Virus record (IMG/VR): IMGVR_UViG_3300020387_000002
Coordinates: 1-48,535 of that record
Origin: a virus
Taxonomy: Duplodnaviria > Caudoviricetes
Direction: 5' to 3' (one strand)
Length of the DNA stretch: 48,535 nucleotides
In this document: positions 1 to 48,535 of the stretch, piece after piece
How the letters are laid out: every line of letters begins with the position of its first letter
How positions within the stretch are numbered: the first letter of the stretch is position 1
Made by a program: the position numbers and the translations under genes
Notes under the pieces: model-generated
Databases searched by the model: none
What the model was told of the DNA's origin: nothing
What the model saw: the letters and a program-made list of their open reading frames with translations, nothing else

Positions 1-30
1 CGGTTACGGGGCCCGGATCAGAGTGACCCG

Positions 31-99
31 GGTTACCCCATCAGCCCCCGGAGAACCAAGCTCCGGAAGCTGATGGGGAAACCGTCCCGAGATCGGGAC
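31..99. other. Two adjacent GC-rich stem-loops (possible RNA structure or processing site)
   Basis: CCCCATCAGC (36-45) pairs with GCTGATGGGG (69-78), with inner CCGGAG/CTCCGG (48-53/61-66) and outer GGTT/AACC. GTCCCGA-GA-TCGGGAC follows at 84-99. Confidence 0.6.
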
Positions 100-216
100 A
101 GCCTCCACCGTATTGCCTTGCAGGGTTATCGCTCAGGGCCCGTCAAGTGAGAACTGGGGGCACCGCTGCCACCTCCACCGTCATGGCGATTCTGCAAGTT
201 GTTTGCTTCTGCTACT

Positions 217-510
217 GGCAACGAACCGTTCCTCATTCCCTACCGGGCAACGAACCTTTCCTTGCTGGGCCTGTCCGGGTTGGCAACGAACCGTAACCGG
301 GGCTCAGGGTGGCTCAGGAATGAGCAGAAACTGCTGTTGAGAAGGGCACCCTTTCAGGACCTTACTCTTCGAGGGGGAATCGCCATCACCGTAGCGCCCT
401 GCCTCCTACCCTCCCCGCCGTGCCTTGCTGTTGGGGACCTTCATGTTGACCCTTGGCAATGCCCTAACCCCGGGGGGGCTGTCGCTGTCCTCTCATGGTA
501 ACGAACCGTT
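217..510. repeat. Four dispersed direct repeats GG(C/T)AACGAACC(G/T)T
   Basis: GGCAACGAACCGTT 217-230, GGCAACGAACCTTT 246-259, GGCAACGAACCGTA 282-295, GGTAACGAACCGTT 497-510. Confidence 0.85.
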
Positions 511-671
511 TTCGGAGAGGGAGGAACTGAAGGTGCCGGAACAACCGGGCCTCCTAACCTCGCGGCCTCAGGGGAAGGGCCAGCCTTGCGATCCCTCTCT
601 CCTCTACCGTGCCGAACTGGGGCTAGGTGGCTGGGAGAGCCCTGAAGCAGCCCGTTTGACCGGGCCGGGGC

Positions 672-725
672 AACTTAAAGCGGAAAGAGGCCCTTGTGTC
701 AACCCTTCTGGACAAAAAAGTGCAA
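672..725 (-). promoter_or_regulatory. Putative leftward sigma70-type promoter
   Basis: Perfect TTGACA on the minus strand (702-697) with an A/T tract upstream. The best -10 (TAAGTT, 677-672) has a long 19-nt spacer. Confidence 0.4.
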
Positions 726-1360
726 CTTTCTTTCTGGCCCCTAATTTGCAAGGGCGAAACAGGCCTCCCGGCTGTCAGCAAACCCCCTCCCCGGTAACTC
801 TACCCATTCTCCCGGGAGACTGAGCCCCCTTTCCACCCTCCGGAGGGTAGCCCCCGCCCCTCTACTACATACCCCCTCCATGCCAGCCCCGGAAGGGGAG
901 GGCCAACCCTACCCGCCGCCCCTATATCCCAGACCAGAAATGCCGGGCGATACATACCAGCATACATACTACCCACTACAGCAAGACACACTCTCCCCAC
1001 TACAGTAGACAGCTCCCCCCGGCCTCCCCCTCTCTCCCCCCTCGCACGGCACAATTCATGTCATCATGCTGAGGCCCTCTCCCTGCTGCTTCACAGATGT
1101 TCCACATGGAACAATCGCCCCCCCTGTTGCAATTGCATCCCCTCCTGCCATGCCACCCTGCTGCTCCCTGCCATGCCAGCCGCCCCCGGAGCCATGGCCA
1201 CCCGGGCAACTATCACTCCCCCGGCTGCTGGCCTTGCAAGTTGCAAGCCGTTGCAAGGGGCACCCCGGCTACCCCGACCCCCGGCAACGGGTCCCATGCC
1301 CCCGAGGTCTCCCCGTAAAGATACCCCCCTAAGCGGAGCGGCGTTACTATTGGGGAATAT

Positions 1361-1433
1361 GGGACCCCTATTTTGGGACTCCGGGGATGGAACGGGACTC
1401 CAGCGTGGGACTCTACATCTGGAACGGGACTCC
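1361..1433. repeat. Cluster of five GGGAC(T/C)C repeats, two as identical TGGAACGGGACTCC
   Basis: GGGACCCC 1361, GGGACTCC 1375, 1394 and 1426, GGGACTCT 1407. The 14-mer TGGAACGGGACTCC is at 1388-1401 and 1420-1433. Confidence 0.85.
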
Positions 1434-1559
1434 TGAAGTGGTTTGGGTCTGATGACCGCTGATGTGGGGAGCCGCTTCCGCCTCTCTATGGCAATGAGGC
1501 GTAGTGCTAATTTTCCCGAAAAAAATCGTGCCCATCCGGCTACGCCGATCTGGGCTAAA

Positions 1560-1916
1560 TTATTGCTGTGGTTGAGAGTGGGGAGGGGACTCGATTTTGA
1601 ACTCGTAGAGTTCGTCCATGAGTTTATCGACCCTTTTTTGCAACTCTGAGATATGAAGGTCCTGTCTTGTATCCGAGGGGAGTTCCCCACTTCCCCATTT
1701 TCCGGCAGGCCAAAGTTCCACGAAATTAGAATTTTTTGCAACGTCCCGGCCCATCATCTGGATTTGGAAGTCGTTGTGCTGGACCTGAGAGTTTAGTCCT
1801 GACGCCCACCAGACTATTGCGGCGGCTTGGAGTGCCAGTCCTACTAGGAGAGGGATAAATGCAAAGCCAGCCCCATCGCGGCTATCGCTTTTGTCCTCTT
1901 TTGCCATGAACGGCAT
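1560..1916 (-). CDS. Small membrane protein (one N-terminal TM helix plus coiled coil)
   Basis: Hydrophobic FAFIPLLVGLALQAAAIVWWAS followed by a heptad-like segment; last gene of a tightly packed leftward block. Confidence 0.7.
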   Translation of the reverse strand: MPFMAKEDKSDSRDGAGFAFIPLLVGLALQAAAIVWWASGLNSQVQHNDFQIQMMGRDVAKNSNFVELWPAGKWGSGELPSDTRQDLHISELQKRVDKLMDELYEFKIESPPHSQPQQ

Positions 1917-1924
1917 TGTTCACA

Positions 1925-2905
1925 TTATCCCTTTTGGGTCAAGGGTCCGCGCTTGATGTGGGAGTGAGCCTCCTTTTTGGCCTCCTTGTATTTCTCCACC
2001 GCATCAGACCCTGACATATCGACCATCCCCCTTGGCGGGTCGAGCTTGGCATCCTGCCAGTCACCTGCCTTGGAATTTGTGGCGATCAGGCGATTCCTTC
2101 CCGGCCCTGAGAACGAGACCATGATGTATGCGCCTCTTTTTTTCTTAACTGGATGATCAAGAGATATGACTATCTTGTAGTCGTCAGCCGCTCCGAGCGC
2201 CCAGAGGGCTGAAATAACGGCCTGAATGGGGTCAAACCGGGCTGAGACGGGCGATAAGAGCCTCTCCTGAGACAATACACCCTCCCTACTGACCACGGCT
2301 GCGGGAAATCCGGCCACACAGGCCCTTAAACCCCACATTAGCCAGATTTTTTCCATGGATTCGTCCAAATGGTCCCAACTGAGAGTGGCCAAAGTTGGCA
2401 AATCTAGAAAAACCCACCTATCTTTTACGGCCTCTCCCCCCAGAGGGAGGAATAAGGGGATTGCATCCAGTACCTCTGCTGGGACATCCCCCTCTCCGCT
2501 ACAGGAGATAAGATCCCGGGACATGGAGCGGACCTGCATTCTAGCGGAGAGGCTATCCTCCAAGGTGACGCCCCCTCCCATTGCAATATCTTTACTTAGG
2601 CCCTCCAAGCAGTCTTCTCCCAGCAAGGGGGAGGCAAGCTCTGAGTCTAACCAGACGTTGTTGAGCGTTCCCTCCAGACCAAGCATTCCCTTTTTGTAGG
2701 GAGTCCACACCCCCCACGGGGTGATCTTCTTGCAACCCAAGTTGTCCCGGCAGAACAGCTTGTCCCATACGCGCAAGCGGTAGGAGTTAATGTTCTCCCT
2801 GAGCGCGGCCACAACTTCCCCGGGCACCAGACCCTCGCACAAGGAGAGGTTCGTGATGTCTTCACGATCAACCGGAATAGACTTGGTGGGGTCGATCTTG
2901 TTCAT
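1925..2905 (-). CDS. Hypothetical protein (~326 aa)
   Basis: Long ORF; ATG at 2905 preceded by GGAG; no motif recognised. Confidence 0.7.
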   Translation of the reverse strand: MNKIDPTKSIPVDREDITNLSLCEGLVPGEVVAALRENINSYRLRVWDKLFCRDNLGCKKITPWGVWTPYKKGMLGLEGTLNNVWLDSELASPLLGEDCLEGLSKDIAMGGGVTLEDSLSARMQVRSMSRDLISCSGEGDVPAEVLDAIPLFLPLGGEAVKDRWVFLDLPTLATLSWDHLDESMEKIWLMWGLRACVAGFPAAVVSREGVLSQERLLSPVSARFDPIQAVISALWALGAADDYKIVISLDHPVKKKRGAYIMVSFSGPGRNRLIATNSKAGDWQDAKLDPPRGMVDMSGSDAVEKYKEAKKEAHSHIKRGPLTQKG

Positions 2906-2984
2906 TGCTCCAATAATCTCAATGAGGCCGCTACAGCCAAAGAAGTAATTATTAAGAAGCAAAGCATCTCAGCGTCAGAGGGTA

Positions 2985-3437
2985 TCATGTTGCAAAAGGA
3001 CAGAAATCGTATTTCGGTCCACTAGGCCAAAATGCTACCAAGTTTTGCTCCGCGAGGAACTCCTTAATTCGTGTGGAATTTAGTCCCAGAGCATCAAAGA
3101 GCTTGCTTTTCCTGCCCCCGGTGCAGTGGAAAAGATACCAATCCTCTTCTCCGTCTAACTTTCTTTCCACCCTGATGACATGCCCAACCGCTACCTTGTT
3201 CTCTTCAGAGTCCAGAATCTCCAACCTTTTTTGCTGGAGAATCTTCCCCTTGGGAGGAAGCAGACATCGGCATAGGGAGCAATGTCCCTCTTCGTCATCT
3301 TCGCGGTTTGGGTCGCAACCAGTGACGATCCCCGTGGAGACGTAGCAGAACCCGCAGGTCTCTGTTGTTACCCTGAAGTTATTCTTTCTCTTCAGGTTTC
3401 TCCTCGTCCTCTTGTCCGGTATCTTGTTTTTTGGCAT
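2985..3437 (-). CDS. Hypothetical protein with Cys pairs (possible Zn finger)
   Basis: CGFC...CSLCRC, basic N-terminus, overlaps the upstream gene in the same orientation. Confidence 0.6.
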   Translation of the reverse strand: MPKNKIPDKRTRRNLKRKNNFRVTTETCGFCYVSTGIVTGCDPNREDDEEGHCSLCRCLLPPKGKILQQKRLEILDSEENKVAVGHVIRVERKLDGEEDWYLFHCTGGRKSKLFDALGLNSTRIKEFLAEQNLVAFWPSGPKYDFCPFAT

Positions 3438-3897
3438 CTGGATCTTGTGTTTTCAGGTCCTTGTCTAGCAACTCAAACAAGTGCCAAGCAGCCTGAGCAT
3501 TTGTTTCGAGCCTGTTGTAGGCATCGCCATATCCCTGCATTGGGCACAGGAAGTATGCGCCGATAAATTCATTGTCCGGATCAGAGAGCATATTCTTAAC
3601 CGTCTGGAGGGCCAAGTTAGCCTGAACCTTGTCAGCGGTGTGCATCCTGATCTTGGCGTCTTCTGCCTTGGGCCGGGAAAACATAACCAAAGCAACTTTG
3701 CCCAAGCGGGGGTCATACTTTGGCTTTTTGCGCTTAATCGCTTGTTTAAGCTCCTTCTCCAGAAGCCTGAGCTTTTGGTCTTTCTCCATTATCTCGTTAG
3801 AGAGACCAGTGATCATCTTTTTGATCGCCTCCCTCTCTTCCGGAATAATCTCTCCAATAATTTCCTCGGGAGACTCAATCTCTTCTTCTTTAGGCAT
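3379..3897 (-). CDS. Hypothetical coiled-coil protein
   Basis: 172-aa ORF in the operon-like leftward block, charged helical composition. Confidence 0.7.
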   Translation of the reverse strand: MPKEEEIESPEEIIGEIIPEEREAIKKMITGLSNEIMEKDQKLRLLEKELKQAIKRKKPKYDPRLGKVALVMFSRPKAEDAKIRMHTADKVQANLALQTVKNMLSDPDNEFIGAYFLCPMQGYGDAYNRLETNAQAAWHLFELLDKDLKTQDPDAKKQDTGQEDEEKPEEKE

Positions 3898-3902
3898 ACG
3901 GT

Positions 3903-4205
3903 TTACAGTGCTTGGCGTTCTGATAAATCAAGGACATTGGTGGCATCATGCAGACGCTCAAGAGGCCAAGGCCTAAGGCCTCGCTCAAGGTCAGAAAGGT
4001 ATGTCGCAGAGATGTTCATCCACTTCGCCATAGAGCGCAGTGACAAGTCTGACTTCATCCTCCTCTTCCTTACAAGCGAGCCAATAGCCTCCCAATCAAA
4101 TACCCATTGTGAGGATACGTTTACTGGTTGGTATTGACCGAGCCATTTAGGGAGAGCGGCATAAGCCTCCTCGCGGCTACTAAAGGTCTGCGAGTTCTTC
4201 GGCAT
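3903..4205 (-). CDS. XRE/Cro-family HTH transcriptional regulator
   Basis: IGSLVRKRR...LSLRSMAKWMNISATYLSDLERGLRP is a classic XRE HTH signature. The start may be 4205 or 4214. Confidence 0.85.
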   Translation of the reverse strand: MPKNSQTFSSREEAYAALPKWLGQYQPVNVSSQWVFDWEAIGSLVRKRRMKSDLSLRSMAKWMNISATYLSDLERGLRPWPLERLHDATNVLDLSERQAL

Positions 4206-4383
4206 ATTGTCCAATTTCTCGCGCTAAATCTTTGAAGGACTCGGCGTTGTGACGATCAGGCTTCCCCTGTGACCTGTATTCGTCGTTTTCAACATTCATA
4301 GAGTTGAGCGTGGCCAAGCACTCAACGACTTTGGCGTGGGAATAGAGGGCCGCCTTTAACTCGGATAGGTTTTCTCCTTCCAT
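4180..4383 (-). CDS. Hypothetical protein
   Basis: 67-aa ORF tiling the leftward block. Confidence 0.55.
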   Translation of the reverse strand: MEGENLSELKAALYSHAKVVECLATLNSMNVENDEYRSQGKPDRHNAESFKDLAREIGQYAEELADL

Positions 4384-4392
4384 GGTGTCAAC

Positions 4393-4632
4393 CTAAGCAG
4401 GTTCACACGCGCTGTCAACCTCAGCTTTGAGATTTGAATGCTTCAAAATCCACACAAGCAAAGGCCTATCAACCATGAGCCAACTTTCAGGACGCAGGAA
4501 GGTTCTGCCGTTTAACTTATGCAACAGTTTGCCTTCGCTAAACTTGAGAGCAGAGTTGTATCCAATATTGACCCACCCGCCTTCTTGCAAAACAGGAGGA
4601 AACTCATTAACAGGGCTGTTAGGCCTGTCCAT
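4393..4632 (-). CDS. Hypothetical protein
   Basis: 79-aa ORF with a TATAGT -10-like box 6 nt upstream of the ATG. Confidence 0.55.
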   Translation of the reverse strand: MDRPNSPVNEFPPVLQEGGWVNIGYNSALKFSEGKLLHKLNGRTFLRPESWLMVDRPLLVWILKHSNLKAEVDSACEPA

Positions 4633-4638
4633 GACTCA

Positions 4639-4669
4639 ACTATAATCCACATTTGCAATGGATTTACAA
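4639..4669 (-). promoter_or_regulatory. Putative leaderless promoter with an inverted repeat enclosing TTGCAA
   Basis: Minus-strand TATAGT (4644-4639), 6 nt, then ATG. AATCCA...TGGATT (4644-4664) flanks TTGCAA at 4653. Confidence 0.45.
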
Positions 4670-4676
4670 GTAGAAT

Positions 4677-5318
4677 TTAACGGGAGTATTTCTCCTCCGC
4701 ATCCAGTGACCCTCTGACCTTCAAGTCCTTAGAGAGAATTTTCTTTCTAACCTCCGACTCTATTGGGGTCTCCTCGTCCTTGGGGCGCTCCTTCAAGGCC
4801 TTTTCCGCTTCCGTTAGGTCTCCTTCAATAAGTTGCTCGCTAGGGACCTCAATAGCCTCTCCATCCTCAGCCTTGGACCTATCGAGCATTCGGCCAACTG
4901 CCCTACGCAAAGCCGGGGACTTCTGCATTTTGTTTTCCAGAGTCTGCATTGTATCCACATTGTGAGTGACCACCTCGCTTCGGGACACAGGCATTCCCAC
5001 TTGATATTGCAAAAGCAGCTTCAGCGCGTCCAACCGGGTTTTGAAGTCAGGGGTCTCAAACGGCTTGCCCCCAATGGCCATGGTTTTGGTCGCAGACATG
5101 CATTCTGCAATTTTTGCAACTACCTGATCCGGTCCAAACTTAATTGCAAGTGACTCGATGATCTTGGGGGCTAGGTCGGCGGCCCTGATGGAGAGGCGTC
5201 CCTCTTCTGCCGCTTTTTTGATTTTGCTCTCAGCCTCCTGAACCACGGTCTCTTTTTCAACTGTTCCCTCCGGAGGGAGAGAGGGCAAAGGTAGGCTTTC
5301 AGGCTGCTTTTTAGGCAT
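4677..5318 (-). CDS. Putative terminase small subunit-like protein
   Basis: VVAKIAECMSA...PDFKTRLDALKLLLQY resembles the oligomerisation helices of TerS-type proteins. This is an inference and the gene is far from terL. Confidence 0.45.
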   Translation of the reverse strand: MPKKQPESLPLPSLPPEGTVEKETVVQEAESKIKKAAEEGRLSIRAADLAPKIIESLAIKFGPDQVVAKIAECMSATKTMAIGGKPFETPDFKTRLDALKLLLQYQVGMPVSRSEVVTHNVDTMQTLENKMQKSPALRRAVGRMLDRSKAEDGEAIEVPSEQLIEGDLTEAEKALKERPKDEETPIESEVRKKILSKDLKVRGSLDAEEKYSR

Positions 5319-5365
5319 TGCAAGGAAATAAATTGCATGGTGTAATGTTGCAAGCTCTTTTAGAC

Positions 5366-5980
5366 ATGGCGAACGGCAGATTACCTATCACAAGATCCCT
5401 CCCAAGCATGGCCCCAATGACGTTCCGGCAAATGGGGGGATATGGGAGAATTTCAACTACAGCGCAAGAGCAGGCCTCAAGAAGGCGCTCCAGAGATTTG
5501 CCCGGGGCGACAGATGCCGACCCATCCGGGCAAAAAGCCGGGCCAGTAGAAAACGCGGGACCCGGGAATACGGGTTTTGAGCGATTCTTGGCGCTCCATC
5601 GCGGAAGCAGGGGGGGCAGGATTCAGTCCAGCAAAACCAAGGGGGCATTTAGATACACCTCTGGTAAATACAAAGGCATGACAAAGGGAGAAGTGGACCT
5701 CATGGCCCACAAGAAATTCCAAAGTCTGTCAGAGAAGCAACGGGATCAGTTCCGCCCGATGAACGAAGGAGATTTTGCAAAAGCTCGGGAGCGTAATATG
5801 CAAGCGATGCGCGACGAGGCCAAACTTGCAAAAGAGTTCGATTACGACTTCAGAAATAGGAAAACTGATGCTGATCCTGCTGGCGAAGAGGGGGAAACAG
5901 AGACGGATGAAGAGGCGATTAGAAGACTCCAAGAAGAGCTTAAAGCAAAACAAGAAGCAATAGCCTCAAATAAAAAATAA
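5366..5980 (+). CDS. Hypothetical protein, possible small internal virion/ejection protein
   Basis: ATG at 5366; ends 6 nt before the giant gene; charged, low-complexity composition. Confidence 0.65.
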   Translation: MANGRLPITRSLPSMAPMTFRQMGGYGRISTTAQEQASRRRSRDLPGATDADPSGQKAGPVENAGPGNTGFERFLALHRGSRGGRIQSSKTKGAFRYTSGKYKGMTKGEVDLMAHKKFQSLSEKQRDQFRPMNEGDFAKARERNMQAMRDEAKLAKEFDYDFRNRKTDADPAGEEGETETDEEAIRRLQEELKAKQEAIASNKK

Positions 5981-5986
5981 GCTACA

Positions 5987-8900
5987 ATGGCTGATATAGA
6001 GGACCCTTTTGAGGATGCGCCTATCCAGAATCCTTACGGGGACTCTGATGGACTATCCCAACTTCGCGCTGGTGTAGCTAGGCACCAGAGGAGGCTTGAC
6101 GCTCTTAATAGAGAGCAGGAACAGAGGAAGGAGCAGAAAGAGAGGGAGCAACGGGCTAGGGATGCGGAAATTGAGAGAATCCAAAATGAAAGGATTGCTA
6201 GGCAGAACAAGATTACCAGAGGCAGGGCCTCGGATGAGGGTCTTGACGATTACCTGCTAGAGGACAAAGACGGAAGGTTAAGGATGTCCCTCACTGATGA
6301 TCAGGTTGCTGATCACAGAAAGACCCTTAGAGAGATAGAAAAAGATAAAGCCAAAAGGGAAGCGGCTAAATCTAAAATCAAAGGCCTATCGGACCAGATA
6401 GCGGCAATTAGGAAAGATCCGGACAGGGCCCCGCTAACCCCAGCCAAAAGGAGGGCGGCTGAAGAGGATCTGGAGAAGGATCTAAACTACCTTGAGGGCC
6501 TCAGACAACGGGCCGCAGACGGCGAAGAAGGAGCGGCTGAATTTCTAGCGCAAAAGCAGCAGTCTATTGCAGAACAAAGAGCGGCCTTAGATGCTGACGA
6601 CGAGTCTATCTCTTCAATCGAAGAAATAAACCAACGCATCAAAAGGCAGGAAAGAATTGGGGAAGGATTCCCCGAAGACCTTGCAAGAACCCGAGACGGA
6701 ATCCTTGGATTGCGAACATGGGACGCTCCAACCACAGAACAGGAAGGGCCCGAGGAGGTCAGCAAGTTTATTGACGCTTACAATCGGGAAGTAGAGCGCA
6801 ATAACGAGAAAATCAAATCAGTCCAAGAGGACGAGAAAAAGGCCGCAGACTCTTACCATCAAAAAATCGAAGAGCTGGAGACAGGCTTCCTAGACTGGGT
6901 GGGCACTGGGGTTACTCCAGATCAGATTAAAGACGGAAGAGTAGTTCTTAGGCAGCAGTGGGCGGAAATTACAAAGGACTACCTGAGAGAGAGGTATGAA
7001 TACGACAAAGGGATTAAGGCTTCTCAGCAAAGAGGAGAGTCCTTGGATCTGCTTAGGCCCATAATTGGAGATGCGATAGAAGACTATGACGGCTTTGGCC
7101 GTGCGCGAGCCAAGGAGGCCGCTGAGGCTGCCGCCAAGGCAAGGAAGCAAATTGTTGCTTCCATGAGGGAGCAGCAAAAAGAGTTTAACAGGATAGGGTT
7201 TAAGGGCAAAAGGGCAATGGGCCCTTCATACGGTAAAGAGGTTAATGATGCTTACGATGAGTGGGTCAAGACTTTCGAGAAAGGGATAAAGGCAATACCT
7301 GACGACATCGAGTATGGTGTCAAGGGGTCTTGGGGAATTTCAGGAGACGAAGGGGTTCCGGGGGATGACTATGTCACAGGCAAAAAGCTGACCAACACCC
7401 CTGAAAACAAAAAGGAGTATCTGGCTCAAAAACTGGCCGAAATTCAGAACAGGATAAACGAGGGGGTTCAACAAAGGTTTGAAAGATCCGGGGACCTTTA
7501 CGGGGATCTTGTGTCTGCAATTTTTCAGTCATCCGGAAACAGTCCGGCTCTACTAAAGGCACTCGGCAAGCATGGATATGATGTAACTCCAGAGTTCGCG
7601 GAAGACGTTGAATTTTTGATGCCTTTGTATGTAAGGCCGAGTTCTGCTGACAATATCGGCAAAGCTCCATTTTGGGTGCAGCCTATGAATGTTGCTGCGG
7701 CTGGGGCGGATTTTTTGGGGGGCGTACTTAAATGGGGCTCGGTGGGGTTAAAGGCGGCAAAGCCCGGAAAGCAATACGGGACACAGCCCGGTCACCAGAA
7801 TAGGATAAACAGACTCATTGATAATCTAAGAGAGGCTGGATACACGGGAGAAGAAATAGGTGAGGCTTTTGACAACATACAACTGACGTTCAAAAAGTGG
7901 CCAAAGAAAGTTGGAGAGGAGCCCTCAAGGTTCAGAAGTGATGGGAGCATCATGCTCCATCCAGAGCTAAACATAAACAACAAGAAGGCCTACGCAGAAG
8001 CAGTTAGATCCGCCGAGGCACCGGAGTTCATTAAGAACCATTATTTATCTGACGAGACATACCAGAGGTTGTTGACGACATATTTGAGCGGCGTAGATCA
8101 TGCGGCCCAAGCGGCCTATAGCATTACTCCAGAAATATTCGGAGGAACGCCCACCCCTGCGGAGTTCAAAAGGAAGTTTTCAAGACCAGCATTAGCCACA
8201 AGAAAAGCAATAGATGATCGCAAAGAAGAGCTGCGCGAGCTTTCGGCTACAATAAACGAAAAAGAGTATAGGGGAGGAGACGCCTCAGCTTTAAGAAAAA
8301 GCCGGGAGGATCTTGAAACCGAGATAGAGGGTCTAGAGGAGGTTCATGCAAAGGAGCTAAGGGAGATACCCAGCTACAATGAACAGATGGCTGAGTATGT
8401 TGCCACATACTCAGATAAAATAGATGGATTTGGGGCGACAATAGGGCGGCCTGCTCGGATGCTTATGATGGGAGGCGGTAAGGCTTGGCAAACCCTTACT
8501 GGAATCGGAGCAGTTCTTGCAATACCCGGAGCGAAAGACCTTACAATAAATGCTCACCATGCGCTGGCTGAGCAAAGGGAAGGGGCAGAATATTTGGGGA
8601 CAGCGTTTGATCATCTTGGCCCCCTGAAATGGCTTTCTAAAGGCTCCGATATACTTCTTGAGGAGGGCCCTTCACTGTTGTTCTCGCTAATCCCGGGCGT
8701 GGGGGCCTCTGCCACAGCGACATCAAAGGTCATGGTCAAAGGGATCGAGAGATCCGTCAGCAGGCAGGTTACAAGAGGGGTTCTTAGCAAGGCGGCTGCA
8801 AAGAAGCAAAAAGACAAATTCCTTCAGGACGCGGCCAAAAAATGGGGTCTCCGGGGGTCTGCCGCTGGAGCTGGATTCCAGTCTGCGGGACTAAGCTGGT

Positions 8901-11900
8901 CTCATTATTACGAGGAAGCCAAATCCAAGAGGGAGGCAGAACTTGGAAGGGCTCTCACGGCTGAAGAAGAAGACGACTTGGCATCAAGCCAAGCGGTGGC
9001 TGGACGAGCGATGGTTACAGGCGTTCTTACCGCGACAGTCGTCAGGGCTTTTGGGTCAACGGGTGTCGAAAAGGTTTTCGCAAGAGGAAAAGTAAACGAA
9101 TGGACAGTTAGAGATTTCTGGAGATCCATTGGGGCAGAGGGGACAAAAAGAAAAGAGAAGTTCATATCTTCGTTCAAGGAGGTTGTGAAGGCATCAGCCT
9201 TTGAGGGCGCTGAGGAATTTACTGATCAGTTTCTTTCTGCCTTGGCATTTGATGATGCAAGTTTCTCAGAAATCATGGGCACGGCAGCGTATGCTGGTGC
9301 TGCTGGCTTAGTATTGGGCGGCTTTATGGGGGCCACCATGTCTGCCGGAAGAACCGGGATGACAGTCGAGAACTTCGCTGACCCCAAAACTGCTCGCGCA
9401 GCACTTGGTGATGTTTTTGGCAAAACAGAATACACCCAAGAGGAAGTTGAGGCCGGGCTGGAACTGGTAAACTACAACCCCGGCAAGGGGTCTAATGATG
9501 GCGGGGTCGCAGCCAGAAATTTGCAAGTTGCAATTGAGGCCCATAAGAATCTCAACAATAGAGAGGAATCGGCTTTTGGCAGCAGGAACTATTACAACCG
9601 ACTGGGCAATGAGGAGCTGGTTGCTGAGGCGCAGGCGGAAATTGACAGCGTTAATCAGGTTCGCGGCCTCATTAAAATTGCAAGCGGCAAGGTTAATGAC
9701 GATAGCGAGCTAACTGCTGCCGAGTTCAGGGCGGTAAACCAAGCGGCTAACGAGCAAGGAAACCCTGCTATTAGGGAGGTAAACGGGCAGCTCGTAATCA
9801 CAAAGGACGGGATTAAGGCGGTCCAGAGAATGGACCCTGATGCGGGGGAGTTTTTAATAGCCCTAAATGAGGAAGCCAGACTTAAACAGATACGAGAAAC
9901 CCCTCTTCCAGAGGCAGAGGAAACGGTTAAGGCAGAGGCAAGGGCTGAGGAGAAACCGGAGCCGACAGAAAAGGCAGAAGCCAAACCGGAAGCCAAGCCA
10001 GCAGAAACAGAACCTGAGGCAGCCAAGCCAGACGTATCCAAGATAAAAGGAGCGGCTGTTGAGGGCGGCAGGCAGGTTATTCGCAACTCGAAAGGGGAGC
10101 ATTATTCCAAACGCGCAAGCGCCGAGATACGGCTGAAAAAGCTGATTAAGGACGGCAAGCTGCCTTCTGAGGGGTTTAGTGTTGTCGAGGAAGAGGCAGG
10201 GAAGTGGATTATTGCAGAGGATGTAAAGGGCGAGGAGGCCGCTCCCTCCGGAGGGAAGAAGAAGTGGAGGGTCACAATCAATGTTGGAAAAGGGAAGACT
10301 AGAACAGTTGAGGTAGAAGCGGAAACTAAGGCGGAAGCTGAGGACGCGGCGATAGGAGAAATAAAAGCCCCCGAAACAATATTCGCGGTTGAAGAGCTTG
10401 GCAGAGACGCCCCAACACTCCAGACCGAGCCCAAGAAAACCAAAAAGGCTCCCCCCGCCAAAACCCTAAAGGAGAGCAGAGATGTAGCTTCCGCCTTACA
10501 GGGATCAGGGCTAGTAGAAAGGGTTATTACTGAGACGGAGGAAACTCCTGTCCCCAAAGGACGAGATTACGTCATAACCAAAGATGGAGATGTAATTCTC
10601 AGCTCTAAGGTAGACGAAATGTCTGACCAAAAGCAGAGAAGGGTAGCCGCCAAAATACTGGTCGAGCTGGCCACTTCAAAAGTGCTTACCGATGAAGAGG
10701 CTAAGGCCCTCTTTGGCTTTTTGCCAAAGAAGGCCCAAGAGCTGATTGCCAAGAGAGCCGAGAAGGTCAAAGGCGAAAAAGTTTCTGATGCTGACGCGCT
10801 CCGCTATTTCGTGGAAAACCAGCTTTTGGACCCACTGATGGTGGCCACCATGCGGCAGGTAGTAAAGCAGACGGGGAGAAGGAAATCGGACAGAGCAGCA
10901 GTTAAAAACGGGCCCCTTGGCCTATTCCTTAAATACCTCAGAAGATTCCTAGATCGGATCAAAACTATCATTGCCGATAATCCAGCTCTGAAAAAGGAGT
11001 TGCAATTTTATGAGCGCATGGCGATGGCGCTTATTACTGAGCAAACAAGCGATAGAGTTCTTGCCGATCTCGGCGTAGCCATTCCAGAAAGCCGCATCAC
11101 AGACCGCAAAGATGTGGTTCTTCCCCCAAATATTAGAAGGCTACGGGGAGGCCAATACGAAGTAACTCTCCCCGGGGGGCGAACGCAAATTTTTGCAACT
11201 CGCGCAGAGGCAAGAGAGAAAAACGCGCACAAATACGAAGACACGTTCCACGAAGCAGCCAAAACTGCCGAGGCCATGCAGGTCGTAAAGGGCCGCCTGT
11301 CAATTGAGGAACTAAACTCGCAGTTACGTATCCTCAAGGACCTTGTCGCAACAGTGTCAACTAGGACGGGTTATTCAAAAGAGACTATCTACTCTTTTAC
11401 AAACGTGCTAAAAGTTGGAGGCGAATTTACTTCTCTTGCAGATGCACTTGCAGAGGCTTCTCGCACAGGCAAAGCGGATAAGCAACTGGCCCTGCAAGAC
11501 GCAATCAGGTCCTATTTAGGAAAGCTCTCAAATATAAATGAAGACCTTAGCTCCGTTCTGGAAAACGCGACCTTCACGGAACGCGCTCGTAGGGCTTTGG
11601 CAGCCAGCAGGATGGTTACCTCCGTTACCGCCGATGTGGCAGATGGAAACCCCGCAGTCATCCCAACACTCCGAAGAGCTAGAGACAGATTCTTGGCTTT
11701 GGTCGGAAAAGGGACTTCTGAAAAGGGGCTACAAAAATTGCAACAGCTTGTATCTCGCAAAGAGCAGATAACTGAGCAAATAGCGGCTATTGCAACTGAA
11801 GACCTTGCACTTGGGTGGGAAGGGGGAGTTGATCCCAAGGCGGCCAAGCTCAAAAAAGAGCTGGCTGACGTAGACAAAAAGATTGAAAAGGTAACCAGAG

Positions 11901-14900
11901 ATCAAGACGCGAAATACGCAAAGGCAGACGTTAAGTATAGGAAACACCTGAAAAGAAAAATAGGTGCCACCAAACACAGGGTAAAGGGCCTAGCAGAAGT
12001 AGACCCGGCAGCATCTAGAGTGTATGTGGGAATTTCTGATACGGGAGATGTGACGACATTGCTGCATGAGTTTATTCATGTATTGCAACATGTTAAAGAT
12101 CCCGACTCCGGAAAAAGCCTCTTAGACACAACCATAGGGGTAAAAAACGCCGAGGCGATGGCCAAATGGGCAGAGGAGGTTAATCCCGCAACGCCTCTTG
12201 AAACAATGGCAGAAGGTCTTGAGGCGTTTTTGCAAGAAGGCAAATCCCCAAACCCAGAATTGCAGGGAGCCTTTTCGGAGTTAGCTCCAGCAATTTACGC
12301 CATCTACAAAGACGTAACAAAGACGGGAGGATACAGGCTCACTGAAGAGGCTAGAGCGGCGTTTGGGGAATTATTTGCAGATAACGAGGTTGTCGGGAAC
12401 TCCTTGGGGGCAAATGCGGTAAGAACAGCCCAACTGCACAAGGCGCTTCTTAATGGAGCGATTGCCGTGGATGAAAAGGACTTGGTTCTTGCGTTGCCAA
12501 ACGGAAGGCCTCAGGCCGGATTCAAGAAGCGCAAGGCTGCTGAAAAGCTGGTAGAAAGCCTATACAGGCCTCTCTATGGAGATTCAGCAAAAGTCATCGA
12601 GCATGAAGGGAAGTTCTACGCAGGAATAGACCTTGGATCTGAGTGGTCCGCTCTCAAGGAAAAACTATCATCGTCACTCCTGTTCCAGAAAAAAGCAGTC
12701 GTATCAAAGCCTAACGCAGGAAACGACAGGTTCAGGGTCGGCAGCGCGTTACCAACGGGTAAAAACGCCCCCAAGAGAAGGGATGTTAAGTCCAATATCT
12801 CTGGGGCCATGGTCAGTGAGGAGCTTCTTGCGAAGCACATGAAGGCGTTTAACTACGACCATCTACCCAAGAGCATTCTTAACGAGAAGAACCCTTACAG
12901 AAAAAGAGAGCTGGCGATTGAATGGATGGTGGAAAACCTCTTGGCAATCCACGATGCCCTGCCAGCCCGAGTCCGGGCGGAAGCAACGCGCTGGTATGAT
13001 GGGGCTAGCAAACTTGCAAACACATTTGCAAGAAGATACGGATACACAAAAGTCCAGACGGCTGGCGTCATCGCCGTGCTTTCGCCTCAGAACAATTGGT
13101 TTAAGAATGTCGATCAGGCTGAGAAGCTAATCGACATTTACACGAACCACAAAAACGAGGTCATTAGCTACGAGACCCATGGGGAATCCATGGAGCGCAT
13201 AATTGCCGGGGCTCAGGCGTCCCAGACCAAAAAACGGTCCCGAAAAGACGGGGAAACTCCAAGCCAAAGGGAGGTAAGGCTTGCCTATAACAGGAGGCAG
13301 GACGAAATGGTCCGCGAGGAGAGAAGAATGCAATTGGAGGCTCTTGAGGGGCTGACAATCAGGAAACTTAAAAAACTAGGCAAAAGCCATCAGGCGTGGG
13401 CAATACGCCTTCTCGCTGATCATCACTGGGGCAATGAATATAATGTTCGCAACCCCGATGGCGACATTATTGATGTCCAAAGGAAGAAGCCGACAGCAAA
13501 GCAGCTCAAACGAGGGGAAGAGGGTGACCCCTCAACCCATAGCTGGGGAAGCACTAGGGAGATCCTTAATGCTGTTGCAATTCTAGACAACGGAAGCCTT
13601 GAGAGCTTAAACAAGGCTTTGGGGACCTACCACAAGGTCAGAAACTTTTACAACAACATCGTTGCCCCCAATAGCCCAATGGGTGATGTGACGATGGACA
13701 CACATGCCATAGCAGCAGCCCATCTCATGCCATACGGAGGCAAGGCCCTCCCTGTGAAGCAAAACTTTGGGGAGGCCATTGCAAATTCAAATGAAGGAGT
13801 AAATGGCACATACCATTTGTATGTTGACGCATACAGGGAAGCGGCTCGCAGAAGGGGCCTGATGCCCCGCCAGATGCAGTCGATTGTCTGGGAGGGCATC
13901 CGTGTGATTCACCCCACAACCGAGAAGACTGGGGAGCGCGGCAAAAAACGTCTAGCTCTTACCAAAAATTCGTGGAAGAATAACGGCAATGCCAGAGCAA
14001 GACAAATCATCATCAACAGATCCGGACCCCTCTATCCTGACTGGTTTACCGGAAGAAGAGATAGAGGCCCTAAAGGAGTATCAAAAGGACTGGGCAAGGA
14101 TAGGAAGAAACCTGTCACTGGAGCAGGTCGCACTACTGGAACTGGGGTCACCTCAAGACGAGGACGAAAATCTAGCCCCACCTTCCAGCTCGCTCCCGGC
14201 CAGAAGAACGTCGGCACCCGAATCTTTGAGAAAGGCCCGTCGGAAGAGGCTAAAGGAGAAGGTATCAAAGGACTTGGCCTACAAGGCCAAGAGGCCTACG
14301 CTTTCCTCGAAAGCCTTTATAGAACAGATGAAGCGTTCAATGAGATCCTAAGCGCAGCCGCAAAAAGGGGTCTTACTAGCCTTAAAAGCAACGCTGGCGC
14401 TTATGGGGCCGAGCAGATCCTTGTTCGGGAGTGGGCGGAAGAAAACAATTTCATCAACGATAATGTGTCGTGGTGGCAGGCGCACAAGGAGTTTTACAAG
14501 AACGACCCCAAAGCCCCACAAGGAGGATACGAGCATAAGATTCTGTTAAGGGGAGGTTATGTAGAGAAAATCTACGCCCCAACAGTCCGAGAGGACTCCA
14601 TACTGGAGTATCTAAACAGCCTCATATGGCATAACTACCTTTTCCCTGAGACCTCTTATGAGCTTCTTGGGTTTATGAACTTTGAGGACAGGATTGTCCC
14701 ACACGTTCGTCAAAAACTAATAGTAGAAGATGAAAAGTGGGCGAAGGAGCATGATGAGCTGTCCAAAATAAACCCCGACTACAATCGGTTGCAAGACGAC
14801 GATAGCGGGGATGTTAGGAGGCAGGGATTATTGGTAAATGAAATGATTGAAAGGGGCCTTATCCCAATTCAAGAATTTCTATTTTACGATCCAGCGGAGG

Positions 14901-17900
14901 ACATCGTGGTTGGGGATCTCCACAAAAGAAACTTCTTTATTGAGAACGGGGAAGTAAAACCTGTTGACGCTATAATTGTTCACTATGACCGAAGCCCCAT
15001 AAGCGAGAGGAACAGGGTTCGGGATGTGGACTTGCATGAGTTCCTTGAACGGCAAAACGCTCCGAGCGATGTGATTAACCACCCAATCGTCAAGTCTCGG
15101 GAAGAGCATCTTGCTGATCAGGAGGACCGCCGGAAAAGAGAGGATACGAGCGATATACATCGCTTCATGGCTGCCAATATGATCATTACGCCGGGCGGCC
15201 ACATAGAGCTACCCGGTGATCTAATCAACACAGCAGACCTGAAAAAAGCAGGCATTGCTGGAAAGCGAAAAGCAGAGCCGCCCTTAATGCAAAAAGACCC
15301 CAGAAGGGTTGTAGACGACGAATGGCTAGGACTGGCCGAAGAGGCTGGATACCCGGAATACAAAGACGGGGAGCGCAAACCCACCACTACGGAAACATCA
15401 CAGGCTAGACAAAAGCTATCATTGCTTACCAAGAAACTGGCCGACTTGTCTGGGCTTCACTTGTCTCCAATGTTCCATGGAACCAAAAAGAGGTTCACGG
15501 TTTTCAACATTAGCTCCGCTCCGATAGTGCTTCAAGATGCTGAAGGCTATACAGACGAGGCCACGCCCATAAGCGATTGGGGTAATGGGATATACACAAC
15601 AAATACAAGGGACGATGCCACACTGAATTACGCCAAGAAGGGGGCGGATTGGGATATAAAAGTGCAAGACAGGGCCAAAGCTATCCTGAAAAACCCCACT
15701 AAGGAGCAACAGAAGGCCATAGAGGCGCAAAGTTCGTTGCCCAAGGAGCTTGTAGCTATGATGCTTGCGGACAAAGAGGCCTCAGAAAGCATCGAGGGCT
15801 CCTTTGTTAAGGACCTGTATGTCAAATTGGAAAACCCGGCAGAGTTTGGCCCAGACTCCATGGGGAATCATGTCCACTTTGAGGAGTGGAACGGAGAAAG
15901 AAGCCATCCTGTATTAGATGCTCTGGAGGTAATTAAAGAGAACATACAGGCAGAGGAAGGAGCCACCGTAGTTACAGACATGGAGAACATGCAAAATTTG
16001 CAAGAGCTTCTCCTTGACGGCCCAAGGTATGAGCAGGTCGAGAAAGCACTGAAGGTCCTTCCGCCACTTAAAGTGATGCGGGTTGACAGAATGGGTGGTT
16101 TTGAAAGCCTCGACAGCAACAGCCCTGAAATTGCAAGAAGGGTCTTTGAGGTCCTTGGCCATGACGGAATAATTGACCGGAACATTCTAAAGAAGTTCCC
16201 AATGAAGGGCGTGGATGAAAGCACCATACACGTTATCGCTTTCCGTCCTACGCAGGTAAAGTCGTCTGACACGGTTACTTATCACCCTGAGACAGGAAGA
16301 ATAGTCCCGCCTTCTGAAAGGTTCGACATGCAACATCCGGACATCTTGCTACAACAAGACCCGGAGGTAATCCGGCTTGCAAAGCCCGATGCTTGGAAAA
16401 GGAACCGTGTCTCAGAGGCGATTCGGGAGATAGAGCAGGTCGAAGGGTGGGATAGAAACCCGCTTCACCCTGCACAGATTGTGACTGACACGGGTGTTTC
16501 AATTGAGGTGTTTATATCCCCGTCTGACAACCTGCATTGGGCAAGTTTGATCAGCTTTGGCCAGAGAAGAAAAGGCAACGCTACAGCAGTTATAGAGAAG
16601 CTAAAGGAGATAGCAGATAAGCATAATGTCCTTATTGAAGGTTTTGCAAAGCCCTTTGATGTTAGCAAAAATCGCACAGGAACTGGCACAGAGGAACAGC
16701 TCTCATTGCCACAACTGCTCAAGTTCTACGAGAGCAGAGGTTTCACGGTGCGGTCAAATGGAGATATTGTTTACCATAAGGACCCGGCAGTAGTAGCTAG
16801 TTTCACTGGCTGGGGCCGGAATGCGGACCCCCAGAATGCAGCCGAGGTCATTGTCGAGCTAAAGAACGCCAGCGAGGGGCTAGACCTAAGCTCGTTTGAG
16901 ACGGGTCGCTTTGGAGAGTTTTTTGAAGAAGAGCATCCTGCCATGGATTGGCAAATCGCTATTCCGGAGGAGCTATTGGTAGAGGACTACAGTGTCCCTC
17001 ATATATTGGCTTTGTCTGATTACTTCCAAGCATTGGAAGCAGCCTTTTATGAATACATTGAGGAGGACAGCGTTGACCCCAGTTTTGAGGACTATATCGA
17101 GGAAAGAATAGGACTCCTAAGGGACCTACTGGACTTCCTTGAGGCAACGCCTTCTATCCGGCCTCCAACTTTCCAGCTCGGCCCAGAAGCCACGCCGCGC
17201 GGGGCCAATGATGCTGACGCGGATAAGCCGTCAGACATGACACCCCTTGATCAGATCCCGATCCCGGGGATGGATAAAAGGAGGGGTCTCAGGCTGCAAT
17301 CTTCCAACATGTATGGGAGGACAGCCCTTAAAACCTTGGCTAAGGAGCTTTTCCAGAATGGTTTGGACGCCGTTATGAAAAAGAAGGCCGCGATGGACGC
17401 TTCTTTGCCTCAGCGGTTTAAGGAGCAGGTTGTGCTGCCAGAGCTAAAAGAGGCCGGAATAGACCCAGAAGGAGAGCTTGGCAAAAAGACAATACAGTTT
17501 CACCTAGACAATATATCCACAAGGGCCCTAGCAGACCTTCCTAAGAACTTAGTATATCGGCCAAGCATCTATTTCAGGGGAGGGGGGGCCAGCCCCAACC
17601 CAGCCGTGCCCATGCGAAGAGAGGACGGAGAATACTATGAAGGCAAGGTTGCGTCTTTTGCCGACAATGGAATAGGCATGTCCCCGGAGCTGGTTCTCAA
17701 CACCTTTCTTGTCCCCTATGTTTCAGGGAAGAAGGTCGGAGAAGGAGGGGGATTTGGAATTGCAAAACTGGTGTTCTTGATGGGTCCAAACAATGTCTGG
17801 ATTACTACCGTCACAGAAAACGAAGAAGGCCAAAAGATAAGAACCCGAGTGGAAATTGGCCCCGGGGCATATGAAAGGTATGCGCTTCAAGATCCCGACG

Positions 17901-20900
17901 ACAAGGGGGTAAAGAAATCTTTCTCGCAAAGCGACCTTGTTCCCGGCGGTCGAATAGAGCTTGTTTCGCCGGGGGAGAATGGGACCCCGGGCATGAAGGT
18001 GTCCGTGGATCTTGTCCCTGAAGACACAGAGACGGGGACGGCTTATGTAATAGGGCTTCTTGATCCTAGCCTGAAAGAGGGCAAGGAGTGGGACAATGCT
18101 GCTTTAGCAGATCAATTCTTAGAATTGGCCGCGCAGCATATGCCAGATGTAACTGTTAATACAGATAGTGGGCATGGGGTGTCTCAGGTCTTTGTTAGAA
18201 GCGGAACGCAATCAGTCAGGCCCTTAAACATTATCAATACCGAGGAAATCAAGGACTTCTTTAGCGATTTTGACCTTGAGGGATTTGATGTTTTGATTGA
18301 GGCGTATAACGAAGAGAGCGCCGCAGCAAACCAAGAACAGCAGACGGGCCTATCTGGTAATCCCCTTCCGGAAAAAAGACCCATAACCGATGCGGCTGGA
18401 ATCGTTAGATACGATAATTATGGGTTCCCCCAAAGGGATGCGAGGGAGAATTTCAAAAAATCAAAAAGTTGGCGATTAGTCGAGGGAGGCGTCCTAGAGA
18501 CCGCAGAGGCGCGAATAGAACTCCTAGCTTTAGAAGGCGATAAGCTATCGGAGAAAAGCGCAGTAACTGCCTATATTCTCAATAGGGGCATATTGCAATT
18601 TAAGGAAGTAATAGCCATACCCGCATGGGGCAGTAAGGCCATGTTGCCCGTTAGCGGCATTGCGGTGAACATCCAGTCCAAGGTCAAGGCGGGGGAGACT
18701 GGATACCCTTTCACCTTGGACAGGAACAACATGTCGGAAGGAGTGGAGGAAAGGATCGGTGAGTTCCTGAAAAACCTCGGGGAAGAGCATCACTCAAAAA
18801 TGATTTCGACATGGAAGGCCAGAAGAGACGCTAGCGTTCCAATTAAGCGAGTTTTTGAAGACACGCCTGAAAGGAAAGCAGACGAATGGCACTTCGCTCA
18901 AGTTGCTGCTGACAAACCATACGAAGACAGGAAAGAGGGTGAGCGCAAAATTCCTGAGTCCTTTGCATTTTTAGACTTATCCGCCACCCAGCCAGAATCA
19001 CTGGTTCAGGAGTTTGTCGAAGACCCTGTAATACAGGACCTCGCGGAGACATATTACCAGATACAAGGAAGGGTGCTGCACTACCTTAAAGAAAAACACA
19101 GCAGCAACGACGACTTTGGAAGAGCGGGATTTACAGGTTTTGCAATTGGGACAAATGCATACGGCCTACACCTCGAAACACGGATGTTGGTGCCAGAAGA
19201 TCAAAGGGACCTTATTCAATTCAGCCCGTCAGCAATCTATCACGACCCCGTTGCAACATTCAACAAAGTGCTTGGAGACTTTTCTTACGATGACTTGCTG
19301 ATGCTGGCCGGGGATAACCCCGCAGATGTCAATCTTGTGAGATTGCAAAGATTTTTTGACGAGGTGGCATCAATCGCTCTGCACGAAGGAATGCACCAAA
19401 ATATTAAGTCAGAAGGAGAGGAGCTTGCAAGGGCTCTCACGTTTGACGCGGGAGGGCTCATCAGGGCTCTTGAAGGCTCTCTGGACATAAAAGTAATACT
19501 TGGCGAGCAAAATGAAGTCGCATTAAGGGAAAAAGCGGATAAGATATCAAAGCAACTAAAGCTATACCATGAAAGGTTTGGGGAAAATCTGGATGAAACA
19601 GAAGCGGAGGCATTCATTACTGGAGTCGGCTCTTCAGGCTACGGGATCAGAATTAAAAAACCGGAAGCAAATCGAAGCCGAGGTAATCGAGCTAGAAAGC
19701 CAGATGTCACGGCTGAAACAAAAGATGCTCTTTCTCAGGAGGAAAGAAGAAGAGGTTTAACTCCTCCCACAATGCAAAAGGCCCCCAAGGACGCTCAAGA
19801 GGGAGCGGAAAGGGCCAAAAGGAGGATGGACAAAAGGGGTAAAACCCTGCGGGAGAGGCTTTCGTTATTCAGAAAGAGAGACGCAAGAAATGCTGCTGGA
19901 GAAAAAGTGGTCAAAGGTGACCCCTCTAGAGCTAAAGTGGGAGACACCGCAGAGGTTAGGAACGCTTATGACGTTTCTCAGGAAATCTACGAAGAGACGT
20001 TTATCGCCCAAAACTTCCCGCAATGGAAGGTTGGGGCCTCCGCAGAAAGAAAGTCTCAGGGTGATGATGAAATTAGAAGAAAGGTTTTTGAGTCATCTGA
20101 GAAGCTGGGTCAGCCCGGGACCCCCGAGTTCCAGATAGCATCCATGCAAGTGCTGGCAGACGACTTCCAAAAAGCACTTACATCTGGAAATCAGGCGGAA
20201 ATCGACAATGTGATGGCATTTGCTCACGCCTTGCAAGAGTTGCGAGGTGAAATTGCAAGAACGATGACCTCGATGAGGGACCCGTTCCAAACCCCGGCGC
20301 AAAGAGCTGCTTACGCCCTTGGCATGGCTATGAACACCGTGCCCCCGGGTCAGATGCAAGCTCTAAGAAAGAAGCACGGGGCTAAAAAGTCTGGAGACAG
20401 TATTCCTGCGGCCAATAAGCCAGCATTTGATGCGGACCTGAAAAAGTTGCAACGCAACAGGCTGGAGCAGTCTAAGCGGGTCCTTAAACGTGACGGCATG
20501 TCCGTAGAGGAAATATTTAACTCCTCCAATGACGGGGTTGCGATTGGGACCACCACCGATCAGGCCGCTCTTGGAGAGCTTACCCCCAAATTCCGCAAGG
20601 TCGTGCAAATGGCTAGAGAGGGCGCAGACACGGAGGCTATTGAGGCCGCTACTGGAGTTTCCAAGATAGGTCAAAGAAAGGCCATGGAGAAGTTCAGAAC
20701 GGTTCTGGAGCCCAAAGTGCGGGAGCTGGTTAAGCGCGGATATAACGAGAACAACATGGGGTCTTTTGCAAGCGGCACCCCCTTGTCCGGAAAGGCGAAG
20801 CCCGGGACCGATCAGGATGTCAATAAGGTCCTAGACCGATCATTTAAGGCATCCGTAAAGGCTCTCAACCAAAAAGGATTTAATGTAAATAATCCAATAC

Positions 20901-23101
20901 ACGTTCAGGCCGCCTTCAGGGCCCTTGATAACATTGACATTGACTACGTTACGCGGACGTTCGGGTCTTGGTATGGGAACGTGTTCTCGGCAAAAACTGT
21001 TCTTGTGAACCTTATGTCTATCCCCTTCGCTGGATACAGGATGATTGGGGAGCAGGCGGCAGAGTCTCTTTTGAATAAGTTGGCAAAGCACCCGGAGGCG
21101 GCCAAGATGGGAGAGTTCAAGTATATCGCAAGGGGGATGAAAACCTATCTTGGCATGGCGATATACCAAGGGTTCCTAGCTTACGACACCGAGACAGCTT
21201 ATTTCAATTCCTTCGTAAAAGGCGGCGTTGAGGGAGGGGATTATAGGGGGGAAACCCACGAAGAGGTGCGTGGCTACCAAATGGGCCACTTGCTCGACTA
21301 TGTCGATCAGGCAATAGAAAAAATGTTTGGGAAACAGGGGGAAAGACCAGCCATGATCAGAAGAGCCTTGGGGGAAAAGGGCGCTAAAAGAAAGATCAGC
21401 TTAGGCGGTTTCGGAAGAAACATCCTTAGGTTCAACATGGGAGTGGACGAGTTTATGAGGTTCATTGTCGCAGGCTCCCATGTGGGTGGCATCGCCTATA
21501 GGGTGGGTACTGGAAAAGGCCTTGAGGGCGCTGAACTAGAGCGGTTCATCCACAGGGAGATGACCGTTCCGGGCTCATCCAGTTGGACGCTCGCGGCAGA
21601 AGAGGCCAATGTCTCTGTCTTCACCAAGGACCTCCCATCTGATCTTACAGGGGGACGGGCGTCTGTGGGAGATGCGGTTGCTTATGTAATTAACAAACTT
21701 GATCAGACAGTCAAAAACGCGGAGAAGAGCCTAAGGGCATCCAAGGAAGTCTCAAAGGTCACAGAATCCGGCCTAATAAGAATTAGCGAGGTTGCGTGGC
21801 TGGACTCCTTGCGGATCGCTCTCGGGATGACCCGCATTACAGTAATTCCATTTGCAAGGGTGTTGGCCAACCTTGTCCGAGAGGGGTATGCGAGAATACC
21901 CAACCCCCTCTCAGTAGGCTACCACTCATTTAAGCTCAGTCAGTATCTAGCCAAAAACCGAGGAAACCCAGACCCCAAGGCGGCAGAATCCATCAGAAAA
22001 TTATCCCAGCAGCTTCTTTCGACCGTTTTGGCAGCAGCAATCTTGGCGATGTTTGAAGGGGATGAAGATGACGAGGAGAAGCCAATTCTGATTACTGGCT
22101 CCATGCCCAAGTTTGGAAAGGGCGCTGCGGCAGAGAGGGAGGCGGCCATCAGGGCCGGGATGGGTCCGTTCAAAATTCGGATAAAAAAAGATGCGACATT
22201 GCTGTTTGGCGCTATCCCGGTAGGGGAGATGCTTACTCCGGAGGGAGAGGCGGGAGTCACCTTCGACTATGGGCGAATTGATCCGTTGGCCATAACTCTA
22301 GGGACCACAATAGACTGGGTGAAGACATTTAAGAGGCTTGGCAGAAAAGAGCGCAACATAGCTGAAGCCGGATGGGAACTATTTACGGACACTCTTTTTG
22401 GCCAGCTAACAGACAAAACTTCGCTGAGAGGGATGAATGACGCCTTCGGCATAGCTAGTGGCAAAATCTCTCCGGAGAAATGGTCCGCGAGGCAGTTTGC
22501 GACATTCCTAGTCCCCAACGTGTTCAGGCAGCCTATTAGGGATGGGAACCTTACATACGATGCTAGGCTTTCTCTTGGAGATGCTAATCCTGTCTGGAAA
22601 CTTCTTCTCTACGAGATGTATCCCAGCATGGACAGCAAGGTGCTTGGCATAGACCTGCCTAGAAACAAATTTGCCCCCGGATCGCAAAGGGACGCATATG
22701 GAGAACTCCTCAAGAGGCCCCGGGGGTTTGGTTCATGGATTGCAAGGCAGCAGCCCTACACTCCCAAGTTTTTCGACAAAATGATCCACAAGGGGAGGAA
22801 GTTGGAGCCCTATAGGGAGGACCTAACAATGCCTACCCGTGTCAGCAATTCATATGTCTACACTGACGAGGCAACAGGGCTAAAGCAAAAGCACAAGATG
22901 ACCCCGTTGCAATATAAGATTTTGCAACAGAACTACCAAAGAGTCTGGCAGGAAGAAAGCCTATCTGTTAGAAATGCGGAAGACATCGCCCCCGCCCGGA
23001 GAAGGGCCAGCGACAAGGCGAGAGCCATGTCTTACGAGAACATCGAGTTTAAGCTAGAAGCACGAAGGACATTTAACAAGAAACTGAAGGACAAAAGATG
23101 A
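5987..23101 (+). CDS. Giant (5,704 aa) polyvalent internal virion/ejection protein
   Basis: Uninterrupted 17.1-kb ORF directly upstream of the portal gene. N-terminal coiled coils, a G/A-rich hydrophobic region with an EGAEE motif, several recognisable enzyme domains and a C-terminal LPD38/internal-virion-protein-like region. Confidence 0.9.
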   Translation: MADIEDPFEDAPIQNPYGDSDGLSQLRAGVARHQRRLDALNREQEQRKEQKEREQRARDAEIERIQNERIARQNKITRGRASDEGLDDYLLEDKDGRLRMSLTDDQVADHRKTLREIEKDKAKREAAKSKIKGLSDQIAAIRKDPDRAPLTPAKRRAAEEDLEKDLNYLEGLRQRAADGEEGAAEFLAQKQQSIAEQRAALDADDESISSIEEINQRIKRQERIGEGFPEDLARTRDGILGLRTWDAPTTEQEGPEEVSKFIDAYNREVERNNEKIKSVQEDEKKAADSYHQKIEELETGFLDWVGTGVTPDQIKDGRVVLRQQWAEITKDYLRERYEYDKGIKASQQRGESLDLLRPIIGDAIEDYDGFGRARAKEAAEAAAKARKQIVASMREQQKEFNRIGFKGKRAMGPSYGKEVNDAYDEWVKTFEKGIKAIPDDIEYGVKGSWGISGDEGVPGDDYVTGKKLTNTPENKKEYLAQKLAEIQNRINEGVQQRFERSGDLYGDLVSAIFQSSGNSPALLKALGKHGYDVTPEFAEDVEFLMPLYVRPSSADNIGKAPFWVQPMNVAAAGADFLGGVLKWGSVGLKAAKPGKQYGTQPGHQNRINRLIDNLREAGYTGEEIGEAFDNIQLTFKKWPKKVGEEPSRFRSDGSIMLHPELNINNKKAYAEAVRSAEAPEFIKNHYLSDETYQRLLTTYLSGVDHAAQAAYSITPEIFGGTPTPAEFKRKFSRPALATRKAIDDRKEELRELSATINEKEYRGGDASALRKSREDLETEIEGLEEVHAKELREIPSYNEQMAEYVATYSDKIDGFGATIGRPARMLMMGGGKAWQTLTGIGAVLAIPGAKDLTINAHHALAEQREGAEYLGTAFDHLGPLKWLSKGSDILLEEGPSLLFSLIPGVGASATATSKVMVKGIERSVSRQVTRGVLSKAAAKKQKDKFLQDAAKKWGLRGSAAGAGFQSAGLSWSHYYEEAKSKREAELGRALTAEEEDDLASSQAVAGRAMVTGVLTATVVRAFGSTGVEKVFARGKVNEWTVRDFWRSIGAEGTKRKEKFISSFKEVVKASAFEGAEEFTDQFLSALAFDDASFSEIMGTAAYAGAAGLVLGGFMGATMSAGRTGMTVENFADPKTARAALGDVFGKTEYTQEEVEAGLELVNYNPGKGSNDGGVAARNLQVAIEAHKNLNNREESAFGSRNYYNRLGNEELVAEAQAEIDSVNQVRGLIKIASGKVNDDSELTAAEFRAVNQAANEQGNPAIREVNGQLVITKDGIKAVQRMDPDAGEFLIALNEEARLKQIRETPLPEAEETVKAEARAEEKPEPTEKAEAKPEAKPAETEPEAAKPDVSKIKGAAVEGGRQVIRNSKGEHYSKRASAEIRLKKLIKDGKLPSEGFSVVEEEAGKWIIAEDVKGEEAAPSGGKKKWRVTINVGKGKTRTVEVEAETKAEAEDAAIGEIKAPETIFAVEELGRDAPTLQTEPKKTKKAPPAKTLKESRDVASALQGSGLVERVITETEETPVPKGRDYVITKDGDVILSSKVDEMSDQKQRRVAAKILVELATSKVLTDEEAKALFGFLPKKAQELIAKRAEKVKGEKVSDADALRYFVENQLLDPLMVATMRQVVKQTGRRKSDRAAVKNGPLGLFLKYLRRFLDRIKTIIADNPALKKELQFYERMAMALITEQTSDRVLADLGVAIPESRITDRKDVVLPPNIRRLRGGQYEVTLPGGRTQIFATRAEAREKNAHKYEDTFHEAAKTAEAMQVVKGRLSIEELNSQLRILKDLVATVSTRTGYSKETIYSFTNVLKVGGEFTSLADALAEASRTGKADKQLALQDAIRSYLGKLSNINEDLSSVLENATFTERARRALAASRMVTSVTADVADGNPAVIPTLRRARDRFLALVGKGTSEKGLQKLQQLVSRKEQITEQIAAIATEDLALGWEGGVDPKAAKLKKELADVDKKIEKVTRDQDAKYAKADVKYRKHLKRKIGATKHRVKGLAEVDPAASRVYVGISDTGDVTTLLHEFIHVLQHVKDPDSGKSLLDTTIGVKNAEAMAKWAEEVNPATPLETMAEGLEAFLQEGKSPNPELQGAFSELAPAIYAIYKDVTKTGGYRLTEEARAAFGELFADNEVVGNSLGANAVRTAQLHKALLNGAIAVDEKDLVLALPNGRPQAGFKKRKAAEKLVESLYRPLYGDSAKVIEHEGKFYAGIDLGSEWSALKEKLSSSLLFQKKAVVSKPNAGNDRFRVGSALPTGKNAPKRRDVKSNISGAMVSEELLAKHMKAFNYDHLPKSILNEKNPYRKRELAIEWMVENLLAIHDALPARVRAEATRWYDGASKLANTFARRYGYTKVQTAGVIAVLSPQNNWFKNVDQAEKLIDIYTNHKNEVISYETHGESMERIIAGAQASQTKKRSRKDGETPSQREVRLAYNRRQDEMVREERRMQLEALEGLTIRKLKKLGKSHQAWAIRLLADHHWGNEYNVRNPDGDIIDVQRKKPTAKQLKRGEEGDPSTHSWGSTREILNAVAILDNGSLESLNKALGTYHKVRNFYNNIVAPNSPMGDVTMDTHAIAAAHLMPYGGKALPVKQNFGEAIANSNEGVNGTYHLYVDAYREAARRRGLMPRQMQSIVWEGIRVIHPTTEKTGERGKKRLALTKNSWKNNGNARARQIIINRSGPLYPDWFTGRRDRGPKGVSKGLGKDRKKPVTGAGRTTGTGVTSRRGRKSSPTFQLAPGQKNVGTRIFEKGPSEEAKGEGIKGLGLQGQEAYAFLESLYRTDEAFNEILSAAAKRGLTSLKSNAGAYGAEQILVREWAEENNFINDNVSWWQAHKEFYKNDPKAPQGGYEHKILLRGGYVEKIYAPTVREDSILEYLNSLIWHNYLFPETSYELLGFMNFEDRIVPHVRQKLIVEDEKWAKEHDELSKINPDYNRLQDDDSGDVRRQGLLVNEMIERGLIPIQEFLFYDPAEDIVVGDLHKRNFFIENGEVKPVDAIIVHYDRSPISERNRVRDVDLHEFLERQNAPSDVINHPIVKSREEHLADQEDRRKREDTSDIHRFMAANMIITPGGHIELPGDLINTADLKKAGIAGKRKAEPPLMQKDPRRVVDDEWLGLAEEAGYPEYKDGERKPTTTETSQARQKLSLLTKKLADLSGLHLSPMFHGTKKRFTVFNISSAPIVLQDAEGYTDEATPISDWGNGIYTTNTRDDATLNYAKKGADWDIKVQDRAKAILKNPTKEQQKAIEAQSSLPKELVAMMLADKEASESIEGSFVKDLYVKLENPAEFGPDSMGNHVHFEEWNGERSHPVLDALEVIKENIQAEEGATVVTDMENMQNLQELLLDGPRYEQVEKALKVLPPLKVMRVDRMGGFESLDSNSPEIARRVFEVLGHDGIIDRNILKKFPMKGVDESTIHVIAFRPTQVKSSDTVTYHPETGRIVPPSERFDMQHPDILLQQDPEVIRLAKPDAWKRNRVSEAIREIEQVEGWDRNPLHPAQIVTDTGVSIEVFISPSDNLHWASLISFGQRRKGNATAVIEKLKEIADKHNVLIEGFAKPFDVSKNRTGTGTEEQLSLPQLLKFYESRGFTVRSNGDIVYHKDPAVVASFTGWGRNADPQNAAEVIVELKNASEGLDLSSFETGRFGEFFEEEHPAMDWQIAIPEELLVEDYSVPHILALSDYFQALEAAFYEYIEEDSVDPSFEDYIEERIGLLRDLLDFLEATPSIRPPTFQLGPEATPRGANDADADKPSDMTPLDQIPIPGMDKRRGLRLQSSNMYGRTALKTLAKELFQNGLDAVMKKKAAMDASLPQRFKEQVVLPELKEAGIDPEGELGKKTIQFHLDNISTRALADLPKNLVYRPSIYFRGGGASPNPAVPMRREDGEYYEGKVASFADNGIGMSPELVLNTFLVPYVSGKKVGEGGGFGIAKLVFLMGPNNVWITTVTENEEGQKIRTRVEIGPGAYERYALQDPDDKGVKKSFSQSDLVPGGRIELVSPGENGTPGMKVSVDLVPEDTETGTAYVIGLLDPSLKEGKEWDNAALADQFLELAAQHMPDVTVNTDSGHGVSQVFVRSGTQSVRPLNIINTEEIKDFFSDFDLEGFDVLIEAYNEESAAANQEQQTGLSGNPLPEKRPITDAAGIVRYDNYGFPQRDARENFKKSKSWRLVEGGVLETAEARIELLALEGDKLSEKSAVTAYILNRGILQFKEVIAIPAWGSKAMLPVSGIAVNIQSKVKAGETGYPFTLDRNNMSEGVEERIGEFLKNLGEEHHSKMISTWKARRDASVPIKRVFEDTPERKADEWHFAQVAADKPYEDRKEGERKIPESFAFLDLSATQPESLVQEFVEDPVIQDLAETYYQIQGRVLHYLKEKHSSNDDFGRAGFTGFAIGTNAYGLHLETRMLVPEDQRDLIQFSPSAIYHDPVATFNKVLGDFSYDDLLMLAGDNPADVNLVRLQRFFDEVASIALHEGMHQNIKSEGEELARALTFDAGGLIRALEGSLDIKVILGEQNEVALREKADKISKQLKLYHERFGENLDETEAEAFITGVGSSGYGIRIKKPEANRSRGNRARKPDVTAETKDALSQEERRRGLTPPTMQKAPKDAQEGAERAKRRMDKRGKTLRERLSLFRKRDARNAAGEKVVKGDPSRAKVGDTAEVRNAYDVSQEIYEETFIAQNFPQWKVGASAERKSQGDDEIRRKVFESSEKLGQPGTPEFQIASMQVLADDFQKALTSGNQAEIDNVMAFAHALQELRGEIARTMTSMRDPFQTPAQRAAYALGMAMNTVPPGQMQALRKKHGAKKSGDSIPAANKPAFDADLKKLQRNRLEQSKRVLKRDGMSVEEIFNSSNDGVAIGTTTDQAALGELTPKFRKVVQMAREGADTEAIEAATGVSKIGQRKAMEKFRTVLEPKVRELVKRGYNENNMGSFASGTPLSGKAKPGTDQDVNKVLDRSFKASVKALNQKGFNVNNPIHVQAAFRALDNIDIDYVTRTFGSWYGNVFSAKTVLVNLMSIPFAGYRMIGEQAAESLLNKLAKHPEAAKMGEFKYIARGMKTYLGMAIYQGFLAYDTETAYFNSFVKGGVEGGDYRGETHEEVRGYQMGHLLDYVDQAIEKMFGKQGERPAMIRRALGEKGAKRKISLGGFGRNILRFNMGVDEFMRFIVAGSHVGGIAYRVGTGKGLEGAELERFIHREMTVPGSSSWTLAAEEANVSVFTKDLPSDLTGGRASVGDAVAYVINKLDQTVKNAEKSLRASKEVSKVTESGLIRISEVAWLDSLRIALGMTRITVIPFARVLANLVREGYARIPNPLSVGYHSFKLSQYLAKNRGNPDPKAAESIRKLSQQLLSTVLAAAILAMFEGDEDDEEKPILITGSMPKFGKGAAAEREAAIRAGMGPFKIRIKKDATLLFGAIPVGEMLTPEGEAGVTFDYGRIDPLAITLGTTIDWVKTFKRLGRKERNIAEAGWELFTDTLFGQLTDKTSLRGMNDAFGIASGKISPEKWSARQFATFLVPNVFRQPIRDGNLTYDARLSLGDANPVWKLLLYEMYPSMDSKVLGIDLPRNKFAPGSQRDAYGELLKRPRGFGSWIARQQPYTPKFFDKMIHKGRKLEPYREDLTMPTRVSNSYVYTDEATGLKQKHKMTPLQYKILQQNYQRVWQEESLSVRNAEDIAPARRRASDKARAMSYENIEFKLEARRTFNKKLKDKR
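11990..12390 (+). other. Zincin metallopeptidase domain (MPTase-PolyVal-like) in the giant protein
   Basis: DVTTLLHEFIHVLQ (HExxH at 12065-12079) followed by ETMAEGLEAFLQEGKSPNPELQGAF. Confidence 0.8.
12900..13920 (+). other. Helical HhH DNA-glycosylase-like domain (DUF7178-like) in the giant protein
   Basis: RWYDGA...AGVIAVLSPQNNWFKNV...KVRNFYNNI...DVTMDTHA...AYREAARRRGLMPRQMQSIVW. Confidence 0.65.
14400..14990 (+). other. Ser/Thr kinase-like domain (Kinase-PolyVal-like) in the giant protein
   Basis: GGYEHKI...VEKIY, HNYLFPETSYELLGF, VRQKLI, catalytic loop GDLHKRN (14912-14932) and downstream VDA. Confidence 0.8.
15440..16340 (+). other. ADP-ribosyltransferase domain (ART-PolyVal-like) in the giant protein
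   Basis: MFHGT..FTVF, GNGIYTT...A..YA, LYVKLENP, GHDGII, VIAFRPTQVKS, PPSERFD. Confidence 0.75.
16400..16760 (+). other. GNAT acetyltransferase domain in the giant protein
   Basis: Acetyl-CoA motif QRRKGNATAVIEKLKEIADKHNV and C-terminal LLKFYESRGF. Confidence 0.75.
17290..19450 (+). other. GHKL (Hsp90/MORC-type) ATPase followed by a second HExxH motif in the giant protein
   Basis: N-box KELFQNGLDA (17342), G1 DNGIGMS (17663), G2 GGGFGIA, later GT motif; IALHEGMHQ with HExxH at 19382-19396. Confidence 0.8.
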
Positions 23102-25350
23102 GTGAAGAAGGCCAGTCTGGCACAGTAAGCCAAGTGCAAGCGGTTGCCGAAAAGGTAATTACCGCCCCCAAGCCGCCTTTAGACGCGGGAGAAAAAGAGA
23201 AGCCTAAGGTCGTCTTTGACAGCCCGTTGCAGCTTACTGCAAGGCAAGAGGATCGGCTCATCACACATGCCCTTGCAAGGATCTCTACGCTGGAAAACGA
23301 GCTTGGACGGGGGTCAACCTCGCAGGCCAGTTGGTATGGACGAGGATATGACGACACGGTGAAACAGGCCGCTGGATCGTTTATGGGCAAGAGGCAGCTT
23401 TACGAAATGACCTTCCACAATCAAATTGACTGGAGGGCGTATCTTGTTGGGGGGATTTTTGCGGAATCAAATCTCACCGTCCCCCTATCCAGAAGGATTG
23501 CTCAGCAGCAAATATCACGGGCGATTAACTACTTTTTAGGGACCGAGCCATGGTTCGGGGCTTACCCGGTTAGCAAAAGTGACGACGAACCTGCTGACGT
23601 TACCGACAAGTATTGCAAGCATAAGGCCAAGCAAGCTGACCTCAAGGGGACAATTATGGCCGCTGTTGAGGGAGCTATCATCAGGGGTGAAACTGTTTCT
23701 AAGACAATTTACCGTCAAGAATGGACCCAGTTCAACAAGGAGGCGACAATTGCAGTGGATGCAGAAGGCGTTCCTTATGTGGCAGCAGACGCGGACTACA
23801 TTTACCAAGATGACCAATGGGCGCAGGTGGCAACTCAGAACCCTGATTCCCCTGAGGAGTTGGGAGATCCGGTATGGATTTTGGCTAGAGATGGCCAAAC
23901 GCAACTTCCTGAAGGGATGGCAAGCCCGGAGATGCTTAACTTTGAAGCGCAAATCGTTCCAAGGCAAAAAGTGCAATACAATGGAGCGGAGTCCAAGCCA
24001 ATCTACTACAAAGACTTTTTAGCCCCTCTTGATGCCCCCACTTTGGATGAAGCGGACATTTGTGTTCATTTGTATGACAAGCCAGCGATTGAAATCGCTT
24101 CCCTGTATGTTTCAGCTTTAGACACAGGAGAGGAAACGACAAGGGAGACAGCCAATAAGATATTTGAGTCCTTGCAAGAGCTGACCCGCGTGGACGACCA
24201 CAGAAAGGCTTACGGGAAGAAAGAAAGGCCAGAGCTTGGCGAAAGCCCCGGGACAGAAAAGGTTAATTCTAGTGACGACCCTGCCAGAGCAGAAAGCGGA
24301 CTAGAGGGCGAGCCCGTTGTCGAAATCGCGGAGGTTTATATTCATTTTGATGCGGACGAAGACGGAGTTCAGGAAGACATCGTCATCATGTTGGACAAGA
24401 AGAACAAAAGGCCCTTGTTCTATGACTATGTTGCAAACAGGACTCCGAACGGTAAGCGACCGTTTAATGTAACAAGGGTCAACAGGGTTGAGGGCAGGTG
24501 GCACGGAATCGGCACCATGGAGGTGTTCCAACCCTTGCAAGAAGTTGTGGATCTACTGGTCAACAGATGGAACCACTCCCAGTCCCGCTCCGGTAATGTT
24601 ATCTTCTGGAACCCTGAGCTTACCTTAGAGGGGGAAGAAAACCCCCACTTGGAGCTTAACGGGGGGAGGACATACACCCCTAAGGGGAACATCGACCCGG
24701 AAAACATTCTCAAGGTTATTCCTCTGTATGACGTAAAAGGCCGGGAAATCTACAAGGAGATTGAGTTCTTCATGCAGGTTGCAATTAACATGAGCGGAGT
24801 TTCCCATGTAAACGATGCCGCCATGCTCGGGATGGACACAGCCAAGTTGGCCACCGGGGTTAAGAACATCGAAAGATCCGGTCAGGAAATGTTCTCCATA
24901 TACCTCAGTCAGTTGCAAGACGGCCTAGAGGACCTACTCAAGCAGTTTTGCGTATACACTTTGGCCTATTTGGATATCCGCGAGGTATTTATGTATACCG
25001 AAGACGAGTCTGCCCAAATGTTGCAATTTGGCCCCGAGAACGTCGAGCAACAGGTGGACATGGATGTTCGCTTGGAAATGACTAGATACAAAAATGAGCA
25101 AGAGCTTGTTCAGGCGCAACAGGCCAGCGCCAAGGTCATTGAGTTTTATTCCCTCCCTCCAGAATTACAGGTTCGCACTTCCCAGCTTTACAGGCAGATG
25201 CTAAAGGCAATGCAGGTTGCCCATGTGGACGAGATTATCCAGCCCGGCTTTCAGATTCCCCCACAAGGCACTCCCTCCGGGGGGAGCGGGAATCCTCAGG
25301 CCATAAACACGCAGGATAACATGCCCGGACAGCAGCCGCCTGTAGTATGA
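23098..25350 (+). CDS. Portal protein
   Basis: 750 aa. EVYIHFDADEDGVQEDIVI, RPF...RWHGIGTMEVFQPLQEVVDLLVN and a Q/P-rich tail are typical of P22-like podophage portals; position fits the head module. Confidence 0.85.
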   Translation: MSEEGQSGTVSQVQAVAEKVITAPKPPLDAGEKEKPKVVFDSPLQLTARQEDRLITHALARISTLENELGRGSTSQASWYGRGYDDTVKQAAGSFMGKRQLYEMTFHNQIDWRAYLVGGIFAESNLTVPLSRRIAQQQISRAINYFLGTEPWFGAYPVSKSDDEPADVTDKYCKHKAKQADLKGTIMAAVEGAIIRGETVSKTIYRQEWTQFNKEATIAVDAEGVPYVAADADYIYQDDQWAQVATQNPDSPEELGDPVWILARDGQTQLPEGMASPEMLNFEAQIVPRQKVQYNGAESKPIYYKDFLAPLDAPTLDEADICVHLYDKPAIEIASLYVSALDTGEETTRETANKIFESLQELTRVDDHRKAYGKKERPELGESPGTEKVNSSDDPARAESGLEGEPVVEIAEVYIHFDADEDGVQEDIVIMLDKKNKRPLFYDYVANRTPNGKRPFNVTRVNRVEGRWHGIGTMEVFQPLQEVVDLLVNRWNHSQSRSGNVIFWNPELTLEGEENPHLELNGGRTYTPKGNIDPENILKVIPLYDVKGREIYKEIEFFMQVAINMSGVSHVNDAAMLGMDTAKLATGVKNIERSGQEMFSIYLSQLQDGLEDLLKQFCVYTLAYLDIREVFMYTEDESAQMLQFGPENVEQQVDMDVRLEMTRYKNEQELVQAQQASAKVIEFYSLPPELQVRTSQLYRQMLKAMQVAHVDEIIQPGFQIPPQGTPSGGSGNPQAINTQDNMPGQQPPVV

Positions 25351-25634
25351 GCATTGACAAGGAAAAGCAAGAGTATGACCGGGCCCAGAAGGTGGGCGAA
25401 AGAGTCGAGAGAATGTGCAGGGAAGAGGGGTGGAGTGACCACTTTATCCCTATGATCCAGAAAAGGAGGGATGAGGCGCAGTCTATCGTAAACGACCCGG
25501 ATAGTGATCAGCTAACCACCCAGCTAAACAGAGGGGTCATAAAGGTCTGCGACGAGGTCTTGGGATATAGGGAATACAGCGAGGCCCGAGCCGGGAAGAT
25601 TATGAGGTCCGCTGTTGCCGCCAAGATGCGCTAG
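25347..25634 (+). CDS. Small helical protein downstream of portal
   Basis: ATGA overlap with portal; EEGWSDHF...RG pattern common in post-portal small proteins. Confidence 0.7.
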   Translation: MSIDKEKQEYDRAQKVGERVERMCREEGWSDHFIPMIQKRRDEAQSIVNDPDSDQLTTQLNRGVIKVCDEVLGYREYSEARAGKIMRSAVAAKMR

Positions 25635-26623
25635 TCAAAAGCGGTTTCAGTGGACAGGGCAACGGCCCCAATTCCTGACTCTACCGCGTAGTCCCTGAAC
25701 CTTTGTCTGGGGGAACACCGGAAACGCACATTGGTGATTCGGAAATCTCCGAGAGATGGATACTCCCACAAAAAGGCTTGGCCAAGACTCAAGGCGTCAG
25801 ACCCGGTGGCCTCCCAGCTCCCGCTGCCCATCTTGGTGTATTCATCTGCGCCCTCCACTCTAAACTCCACATCCCAATGGACCTCCATCATTGGGCTAAA
25901 CACGCTAGGCCATGGAAGATTTACCCTGTAAACAAATGGCAATGGGTCCCTGTAGCCCTTTTGAATAGTGTAATCCCCTACATATGTGGTCCCACCATGG
26001 GAGCCGTTTACGTTGACGTTTGCAATTTGCAAAAACTGGGTGTCGGATACAGCCGCAACATATGTTGTGGTGCTGCCGATTGAGTCAAAGGTGGTTCCCG
26101 CATGGGTGTCCGTGGTTCCGTCTGTGTAAAGCAATTGGGGGCTTCCGCCAGTGAAGTAGCCTTCCTCCATTGGGACGGTCGCCCCATTGACCCCCCAAGT
26201 CCCAGAAAGGCTGCTGTAATTTGTCTCTGATCCAGAGCTGACAGTAATGGTCTCAGGGTAGGTTGGGTTGTCCAACGTGCCTAAGGTCCTCATCGCATCC
26301 GTGCTAAAGACGTATTGATCATAATGGATCACATCTGTCTTTGTGTGTTGAACAGCAGACCCTCCGGAGGGAGTCTTTGTAACGGTCCCATTATGATGGA
26401 CTGGGTTTACATAAGTCAGCCAAAGCATACGAAACCCGCTCGGGGGCATGGCGTTGACTATCGAGGGGTCAAACCCCGCCGGGCTGGCCAGAAAGCCAAG
26501 ATACAGGCCATTGGTCTGCTCTATGAAAAATTCCGGAGCAGGGCACTCTAACTCCGCACAGCACACGCATTGCTGGTCTGGGAACTTCTCAGTGCTTGCT
26601 CTCCCGTATACTTCGTAAGACAT
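25631..26623 (-). CDS. Hypothetical beta-rich protein with N-terminal CxCC motif (possible tail/receptor-binding)
   Basis: 330 aa, T/G/S/Y-rich, QQCVCCAELEC near the N-terminus; coupled to the upstream minus-strand gene. Confidence 0.7.
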   Translation of the reverse strand: MSYEVYGRASTEKFPDQQCVCCAELECPAPEFFIEQTNGLYLGFLASPAGFDPSIVNAMPPSGFRMLWLTYVNPVHHNGTVTKTPSGGSAVQHTKTDVIHYDQYVFSTDAMRTLGTLDNPTYPETITVSSGSETNYSSLSGTWGVNGATVPMEEGYFTGGSPQLLYTDGTTDTHAGTTFDSIGSTTTYVAAVSDTQFLQIANVNVNGSHGGTTYVGDYTIQKGYRDPLPFVYRVNLPWPSVFSPMMEVHWDVEFRVEGADEYTKMGSGSWEATGSDALSLGQAFLWEYPSLGDFRITNVRFRCSPRQRFRDYAVESGIGAVALSTETAFD

Positions 26624-27324
26624 CAGGACCTAAAGTAATGCGCCGTGGCTCTATATGCGTCCAGAAGGCATATCTGGAAGGTGACCGCCCCACACCCCTC
26701 GGAGTTCCAAACCAAATCCCCGTTGAGGTTCTCAGACCAGCTACCCAAGGGGGCGTATATGAATCCTGTAGGCTGAAAGGCGGATAACTCGCTATCTACA
26801 GGAGTTGATGGCCCGTTTTCCAGAATTGGCGGCCCTGTGGCGCTCCATCTTCCAGTGAGATATGTCGTATCTCCAGAGGAATCGGTCTCCATGGTTATTT
26901 CCAGCTTCACATAAATGCTGCTGGTGTGAGGATCAAAGGTGGTTCCTTCTCCCCCTATTGTTGTGTGAGCGGTAACAAAATCGCTATTTACATAGTTTAC
27001 CGTTCCCTGTTGCAAATATCTCTTATCGGAATCTGACGGGTCGGTAAGCAATGTCCCCAAGGAGCATGTCGTTGAAGCTTCCTCTTTCCCCGTTCTCCTG
27101 ACCAAGCAAACCCTCTTAAACCCATTAGCATCAACGAGTTCCACCTCCTCAAACATCGACAGATACATCAAAAGAGACCTCAACTTATCTATTCCCTCAT
27201 TGGTGGTGTTGGCGTTTTGGGCAAATCGCTCTCCAATATCCAGCTCGTCAGCCTCCATTCCCGGGGGTGGAGGGAACAGCTTGGGGAAGGTAAAATCAGA
27301 TGACGGGATTACTGGTGTAGACAC
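26623..27324 (-). CDS. Hypothetical protein (possible tail component)
   Basis: Likely GTG start at 27324 (VSTPVIP...), which avoids overlap with the scaffold gene; ~233 aa with a beta-rich C-terminal half. Confidence 0.65.
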   Translation of the reverse strand: MSTPVIPSSDFTFPKLFPPPPGMEADELDIGERFAQNANTTNEGIDKLRSLLMYLSMFEEVELVDANGFKRVCLVRRTGKEEASTTCSLGTLLTDPSDSDKRYLQQGTVNYVNSDFVTAHTTIGGEGTTFDPHTSSIYVKLEITMETDSSGDTTYLTGRWSATGPPILENGPSTPVDSELSAFQPTGFIYAPLGSWSENLNGDLVWNSEGCGAVTFQICLLDAYRATAHYFRS

Positions 27325-27377
27325 GATTGCAACTTTAATGTTGCAAAAGATCAAATAAAGCTCAAAATCCTTAACCA

Positions 27378-28664
27378 ATGAGTGAGGCAGAGGCCCATTC
27401 GGGACAAAATACAGAAGTTGAAGAGGCAGAAGCCCTTCAAAACACTGAAAGCATCCAAGACGCACCCGAGGTCGGAAATGACGATCTGGGGGGTTCGGGC
27501 GAGGTGGATGGACAGCAGGAAGCTGCTGAACAAGCCACGCCGTCTATGGCAGACAGGATATCTGAAGCTGGGGACATAGCTGAATACGAGGCTTTAATGT
27601 CTGAGATTGAGCAGAACCCCAACCTCTTGCAAGAACTTGACCCAAATGAACAGAGTTCTGAAGAAACGGCTACGAATGAGGAGGAGGCGCAGGCCCCTCC
27701 GGAGGGAGAGCCAGAGCAACGAGACGAGCAACCCGTTGAGCAAGAGCAAGTTGAAGAGCAAAGTCAGCCAGACGAAGCCGAAGACGTAGTAGGTGAGGAG
27801 GATAAAATCCCCCAATTCCGATTGCGTCCGACAGAGCAAGTGGATGCTGAGGCATTGCGAATAATGAAGGCCGCAGATGCCGCTGACGCACCTATCAATC
27901 TTTCACAAGCACTTGATATTGCAAGACAGCGGTTGGGCGTAGATGAGAGACCGAAAGCTCAGATTGAGCCAGTTGCAGAAGACAACGAGGCTTATGAAGA
28001 GGAGTCTTCAGAAGAAGACCCACTATCTCAGGTAACCCTAGATGAGGCCAAACAGGAACTAAAGGACCTTCGCAAAAAGCATAGCCAAGCACTCCGTGAG
28101 GGCGACCTAGATGAGGCCGCAGATGTCATGGATCAACTTGGTGAAACTGAAGAACTCATCGAGGTGCTTGCCGTTCGTGAAGAACATGAAGCAACGGCAG
28201 CAGTTGATGAACACGATCAGGCTTTTGATACCTCAGTTGCAAAAGCAAACGAGCTTTACCCAGAGTTTGGGAATGAAGGCTCAGACTTTTACGCTAGAGC
28301 AACAGAGATCGACGCGGCCCTGCGGGATACTGAAGACAATCGCTACTACGATGCTAATAAGCCACTTCTGATTGCCCAAATGGTAGCGAAGGAGCTTAAT
28401 ATAGCGCCAAACACGGGAGGGCCAGCCAAGAATCCCCCCGTGCAGAAGCAAGAAGCTGCGCCTCAGCAACAGTCACCCTCTTCGCCCCAGCCCCCAAGGA
28501 CCGAAAAGCCCGGCCAACTACCCGCAGCCAGTGGAGCTTCACGCACTGCTGGCGTCCAAACCGGACAAGCGGCTACACTTGCTGATCAAGTGGCGAATAT
28601 ATCCAACCCTGATGACTTTGACGAATTAGCCGAACAAGTCTTCCGGTCTGGAATTGCTGATTGA
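27378..28664 (+). CDS. Capsid scaffolding protein
   Basis: Very acidic, E/Q-rich helical 428-aa protein immediately upstream of the major capsid gene. Confidence 0.8.
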   Translation: MSEAEAHSGQNTEVEEAEALQNTESIQDAPEVGNDDLGGSGEVDGQQEAAEQATPSMADRISEAGDIAEYEALMSEIEQNPNLLQELDPNEQSSEETATNEEEAQAPPEGEPEQRDEQPVEQEQVEEQSQPDEAEDVVGEEDKIPQFRLRPTEQVDAEALRIMKAADAADAPINLSQALDIARQRLGVDERPKAQIEPVAEDNEAYEEESSEEDPLSQVTLDEAKQELKDLRKKHSQALREGDLDEAADVMDQLGETEELIEVLAVREEHEATAAVDEHDQAFDTSVAKANELYPEFGNEGSDFYARATEIDAALRDTEDNRYYDANKPLLIAQMVAKELNIAPNTGGPAKNPPVQKQEAAPQQQSPSSPQPPRTEKPGQLPAASGASRTAGVQTGQAATLADQVANISNPDDFDELAEQVFRSGIAD

Positions 28665-28719
28665 TTGGTTGTGTTTGTCGCGGGTCCGAAAACCGCAATT
28701 CAATTAACCACCAAGAATC

Positions 28720-30249
28720 ATGGCATTCCATACTTCCAATGTTACTGGTCAGGGAATCGGCAACGCCCTTTCCGCTGACCCCGCAAACGCATTTGGTAAC
28801 GCTGGGGCAGTCCGCGAACTTTGGCGCAAAGGAGTTGAGGTCTATGAACAGACCGCAGACTTCTTTGCTCCTTTCGAGGGCGGCAACGACAGCATTATCC
28901 AAACCGTTACCGACACGACCAAAGGTCGCGGTCAGAAAATTACGTTCACCACCATGGCTGGTCTCTACAATGAGCCCAAGCACGGGGATGAGCTTTTTGA
29001 TGACGGTGATGCTTTCGAGTCGATCAAGATCAATTCCGCAACCCTGTCCGTGGACTTCATGCGCCACGGCGTTCGTTACACCGAGCGAGCTGAAGAGTTC
29101 ATGGGAATGCGCGGCGAAATCGCCGTAGGCATCCCCCGCGAGCTTGGCAAGTGGATGGGCCGCAACAAGAGTGAGAAGCTGTTTATGAGCTTCTTGCACC
29201 ACGGCGCAGGCGCAAACCAAATTATTGCAAACAGCAAGGCCAACGCGGACGCTCTGTTTACTGCTGACACCCTTGATTGGGACGGCATCGTCTCCGCTCA
29301 GACGCAGCTCTCCCGCCTTGGCGGAAGCCCTGCTAAATTGGGCCGGGATCAGAACGGTAACGCCATTCATCGCTACTGCTCCGTTGCAACCACTGACGCT
29401 CTGTTCTCTCTTGAGCAGGACGCTGACTACAAGGATGCACACGAAGAGGGTGGGCCAAACGCCTACTCCAACCAGTTGTTTACGGGTGGCTACTCCGATG
29501 TCCGGGGTAATATCATCAAGAAATACAATCCCATCGACCATGACGGATACGGTGCGATTGCTTCTCCGCTGAACCCCAAGGCAGAGCTTGGATGCTCGAC
29601 CACCAACGGGTTTACCACCAACAGCACCACTGGTGTTGCAAACCTCAGAATCGCTGGCGGTGGATCTGCAACTGCTGGGGCTCTTACGGCTCCCGCTTAC
29701 TTCAAATACTTCCCGCTCTTCGCGTTCAAGTTCCTTGCAACGGACACCCTGTCTCTTGCGGCCAGCTTGTATGGAAGTGGGGCGTTCTTTGTAGCGGTTG
29801 TAAACCACCCCAATGCGGCCACAGACCCGAACAAGATTGGCTTCTACTCATGTAACGCCAATGACGGGAACCTGTTGACCGTGAACGACAAGCACCAGTC
29901 GGGAGACGCCAATAACCACCTTGGCTCCCTTCCTGCCTTTGATGCGGCGGTTCACACCAACACCCACGATGCTGGAACAGCCAGCGTCTACCTTGTGAAC
30001 CAGCACGGTGTGCCTTACGGCCACACTCTGTTCATGGGTAAGCAGGCTGCTCGTCGCGCATACGGCAAGTATCGCAACCAGCGTTCCGAAGACTCCCATG
30101 AGGGCGGCTTCGTGAAGGACATCTTCGTGACCTCTGTCTTCGGACAGGAGCCAGTGCAGGATGCTGCTGGGCGCAGGCCGGGATACCTTATCCTGACACA
30201 CGCACTGCAATACGCTGGAGTTCCGTTCCCGACAGTCACCACTGCTTAA
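28720..30249 (+). CDS. Major capsid protein (N4 gp56/DUF4043-like)
   Basis: KGRGQKITF...G...GDE, MRHGV, LGKWMGR..SEKLF and C-terminal HTLFMGKQAA; codon usage looks like a highly expressed gene. Confidence 0.85.
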   Translation: MAFHTSNVTGQGIGNALSADPANAFGNAGAVRELWRKGVEVYEQTADFFAPFEGGNDSIIQTVTDTTKGRGQKITFTTMAGLYNEPKHGDELFDDGDAFESIKINSATLSVDFMRHGVRYTERAEEFMGMRGEIAVGIPRELGKWMGRNKSEKLFMSFLHHGAGANQIIANSKANADALFTADTLDWDGIVSAQTQLSRLGGSPAKLGRDQNGNAIHRYCSVATTDALFSLEQDADYKDAHEEGGPNAYSNQLFTGGYSDVRGNIIKKYNPIDHDGYGAIASPLNPKAELGCSTTNGFTTNSTTGVANLRIAGGGSATAGALTAPAYFKYFPLFAFKFLATDTLSLAASLYGSGAFFVAVVNHPNAATDPNKIGFYSCNANDGNLLTVNDKHQSGDANNHLGSLPAFDAAVHTNTHDAGTASVYLVNQHGVPYGHTLFMGKQAARRAYGKYRNQRSEDSHEGGFVKDIFVTSVFGQEPVQDAAGRRPGYLILTHALQYAGVPFPTVTTA

Positions 30250-30291
30250 TTCCTGAGAAATCAGGGATTTGGGATCAAGAACCCAATTATG

Positions 30292-30331
30292 GGGGCCCTG
30301 AGTTGCAATTCTTGCAACCGGGGCCCCTTTT
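30292..30331 (+). terminator. Intrinsic terminator after the capsid gene, built on two TTGCAA copies
   Basis: GGGGCCCTGAGTTGCAA-TTC-TTGCAACCGGGGCCCC-TTTT; two smaller hairpins precede it at 30248-30286. Confidence 0.75.
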
Positions 30332-30339
30332 GCTATACT
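30312..30339 (+). promoter_or_regulatory. Sigma70-type promoter overlapping the terminator (leaderless)
   Basis: TTGCAA (30312) - 16 nt - TATACT (30334) with extended -10 TGn; ATG at 30346. Confidence 0.65.
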
Positions 30340-30345
30340 TTGAGT

Positions 30346-30672
30346 ATGCCTATTTTAGCAGTGTTGCAGTATCCTGATCGCGGAACGTATGCCCCAGCAA
30401 AATACGGAACTCGGCATGGGAACTTTTTGAGGTCCAAGGTGCCGGGAATGGAGGAGGAAATCTGGGTCTTTGGTGGGCGCACATATGACCTTTCCAAAGC
30501 TAAAGACAGGGAAGATTTCAATGCAGACTGCGCCACTCTTATCCCCTTTTGCCACGGAAGAAAAATGAGAGTGGTTCCGGTTATTTTGAATCCTGTGGCT
30601 GCTAAAAAGACAGCCAAGAAAAAGGCGGCTAAAGAGCTGCCAGAAAAACTTTTGCCACCCTCCGGAGGGTAG
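30346..30672 (+). CDS. Hypothetical protein with basic C-terminal tail
   Basis: Start reassigned to MPILAVLQYP, after the terminator/promoter; AAKKTAKKKAAK tail. Confidence 0.7.
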   Translation: MPILAVLQYPDRGTYAPAKYGTRHGNFLRSKVPGMEEEIWVFGGRTYDLSKAKDREDFNADCATLIPFCHGRKMRVVPVILNPVAAKKTAKKKAAKELPEKLLPPSGG

Positions 30673-30678
30673 TAAGCC

Positions 30679-31440
30679 ATGACTCTTAAAGAGCTTAGAG
30701 ACAACGTGTTGCGGGTCCTCTGGATGGAGGGAGCAGGGACGATTCCTGACTATATTTACGAGGATGCCACCACGGCCATCAATTCTGCGTTGCAACTCAT
30801 GCACCAGAGCCCTCTGGACTATTTCCGCAAAGAGGAGGGGCAGCTATCCTATTCTGCGGGAACATCATCGGCAAACCTCAACACCCTGTATGGAGCAAAC
30901 GAGCTTATTGGGCCCGTTTGGATCGAGGCAGAGAACAACAGGGAGCTTCATAGGATCACCGACGAGTCTGAGTTTAACCAATTCTTCCCAAGGTTTTATG
31001 GGAAAACTGAAGCTCAGGCCGTAGCTGACGGGGTTCCCGCTCCAAGTTACTACTTCGTTAAAACTCGCAGAGAAGCAGCCGAAGACTCTGGAAGGGACTC
31101 GTCTGGCGCGTATATCGAGATCAAGCCGACCCCAACGGCAACCGTAATTATCAATCTAATTTACGCCAGAAAGGCTGCCGTTTTTGAAACAAGCTACATC
31201 AAGGCCCTGTCAGGATCAGAGGTAACTCCCGTCCCGGCAGACGCGGTAGAGACAATCCTCCTGCCGCTTGCTAGAATGTATGCAATGAGGTCTCACTTTT
31301 TCTTTGAGAAAGACAAGATCCCCATGTTTGAGCAGGACTCAGCCAGAGCGATGCAATCGTTGCAAGTCTCTGACCCCGAAATGGGGACAAAGAGCCACAT
31401 GGCTGAGCAGCTTAGAAAACAATTCGCGTCTGAAGAATAA
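30679..31440 (+). CDS. Head-tail adaptor-like protein 1
   Basis: MTLKELRDNV...AINSAL, PSYY, IEIKPTP...INLIY, ILLPLA pattern of podophage adaptors. Confidence 0.7.
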   Translation: MTLKELRDNVLRVLWMEGAGTIPDYIYEDATTAINSALQLMHQSPLDYFRKEEGQLSYSAGTSSANLNTLYGANELIGPVWIEAENNRELHRITDESEFNQFFPRFYGKTEAQAVADGVPAPSYYFVKTRREAAEDSGRDSSGAYIEIKPTPTATVIINLIYARKAAVFETSYIKALSGSEVTPVPADAVETILLPLARMYAMRSHFFFEKDKIPMFEQDSARAMQSLQVSDPEMGTKSHMAEQLRKQFASEE

Positions 31441-32375
31441 TGACTGTTCAAGAATTAGCTCAAAGGCTTGCAAGATGGACAGCCAGTAAGACGCTCTCGC
31501 AAATGAGCGTTGAGGATCGTTTGATCCTACTGGATTGTATTAACTCCGCTGTTTTTAACTGGTTTAGCACGGCCCCGGAAAACCTGAGGATGACCACGGT
31601 CTCGCACCTAATAAGGGCGAAGGAGACCATCAGCTTTACCGCCACCAACGGAGGAAACGACATGACTGGCGCTTCGTTGCAAGACTATCATCTGGGAGCG
31701 GCTTTGGAGATTGCAGGGGAGAAAAACATGAATGAAATCGTTTCGGTTTCTGGGACCCCTAAAATGCTTAACCAGTTTCGCGGATCAACTGGCTCCGTGT
31801 CCGCAAGTGTCCACTTTGACACCATTATGCTTACGGACCACAGCGTCAACAGACTGGTAAGTCACCCTAGAGTGCTTGATACAGGCGTAACCCTTTACAG
31901 AGATGATGACGCTTTAAGGTTTGTGGGCCCGGAAAGACGGATTAGAGCTTTTTCTGGAGTCGTGGGAACATCAGTGACCTCCGGGTCTGTGCAAAAATTT
32001 GGGGACCCGACAAGGTATGTTCTAGAGAACACCGGGGTGTCCCAAAAGGACGAAGCGAGGCTTATGATTCGCTTGGACCCGATTCCAGACAAGGAGATGA
32101 CCATAATCTTTGATGCGGTATTAGATCCACCGTCCCATGACTTAACAGACGTAGACGGGAGCGTGGCAGTTGCTGTCCCAGATCAATATGTTCTGCCTCA
32201 TGTTCTGCCGTTGGCGCTTAGCGACTTGGTTATGACCCCGATCTGGGGAGGGACAAAAGAGGAGAGAGACGCTTCGTTGCAAAGAGGGATCTCAGCATTA
32301 GCTGCAATTAACAGAACCATGCAGAACAACAGGGGAGCCCCGGTAAATTATGTGAGAACCAGACCCGGATATTAA
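31440..32375 (+). CDS. Head-tail adaptor-like protein 2 (probable paralog)
   Basis: MTVQELAQRL...CINSAV, GDPTRY, IRLDPIP...IIFDA, VLPLAL mirror the preceding gene. Confidence 0.65.
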   Translation: MTVQELAQRLARWTASKTLSQMSVEDRLILLDCINSAVFNWFSTAPENLRMTTVSHLIRAKETISFTATNGGNDMTGASLQDYHLGAALEIAGEKNMNEIVSVSGTPKMLNQFRGSTGSVSASVHFDTIMLTDHSVNRLVSHPRVLDTGVTLYRDDDALRFVGPERRIRAFSGVVGTSVTSGSVQKFGDPTRYVLENTGVSQKDEARLMIRLDPIPDKEMTIIFDAVLDPPSHDLTDVDGSVAVAVPDQYVLPHVLPLALSDLVMTPIWGGTKEERDASLQRGISALAAINRTMQNNRGAPVNYVRTRPGY

Positions 32376-32376
32376 A

Positions 32377-32793
32377 ATGATTGCAGACGCCACAAAGCTA
32401 AAGGCCGCAGTTAAACAGGCCCTACAGGAGATCAATGACGCATGTTACGAAATGCGCCAAGAGGGAGTCATCGTTCTTATGCCGGAAGCTGTTGAATTTG
32501 AGGTGAACATGGTCATAGGGACAGACATCAATGTTGTCACAAGGACCAATAACGAGAGCGAGAGTGACGGAACAACCACTACAACTCGCGCCTCTGGGGC
32601 TGCTGACCTTACCGCAGGCCCTCACGAACAGGAGGTATCCACCAAGACGAAAGACAACAAAGAGACAGAAAGGACATATACCAATCTCAATGAAACAACC
32701 ACAATCAACCATCCCACAGTTACGACCACTGGAAGCGGAGCAGATACTGGAGAGGAAACAGTGGAATACACCTACGGAGACGGGGACGCATAA
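32377..32793 (+). CDS. Thr-rich small virion-module protein (N-terminal half of an in-frame pair)
   Basis: Helix plus VEFEVNMV strand, then a T/E-rich extension. Confidence 0.7.
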   Translation: MIADATKLKAAVKQALQEINDACYEMRQEGVIVLMPEAVEFEVNMVIGTDINVVTRTNNESESDGTTTTTRASGAADLTAGPHEQEVSTKTKDNKETERTYTNLNETTTINHPTVTTTGSGADTGEETVEYTYGDGDA

Positions 32794-32796
32794 GCC

Positions 32797-33099
32797 ATGG
32801 CTAGTTCAGACAATATAATTAAAAGAGTAACCGATACCGAGGCCAATAAAGGCCAAATATCGGCGCAGTCATATGACAGCGAAACAAAAAGGACCGTAAC
32901 CTCTCCAACCCTTACAAAGGAGACTACGACCCAGCTTGATGACACTGCCACTACAAGCGAAAGAAAGGTTGGCAATGTAACAGAAACGCGAACCTCGTCA
33001 GGGGTGGGGACTGTTACCACTACAAACGAGGACAAGGGCGTGGTCCTGAGGTTTACCATCCCTATCCAGCAGAGAAATCCAATTGTTAGATCGGAGTAA
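32797..33099 (+). CDS. Thr-rich small virion-module protein (C-terminal half of an in-frame pair)
   Basis: Same frame as the previous ORF (TAA GCC ATG); T-rich, ending LRFTIPI. Confidence 0.7.
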   Translation: MASSDNIIKRVTDTEANKGQISAQSYDSETKRTVTSPTLTKETTTQLDDTATTSERKVGNVTETRTSSGVGTVTTTNEDKGVVLRFTIPIQQRNPIVRSE

Positions 33100-33129
33100 T
33101 TGCAATACTATTAACCAACTTACCAAGTT

Positions 33130-33384
33130 ATGCTTACAAGGTCAGGAAGAGAACTTTTAGCCTCTGGAAAAGGGGCCTTAGGAACAGAAGCCGCATGGAC
33201 GCTTTCTGGTGACGGTTATGCTGCTGACGACCTTCATCCATGCGCTCCATTTAACGGACTCTTAGGAGTCTCTACAGCGTGGAGAGAAGACGACTCCACT
33301 GGGGACCTCTCCCCTCTTGCCGCCCCCGCAAGCGACTCTCATTTTACAGTTTCGGGATCAGACCTAGTCACTAACGCAACATAG
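33130..33384 (+). CDS. Small hypothetical protein preceding the tail fibre
   Basis: 84-aa ORF ending 2 nt before the fibre start. Confidence 0.6.
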   Translation: MLTRSGRELLASGKGALGTEAAWTLSGDGYAADDLHPCAPFNGLLGVSTAWREDDSTGDLSPLAAPASDSHFTVSGSDLVTNAT

Positions 33385-33386
33385 AA

Positions 33387-35312
33387 ATGGCCACTCCAAA
33401 CATAATCCCCAACGCCAACAACGAAGGCAAATTAGGAAAATCTGGGACCCAGTGGTCCGAGGTTAGGGGGCAGACAATTTACCAAAACGGGAGCCAAGTT
33501 GCAAATTTGGCGTCTCCCACATTTACCGGAGCCCCTAAGGCTCCCACGCCGGGAAGCTCTGACAACTCGATAAACATTGCAACTACGGCATGGGTGACGA
33601 CTTTTCTTACCGGGATTTACACAAAAATCCACGGCTCCCCTACTGCCGGGAACCTGTTTAAGTCTAAAGCTGGGGGGCTTATTGAGGATAGTGGTCACTC
33701 TGCCACAACCCTGCTCGCTAGAGCTAACCACACAGGCGCTCAGGCCCAAAGCACTGTCACAGACCTTGTGAGTGATCTTGCAACGATAACCAGTAATGTT
33801 GCAACAAACACCTCTGCCATCTCAGGCAAGGCGGCCACTTCCCACACCCACACAAGTGCTGACATTACTGACGCAACAGATGCGGCTACAGTTAGCAAGG
33901 TTGTAAAACGAAGCGCAACAGGGGCCGCGTCATTCGCGTCTACCGGGACAAACAAAGCTGTTAGCGCGTCATCAACTGGAACCAATGGATACGGGGTATA
34001 TGGGGCCTCCACAGGGAACACCAGCTATTCCGTTTTTGGATTTAACACAGGGACAGGAGGAACTGCTGGCCACTTCTCCAATGGTGCTGCCAGCGGAAAA
34101 GGGCTTATTGCCGATAACAACCAGACCTCAGCTATCATCCTTGAGGCAAGGCACTCAACCAACCCAATGTTTACCGTTCTCACCGGATCAAAGGTGAGAC
34201 TGTATAACACTGCTTCATCATATTATTCTGAGATCAACCACGGCACCTTAACAGCCAATAGAACGATAACGTGGCCGGATGCTACCGGGACAGTTACTCT
34301 TGGAGACGGAGGGGGAATCACTGACGCAGGGGCGTTCAGAACGGCTCTGGGGGTTGGCACAGGTGACTCTCCCTCGTTCACTAAGACCTCCGTAACCTCC
34401 TCCACTTCTGAAGGATACAACTTTAGCTCTGGAGCTAAAATTGCCCTAGAAAACGCCGCCAATACCAGCAAGTTTCAACTCCCTCACGGGGGAGGAAGCA
34501 CAGAAAAGCTGGTGGATGGGGACGGCAGAGGCATTACTGATGCTGCGGCATTCAGGACCGCAATTGGGTGTTCCAACATCGCCGGGGACACGTTTACAGG
34601 GACTGTCGTAATCGACCCCGCGAGTGGCTCCAACATGATTAGGATGGACGGGCCTTCTGGTGGATACGCCCTGCTTACCTTTGACTCATCGTCCACTAGG
34701 ACCCTTGCGGTCCCAGATGCCACCGGAAATCTAGCTGTATGCGCTAGCGGGGCAGGGGCAATTGTTGCATCAGATGTAACCGATTCCACCGCCACGGGAA
34801 GATCGCTGATGACCGCAGCAAATGCGGCAGCAGGAAGGGCGGCTCTGAGCGCGTCAACCCAATCAGCAACCCTTGGATTTGGTGTAATCGCCGGAACAAG
34901 GAATAACACCAATGCGACCACTGTATCTACAGGGTCTTTTGCAATAATTCACCCGGGAACCTTTGCCGTGGTTAATGGGGCCAACTTCAGTGTCCCAACC
35001 GCCTCGCAGGCCAAGGTTACTTATGGCGGCTCTGTGACATCAAACTTTTTGGTCACAGCCGTTATGACCGTCAAGAGCGGGGCCTCTGGGACTGTGACTG
35101 TTTCTGCTCGGCTGGGCCTGAACGGAGCCACCATCTCCACTTCAGAGGTAAGCCAGACGTTTTTGAATAATAGCCACGAAGACTCGATGACCGTGCAAAA
35201 CGTGATGAGTCTCGCTAACACGAATACTGTGGAGGTCTGGATTGCTAACGAAACTGGCTCAGACAACCCCACTGTTACCGATATTTCGCTAACCCTGATC
35301 CCCATGGATTGA
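33387..35312 (+). CDS. Tail fibre protein
   Basis: LASPTFTGAPKAPTP...IATTAWV fibre repeat, RANHTG and SHTHTSADITD knots, RTITWPDATGT/RTLAVPDATGN repeats; G/S/T/A-rich. Confidence 0.85.
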   Translation: MATPNIIPNANNEGKLGKSGTQWSEVRGQTIYQNGSQVANLASPTFTGAPKAPTPGSSDNSINIATTAWVTTFLTGIYTKIHGSPTAGNLFKSKAGGLIEDSGHSATTLLARANHTGAQAQSTVTDLVSDLATITSNVATNTSAISGKAATSHTHTSADITDATDAATVSKVVKRSATGAASFASTGTNKAVSASSTGTNGYGVYGASTGNTSYSVFGFNTGTGGTAGHFSNGAASGKGLIADNNQTSAIILEARHSTNPMFTVLTGSKVRLYNTASSYYSEINHGTLTANRTITWPDATGTVTLGDGGGITDAGAFRTALGVGTGDSPSFTKTSVTSSTSEGYNFSSGAKIALENAANTSKFQLPHGGGSTEKLVDGDGRGITDAAAFRTAIGCSNIAGDTFTGTVVIDPASGSNMIRMDGPSGGYALLTFDSSSTRTLAVPDATGNLAVCASGAGAIVASDVTDSTATGRSLMTAANAAAGRAALSASTQSATLGFGVIAGTRNNTNATTVSTGSFAIIHPGTFAVVNGANFSVPTASQAKVTYGGSVTSNFLVTAVMTVKSGASGTVTVSARLGLNGATISTSEVSQTFLNNSHEDSMTVQNVMSLANTNTVEVWIANETGSDNPTVTDISLTLIPMD

Positions 35313-35333
35313 TCTCCCCCCCGGAGGGAGGCT

Positions 35334-36059
35334 ATGAGAACCCCCAAAACAAACAGGTCCTGCGTGGCGCTTGCAATTATTGCAAGCTGCTTTGCGTTTG
35401 TGTCGTGTTCTCCCCCGGTCACACAGGCACCGCCAGCCATAGCGGTTCCCAAATTATCTCCAAAGCCCAATATAGCCAATACGGAAGCGCAGGTCCGAAA
35501 GGTAGAGGCTAAAGTTGGAGAGGTGGAAGACGCGGTAAGGGATGTTGGGCACAAGCTCGACGCCGCCAAAGTGACCACAGAAGCCATAGAAAAGGCCGTT
35601 GAAGAGGCTTACGCAAACGGGCTAGAGGCGGGATCTGCTGCCGCTGACGAGCTTCGGGGCTTTGTGGTAGACCTTAGGGCAGAGTTAGACTCGTCTATTG
35701 TCGCTAGGGAGTCTGCCGTTGCAGCACTAAACGAGACCAAAGCGGCTCTAACCAAGGCAGAGCAAGCAAACCTCCAGTTGCGATCTGAGATAGAGGCTAT
35801 GGCCGTCCAGAACAAAGGCTTACTGGAAAGGCTAGAGGAGGCAAACTCCCGCATCGAAATAGGGATCAAAATTGCTGCTGAAAGAGACGCGGCTCGGGAA
35901 AAGGTAGTAAAAGTGGAGTCCCAAAGGGATGAAGCCCTTAAATATAAAAGGTTTGTGTGGATTGCGGTAGCCGTGGCGATGCTATATCTTGTCCTGAAAG
36001 TTGTTGTTGCAACTGGAACTTGGACACCGCAAGGACGAATTGCTAAAATACTTTTTTAA
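35334..36059 (+). CDS. Putative unimolecular spanin-like lipoprotein
   Basis: N-terminal signal with lipobox FVSC, long coiled coil, C-terminal TM FVWIAVAVAMLYLVLKVVV. Confidence 0.6.
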   Translation: MRTPKTNRSCVALAIIASCFAFVSCSPPVTQAPPAIAVPKLSPKPNIANTEAQVRKVEAKVGEVEDAVRDVGHKLDAAKVTTEAIEKAVEEAYANGLEAGSAAADELRGFVVDLRAELDSSIVARESAVAALNETKAALTKAEQANLQLRSEIEAMAVQNKGLLERLEEANSRIEIGIKIAAERDAAREKVVKVESQRDEALKYKRFVWIAVAVAMLYLVLKVVVATGTWTPQGRIAKILF

Positions 36060-36076
36060 CCAACCAACTGAATCCA

Positions 36077-36343
36077 ATGGAACATACCCAAAGTGCAAAC
36101 GTAAAGGCCAAGTTCAAGGATAGCGGCATTGATGCCCTGCCCGTGGACATAAGCTCAACCGATCAGCCTCTGGCGCAGGTCGCTAGAGCTTTGGTCATCG
36201 GGACTGCCGGGAACCTTAAAGTGACCACGTTGCAAGGCAACACTGTGACGCTTGTAGGTGTCCCCGCTGGGGTCTTGCCTCTCTGTGTCACGAAAGTGTT
36301 CAGAACAGGAACGACCGCAGTCAACATTAGTGCAATTTTTTAG
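36077..36343 (+). CDS. Head spike base protein (RcGTA Rcc01079-like)
   Basis: RALVIGTAGNLKVT...G.TVT...VPAGVLPLCVTKVFRTGTTA.NI.A matches the family pattern. Confidence 0.8.
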   Translation: MEHTQSANVKAKFKDSGIDALPVDISSTDQPLAQVARALVIGTAGNLKVTTLQGNTVTLVGVPAGVLPLCVTKVFRTGTTAVNISAIF

Positions 36344-36355
36344 ACCCAATAGGAA

Positions 36356-37318
36356 ATGAGAGTTTCACCGGGACTTGGTATACCTGTGGCCAGAACGCCA
36401 CAGGCCCTTGAGACGCCTATGCTCTTGGATAGAGATGGGATGCCGACAGCTACTCTTGCATACAGCCTAAGAAAACTGCGGGAAGACTACACGGGCAAGG
36501 CGGTCAGGGTCCGAAGGGCTTCCGATAGTGTCGAGGTAGATGTCGATTTTGACGACGAAAACAAGGTCAGCGGGTCTTCTGTTATAACGGTTACTTCTGG
36601 CTCTTACAGCGGCACAATGACTTTGGCCGCGTTTTCTTCAGGGACAACAATCCATGTAACTACATGGTGGGACCAAGTTGGGACGGCACAAAGCGCCTTC
36701 CAAACAACTGCGGGGTCTCAGCCTGTTCTGGCGTCAGACTATAGCACGTTAGAGTTCTCTGCCTCCTACAATAACTACCTGCAAACAACCCATGTCCCAG
36801 CCGAGGGAGGAGACGGAACAGATGTCGGAGACTCAAACACATGGATGACCGTGTCTAAGTATATTGACACTGATAACGACAGGCATGAGCTAGTTTCCGC
36901 TTTATATTATTACCCTGCTTATGGCCGCTCTTTGTATGTCGAAGGAGACACATATCGTTTTGATGTGGGCGGCGGCGGCGGCAATACCGATATTGACACC
37001 TTGGATAGCACTGTTACTGCCAGCACATCCAACATTGAAGTAGTCATCGCCTCTTACATGCCTGCGGAGTCAGGCAATGAAATGAAGATGAAGGTGAATG
37101 GGACCGATAGGTCGCCAGCAAGCTCTTCGCACAACGTAAACTCGTTTAATTACGGCCATTTTCATATTGGATATTGCAACTACCCTTACTTCACAACCGA
37201 CAAGTGGGATGGGAAAATTTATGAGGTAGTTGCTTGGGAGAACACCGCAGCATTTGCCGCATCAAGCGCAACTGCCGGGACTGTTTGGGAAGACGCTGAA
37301 GACTACTACGACCTATAA
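36356..37318 (+). CDS. Head fibre / lectin-like (ConA/LamG-type) protein
   Basis: AYSLRKLREDYTGKAVRVRRASD, VTTWWDQ, QP, WDGKIYEVV; directly follows the spike base gene. Confidence 0.7.
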   Translation: MRVSPGLGIPVARTPQALETPMLLDRDGMPTATLAYSLRKLREDYTGKAVRVRRASDSVEVDVDFDDENKVSGSSVITVTSGSYSGTMTLAAFSSGTTIHVTTWWDQVGTAQSAFQTTAGSQPVLASDYSTLEFSASYNNYLQTTHVPAEGGDGTDVGDSNTWMTVSKYIDTDNDRHELVSALYYYPAYGRSLYVEGDTYRFDVGGGGGNTDIDTLDSTVTASTSNIEVVIASYMPAESGNEMKMKVNGTDRSPASSSHNVNSFNYGHFHIGYCNYPYFTTDKWDGKIYEVVAWENTAAFAASSATAGTVWEDAEDYYDL

Positions 37319-37563
37319 TGGCTAAATACTTAAAGTTCAAAACGAAGAAGGGAGCCGAAAAGCGAAGCAAGGCGCTTTGGGGCGGGGACAAAGACGCTGT
37401 TACCCAGCATCTCTACAATTTCGTAGAAAGCAGAAAGACAACAGGGGGTAGTTTTCTGATCGTCCCAGATGACGGAGGAGAGCTGACCGCTGAAGAAAAG
37501 AACAAATTGCAAGGGCTCTCAGAGTTCAAAGAGTGGATGGAGAAATACCTAGCTCCCTCCTAA
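37318..37563 (+). CDS. Small hypothetical protein (possible fibre-associated)
   Basis: TAATG coupling to the fibre gene; ends ELTAEEKNKL. Confidence 0.65.
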   Translation: MAKYLKFKTKKGAEKRSKALWGGDKDAVTQHLYNFVESRKTTGGSFLIVPDDGGELTAEEKNKLQGLSEFKEWMEKYLAPS

Positions 37564-37580
37564 GGGGTCTTACCTGAATC

Positions 37581-38597
37581 ATGGACAAAAAAGACAACAG
37601 CATAAAGCGGGACATTGTTTTCGCTGTTATTGGAATAGCCATTTTCTACGCCGTTCTGGGCGTTGCAAACTGGCTTGATGGGGCCTTTGGCCTTATCGAA
37701 GCGTTCACGTTCGTGGACATCGCGTCAACGGTAACGAAAACCCTCGTTGCCAGCGCATTAGCGTTTGCCCTGCTCAAGATTGGGTTTAGGCATACGCTTG
37801 GAAGAGACATAGGCAAAACCTTTGATGAGGGCTGGGATGAAACTCCGTCCCCAAATAAGGCAAGGCTTATTATTATCGCGGTGCTGGTGTTCTTCGCCAG
37901 CATTATGCTTTCCGGAGCCAGCGCCTCTCTTAGAGACCTCTCCGTAGAAAGAAGCGGTGTAATCCCCGGCCTCTCGCTGCCAGTCAGCGACGAGGCCCGG
38001 GACCTCATCGTTGGATACGAGGTGGGAGGGAAAATCTATTACCAGAAGTATCTCTCGGGGCCCACATGGCCCGGGGGCGCAAGCGGAGTGACCATAGGGT
38101 TTGGCTACGATCTAGGGTATAACAACGCAACCCAGATTCGCAAAGATTGGGGAGGTCTTCTTTCTTCGTCTGAGGTGAACGCGCTCATTAGCGTATCAGG
38201 AAGAAAGGGGGGTGCCGGGAAATACGCCCTAGCTTCAGTAAAGAACAGGGTGAGGGTTTCATGGGACGAGGCCCAAGAGGTGTTTGATGGCTCCACTTTG
38301 CCAAGGTTTGCAAAAACAACCCAAACGGCATTTAGGCTGTCTGAAGACAGGCTTCACCCGCACAGCAACGGAGCCCTTGTGTCGATTGTGTTCAACAGGG
38401 GCGCAAGCATGAAGGGCAGCAGAAGAAGGGAGATGGCAAACATCAGGGATCACATAGCGGCAGGTTACGCCGGAAGGGTCCCCCGGGAAATCAGGTCTAT
38501 GAAGAGGCTGTGGCAGGGACGAGGGCTGGATGGTCTTATTAAGAGAAGGGATGCAGAGGCTGGTCTTTTTGAAAGAGGTCTTAAAATGAGAAACTAA
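37581..38597 (+). CDS. Endolysin (lysozyme-fold muramidase) with N-terminal multi-TM domain
   Basis: LIVGYEVGG, WPGGASGVTIGFGYDLG, ALVSIVFNRG, GLIKRRDAEA; three hydrophobic helices in the first ~115 aa. Confidence 0.85.
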   Translation: MDKKDNSIKRDIVFAVIGIAIFYAVLGVANWLDGAFGLIEAFTFVDIASTVTKTLVASALAFALLKIGFRHTLGRDIGKTFDEGWDETPSPNKARLIIIAVLVFFASIMLSGASASLRDLSVERSGVIPGLSLPVSDEARDLIVGYEVGGKIYYQKYLSGPTWPGGASGVTIGFGYDLGYNNATQIRKDWGGLLSSSEVNALISVSGRKGGAGKYALASVKNRVRVSWDEAQEVFDGSTLPRFAKTTQTAFRLSEDRLHPHSNGALVSIVFNRGASMKGSRRREMANIRDHIAAGYAGRVPREIRSMKRLWQGRGLDGLIKRRDAEAGLFERGLKMRN

Positions 38598-38621
38598 ACC
38601 AAACCCCACAAACTCAAAGCA

Positions 38622-39065
38622 ATGGACAGCGATCTGAGAAAAAGAATAGAAAAAGCGGCATACAAGCACCCGACACTCACTAATGGCAAAATAGCCCACA
38701 ATTGCAATTGCAAGGTAGCCGATGTCGAGGAAGTAAGAACCGACCTTGGTCTTGAGCTGGTTCATGCTGGCCCAAGAGGAAAAAGGAAACCAGCCTCAAG
38801 GGGGAAGGGTCTTGATCAGTTTCGTGCCAAGCACGATGTGGATCTTATCATCAGGACCAAGGTGATTGAGTATCTATCTGAAGACCATGAGGAGTATTTT
38901 GATGACCATGACTTCCGAGAGATATGCGAGGTTCCTGTTACAGGCTGGAGAAGGCACTCCGACTCGCCAGACTTTGATGAATACAGGTTGAGGAAGGGAA
39001 GCCTTAATGTGTGGGGGCCTAAGCACATAATCCTGCAAATGAAAAAGATCCTCGGGATCATGTGA
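38622..39065 (+). CDS. Hypothetical protein, possible N-terminal HTH
   Basis: HPTLTNGKIAHNCNCKVADVEEVR; coupled to the phosphoesterase gene. Confidence 0.65.
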   Translation: MDSDLRKRIEKAAYKHPTLTNGKIAHNCNCKVADVEEVRTDLGLELVHAGPRGKRKPASRGKGLDQFRAKHDVDLIIRTKVIEYLSEDHEEYFDDHDFREICEVPVTGWRRHSDSPDFDEYRLRKGSLNVWGPKHIILQMKKILGIM

Positions 39066-39937
39066 AGATGCCTAGAAAAAAAGGAAAATCTATTGACGAG
39101 TTTGCCAAGGGTCACGCCAGCAAGATCCTGTCTCTTCGGGATCAGTTGGAGACGCTTGCAAATGAACGGGCCCTGCAAAGGATCTCCCTTCCCAAAAAGG
39201 CCCCCGCGTTTAAGTTCGGGGTTTTGAGCTGCACCCACTTTGGGTCAATCTACGAGGAAGTTGCAATGACTCGGGCCATTTACGAGTGGTTTGAGCAGGA
39301 GGGTATTAAAACCGTCTACCATTGCGGGGACATGACCGAGGGCGTCCAGATGAGGAAAGGGCATGAGCATGAAGTCCATAAGCACGGGGCTGACGCCCAG
39401 ATAGATTGGACGGTTGAGCATTACCCATACATCAAAGGGATTAAGACTCACTTGATCTCTGGAAACCATGACGAGGCCCACATGAAGAATGGCGGCACAG
39501 ATGTCTGCGCGAGAATCGCGGAAAAGAGAGAGGACATCAATTATCTAGGGTCAGATGCGGCCCGGTGGGTTGTGGAGAGAAAGGGTGAAAAGGACATCAG
39601 GATAGACATGCTACACCCCGGAGGGGGGAGTAGCTACGCTCTAAGCTACAAGCCTCAAAAGATAATCGAGCAGATTGAGTCAGGCCAAAAGCCAGACATC
39701 CTGCTTATCGGGCACTTCCACAAAGCGTTTACGTTGCCAGCCTATAGAGGCGTTGCTGCGGTGCTTGCGGGATGCACTCAGAGGCAGTCGCAATTTATGA
39801 TGCGAAATGGCTTAGCCGCACATACAGGGGCCCACATAATCGAGTGTAGGGCCTTTGAAGACCAAGTAATGTTCTCGTCTTGCTGGAGGGGATTCAAGCC
39901 CCCCAAGGCAGATATTCCCGTTATTAACGATGAATGA
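39062..39937 (+). CDS. Calcineurin-like metallophosphoesterase
   Basis: SCTHFG, HCGDMTEG, GNHDE, LHPGGG and GHFH motifs. Confidence 0.85.
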   Translation: MKMPRKKGKSIDEFAKGHASKILSLRDQLETLANERALQRISLPKKAPAFKFGVLSCTHFGSIYEEVAMTRAIYEWFEQEGIKTVYHCGDMTEGVQMRKGHEHEVHKHGADAQIDWTVEHYPYIKGIKTHLISGNHDEAHMKNGGTDVCARIAEKREDINYLGSDAARWVVERKGEKDIRIDMLHPGGGSSYALSYKPQKIIEQIESGQKPDILLIGHFHKAFTLPAYRGVAAVLAGCTQRQSQFMMRNGLAAHTGAHIIECRAFEDQVMFSSCWRGFKPPKADIPVINDE

Positions 39938-40593
39938 CCGCTGTGCATATAGACCTTTACACAACACTGACCGCTTTAGGGGCAGCAGCCTCCGCTGTGC
40001 TGGCGATTTGGTCGCTAACAACAAGGGGGAGGTCCGCGTGGAAAGAATGGTGGATAAGAAGAAGGCAGAGGAGGCAAATGCCGCAGTTGCTTCTGTCTAT
40101 AAAAGAAGAGCTTCAGAAAGTCGCGGATAGGCAGGAGTTTTTCACTGCTGAGCTGAAGACAAATGGGGGAACCTCGCTAAAAGATGAGGTAAGGCTGTTG
40201 GTTAGCGAGAGGCTGATGGAGTTGCAAGAGGCTCCATACCCGGCCTTTAGATGCACATCAAACGGGGAGGCCATCTTCGTCAACAGGGCCTATGAGACCT
40301 TGGTTGATGACGACGACTCCAAGTTGGTTGGGCTTGGCTGGCAGTCATTCATTTACGACAGCGAAGAGGGGGACACTTATTATCAAAGGTGGTTGCAAGT
40401 TGCGAAAACGGGCTCGCACTTTGCCGGAAACCTGAAATACAAAGACTCTCATGGAAATTACCGGGGAGAATGGTTTGTCCGCATTGTGCCCCTTGGCCCA
40501 TATAAAGCACACAATCAGATATGGGGAGGAAGAGTGTTTCCTGAGGACGAAGTAGCAGAAGAAATAGCAAAGGAATACGGATGGGCGAGATAG
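39934..40593 (+). CDS. Membrane-anchored PAS-domain protein
   Basis: N-terminal TM, ELKTNGGTSLKD linker, then PAFRCTSNGEAIFVNRAYETL...LVGLGWQSFIY...W PAS pattern. Confidence 0.75.
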   Translation: MTAVHIDLYTTLTALGAAASAVLAIWSLTTRGRSAWKEWWIRRRQRRQMPQLLLSIKEELQKVADRQEFFTAELKTNGGTSLKDEVRLLVSERLMELQEAPYPAFRCTSNGEAIFVNRAYETLVDDDDSKLVGLGWQSFIYDSEEGDTYYQRWLQVAKTGSHFAGNLKYKDSHGNYRGEWFVRIVPLGPYKAHNQIWGGRVFPEDEVAEEIAKEYGWAR

Positions 40594-42428
40594 AGGTGCA
40601 ACTTACCGACGATCAAGCGGACGAGCTTCTTCGTGCTGCTTGCATGGAAAATGAAGACGCTTGGGTCGAGCAGTTTGGCAAGATCCTTAAAAAGGACGGG
40701 GCTGTGGAGACTCCCGTCCTTAACTATTTGCAAGAGCAGGTCTGTGACGCAATAAGATGGTGCAGAGAGAATGAATATCCATGTAGGATAATTATCCTCA
40801 AGCCACGCCAGAAAGGGTCCTCTACCGTTACCACGGCCTGTCTATACCACATGTTGCAGAGGAGGCAGTCCAACGGACTAATTATTGGTGGCGAATTTAG
40901 TCAAACGGATAACTTATGGAAAATTACCAGAAGGTATTCGGATTACGACAAGATGAAGTGGCCTCACGAAAGACCAAGGATCACAAACGAAAGAGGGGCC
41001 TTTGGTAACGGCTCCATTCTTGAAAAGGAGACGGCGCAGGACTCAGAGGCCGGAAGATCAGGAACCTTTCACTTCGTCCTTGCAACTGAAATTGGACGTT
41101 GGAGAGACACCCCGGCCAGAAACTCCGCTGAAATCCTGACCGGGGTGATGGCCTGTGTTCCCGACCTTCCAGACACAGCGGTGGTTCTTGAGTCAACCGC
41201 GCAAGGCCCGGCAGGGGTTTTCTATGACCGCTGGAATGACGCTGACGACTGGGAGCATGTCCAGACCCTTGCAAAAGGCGAGTGGAAGGGGCGGTGGATA
41301 AGGATATTTGCTCCTTGGTATGCTTTCGAGGATGCCAGAGACAACCTTACTGCTGTAGAGGTTGAGGACCTCAGGCGATCTTTAACTCCCACGGAAAGGG
41401 AGCTTTTGGCGGATTACAAGTGCGTGGACAAATCGGGTAACGAACACACTATCACGATTAGCCATATTAGCTGGAGGAGAAAGATTCTGGAAAGCGAGTG
41501 CGATGGAGATGAGACCAAGTTCGACAGGGAGTTCCCCACCACCTCGCAGCACGCCTTCAGGGCGTCTGCTAGGACGAGGTTCTCCCGTGATGGCCTCGAC
41601 TGGCAAAGAACCCATGCGACCGCTCAGAAGCCAATCTACGGCATTCCTGAGCTATCCGAGAGCGGCAAGCTGGTAAACTTTAGGCAATCTTCTTTGGAGG
41701 AGGCTATTGTCCACTGTTTTGAGAGGCCCCGAGAAGGATACCATTACCTAATAAGCGCAGATTTGATGACCGGGCAGTCACAAGTTGGAGGCAAAGATCC
41801 CGATTGCCATTCGGTTTTGGTTTGGAGAAAAGGTTTTTTTGATCGTGATCGCGGGTGGATTCCGCCGTCTATGGTTGCAAGATTAAAGCCTGAGTGCAGG
41901 TGGGATATAGATGTTTTGGCAGAGTGGACATACAGGCTGGCCCACTGGTATGGGAAGTGCCTTCTAGTGTCTGAGATAAACTGCGACCGGGGGTTTGTGG
42001 AGCTTATCAGGGCCAAAGGAGACATCCCCATTTACCAAAGGGAGATATTTAACCATGTGAACCAAAAGAGGTCCAAGGCCTTTGGGTGGCACACCTCCAG
42101 TTCCACAAGATTGCAAATTGAGGAAACAATGGCCCGAAGCATCAGGGGATACGGGGAAGACGGAGGGGGTGTTCACCTCAACTGCTTACACCTCGTCTCA
42201 GAATGCGAGACGTTTTGTGTGAATGACAAGGGGAAGGCTGAGGCCTTGAGGGGGGCCCACGATGATGACGTAATGTCTGCGGGAATTGGGCTATGCGTTA
42301 TCGAACAGGCTACCAGATACAGAAACAGGTATGACGACATCCCCCTGCCGCGTGACCTGAAAAAAATAGAAAATAGGCGAAAAAGAGGCATTGCCACTGG
42401 ACACCTTGGAAGAAGGGGATTCTACTGA
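40581..42428 (+). CDS. terL: Terminase large subunit
   Basis: Walker A IIILKPRQKGSST, Walker B VLATE, motif C LESTAQG, nuclease ISAD...VSEIN...GAHDDDVMS. Confidence 0.92.
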   Translation: MGEIEVQLTDDQADELLRAACMENEDAWVEQFGKILKKDGAVETPVLNYLQEQVCDAIRWCRENEYPCRIIILKPRQKGSSTVTTACLYHMLQRRQSNGLIIGGEFSQTDNLWKITRRYSDYDKMKWPHERPRITNERGAFGNGSILEKETAQDSEAGRSGTFHFVLATEIGRWRDTPARNSAEILTGVMACVPDLPDTAVVLESTAQGPAGVFYDRWNDADDWEHVQTLAKGEWKGRWIRIFAPWYAFEDARDNLTAVEVEDLRRSLTPTERELLADYKCVDKSGNEHTITISHISWRRKILESECDGDETKFDREFPTTSQHAFRASARTRFSRDGLDWQRTHATAQKPIYGIPELSESGKLVNFRQSSLEEAIVHCFERPREGYHYLISADLMTGQSQVGGKDPDCHSVLVWRKGFFDRDRGWIPPSMVARLKPECRWDIDVLAEWTYRLAHWYGKCLLVSEINCDRGFVELIRAKGDIPIYQREIFNHVNQKRSKAFGWHTSSSTRLQIEETMARSIRGYGEDGGGVHLNCLHLVSECETFCVNDKGKAEALRGAHDDDVMSAGIGLCVIEQATRYRNRYDDIPLPRDLKKIENRRKRGIATGHLGRRGFY

Positions 42429-42502
42429 ATACGTCGATTTGATCGACACACCTCAGAAACGTGTCGATATCTTCATAGGAAATCGACTTGCTGTCCACAG
42501 CC

Positions 42503-42544
42503 AACCCCTCGGAGAGTTGCAACTCCGGGGGGTTTTGCTATGAT
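42503..42544 (+). terminator. Terminator hairpin with TTGCAA at the apex, overlapping a sigma70-type promoter
   Basis: AACCCCTCGGAG / CTCCGGGGGGTT then TT; TTGCAA (42517) - 16 nt - TATGAT (42539) with extended -10 TGn. Confidence 0.7.
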
Positions 42545-42556
42545 TAGGAACGTGCC

Positions 42557-42877
42557 GTGAACATCCCCAAAGGCGTAACAATTGCAGGAGTTTTCGTTAA
42601 AATCATTAGGGAGGACCTTAGAGATGAGGACCACCACCCTAAGGGGTATTTTGGCTATTACTCCCATGAGCGCAGGGTCATAGCGATTGACAAGGGGCTA
42701 ACCCCTGCTGCGGCCCGGGATACAATTCGGCACGAAATGATCCACGCCGCTTTGGCCATGTCTGGTCTGGATCATCTTGAGCATTTTGAGGAGGAGGCAG
42801 TCGTGCGGTGCATGGAGGAAATCTTTTTCCCGGCCTACGAAAGGTTCTTGCGGAACCTAAACAGGAAAAAGACTTAA
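42557..42877 (+). CDS. Small zincin-like metallopeptidase
   Basis: GYFG...IAID..L...RDTIRHEMIHAAL...EEEAVV. Confidence 0.8.
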   Translation: MNIPKGVTIAGVFVKIIREDLRDEDHHPKGYFGYYSHERRVIAIDKGLTPAAARDTIRHEMIHAALAMSGLDHLEHFEEEAVVRCMEEIFFPAYERFLRNLNRKKT

Positions 42878-42879
42878 TA

Positions 42880-42908
42880 TTGCAACTTGCAAAATAATTA
42901 GTTAAAAT
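42880..42908 (+). promoter_or_regulatory. Sigma70-type promoter (leaderless)
   Basis: TTGCAA (42880) - 17 nt - TAAAAT (42903); ATG at 42916 with no Shine-Dalgarno. Confidence 0.7.
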
Positions 42909-42915
42909 CCCCATT

Positions 42916-43329
42916 ATGGCTGACAAATTGAAAAGATTCGTAGGCGACATGAAACGCGGCCTTGACCCACGCCTCGGAGTTGAGGCTGGAAGGGCCGTTG
43001 CCAGCAGAATCAAGAGCAAGCGGGACCTTAAAAAGGCTCAGGAGAGTGCCGCAAAAGGTGAAAGAGCTAATCCTGAGCTGAACAGGAAGGCGAAGGAGAG
43101 ATACGCAAAACACAAAGCGGCTAAAAAGGCCAAGGCCGATGCCGCAGAGAAGCCGCGTCCTCTTGGCCCTGCACCCTTTCCAGTAGTGAACACGGGGCCC
43201 AGAGCCAAGACTCCCACTACCAAGCCTTTGAAGCCCCAGCCGAGGTCTCAGACTAAGCCTAAAAAGCAAACAAAGGTTCCGAAGGAGATCAGGGAGCGCA
43301 TGAAGCGCAAGATGGGAGCCGGATACTAG
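42916..43329 (+). CDS. Basic K/P-rich hypothetical protein
   Basis: 137 aa; carries PVVNTGPRAKTPTTKP. Confidence 0.65.
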   Translation: MADKLKRFVGDMKRGLDPRLGVEAGRAVASRIKSKRDLKKAQESAAKGERANPELNRKAKERYAKHKAAKKAKADAAEKPRPLGPAPFPVVNTGPRAKTPTTKPLKPQPRSQTKPKKQTKVPKEIRERMKRKMGAGY

Positions 43330-43330
43330 G

Positions 43331-43681
43331 ATGCCCAATAAGGCCAAAAAGTTTGACCCGGAGGGCCCTCGATACGATTACGAGGGCGCTCGCAAGGCTG
43401 GTCTAAAACCCAACAAGGCTGGTCACTGGCCAAGTCGGGACCCCAAGTCCGGGGTAATCTTTAAGGGTGCGGGTCACAGGACGTTCCACAAAACCCAAGC
43501 GGGAGAGCTTGGAGCGGGGAATGAAACCTATAAAAGCGAGGATGGGAGATATCGCACAAGGCCAATCAAATACAGGACCCTCCCTAAAAGGGAAACCCCT
43601 CCAATTCCTCCTCCGGTGGTAAACACGGGGCCTGTTGCAAAAACCCCAAAGACTAAGCCGATAAGGCCAAGGAAAAAGTAG
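43331..43681 (+). CDS. Basic hypothetical protein
   Basis: 116 aa; YDYEGA...GHWPSRDP domain and PVVNTGPVAKTPKTKP tail. Confidence 0.65.
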   Translation: MPNKAKKFDPEGPRYDYEGARKAGLKPNKAGHWPSRDPKSGVIFKGAGHRTFHKTQAGELGAGNETYKSEDGRYRTRPIKYRTLPKRETPPIPPPVVNTGPVAKTPKTKPIRPRKK

Positions 43682-43947
43682 TGGCAAAGCTAGGACAGTT
43701 TAAGCCGGGAGCAACTGCTGACTCGATCAGGCAGAGGGCATACAACTCTAGGCCTGAGCAAAAAAAGCGCAGGGCCCAGAGGAATGGAGCCAGAAGGGCA
43801 GCAGAAAGAATACATGGCAAGGCTTCCCTCCGGGGGAAAGAGGTTGATCATGTTGGGGCCAGCACGAAGGGGGGCCTTAACAACGCGAAAACGCGGATCA
43901 TTTCTAGAAAGCTCAATAGGTCTCTGGGAGGGAAAAAATCTAAGTAG
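43681..43947 (+). CDS. Small HNH-like protein
   Basis: RAQRNGARR...GKEVDH...GG.N...RIISRKLNRS. Confidence 0.7.
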   Translation: MAKLGQFKPGATADSIRQRAYNSRPEQKKRRAQRNGARRAAERIHGKASLRGKEVDHVGASTKGGLNNAKTRIISRKLNRSLGGKKSK

Positions 43948-43968
43948 TTTTTAGCAGGACTGGCATTG

Positions 43969-44077
43969 AGAAGCCCCGGCCCCCATTCGTGGGAGTCGGG
44001 GTTTCTTTGCAAAAGTGACCCCGCCTCCGTCTGTACACGCCCAGAATTGCGCTGATTAGTTTTACGGAGACGGGGTC
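43969..44077. terminator. Paired hairpins at the convergence of the two transcription blocks
   Basis: GAAGCCCCGGCCCCCA-TTCG-TGGGAGTCGGGGTTTC then TTT; then GACCCCGCCTCCGT...ACGGAGACGGGGTC (44017-44077). TTGCAA (44007) lies between them. Confidence 0.7.
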
Positions 44078-44135
44078 GGGGGAGGCTTGACTCTTGCCGA
44101 AACACGCAATCGACCCCCTGCTGTCCAAGTTGAAG

Positions 44136-44555
44136 CTATTTAGAATGTTGCAATTCTGCAAGCTCTACTTGGAAGAGTTCGATGATCGTTTCTTCTTCCC
44201 GAAAATGCCTGACACGTTCTGCAACTGCGAGGACTTCAAGATGTTCGGGGGAATCGTCTTCAAACATTCCGATTTGTCGAAGTCCGTCCAGATAGTGCTT
44301 TGAGGCGGCTCCCAATCCATCGTAGTCGCGGGATCGGACGGTTCTGACGGTAACGATTGCAACAGTGCGGCATACTGGCTTTGCCTTGCTTTGAACTCTT
44401 TCCCTACGCTTCGGTTTGTCTTTAGCAGGTTTAGGGTCGGCCCCACCTGCGGTATCACCACATGCGCTACCTTTTTTGCGCCAGACTCCATCAGGGCCTT
44501 TCTCAAAACCTTTGCTGTGTAAGAGGTCATACGCCTCCTCCTTGCTTCCTTTCAT
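44136..44555 (-). CDS. RusA-like Holliday junction resolvase
   Basis: RDYDGLGAASKHYLDGLRQIGMFEDDS; ATG at 44555. Confidence 0.7.
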   Translation of the reverse strand: MKGSKEEAYDLLHSKGFEKGPDGVWRKKGSACGDTAGGADPKPAKDKPKRRERVQSKAKPVCRTVAIVTVRTVRSRDYDGLGAASKHYLDGLRQIGMFEDDSPEHLEVLAVAERVRHFREEETIIELFQVELAELQHSK

Positions 44556-44955
44556 TTTGGGGGACCCTTCTTCTTTCCCTGTTGTAAAGAGGCACAATGG
44601 ACCTGTGCCCGTGCTTTGTTTTTTGCAAATATCCCTTTTTCTCAAGGGCGGCCACAACATTGCTGGCAGAGTTTGTCCAGTGCCACCCCATGTGGTTCAT
44701 AATCTCCCTGAGGGTGGGGGATTCTCCTTTGCTTATGTAGTTGTGAACAATAAAGCACAGCGCCTCGTCTTGTGTTGGGGTCAAATCCGGAAGTGTAATA
44801 TTAACCTCGTTGTCTGGAAGGTTCTCCACCACATATTGGGCAAGCAGCTTGTCACAACTTGCAATCGTTTTTTCCGCCGATGACCTTTGCTCCAACACAA
44901 AACGAACTGCCGGGTTGTTCATGTATGAATCTGGTATATTCGGGCAAGTCTTCAT
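44527..44955 (-). CDS. LexA-type winged-HTH DNA-binding protein lacking a peptidase domain
   Basis: LTPTQDEALCFI...GESPTLREIMNHMG....SASNVVAALEKKGYL...RSI; ATGA overlap with the dnaB stop gives a start at 44955. Confidence 0.8.
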   Translation of the reverse strand: MKTCPNIPDSYMNNPAVRFVLEQRSSAEKTIASCDKLLAQYVVENLPDNEVNITLPDLTPTQDEALCFIVHNYISKGESPTLREIMNHMGWHWTNSASNVVAALEKKGYLQKTKHGHRSIVPLYNRERRRVPQNERKQGGGV

Positions 44956-46277
44956 GTTGTTACAAGTGGGGACTCTGAGAAAGACGTAGTGTCGTTTGCA
45001 AACGAAAGGCTCACTTCTCCGCAAGCCCCGCTTCGGTTCTTGGCAACAATAGCACAGGCCTCGCTTGCGTTTTTGCTCATATCCCTATGAAGCAGTATTA
45101 CGCAATCAGCATCCTGCTCCAAGTCTCCAGATTCCTTTAGGCTCTCAAGATTTGGTTTGGGTATTTCCGTTGCTCCGCTGGAGCTATTGTATGCGTTCCC
45201 GGTTCTTCGGAGCTGGGCAAGAGCAACTACCGGGACGCCTAGCTCCTTGGAAAGGGCTTTAAGGGCTCCGCTAACCTCCCCAACCTCTTCGCGTTTAGAC
45301 ATTTTGCTCTTAGGCTCTACCCCTTTGATTAGTTGGATGTAGTCAACAATGATGCAGCCAACCCCGTCTTTTGACACCGCTTTTCGGGCTCGGGACCTTA
45401 ATAGATCAATATTTATCCTGTCTGTGTCGTCAATCCATACAGGCCAATCCTTCATTGTGGCAATCCCTTGTCTCAGGTCATTTAGCTCAGACTTCAAAAG
45501 GGCACCGCTTAGGGATTTGGTGGGGTTTACGCCTGACAAAGTTGCAAGAAGACGTTGTTTAAGCTGCAAGTCTGACATCTCACAGGAAAAGAAAATGGAC
45601 CCGACTCCTTGTCTCGCCAAGTTGACCACCATGTCCCCGGCTAGGGCGGTTTTGCCAACGCTTGGCCGGGCCCCCAGCAGGTATAGCTTGGACGCCTGAA
45701 GCCCGTCTATAAGGCCCTCCAGCTTGTGGAAGCCAAATGGAACGCCTTTGATTTGGTTGGGGTTTTGAGCCCTCCACGCGATATCCTCAACCAGCTCGCT
45801 TAGCTCACCGATGTGGCTAACTCCTCCGGAAAGCGACCTTCCTTGGAGAATGGCCCGAGATCGGCTTGTAGCGGCCTCTAGGGCCTCTATAGGTTCAAGG
45901 GCGGGTGAGCCCCCCTCCGTGGCATCTGAGAAGGCCTGTGAGGCCGCTGTGGCCACCTCCCTTCTGGCGGCGACCTCCCTTAGAGCCACGACTAACTTTC
46001 GAGAGCTTACTGGCGGGGTTATTGGGGCCAGCTTGCCAAACAGGTCCCTTTCTCGATCCGAACAGCCGTGGACCCGCAGGGCCTCGTCCGTCAAAGGCTC
46101 CCCTTGAGACGCTAGATCATACAGGGCCTCAGCAAGGCCTTTTCTTTCAGCCGTTAAGGAGTCTATGACATCGTGATCTTCAGCAAGTATTTTGGGGTTG
46201 TTGCAAACGTGGCTAATAAACCCCTCCTCGCTTTGCAGGTCATAAAGAGTTTCTCTGGTTTTTTGCGCTTTGCTCAT
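44952..46277 (-). CDS. dnaB: Replicative DNA helicase, DnaB family
   Basis: GARPSVGKT, FFSCEM, IIVDYIQL, VVALAQLRR, LKESGDLEQDAD, AKNRSG. Confidence 0.95.
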   Translation of the reverse strand: MSKAQKTRETLYDLQSEEGFISHVCNNPKILAEDHDVIDSLTAERKGLAEALYDLASQGEPLTDEALRVHGCSDRERDLFGKLAPITPPVSSRKLVVALREVAARREVATAASQAFSDATEGGSPALEPIEALEAATSRSRAILQGRSLSGGVSHIGELSELVEDIAWRAQNPNQIKGVPFGFHKLEGLIDGLQASKLYLLGARPSVGKTALAGDMVVNLARQGVGSIFFSCEMSDLQLKQRLLATLSGVNPTKSLSGALLKSELNDLRQGIATMKDWPVWIDDTDRINIDLLRSRARKAVSKDGVGCIIVDYIQLIKGVEPKSKMSKREEVGEVSGALKALSKELGVPVVALAQLRRTGNAYNSSSGATEIPKPNLESLKESGDLEQDADCVILLHRDMSKNASEACAIVAKNRSGACGEVSLSFANDTTSFSESPLVTT

Positions 46278-47335
46278 GGTGCTTCTTTTTGTTGCTTGCT
46301 GATTCTGTCCCGGGCCGACTGGGTGAGCCCGTCTCCTGTCGGAACCTTGCCCAGTGGGTCCGGGGGCAGCTTCTCCCTCCTAACCAGCTCCGACTCGATG
46401 TTGTAAATCCACGTTGCAACATCTTTGGCTGGGATGTTGTTCTCTTTGTAGAAGCTCTGAACCATCCCTGACGTATATGCCGCATGTCGTATTCTGTAAT
46501 AAGCAATCAGGCGCTCTTGCAGGGCGGCAACGCCTTCGTTTCTTATTCTCTCTACGCCGAAATGCTCCTGTAGCTCTTTCATACAGGAGACAAACTTCTC
46601 CCTAGTCCAAGAATCTGGACTTTCCGAAACCGCAACAAGCATTGCGTCCCGGGCGTTGTTGAATTGCAACTTCTTACCCGCGTCTTCGGGCTGGGCAAAA
46701 AGAGCGGCCTCAGACAAATATGTGGGAGGTATGGGCAACTGCCTGATGGGGGCGGGAATCTTTTGAACAACTATGGGCCACTTGGCCAATGTCTTCATGC
46801 TCCACTTGACCCCGTTCTCTCTTTTGAGAAGCCCAAGCTCCTCAATCGCCTCCTCAATGGACAGGTCCCTTGTGTCCCGGGCCATGTAGTCCAAGATGAT
46901 CTCCCCTATCCACAAAAGGATTTCCTTGTTCTGCCTGTGCTGGGCCTCATAAAGCCAAGCTAGGTTGTCGCAAACATTTTTGAGATCCGATTTTGCAATG
47001 TTGGCCCCAAGCTCTAGCTGACCAGTGCTTTCGTCTACAGCAGCTTTCGTTGATGCCTTAGAAACGTAGTCGTTCATTTGGCAAAAGAACTGTTGCAACC
47101 ACTCGGGTCGATTACTTGACAGGGTGGATTTCAGCCGGGCAACAGAGTGCGTTGAGCGGAGGTCTATAACGCTATCATCCGAATCGGCATCCCGGTTCAT
47201 GTAAAACTTCCCCTTCTCAAGGTCGAGGGCCAGAGGTTGGTCGTCTGGCGCGTTAGAGAGTTTGAAATATGTGTCCATTGTTTTCTTCGGGCTCCCCGGT
47301 GGCAGCAGAGGGATTGCCGCCACCGGGGTTACCAT
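46274..47335 (-). CDS. Hypothetical protein in the replication block
   Basis: 353-aa helical ORF coupled to dnaB by ATGA. Confidence 0.7.
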   Translation of the reverse strand: MVTPVAAIPLLPPGSPKKTMDTYFKLSNAPDDQPLALDLEKGKFYMNRDADSDDSVIDLRSTHSVARLKSTLSSNRPEWLQQFFCQMNDYVSKASTKAAVDESTGQLELGANIAKSDLKNVCDNLAWLYEAQHRQNKEILLWIGEIILDYMARDTRDLSIEEAIEELGLLKRENGVKWSMKTLAKWPIVVQKIPAPIRQLPIPPTYLSEAALFAQPEDAGKKLQFNNARDAMLVAVSESPDSWTREKFVSCMKELQEHFGVERIRNEGVAALQERLIAYYRIRHAAYTSGMVQSFYKENNIPAKDVATWIYNIESELVRREKLPPDPLGKVPTGDGLTQSARDRISKQQKEAP

Positions 47336-47348
47336 TGTCTGTTGCTAT

Positions 47349-48329
47349 TTATCCGTTGCGTCCCACCTGCTCGTTTACTTGCTCCCTCCAATACAGGGGG
47401 GCCCCAACGAAGAATTTCTCCACACAGGCTCCCATCTTCTCCTTGTGGTCATCATACACCGCATTCACAGCATCATCGTCTGCGTTGGCGCTAGACCTCA
47501 GCTCATCGTAAGCCGTGTCCCATAGGCCCCTTTCGTCCATAAGGCGATCAAGGTCCGCAAGAACCTCTTGGGCTTTGGGGCTCAGGCTTTCATCCTCTTC
47601 CAGCTTGGCGTGACCTTTCATGCAACGCTGGATAAGGGTTGCGTCATCCATTTCTGGAGACTCCTTTTTCTCCTCAGGAGGGGCCTTTGGCTTCTCGGCC
47701 TCCCTTATGGTGTAAAGTTCCAGTTTTGCATGCAGAAACAGATTTGTTGCAATAACCCTGTGGTTTTCCGGGGTCCGTAGCTCGGGTCTTTCTTTCAGCA
47801 ACTCATCTGCCCTGTCTAAGCAGATAGCAAACCCTCTGGCCGCAAGATCAATGCTGTCATCAAACGAGGTGCGGGTGCGCCCGGGGTTGGCCGGGGGATG
47901 GCTGGCTGCCTTAATTGCAACAGGCTTATCCTCCTCGCTGTTCGTCGCCCTCACCCCGGGATCTCCCCCCGGAGGGAGGACGCGCATGGTCGCCTCAGGA
48001 TAGACCTTTACCACTATAGTGGGGTATTGGCTCCCCTCTTTCTGCCACCTGTTCACCACAAGGCCGCGCTTCTCTCCCTTGTCGTTTGTCCCTGCGGTAA
48101 GCACAAGATCCTGACCCTCGATTGAGTCCAGAATGTGCATGGGGGCCTTCATCAGGGTCACCATCAGCTTGGTGCCGTCTCCGTCACTCAGCAAAATGGA
48201 CTGCCTGTGCTGCTGCCACTTGAGGTCGTTGTCGGTTTGATCGACGGGTGGATACTGCTTTTCGACGGTCCCCCTAAGGGAGTCAATGGCAGTCTTGTCT
48301 GTGCTTTCTTTGATGTCTGCTAGGTTCAT
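47349..48329 (-). CDS. Putative OB-fold ssDNA-binding protein
   Basis: ATG at 48329; LRGTVEK...QSILLSDGDGTKLMVTL resembles RPA/SSB OB-fold strands. Confidence 0.55.
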   Translation of the reverse strand: MNLADIKESTDKTAIDSLRGTVEKQYPPVDQTDNDLKWQQHRQSILLSDGDGTKLMVTLMKAPMHILDSIEGQDLVLTAGTNDKGEKRGLVVNRWQKEGSQYPTIVVKVYPEATMRVLPPGGDPGVRATNSEEDKPVAIKAASHPPANPGRTRTSFDDSIDLAARGFAICLDRADELLKERPELRTPENHRVIATNLFLHAKLELYTIREAEKPKAPPEEKKESPEMDDATLIQRCMKGHAKLEEDESLSPKAQEVLADLDRLMDERGLWDTAYDELRSSANADDDAVNAVYDDHKEKMGACVEKFFVGAPLYWREQVNEQVGRNG

Positions 48330-48535
48330 GCTTCTGGCTTGTTGGTGGTTTCTGTGAGTGGGTCGTAGTTTTTCATCCAAGTCCAAACCTTGTGGAGGCA
48401 GGTAAACGCTTCCCACGCCTTGTCCACATCATCCTTGTGATGGATAACAAGCTCGGAGGACCACACCCCGCCTTCCCCCGCGTTGGGAGAGGTGTTGAGT
48501 AACAGGTTTGCAACGGGGACCTTGGAGGTGTTCCA
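48326..48535 (-). CDS. Partial CDS (3' end), probable PD-(D/E)XK exonuclease
   Basis: Open frame from the window edge: ...VANLLLNT...DDVDKAWEAFTCLHKVWTWMKNYDP...*, with ATGA overlap with the next gene. Family inferred from the C-terminal helix only. Confidence 0.45.
   Translation of the reverse strand, partial: WNTSKVPVANLLLNTSPNAGEGGVWSSELVIHHKDDVDKAWEAFTCLHKVWTWMKNYDPLTETTNKPEA

Follow-up and report, generated by a model that had tools for sequence, protein, structure and literature searches.

Why the palindrome TTGCAA recurs throughout a phage genome, and what might read it, are the questions raised by the DNA analysed here, a stretch of 48,535 bp (the window) that is a fragment of a podovirus-like phage with a genome of ~65 kb. 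Palindromes are usually purged by phages, and the window lacks 36 of the 64 possible palindromic hexamers; GTAC is found in it four times and CCWGG not at all. The phage nonetheless amplifies one palindrome, apparently under selection.

Abundance of TTGCAA in the window

The preliminary description of this DNA had counted about 124 copies of TTGCAA, and exact recounting returned 124.

746..48513, unstranded: 124 exact copies of TTGCAA (2.6 per kb), located in spacers as well as in genes of either strand

The first copy begins at 746, the last occupies 48508-48513, and no other hexamer of the window is as common, the runner-up having 60 copies. Expected numbers were 11.2 from base composition and 19.2, 26.8 and 43.3 under Markov models of order 1, 2 and 3, all of which the observed count exceeds. 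The '10-fold' enrichment originally claimed therefore holds against base composition but not under codon control, where it falls to 5.4-fold: the 41 genes contain 110 copies, compared with 20.5 ± 4.1 (maximum 36) in 500 synonymous-codon shuffles that preserved the proteins. This excess was present in all three codon phases, as previously proposed (37, 63 and 10 copies observed versus 6.7, 11.1 and 2.8 in the shuffles), with TTGCAA filling 37 of 72, 63 of 149 and 10 of 12 of the places that the proteins permit; the examples at 20231 (phase 0), 13014 (phase 1) and 38702 (phase 2) agree with the open reading frames. The shuffles thus rule out an artefact of frame or codon pairs. When pentamer frequencies are modelled (order 4), little of the excess is left (248 copies versus about 213 expected, both strands), yet this control is circular because most copies of TTGCA (124 of 153) and TGCAA (124 of 165) belong to TTGCAA itself. 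One-mismatch variants stay at background level in the window and in most sequence sets of the clade. A longer consensus or extended palindrome was also ruled out, the flanks of TTGCAA being only weakly biased.

Distribution in the clade and retention of sites

Two genes helped to place the phage.

28720..30249, + strand: major capsid protein, which served as clade marker
44952..46277, - strand: DnaB-like helicase; two NCBI assemblies label a relative's copy as Akkermansiaceae

The clade is a marine virus group with Verrucomicrobia as probable hosts, and the host of this phage likely belongs to the Akkermansiaceae (Verrucomicrobiales). In a search for cultured relatives, the capsid protein had no match among 50,697 phage records and the DnaB and terminase matches were distant only; a capsid scan of genome contigs gave zero matches. 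Enrichment of TTGCAA is a trait of the clade, being found in 11 of 13 sequence sets and at 16 of the 17 loci surrounding the gene for a 353-aa protein described below. TTGCAA is not in excess in L018, nor in seven stretches around distant capsid homologs, including prophage-like relatives inside genomes from the probable host's family and phylum. An effect of recent acquisition was ruled out, as regions free of homologs were not poorer in TTGCAA. Among other viruses, dispersed TTGCAA was flagged at 5 of 80 triple-match loci, one of them being G001 and two being tandem-repeat regions or local arrays, and none of the 47 four-copy loci reached the threshold. No phage with an iterated TTGCAA or a similar palindrome was found in a literature search confined to main texts and mostly to journals open without subscription.

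The phage could in principle mimic a signature of its host's chromosome (Chi-, uptake- or HIP-like); the true host may lie outside the sampled genomes, and a few genomes of the phylum hold 28-37 close TTGCAA pairs versus 0-3 in controls. Against this, TTGCAA reaches at most 0.55 per kb among 401 sampled genomes from the probable host's family versus 2.6 in the window, close pairs number no more than about 15 per Mb in 301 genomes of the phylum versus about 230 in the window, and the prophage-like relatives in those genomes lack the excess. A host-genome signature resembling HIP1 or uptake sequences, which the preliminary description cited as known iterated motifs, was not found in these 401 family and 301 phylum genomes, and we consider this the least probable of the explanations weighed here.

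The fate of individual sites was compared in six independent pairs of close relatives. TTGCAA was lost 8 times versus 28.3 expected from neighbouring synonymous codons (142 of 150 sites retained versus 121.7 expected; z 5.0), so that loss was 3.5 times rarer than local synonymous change predicts, the pooled signal stemming mostly from two of the six pairs. The pair L051/L052 deviates, with z of -2.2 on a global background and +0.5 on a local one. Ranked by excess retention, TTGCAA came first of 900 and first of 290 hexamers. Read mapping gave no variants in TTGCAA sites among 40 of 398 rows, too few for use. Since the sites are lost less often than their synonymous neighbours, the comparison points to selection, and the idea of a selected genome-wide mark is supported by the codon-shuffle excess, the reduced loss and the top retention rank together. 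A mutational or repair bias that generates TTGCAA repeatedly, without function, would fit a near-random spacing, and the surplus of close pairs reported below could arise from small duplications. The low rate of loss weakens this explanation, one-mismatch precursors are undrained, and promoter copies keep their positions down to 63-67% capsid identity; we judge it highly improbable.

Promoter-like and clustered copies

Several non-coding copies stand at recognisable positions.

27327..27368, + strand: probable promoter driving the scaffold/capsid operon, with the arrangement TTGCAA-N8-TTGCAA-N16-CAAAAT
30303..30339, + strand: probable promoter downstream of the capsid gene, reading TTGCAA-N3-TTGCAA-N16-TATACT and carrying a TGn extension
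5318..5353, unstranded: divergent promoter region serving the giant-protein operon on one side and the putative terS gene on the other; it contains TTGCAA-N17-TGTAAT, one TTGCAT and a further TTGCAA
42880..42908, + strand: promoter-like by sequence, TTGCAA-C-TTGCAA, in which TAAAAT follows the first copy at a distance of 17 nt
1234..1256, unstranded: triple TTGCAA cluster, situated in the extended non-coding region that separates the terS-led operon from the early (AAA/VWA) genes

Conserved single or doubled copies of TTGCAA occupy the -35 slot of likely promoters preceding late genes, a placement that the preliminary description does not mention. At the scaffold/capsid promoter, all 9 clade sequences shown have one TTGCAA or more, 6 of them as the N8 pair; all 6 outgroups shown lack it, and two of these carry TTGACA at that position. 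After the capsid gene, the -35 slot reads TTGCAA in 9 of 10 clade sequences and in 0 of 8 outgroups; this promoter implies that the next gene begins at a later ATG, near 30346. In the divergent region the first TTGCAA overlaps the terS start codon, G004 is identical over the 36 bases except for one letter, and G002 and G003 have three and two copies, respectively.

These positions bear on the possibility that TTGCAA serves host sigma-70 as a -35 box, the scattered copies acting as weak two-way docking sites for polymerase that aid genome pull-in or transcription. In outgroups G054 and G260 the -35 slot that holds TTGCAA in the clade reads TTGACA, and a -10-like box follows 11 of 49 non-coding copies versus a background of 11.5% (p 0.02, with a pattern tuned after the sites had been viewed). 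Coding copies, however, lack this partner (28 of 408, or 6.9%, versus 8.3% in the background), and a genome-wide promoter role was ruled out by the want of a -10 partner at spacers of 12-23. In 4 of 5 host genomes TTGCAA-N16-18-TANNNT falls below its reversed control. A sigma factor accepts mismatches, whereas near-matches of TTGCAA are not enriched, and we regard this explanation as quite unlikely.

The large-scale spacing of TTGCAA is near random (KS p 0.63 in the window; CV test p 0.045-0.78 in six genomes), and a regular lattice found no support. The genome is too short to display a periodicity on the 10-90 kb scale of HIPs. Pairs 6-14 bp apart are in ~5-fold surplus across 14 clade sequences (64 versus about 12), without helical phase, and all the tight clusters listed in the preliminary description are present. 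The non-coding stretch matching that of the triple cluster is also clustered in G001, G002, G003 and G004 (31330/31339/31349), and it may possibly be a packaging or origin region.

Candidate readers and known systems

Within the clade TTGCAA is conserved at silent codon positions and doubled at likely late promoters, and it is not in excess in the sampled genomes of the probable host's family or in more distant relatives. It therefore probably serves the virus as a private label that one of its own DNA-binding proteins recognises. The following products were considered.

46274..47335, - strand: 353-aa protein adjoining DnaB, with a predicted ParB/KorB-like helix-turn-helix; lead candidate reader
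44527..45024, - strand: LexA-type winged-helix protein (Pfam LexA_DNA_bind, 2.6e-11); weaker candidate reader
3903..4214, - strand: XRE-type HTH protein (Pfam HTH_31, 3.3e-8), present in G001-G004; weaker candidate reader
4677..5318, - strand: putative terminase small subunit (terS), without a library match and conserved at 46-100% within the clade
5987..23101, + strand: 5,704-aa polyvalent virion protein with DUF7178, Kinase-PolyVal (6e-13) and weak ART-PolyVal and HATPase matches

Alternatively, TTGCAA could be the target of an enzyme that modifies DNA, such as a methyltransferase, most probably an orphan enzyme of the host, and the phage would use the mark for protection or timing as proposed for the cyanobacterial HIPs. 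The exact-match sharpness of TTGCAA fits such an enzyme, the giant protein has long unannotated stretches, and HIPs and alternate HIPs accompany cognate methyltransferases (PMC4390886). No DNA methylase family of Pfam or PHROG matched the ORFs of the window or of the complete G001, however, apart from one match to the PHROG 'DNA methyltransferase' family confined to the helicase part of the SNF2 gene. G002, the sole relative bearing a methylase (N6/N4), has the weakest TTGCAA signal, the likely hosts sampled lack an excess, and a literature search combining TTGCAA with SMRT and methyltransferase found no relevant paper. The DNA-modifying enzyme offered earlier thus went unsupported, and we hold it to be rather unlikely.

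Somewhat less doubtful is a reader among other phage proteins acting at DNA entry or packaging, namely the small terminase subunit, a MarR-like, LexA-like or XRE protein, or the injected giant polyvalent protein by way of its sigma4-like HTH or some domain without a name. Three HTH proteins besides the 353-aa protein are conserved in the clade. Polyvalent proteins have been proposed to enter together with the DNA (PMC5512222), and the 5,704-aa product qualifies as one, its gene directly preceding the portal gene and encoding several disparate PolyVal domains. Its sigma4-like HTH, near residue 4865, was rejected as reader because giant proteins of four outgroups without the TTGCAA excess have the same HTH and its recognition helix varies; in all six genomes compared, moreover, the giant gene is the poorest in TTGCAA. 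DUF7178 was likewise rejected, having no PDB match and no paper found; it is missing from G002, but it is also a family of other phages. The product of 4677..5318, which from its motif and position we take to be the terminase small subunit, has its start and promoter overlapped by TTGCAA, but a homolog occurs in outgroup G054 (48% over 75 aa). The 119-aa protein beside the SNF2 gene (in G001) has a MarR-type winged-helix fold with a conserved recognition helix and is present in every clade contig that reaches its locus; its retention in G002, where the TTGCAA signal is weak, counts against it. The LexA-type protein is 30-42% identical across the clade, with a variable recognition helix. An ORF of 121 aa at 44165-44530 is probably a shadow frame and had no atlas match.

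We consider the 353-aa protein, itself unannotated, the best candidate, ahead of the LexA-like and XRE proteins named in the preliminary description. It has 31 homologs, each 48-100% identical, that are restricted to the clade, and its gene was found neither in the outgroup stretches nor in 401 genomes of the likely host order. Foldseek gave no match at E<=0.001, and Pfam and PDB sequence searches were empty. The AF2 model (pLDDT 83.8) has a predicted HTH domain at residues ~110-255 followed by a helical hairpin, and the DNA-binding domains of three ParB-family proteins align to residues 110-257 (VIA Z 6.8 for Spo0J, 6.2 for ParB-parS and 5.6 for KorB, over 104-134 residues, with rmsd of 2.9, 7.7 and 3.3), a match of moderate strength with every Z below 8. 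Its atlas neighbours are DUF1016/ParB HTH (0.91). Where the word is weak or shifted, in two lineages on separate branches, the protein has V184, and in the 12 strong lineages it has A or C (Fisher p 0.011), a position chosen post hoc since 3 of about 350 positions show such a pattern with n=2; A184V falls within the presumed recognition helix. V184 also occurs in five further homologs (P0313, P0322, P0328, P0330 and P0333). L390 has kept the gene (50% identity) yet has 2 TTGCAA in 8.1 kb, so that the gene alone is insufficient.

We tentatively propose, at a little short of an even chance, that TTGCAA is a clade-wide conserved word bound by a dimeric helix-turn-helix protein of the phage, most likely the 353-aa protein with its predicted ParB/KorB fold. 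Produced together with the replication genes, it would load on the sites, of which each genome has ~170 at roughly ten times their density in host DNA, and for that reason would coat and gather replicating phage DNA over host DNA. Late promoters would be switched through the doubled sites, and the non-coding end region would be tagged for replication or packaging. None of 1,088 listed restriction enzymes has exactly this site, which may have left the word free to spread. A sharp 6-bp specificity without a near-match signal resembles an enzyme more than a transcription factor, and counts against the 353-aa protein. The earlier interpretation of TTGCAA is therewith partly supported. A more specific version, in which protein and palindrome form a co-evolving private address, the -35 operator grew genome-wide and A184V retunes TTG to TAG half-sites, is possible but doubtful. 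If true, the phage would distinguish its own DNA from that of the host without chemical modification, and a HIP-like word would have a named reader.

Among known systems, the nucleoid-like protein p6 of phi29 and the GATC clusters at P1 pac are genome-wide signals that are denser at ends or promoters, and like TTGCAA they would join replication, late transcription and packaging. Protein p6, however, recognises DNA shape rather than an exact palindrome, and P1 relies on host Dam and a word common in its host. Unrelated viruses have local TTGCAA arrays with 0-9 nt spacers, comparable to origin iterons or operator arrays, in or after initiator/primase-like genes or before head genes (labels mostly assigned by eye); such arrays are local, with 0 of 47 loci dispersed, whereas in the present phage TTGCAA is found in every module. 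KorB-OB of plasmid RK2 and ParB-parS offer a ParB-fold HTH of a mobile element with operators near and far from promoters (PMC11790492), and the model of the 353-aa protein aligns, with moderate scores, to the DNA-binding domains of Spo0J, ParB and KorB. ParB and KorB nevertheless recognise longer sites, the OB operator being 16 bp (PMC11790492) and the phage word 6 bp in about 170 copies. No ParA partner or ParB CTPase domain was detected (ParB/Srx had no Pfam match in 30 family members, residues 20-110 being barely covered by the fold search), and binding by the 353-aa protein is a prediction.

The closest likeness is to HIP1 (GCGATCGC) and the alternate HIPs, which are also short perfect palindromes over-represented in all frames (PMC5861425, PMC4390886), conserved within and between genes past codon needs, and substituted by related words in some lineages. 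TTGCAA differs in being viral rather than chromosomal, an AT-rich 6-mer rather than GC-rich, non-cyanobacterial, and enriched 5.4-fold versus the 15-300-fold reported for HIP1. No cognate methyltransferase was found in the window or G001, periodicity was not detected in a genome too short for the scale concerned, and near-matches are unenriched. TTGCAA is built into promoters, whereas for HIP1 a link to promoters was not seen. What reads highly iterated palindromes is a decades-old question in cyanobacteria, and the phage offers a narrow field: a ~65-kb genome in which a methyltransferase was not found, four small HTH proteins as candidates, conserved promoter copies, and natural variants whose word is weakened or shifted. 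Naming the reader could reveal whether phages label self DNA through sequence alone.

Abundance and retention of TTGCAA

TTGCAA is a real, selected and phage-private word. The preliminary description had put its number at about 124, and the exact count in the window is 124, twice that of the next-commonest hexamer. The excess over background composition held against order-0 to order-3 models (11 to 43 expected) and was gone at order 4, a model that absorbs it because the pentamers mostly consist of this hexamer. In 500 shuffles of the 41 genes with proteins and codon usage fixed, 20.5 ± 4.1 copies were expected and 110 were observed, so the excess survives codon-preserving controls, and its occurrence in all three codon phases was borne out (37/63/10 compared with 6.7/11.1/2.8 in shuffles). 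About half of the places permitted by the proteins are occupied, and Leu-Gln pairs outnumber Gln-Leu pairs in the window's genes (72 versus 46). The nine one-mismatch variants stand at background level. Large-scale spacing is close to random, pairs 6–14 bp apart are in ~5-fold surplus, and no helical phase was found among such pairs. Palindromes are otherwise avoided, 36 of 64 palindromic hexamers being missing from the phage genome. TTGCAA is among the 8 palindromic hexamers without an exact-site enzyme (1,088 enzymes compared); TGCA cutters do cover it.

Retention was assessed only at sites with identical spanned amino acids, with the expectation taken from local synonymous change. Across six independent close pairs the word was kept at 142 of 150 sites (121.7 expected), that is, 8 losses versus 28.3 (z 5.0), which upholds the earlier proposal of a selected genome-wide mark. 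Most of this signal came from the window and its close relative G001 (52/54 versus 40.8) and from the pair G005/L012 (24/25 versus 18.6), the four closer pairs having little power; more distant comparisons kept 29 of 39 (12.7 expected). TTGCAA ranked first among 900 and among 290 hexamers in the same test, and the mean z over all words was 0.4–0.5, which makes the null a little permissive. With sites lost less often and their precursors not drained in these sequences, purifying selection is a better fit than an origin in mutation, and a mutational bias generating the word is very improbable.

Distribution among relatives and inferred hosts

The word occurs at 1.2–2.9 per kb in 34 of the 35 first loci, many of which are mutual near-copies; the exception, L018 (capsid identity 46%), has one copy in 8 kb. 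After grouping, 11 of 13 sets exceeded their own shuffles by >3 SD, and 16 of 17 further loci carried at least 1.2 per kb. Seven stretches surrounding distant capsid homologues (21–45% identity) held 5 copies in 60 kb, 18 in 63, 11 in 40, 6 in 100, 3 in 80, 0 in 18 and 0 in 5, counts that take in host flanks; GTAC and CCWGG are retained there. Two lineages deviate. In L010 and L027, counted together as a single phage because of their names and GC, TAGCAA/TTGCTA numbered 24 (9 expected) and TTGCAA 11 (5 expected). In G002, with overlapping L390, TTGCAA is in excess only in structural genes (17 versus 5.8; giant gene 4 versus 3.1; early genes 8 versus 7.7) and TAGCTA numbers 37 versus 17. The sequences of both lineages suggest a word that is drifting to TAG half-sites. 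CCGG is absent from G002 as well, GGCC is almost absent, and AGCGGC/AGCCGC are abundant.

Gene products of the window include an SU10-type portal, capsid, terminase, endolysin, DnaB, LexA-like and XRE proteins and a 5,704-aa polyvalent protein. Compared with G001, whose complete circular genome measures 64.9 kb, the window is ~15 kb short; in G001 the missing portion codes for a primase, an SNF2 helicase, an AAA+/VWA pair and small proteins of unknown function. DNA methylase families matched no scanned ORF of the window or G001, which speaks against the phage-encoded modifying enzyme first suggested. An N6/N4 methylase is present in G002, where TTGCAA density is at its lowest (0.87/kb). That the word is the site of a modifying enzyme is rather unlikely.

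The giant gene is poorer in TTGCAA than the remaining genome in six of six genomes, significantly so in three. Its protein (window 5987–23101) has a GHKL/HATPase-like stretch (residues ~3800–4000) shared with G001 and G004 only, and a sigma4-like HTH (~4865–4905) in all clade members and four outgroups. Elsewhere, the AAA+ ATPase/VWA pair (G001 16493–19989, L036) opens the early region and is kept in G002–G004. Overlapping frames at 44136–44660 and 44165–44530 (-) are both open in 8/8 aligned relatives, with low divergence at all codon positions (0.15/0.24/0.28); one has what we take to be a RusA-like motif (no Pfam match), and the other, a 121-aa ORF, had no atlas match. Two variable genes without family match lie reversed within the structural module (25631–27465, -). 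A GC-rich repeated element directly 5' of early gene starts (G004 32560–33080; window 1–100) is possibly an early promoter motif.

One capsid homologue is labelled Verrucomicrobiales, two assemblies assign a DnaB from a 67%-identical cluster to Akkermansiaceae, and the capsid profile matched 7 of 401 genomes of the family of Luteolibacter sp. AS25 (presumably Akkermansiaceae), down to 1e-158; the host was deduced from these labels and matches. None of the 401 genomes exceeded 0.55 TTGCAA per kb, no HIP1- or uptake-like host signature being seen in them, and host mimicry is the least probable explanation of all. Close pairs reach ~15 per Mb in 301 phylum genomes, compared with ~230 per Mb in the window. 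Six phylum genomes (G719, G793, G799, G816, G891, G920) have 28–37 close pairs versus 0–3 in the reversed control, which may mark a repeat or the site of some local regulator. In the outgroup G054, contig C172 (L306, L307, L321, L322) holds a distant relative integrated next to a tRNA gene and host genes, so some members of the phage family are temperate in the probable host family; the relative's giant protein has 4,345 aa, and single TTGCAA copies 5' of the capsid gene and after terS are at chance level.

Promoter-like sites and arrays

TTGCAA-bearing sites near the late genes are promoter-like in sequence. TTGCAA-N8-TTGCAA-N16-CAAAAT precedes the window's scaffold gene; at least one copy stands there in 9/9 clade sequences shown (the N8 pair in 6) and in 0/6 outgroups, TTGACA filling the slot in G054 and G260. 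After the capsid gene, TTGCAA lies 16–18 nt 5' of a TAnnnT box in 9/10 clade sequences (4 of them with a doubled copy) and in 0/8 outgroups. The divergent terS promoter region has two or three copies in the window, G002, G003 and G004, and five genomes have a cluster in a long non-coding stretch. A -10-like box, a pattern picked only after the sites had been seen, follows 11 of 49 non-coding and 28 of 408 coding copies, the latter being background; docking of sigma-70 at the word is improbable. The terminator-like hairpin after the terminase gene (42500–42535) has TTGCAA at its centre.

In unrelated viruses, local arrays lie near genes resembling those for initiators, primases or head proteins, so TTGCAA recurs as an array element; dispersed copies were found in 0/47 such loci. 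Arrays of 4–14 copies (L090, L325, L329, L332, L333, L339, L341, L343, L347, L348, L357, L359, L361, L362, L363, L366) lie in or after replication initiator/primase-like genes or 5' of head and terminase genes.

Candidate readers and known systems

Beside the observed enrichment, sharpness, retention, clade limit, promoter placement and lack of an excess in the sampled host genomes, we infer a mechanism of reading. The leading, still tentative, candidate is a dimeric HTH protein of the phage, most likely of ParB fold, which would load on the dense sites, preferentially gather phage over host DNA and, where sites are doubled, influence the end region and the transcription of late genes. A different phage reader acting at entry or packaging is a less likely, though appreciable, alternative; polyvalent proteins have been proposed to accompany phage DNA into the cell (PMC5512222). 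The readers form a short, testable list.

Candidate readers of TTGCAA
46274–47335 (-), 353-aa protein upstream of DnaB
Beside the SNF2 gene, MarR-type winged helix
44527–45024 (-), LexA-like protein of the window
3903–4214 (-), XRE protein of the window
4677–5318 (-), putative TerS
5987–23101 (+), sigma4-like HTH in the giant protein, also found in outgroups

The 353-aa protein has 31 homologues (each 48–100% identical), none of them in outgroup stretches or 401 genomes of the order. Residues 110–257 of its predicted model (pLDDT 83.8) align to Spo0J (Z 6.8, rmsd 2.9, 104 residues), ParB on parS (Z 6.2, rmsd 7.7, 134 residues) and KorB (Z 5.6, rmsd 3.3, 110 residues), scores all <8; no match was obtained with Foldseek, in Pfam or among PDB sequences, and its atlas neighbours are leads. 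Residue 184, in the presumed recognition helix, is V in both deviant lineages, which lie on separate branches, versus A/C in 12 strong loci, a pattern spotted post hoc and shared by three positions; V184 also occurs in five further homologues known from protein alone.

In the literature searched, we found no printed phage case of an iterated TTGCAA-like word. The phage word works like a HIP (PMC5861425, PMC4390886), but it lacks the methylase and chromosome features of HIP and is therefore not filed as one. Compared with the KorB-OB system (PMC11790492), the 353-aa candidate is alike in its predicted fold, whereas the phage site is far shorter and far commoner than OB.

Follow-up and report, generated by a model that had tools for sequence, protein, structure and literature searches.

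The closest described systems are the polyvalent proteins surveyed in 2017 by Iyer, Burroughs, Anand, de Souza and Aravind, who proposed that MPTase domains embedded in these proteins act by autoproteolysis to release the other domains, and who likened this release to that in RNA-virus polyproteins (PMC5512222). Neither a cleavage site nor a motif for the linkers is named in the main text of the survey (the word "linker" does not occur and the sole "cleavage site" lies within a reference title; PMC5512222), and the literature searched contained neither a site nor a test for self-processing of polyvalent proteins by zincins. N4 vRNAP, phi24B gp47 and a P1 DarA-operon protein can be likened to these proteins by description, as each is large, packaged or ejected and has a zincin-like domain; in the available sections of the respective reports, attack on peptidoglycan is proposed for the gp47 metallopeptidase, and the P1 protein is described as processed, with the site not given there. 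N4 vRNAP, ArdC and TraC1 have zincin-like domains and yet, as far as the available sections of the sources go, are packaged or transferred whole (PMC5512222; PMC13434306), and the protease site of ArdC is described, in a further source available in part, as dispensable for its tested function (PMC7213743). Bbp10 of Bordetella phage BPP-1 is listed as a homologue of IVP-D, the internal virion protein D, in the available part of another report (PMC4819975).

The stretch of viral DNA analysed here (the window, 48,535 nt) encodes a giant protein that resembles those of the 2017 survey in being a multi-enzyme protein in a virion gene cluster, with Kinase-PolyVal, ART-PolyVal and GNAT-like modules and an HExxH domain with a downstream Glu. 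A difference is that its zincin has no Pfam model, and the present locus family also shows candidate sites, an empty scaffold and the exchange of modules between strains. In RNA-virus polyproteins, one protease serves repeated hydrophobic-Gln marks between unrelated domains, and the 3C and 3C-like proteases, which are chymotrypsin-fold cysteine proteases, cut at Gln; here, in contrast, a zinc protease is the candidate, and the cargo consists of modules that can be exchanged.

Architecture and genomic context of the giant protein

The giant protein consists of a fixed scaffold and a variable array of enzyme modules between the scaffold halves (Table 1), the scaffold being formed by an N-terminal part with the HExxH zincin and a C-terminal part that is 33-69% identical across relatives. 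The label "LPD" given to the C-terminal region by the first-pass annotation was left unconfirmed by a Pfam search, which returned no match. Three features typical of polyvalent proteins were found: unrelated activities in one chain (DUF7178, kinase, ART-like, GNAT-like, GHKL-like and zincin), a family-specific domain version (Kinase-PolyVal, above the Pfam cut-off), and a gene position within the virion gene cluster of a terminase-portal phage. The neighbouring virion genes encode portal, capsid, adaptor and terminase, and the 3' end of the ORF overlaps the start of the podophage portal gene, whose product is of the SU10 type. Judging by gene position, family precedent and the listing of Bbp10 as IVP-D, the giant protein is likely to be loaded into the phage head and ejected from it. 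No prophage relative was present in the genome contigs searched, the portal had no match among cultured phages, and word-seeded protein searches recovered only the giant protein itself and three distant relatives, with none for the GNAT query.

Among the module domains, Kinase-PolyVal and DUF7178 scored above the Pfam cut-offs, while ART-PolyVal remained below its cut-off in the window (27.1 vs 31.2 bits) and the HATPase_c match was weak. A module of relative G003 with the same end as the window's ART module scored above the ART-PolyVal cut-off. The GNAT label is based on an Atlas lead and on the alignment of GNAT domain ends, and the acidic domain had no usable match in the Atlas. These two had been listed as separate units; they occur together in G001 and are both missing in G002, which suggests that they are probably a single unit. 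DUF7178 occupies other array positions in L038, L050 and L053. The GHKL module is present in G001, G002 and L013, and was not detected in G003, G005, L038, L050, L051 and L053. An extra module is inserted in G001 at the place that corresponds to window position 10412.

Table 1 Features of the giant-protein locus (window coordinates; aa, amino acids)
Feature	Coordinates	Strand	Size	Remarks
Giant polyvalent (putative ejection) protein	5987..23101	+	5,704 aa, 634 kDa	
Doubtful site	10412..10432	+		Pro/Lys-rich linker upstream of zincin
Core zincin-like domain	11948..12391	+		HExxH at 12065; likely the best candidate reader of the mark
Junction mark 1 (zincin block / DUF7178)	12677..12697	+		Homologous marks in G001, G002, G003, P0007
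Module 1, DUF7178	12689..14188	+	500 aa	Pfam E 3e-26
Junction mark 2	14177..14197	+		Follows basic disordered stretch; homologous marks in G001, G002, G003
Module 2, Kinase-PolyVal	14189..15292	+	368 aa	Pfam E 4e-15
Junction mark 3	15281..15301	+		Left edge of block missing from G002
Module 3, ART-PolyVal-like	15293..16354	+	354 aa	Pfam E 8e-6, below cut-off
Junction mark 4, ART end	16343..16363	+		Gln or Ser at column in 6/7 aligned ART ends
Module 4, GNAT-like + acidic domain	16355..17176	+	274 aa	
Rejected site	16766..16786	+		Conserved end of GNAT domain
Junction mark 5	17165..17185	+		7 aa upstream of position used in G001, G002
Module 5, GHKL-like ATPase + second HExxH (19382)	17177..19777	+	867 aa	HATPase_c E 0.015 (weak)
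Junction mark 6 (array / C-terminal part)	19766..19786	+		
Conserved C-terminal scaffold	19778..23101	+	1,107 aa	No Pfam family
SU10-type portal (context)	23098..25350	+		Pfam E 8.5e-14
Small stand-alone zincin	42557..42877	+		Adjoins terminase; weaker candidate

A short hydrophobic-Gln mark at the module joints

The first-pass annotation had placed eight recurring peptides between 10412 and 19786 at domain boundaries, and all eight are there, in frame within the single 5,704-aa ORF. As boundary marks, those at 12677, 14177, 15281, 16343, 17165 and 19766 stood, the one at 16766 did not, and 10412 is doubtful. The peptide at 16766 belongs to the GNAT domain, since the basic-x-Pro ending that follows it is common to 9/9 aligned GNAT domains; by eye, a separate Gln mark lies a few residues downstream of the GNAT end in 4/7 family rows. 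The peptide at 10412 scores high, but its hydrophobic residue is gone in G001 and G002. The placement of marks in linkers is based on homology breaks and composition.

The strict pattern of the first-pass annotation (P-T-[FML]-Q-x-x-P) was enriched over shuffled sequence (four occurrences vs a mean of 0.003 in 1,000 shuffles), and we found a looser hydrophobic-Gln-x-x-Pro pattern six times (vs 1.33 in shuffles; P = 0.003), both patterns having been fitted after the fact. Motif discovery did not recover the mark: when the window's array was searched without bias for its most self-similar 6-mer, the mark was missed (best score 20.8 vs a null of 20.1 +/- 1.1 over 12 shuffles), its top word being Arg-rich and no higher than in shuffles, and the mark was likewise missed in G005. 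With a matrix built from relatives only, the ranks among about 5,700 positions were 1 (10412), 44 (12677), 8 (14177), 18 (15281), 9 (16343), 1087 (16766), 6 (17165) and 5 (19766). Three of the six array hits of at least 6 bits were not first-pass sites, and all three fell within the GHKL module; position 17288 (aa 3771), second by this matrix, was rejected because it aligns to the start of the GHKL fold, in a column that lacks Gln in both G001 and G002. A matrix from 117 distant family members placed 12677 first and 16343 second of 5,704 positions, with 17165 at 815th and 19766 at 361st, and a matrix from other lineages revealed no excess of marks in G001 and G003. The 27 other ORFs gave four matrix matches in a total of 8,118 aa, and a 14.8-bit match in the ORF at 27378 was a Gln-rich low-complexity stretch. 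The mark is a short, weak motif.

The spelling of the mark is lineage-specific (sites are 9.1 BLOSUM units more alike within than between lineages, P = 1e-4 by permutation; a partly circular test on 32 sites in 6 lineages). The last joint, defined by position, was closest to its own lineage's spelling in 4/5 testable lineages when two residues' slack was allowed either way, strict columns being off by one residue in several lineages; at this joint, a mark lies at most one column away in 10/10 aligned proteins, the weakest being that of L013. A module common to L050 and L051 is flanked in each by the host protein's own spelling. Spellings follow zincin subclades, a pattern that kinship alone also gives.

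The first-pass statement that the copies are diverged as DNA and conserved as protein was borne out. Identical codons were at chance in the window (15/36 vs 14.4 expected) and in the window, G001 and G002 together (29/86 vs 29.3), so that the repeat is not conserved as DNA in these three, and there was a modest excess in L038, L050 and L053 (94/150 vs 60.7). Lineage-own spelling, with codons at chance in the window's subgroup, indicates that what is constrained is the peptide; the above-chance codons in L038, L050 and L053 indicate that DNA exchange accounts for part of the likeness there.

Gain and loss of whole modules at the marks

The suggestion that the marks serve as junctions for domain shuffling was directly shown, as relatives gain and lose whole modules at them; exchange at a short repeat, a trait of polymorphic-toxin-like cassette arrays, was seen between L051 and L053 and between G001 and G002. 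L051 and L053 (97-99% identical) differ by three whole modules, and 6/6 of the block ends lie within 8 aa of a mark, a zone that covers 7% of the array (conservative p about 3.5e-4). In G002, the ART-GNAT-acidic block is absent and the protein is rejoined at a mark, and P0007 (3,278 aa) has an empty array with zero cargo and one mark. That the likeness of the peptides arose by chance and was picked after the fact would fit the failure of unbiased discovery in the window alone and the loss of two of the eight sites; the independent matrices, the break ends and the enrichment in the distant family (see below) speak against it. The L051/L053 break ends and the family enrichment already largely refute this reading, to which we give almost no credence.

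A second reading takes the mark as a mere footprint of recombination, in which entry by microhomology leaves a short duplication that the protein tolerates. The three L051/L053 indels do have their crossovers inside exact repeats (9, 11 and 13 nt), codons in L038, L050 and L053 agree more often than by chance, and cassette recombination was raised for Verrucomicrobium kinase loci in the 2017 survey (PMC5512222). We consider it very unlikely nonetheless, as the residues are kept while codons are at chance in the window, G001 and G002, the mark persists in the empty array of P0007 and throughout the distant family, and mark 5 has moved inside its linker. This offset of 7 aa against G001 and G002 amounts to mark turnover within one linker, which is expected if selection keeps one mark per linker.

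The core zincin as candidate reader of the marks

The core zincin is likely the best candidate protease for the marks. The His, Glu and His of its HExxH and the downstream Glu are invariant in 61/61 aligned rows, and HExxH is intact in 151/160 members of the zincin family, which comprises 3,943 clusters at 50% identity. An AF2 model of the domain (148 aa; pLDDT 84) has two strands, an HExxH helix and a later helix with the Glu, that is, the zincin-like MPTase hallmark of a helical HExxH and a conserved Glu on a subsequent helix; a first model had been poor (pLDDT 61). The sheet typical of this fold has three strands. A PDB sequence search and two Foldseek searches gave nothing significant (Foldseek E <= 0.001), and no Pfam peptidase family, including MPTase-PolyVal, matched the window's domain or 23 alignment members.

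Across the distant family, a hydrophobic-Gln pair lies 20-62 aa upstream of HExxH in 76/138 relatives (29% expected; 30/127 in a control interval). At 8 bits, extra mark copies were enriched 1.4-2.7x towards the modules, against 0.5-0.9x towards the structural part. The window's subgroup, unlike most of the family, has no copy right before the zincin. Among 117 family members, motif positions did not covary credibly with any column of the zincin; the cross-tables did not bear out the top z-scores (6.2 and 5.1) and contained just scattered rare residues. Bbp10 and gp16 of Octadecabacter phage OANV1, IVP-D homologues of epsilon15-like podophages, belong to the same zincin family (via P0005), which also has members in cultured Caulobacter and Cobetia phages, and have a mark just upstream of the zincin and more copies further upstream (aa 768, 589 and 261 in Bbp10; aa 1701, 1169 and 747 in gp16). 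In both, the modules precede the zincin, whereas those of the window follow it. Their annotations are lysin or hypothetical protein, and no processing data for either were found in the literature searched.

The marks could instead be cut by another protease, namely the small zincin at 42557, which the first-pass annotation had named as an option, the second HExxH, in the GHKL module, or a protease of the host. The window does have three HExxH carriers, and G001 and G004 also have the small zincin. Yet the small zincin was not found in 3/5 records (all three incomplete). Between G001 and the window it is 99% identical, against 44-46% for the core zincin, despite the different spelling of the mark in G001, which makes it the weaker candidate. 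As, moreover, no GHKL module was detected in six mark-keeping relatives and the mark goes with the core zincin throughout the family, cutting by another protease appears distinctly unlikely.

Protease sites typically have a nearly invariable Gln next to a hydrophobic residue, within a flexible linker, as the mark does. The mark may also be read without being cut, as a docking or pacing signal (for module folding on the scaffold or for an unfolding reset at ejection) in a protein that stays whole. All protein-level evidence suits binding as well as cutting, and N4 vRNAP, with its HExxH domain, has a full-length structure solved, according to the available parts of the sources (PMC13434306; PMC5512222). 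This alternative nevertheless seems unlikely to us, as a pure binding domain needs no invariant Glu and metal ligands and no intact HExxH, and as the mark resembles typical protease sites.

We favour the reading, at a probability of roughly 0.6, that the core zincin cleaves its own protein at the marks, and that the marks double as recombination points. The self-cleavage part is likely, leaning on the invariant catalytic residues, the lineage spelling, the mark turnover and the family-wide core of the mark beside the zincin. Weighing against it are the shortness and weakness of the motif, the negative covariation result, the share of the likeness due to DNA exchange in L038, L050 and L053, the negative structural searches with the zincin, the whole packaging or transfer of N4 vRNAP, ArdC and TraC1, the dispensable protease site of ArdC, and the missing copy right before the zincin in the window's subgroup. 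The scaffold and its module array, joined by one short hydrophobic-Gln mark, would be loaded into the head for ejection, and the protein's own HExxH zincin would cut each mark, either after Gln or before the hydrophobic residue, yielding five cargo units of 56, 42, 40, 31 and 96 kDa and leaving scaffold halves of 246 and 123 kDa. Cutting would be likelier after ejection than before packaging, because cargo cut earlier would no longer be attached to the scaffold. The 9-13 nt encoding the mark would provide microhomology for module entry and exit, which would keep one mark per joint, so that both roles would reinforce each other.

The locus family offers concrete sites, predicted product sizes, natural gain and loss variants and an empty-scaffold control, and cultured phages carry the same mark, so that the idea of self-processing can be tested at once. 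If the favoured reading is true, it would account for the changing enzyme set that a small phage injects from a single gene, and would provide new sequence-specific proteases. A broader reading, to which we give somewhat less than even odds, is that of a widespread delivery chassis, in which a five-residue word would be both protease site and recombination point, its lineage spelling would drift with the zincin, and the injected giant would be cut into effectors. Such a chassis would be the integron's counterpart at the protein level, and would offer many site-specific zinc proteases with sites that can be read from sequence.

Whole-module exchange at the junction mark

Relatives of the giant protein were collected by scanning viral and metagenome contigs and by handle searches, and near-duplicates (L045, L046, L054 and L055) were left out of the counts. 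Over the parts covered, the scaffold was common to all relatives, while the array of cargo between the core zincin and the conserved C-terminal part varied and held DUF7178 at varied positions, ART-PolyVal, more HExxH domains and many unnamed domains. Two partial relatives, L051 and L053, share four aligned blocks at 97-99% identity, and all six inner block ends lie, in both proteins, within 8 aa of a mark, the short hydrophobic-Gln peptide at module junctions (7% of positions expected by chance; conservative p value 3.5e-4). For the three modules that distinguish this pair, the two ends of each share an exact repeat, of 11, 13 and 9 nt, which fits microhomology recombination. The ART-GNAT-acidic block of the window and G001 is absent from G002, which rejoins at a mark, and the relative P0007 has the scaffold, zero cargo and a single mark. 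These comparisons demonstrate shuffling of whole modules at the mark, which the first-pass annotation had raised as a secondary idea.

In G003, a tandem module pair has near-identical starts and ends, and one of the two is ART-PolyVal above the cut-off; the pair resembles the product of a recent duplication at the mark in which the middle was replaced. Several cargo modules of L038, L050, L051 and L053 are zincin-like, with HExxH broken in some. A cargo unit of the window that fuses a GHKL-like ATPase to a second HExxH domain also occurs in G001, G002 and L013 and was assigned to no family.

The 48.5-kb virus record is the window itself, in which capsid, adaptor and terminase genes lie downstream of the portal. 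Between the window and G001, the portal is 91% identical and the giant protein only 41-56%; judged by such identities, the giant gene diverges or gets exchanged much faster than the remaining genes. Pfam and PHROG searches were empty for two opposite-strand ORFs amid the virion gene cluster.

Features of the window and of related giant proteins
Feature	Position	Strand	Remark
Giant ORF	5987-23101	+	5,704 aa; end overlaps start of SU10-type portal gene
Marks 1-6	12677, 14177, 15281, 16343, 17165, 19766		Homologous mark in relatives
GHKL-like/HExxH cargo unit	17177-19777		867 aa
Basic beta-rich repeats	10100-10370 (aa 1372-1460), about 11150-11230, about 12510-12600		Flank the zincin region
Opposite-strand ORFs	25631-27465	-	330 + 280 aa
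Small zincin	42557-42877
Extra upstream module, G001	L023:5555-6040
Extra upstream module, G003	L024 aa about 1500-1700
Extra upstream module, G005	L025 aa about 1380-1900
Tandem module pair, G003	L024:11525-12976
Giant-protein relatives			G001, 5,900 aa; G002, 4,982 aa; G003, 4,910 aa; G005, 4,328 aa
Partial relatives			L038, L050, L051, L053
Fragments			L011, L013

Detection of the mark and the sites retained

All eight peptides proposed by the first-pass annotation are encoded in frame where it had placed them, and its pattern P-T-[FML]-Q-x-x-P occurs four times (0.003 in 1,000 shuffles), although it was fitted post hoc. Unbiased word discovery, which scored self-similarity within the window's array, did not recover the mark (20.8 versus 20.1 ± 1.1); taken by itself, the window therefore supports the mark less strongly than had been implied. 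De novo, the junction word made up three or four of the top four hits in 6/9 proteins and two in G003, was absent from the top four in the window and G005, and scored above the maximum of 12 shuffles in 4/9. A matrix built from relatives only placed six of the eight sites in the top 18 of about 5,700 window positions, with site 12677 at rank 44 and site 16766 at rank 1087. Leave-one-lineage-out matrices gave a mark excess at P ≤ 0.05 in five of eight proteins and not in G001, G003 and G005. Set beside these ranks, chance likeness appears extremely improbable, even with the word search that missed the mark.

Six sites have a homologous mark in relatives, and two of those first proposed fell away. 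Site 16766 was rejected as the end of the GNAT domain, alike in 9/9 aligned GNATs; in several members of the family, a Gln mark of its own follows this end. Site 10412 sits in a Pro/Lys-rich linker and its hydrophobic residue is lost in G001 and G002. Since G001, G003 and G005 carry extra sequence around it, this region may be a second insertion point. Extra modules upstream of the zincin near this place are GNAT-like, HExxH-like and kinase-like (by eye), which likewise suggests that modules insert here too. In G001 and G002, mark 5 sits 7 aa further downstream than in the window, where the residues equivalent to theirs have decayed, so one mark per linker is kept.

Every lineage has its own spelling around the fixed Gln. 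Two residues before it, the window has Thr/Leu, G001 mostly Ser, L038 Gln/Arg, L050 mostly Arg and L053 mostly Asn; three before it, Pro is favoured in the window, G001 and G002, and Ile/Val in other lineages, while Ser often replaces Gln in G003. The marks resemble the sites of Gln-specific proteases of RNA viruses. A permutation test of spelling by lineage gave P 1e-4 (32 sites, six lineages; four script-picked in-module sites dropped; G003, G005 and L051 excluded), and is partly circular because seeds were chosen by within-protein likeness. For the last joint, located by alignment position with a tolerance of two residues, the own lineage was the best match in 4/5 testable cases; that of the window best matched G002.

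Codon identity among same-residue pairs was at chance in the window (15/36 versus 14.4 expected), as the annotation had held in calling the DNA diverged and the protein conserved, and likewise in G001 (9/36 versus 10.6) and G002 (5/14 versus 4.3); it was above chance in L038, L050 and L053 pooled (94/150 versus 60.7). A footprint of recombination and nothing else, to which the pooled excess might point, is decidedly improbable given the chance-level codons elsewhere, which indicate that constraint acts on the peptide. On the sequence evidence, the junction mark of this cassette-array polyvalent protein is real and under selection, with six of eight sites standing.

The core zincin as candidate protease

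A core-zincin profile search gave 3,943 clusters at E ≤ 0.001. The best 150 of these were analysed. HExxH is intact in 151 of 160 proteins; the remainder are five with HExxxH spacing, three partial domain calls and one without the Glu. The 2,539-aa P0008, with 17 stretches matching one part of the profile, is probably a repeat protein and was excluded. Outside the window's clade, a hydrophobic-Gln pair precedes HExxH by 20-62 aa in 76/138 (29% expected; 30/127 in a control window). At the fitted family site, 87% carry Gln and 60% carry Leu two positions before it; the resulting matrix, independent of the window, ranked window sites 12677 first and 16343 second, with Pro-type sites far lower. 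Further mark copies (8 bits) are enriched 1.4-2.7-fold upstream of the zincin and 0.5-0.9-fold downstream; distant family proteins hold their modules upstream. The cultured phages BPP-1 and OANV1 have the same mark arrangement; Bbp10 and OANV1 gp16 are placed by PMC4819975 and PMC9239159.

In the window zincin model (pLDDT 84, pTM 0.75), two strands accompany one helix bearing HExxH and another bearing the Glu; the model gave no significant structural match. No zincin column covaried credibly with a junction site; spellings track zincin subclades on a 20-row tree, which kinship alone would yield. The zincin region is flanked by repeats of a small domain type that are short, basic and beta-rich; the copy immediately preceding mark 1 is retained in G001, G002, G003, G005, L038 and P0007, even with an empty array.

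The window has three HExxH carriers. The core zincin was found in each relative covering the region, while the HExxH of the GHKL module went undetected in six relatives that retain marks. The small zincin shares 99% identity with its G001 counterpart despite the different spelling there, and was found in 2/5 records, the other three being incomplete. Cutting by another protease, for which these two carriers offer candidates, is quite unlikely.

Polyvalent proteins were defined, with autoproteolysis proposed, in a study whose text also has N4 vRNAP, ArdC and TraC1 moving uncut (PMC5512222). HExxH has been noted in the N4 vRNAP structure (PMC13434306), the ArdC protease site is described as dispensable for conjugation (PMC7213743), and phi24B gp47 was found in virions, its peptidase being assigned to peptidoglycan (bioRxiv 10.64898/2026.04.10.717836). 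A mark read as a peptide but left uncut, as proteins that move intact would allow, is unlikely. No publication naming such a junction motif was found in literature thinly covered for subscription journals.

Cleavage at the marks is the likely prediction, and cutting at all six would give pieces of 246, 56, 42, 40, 31, 96 and 123 kDa. We favour, at a probability of about 0.6, a reading in which packaging, ejection, cutting, the bond cut and its timing are all inferred: the packaged giant protein would be ejected and then cut at the marks by its core zincin, freeing kinase, ART-like, GNAT-like, GHKL-like and DUF7178 units, and recombination at the mark DNA would renew the set.
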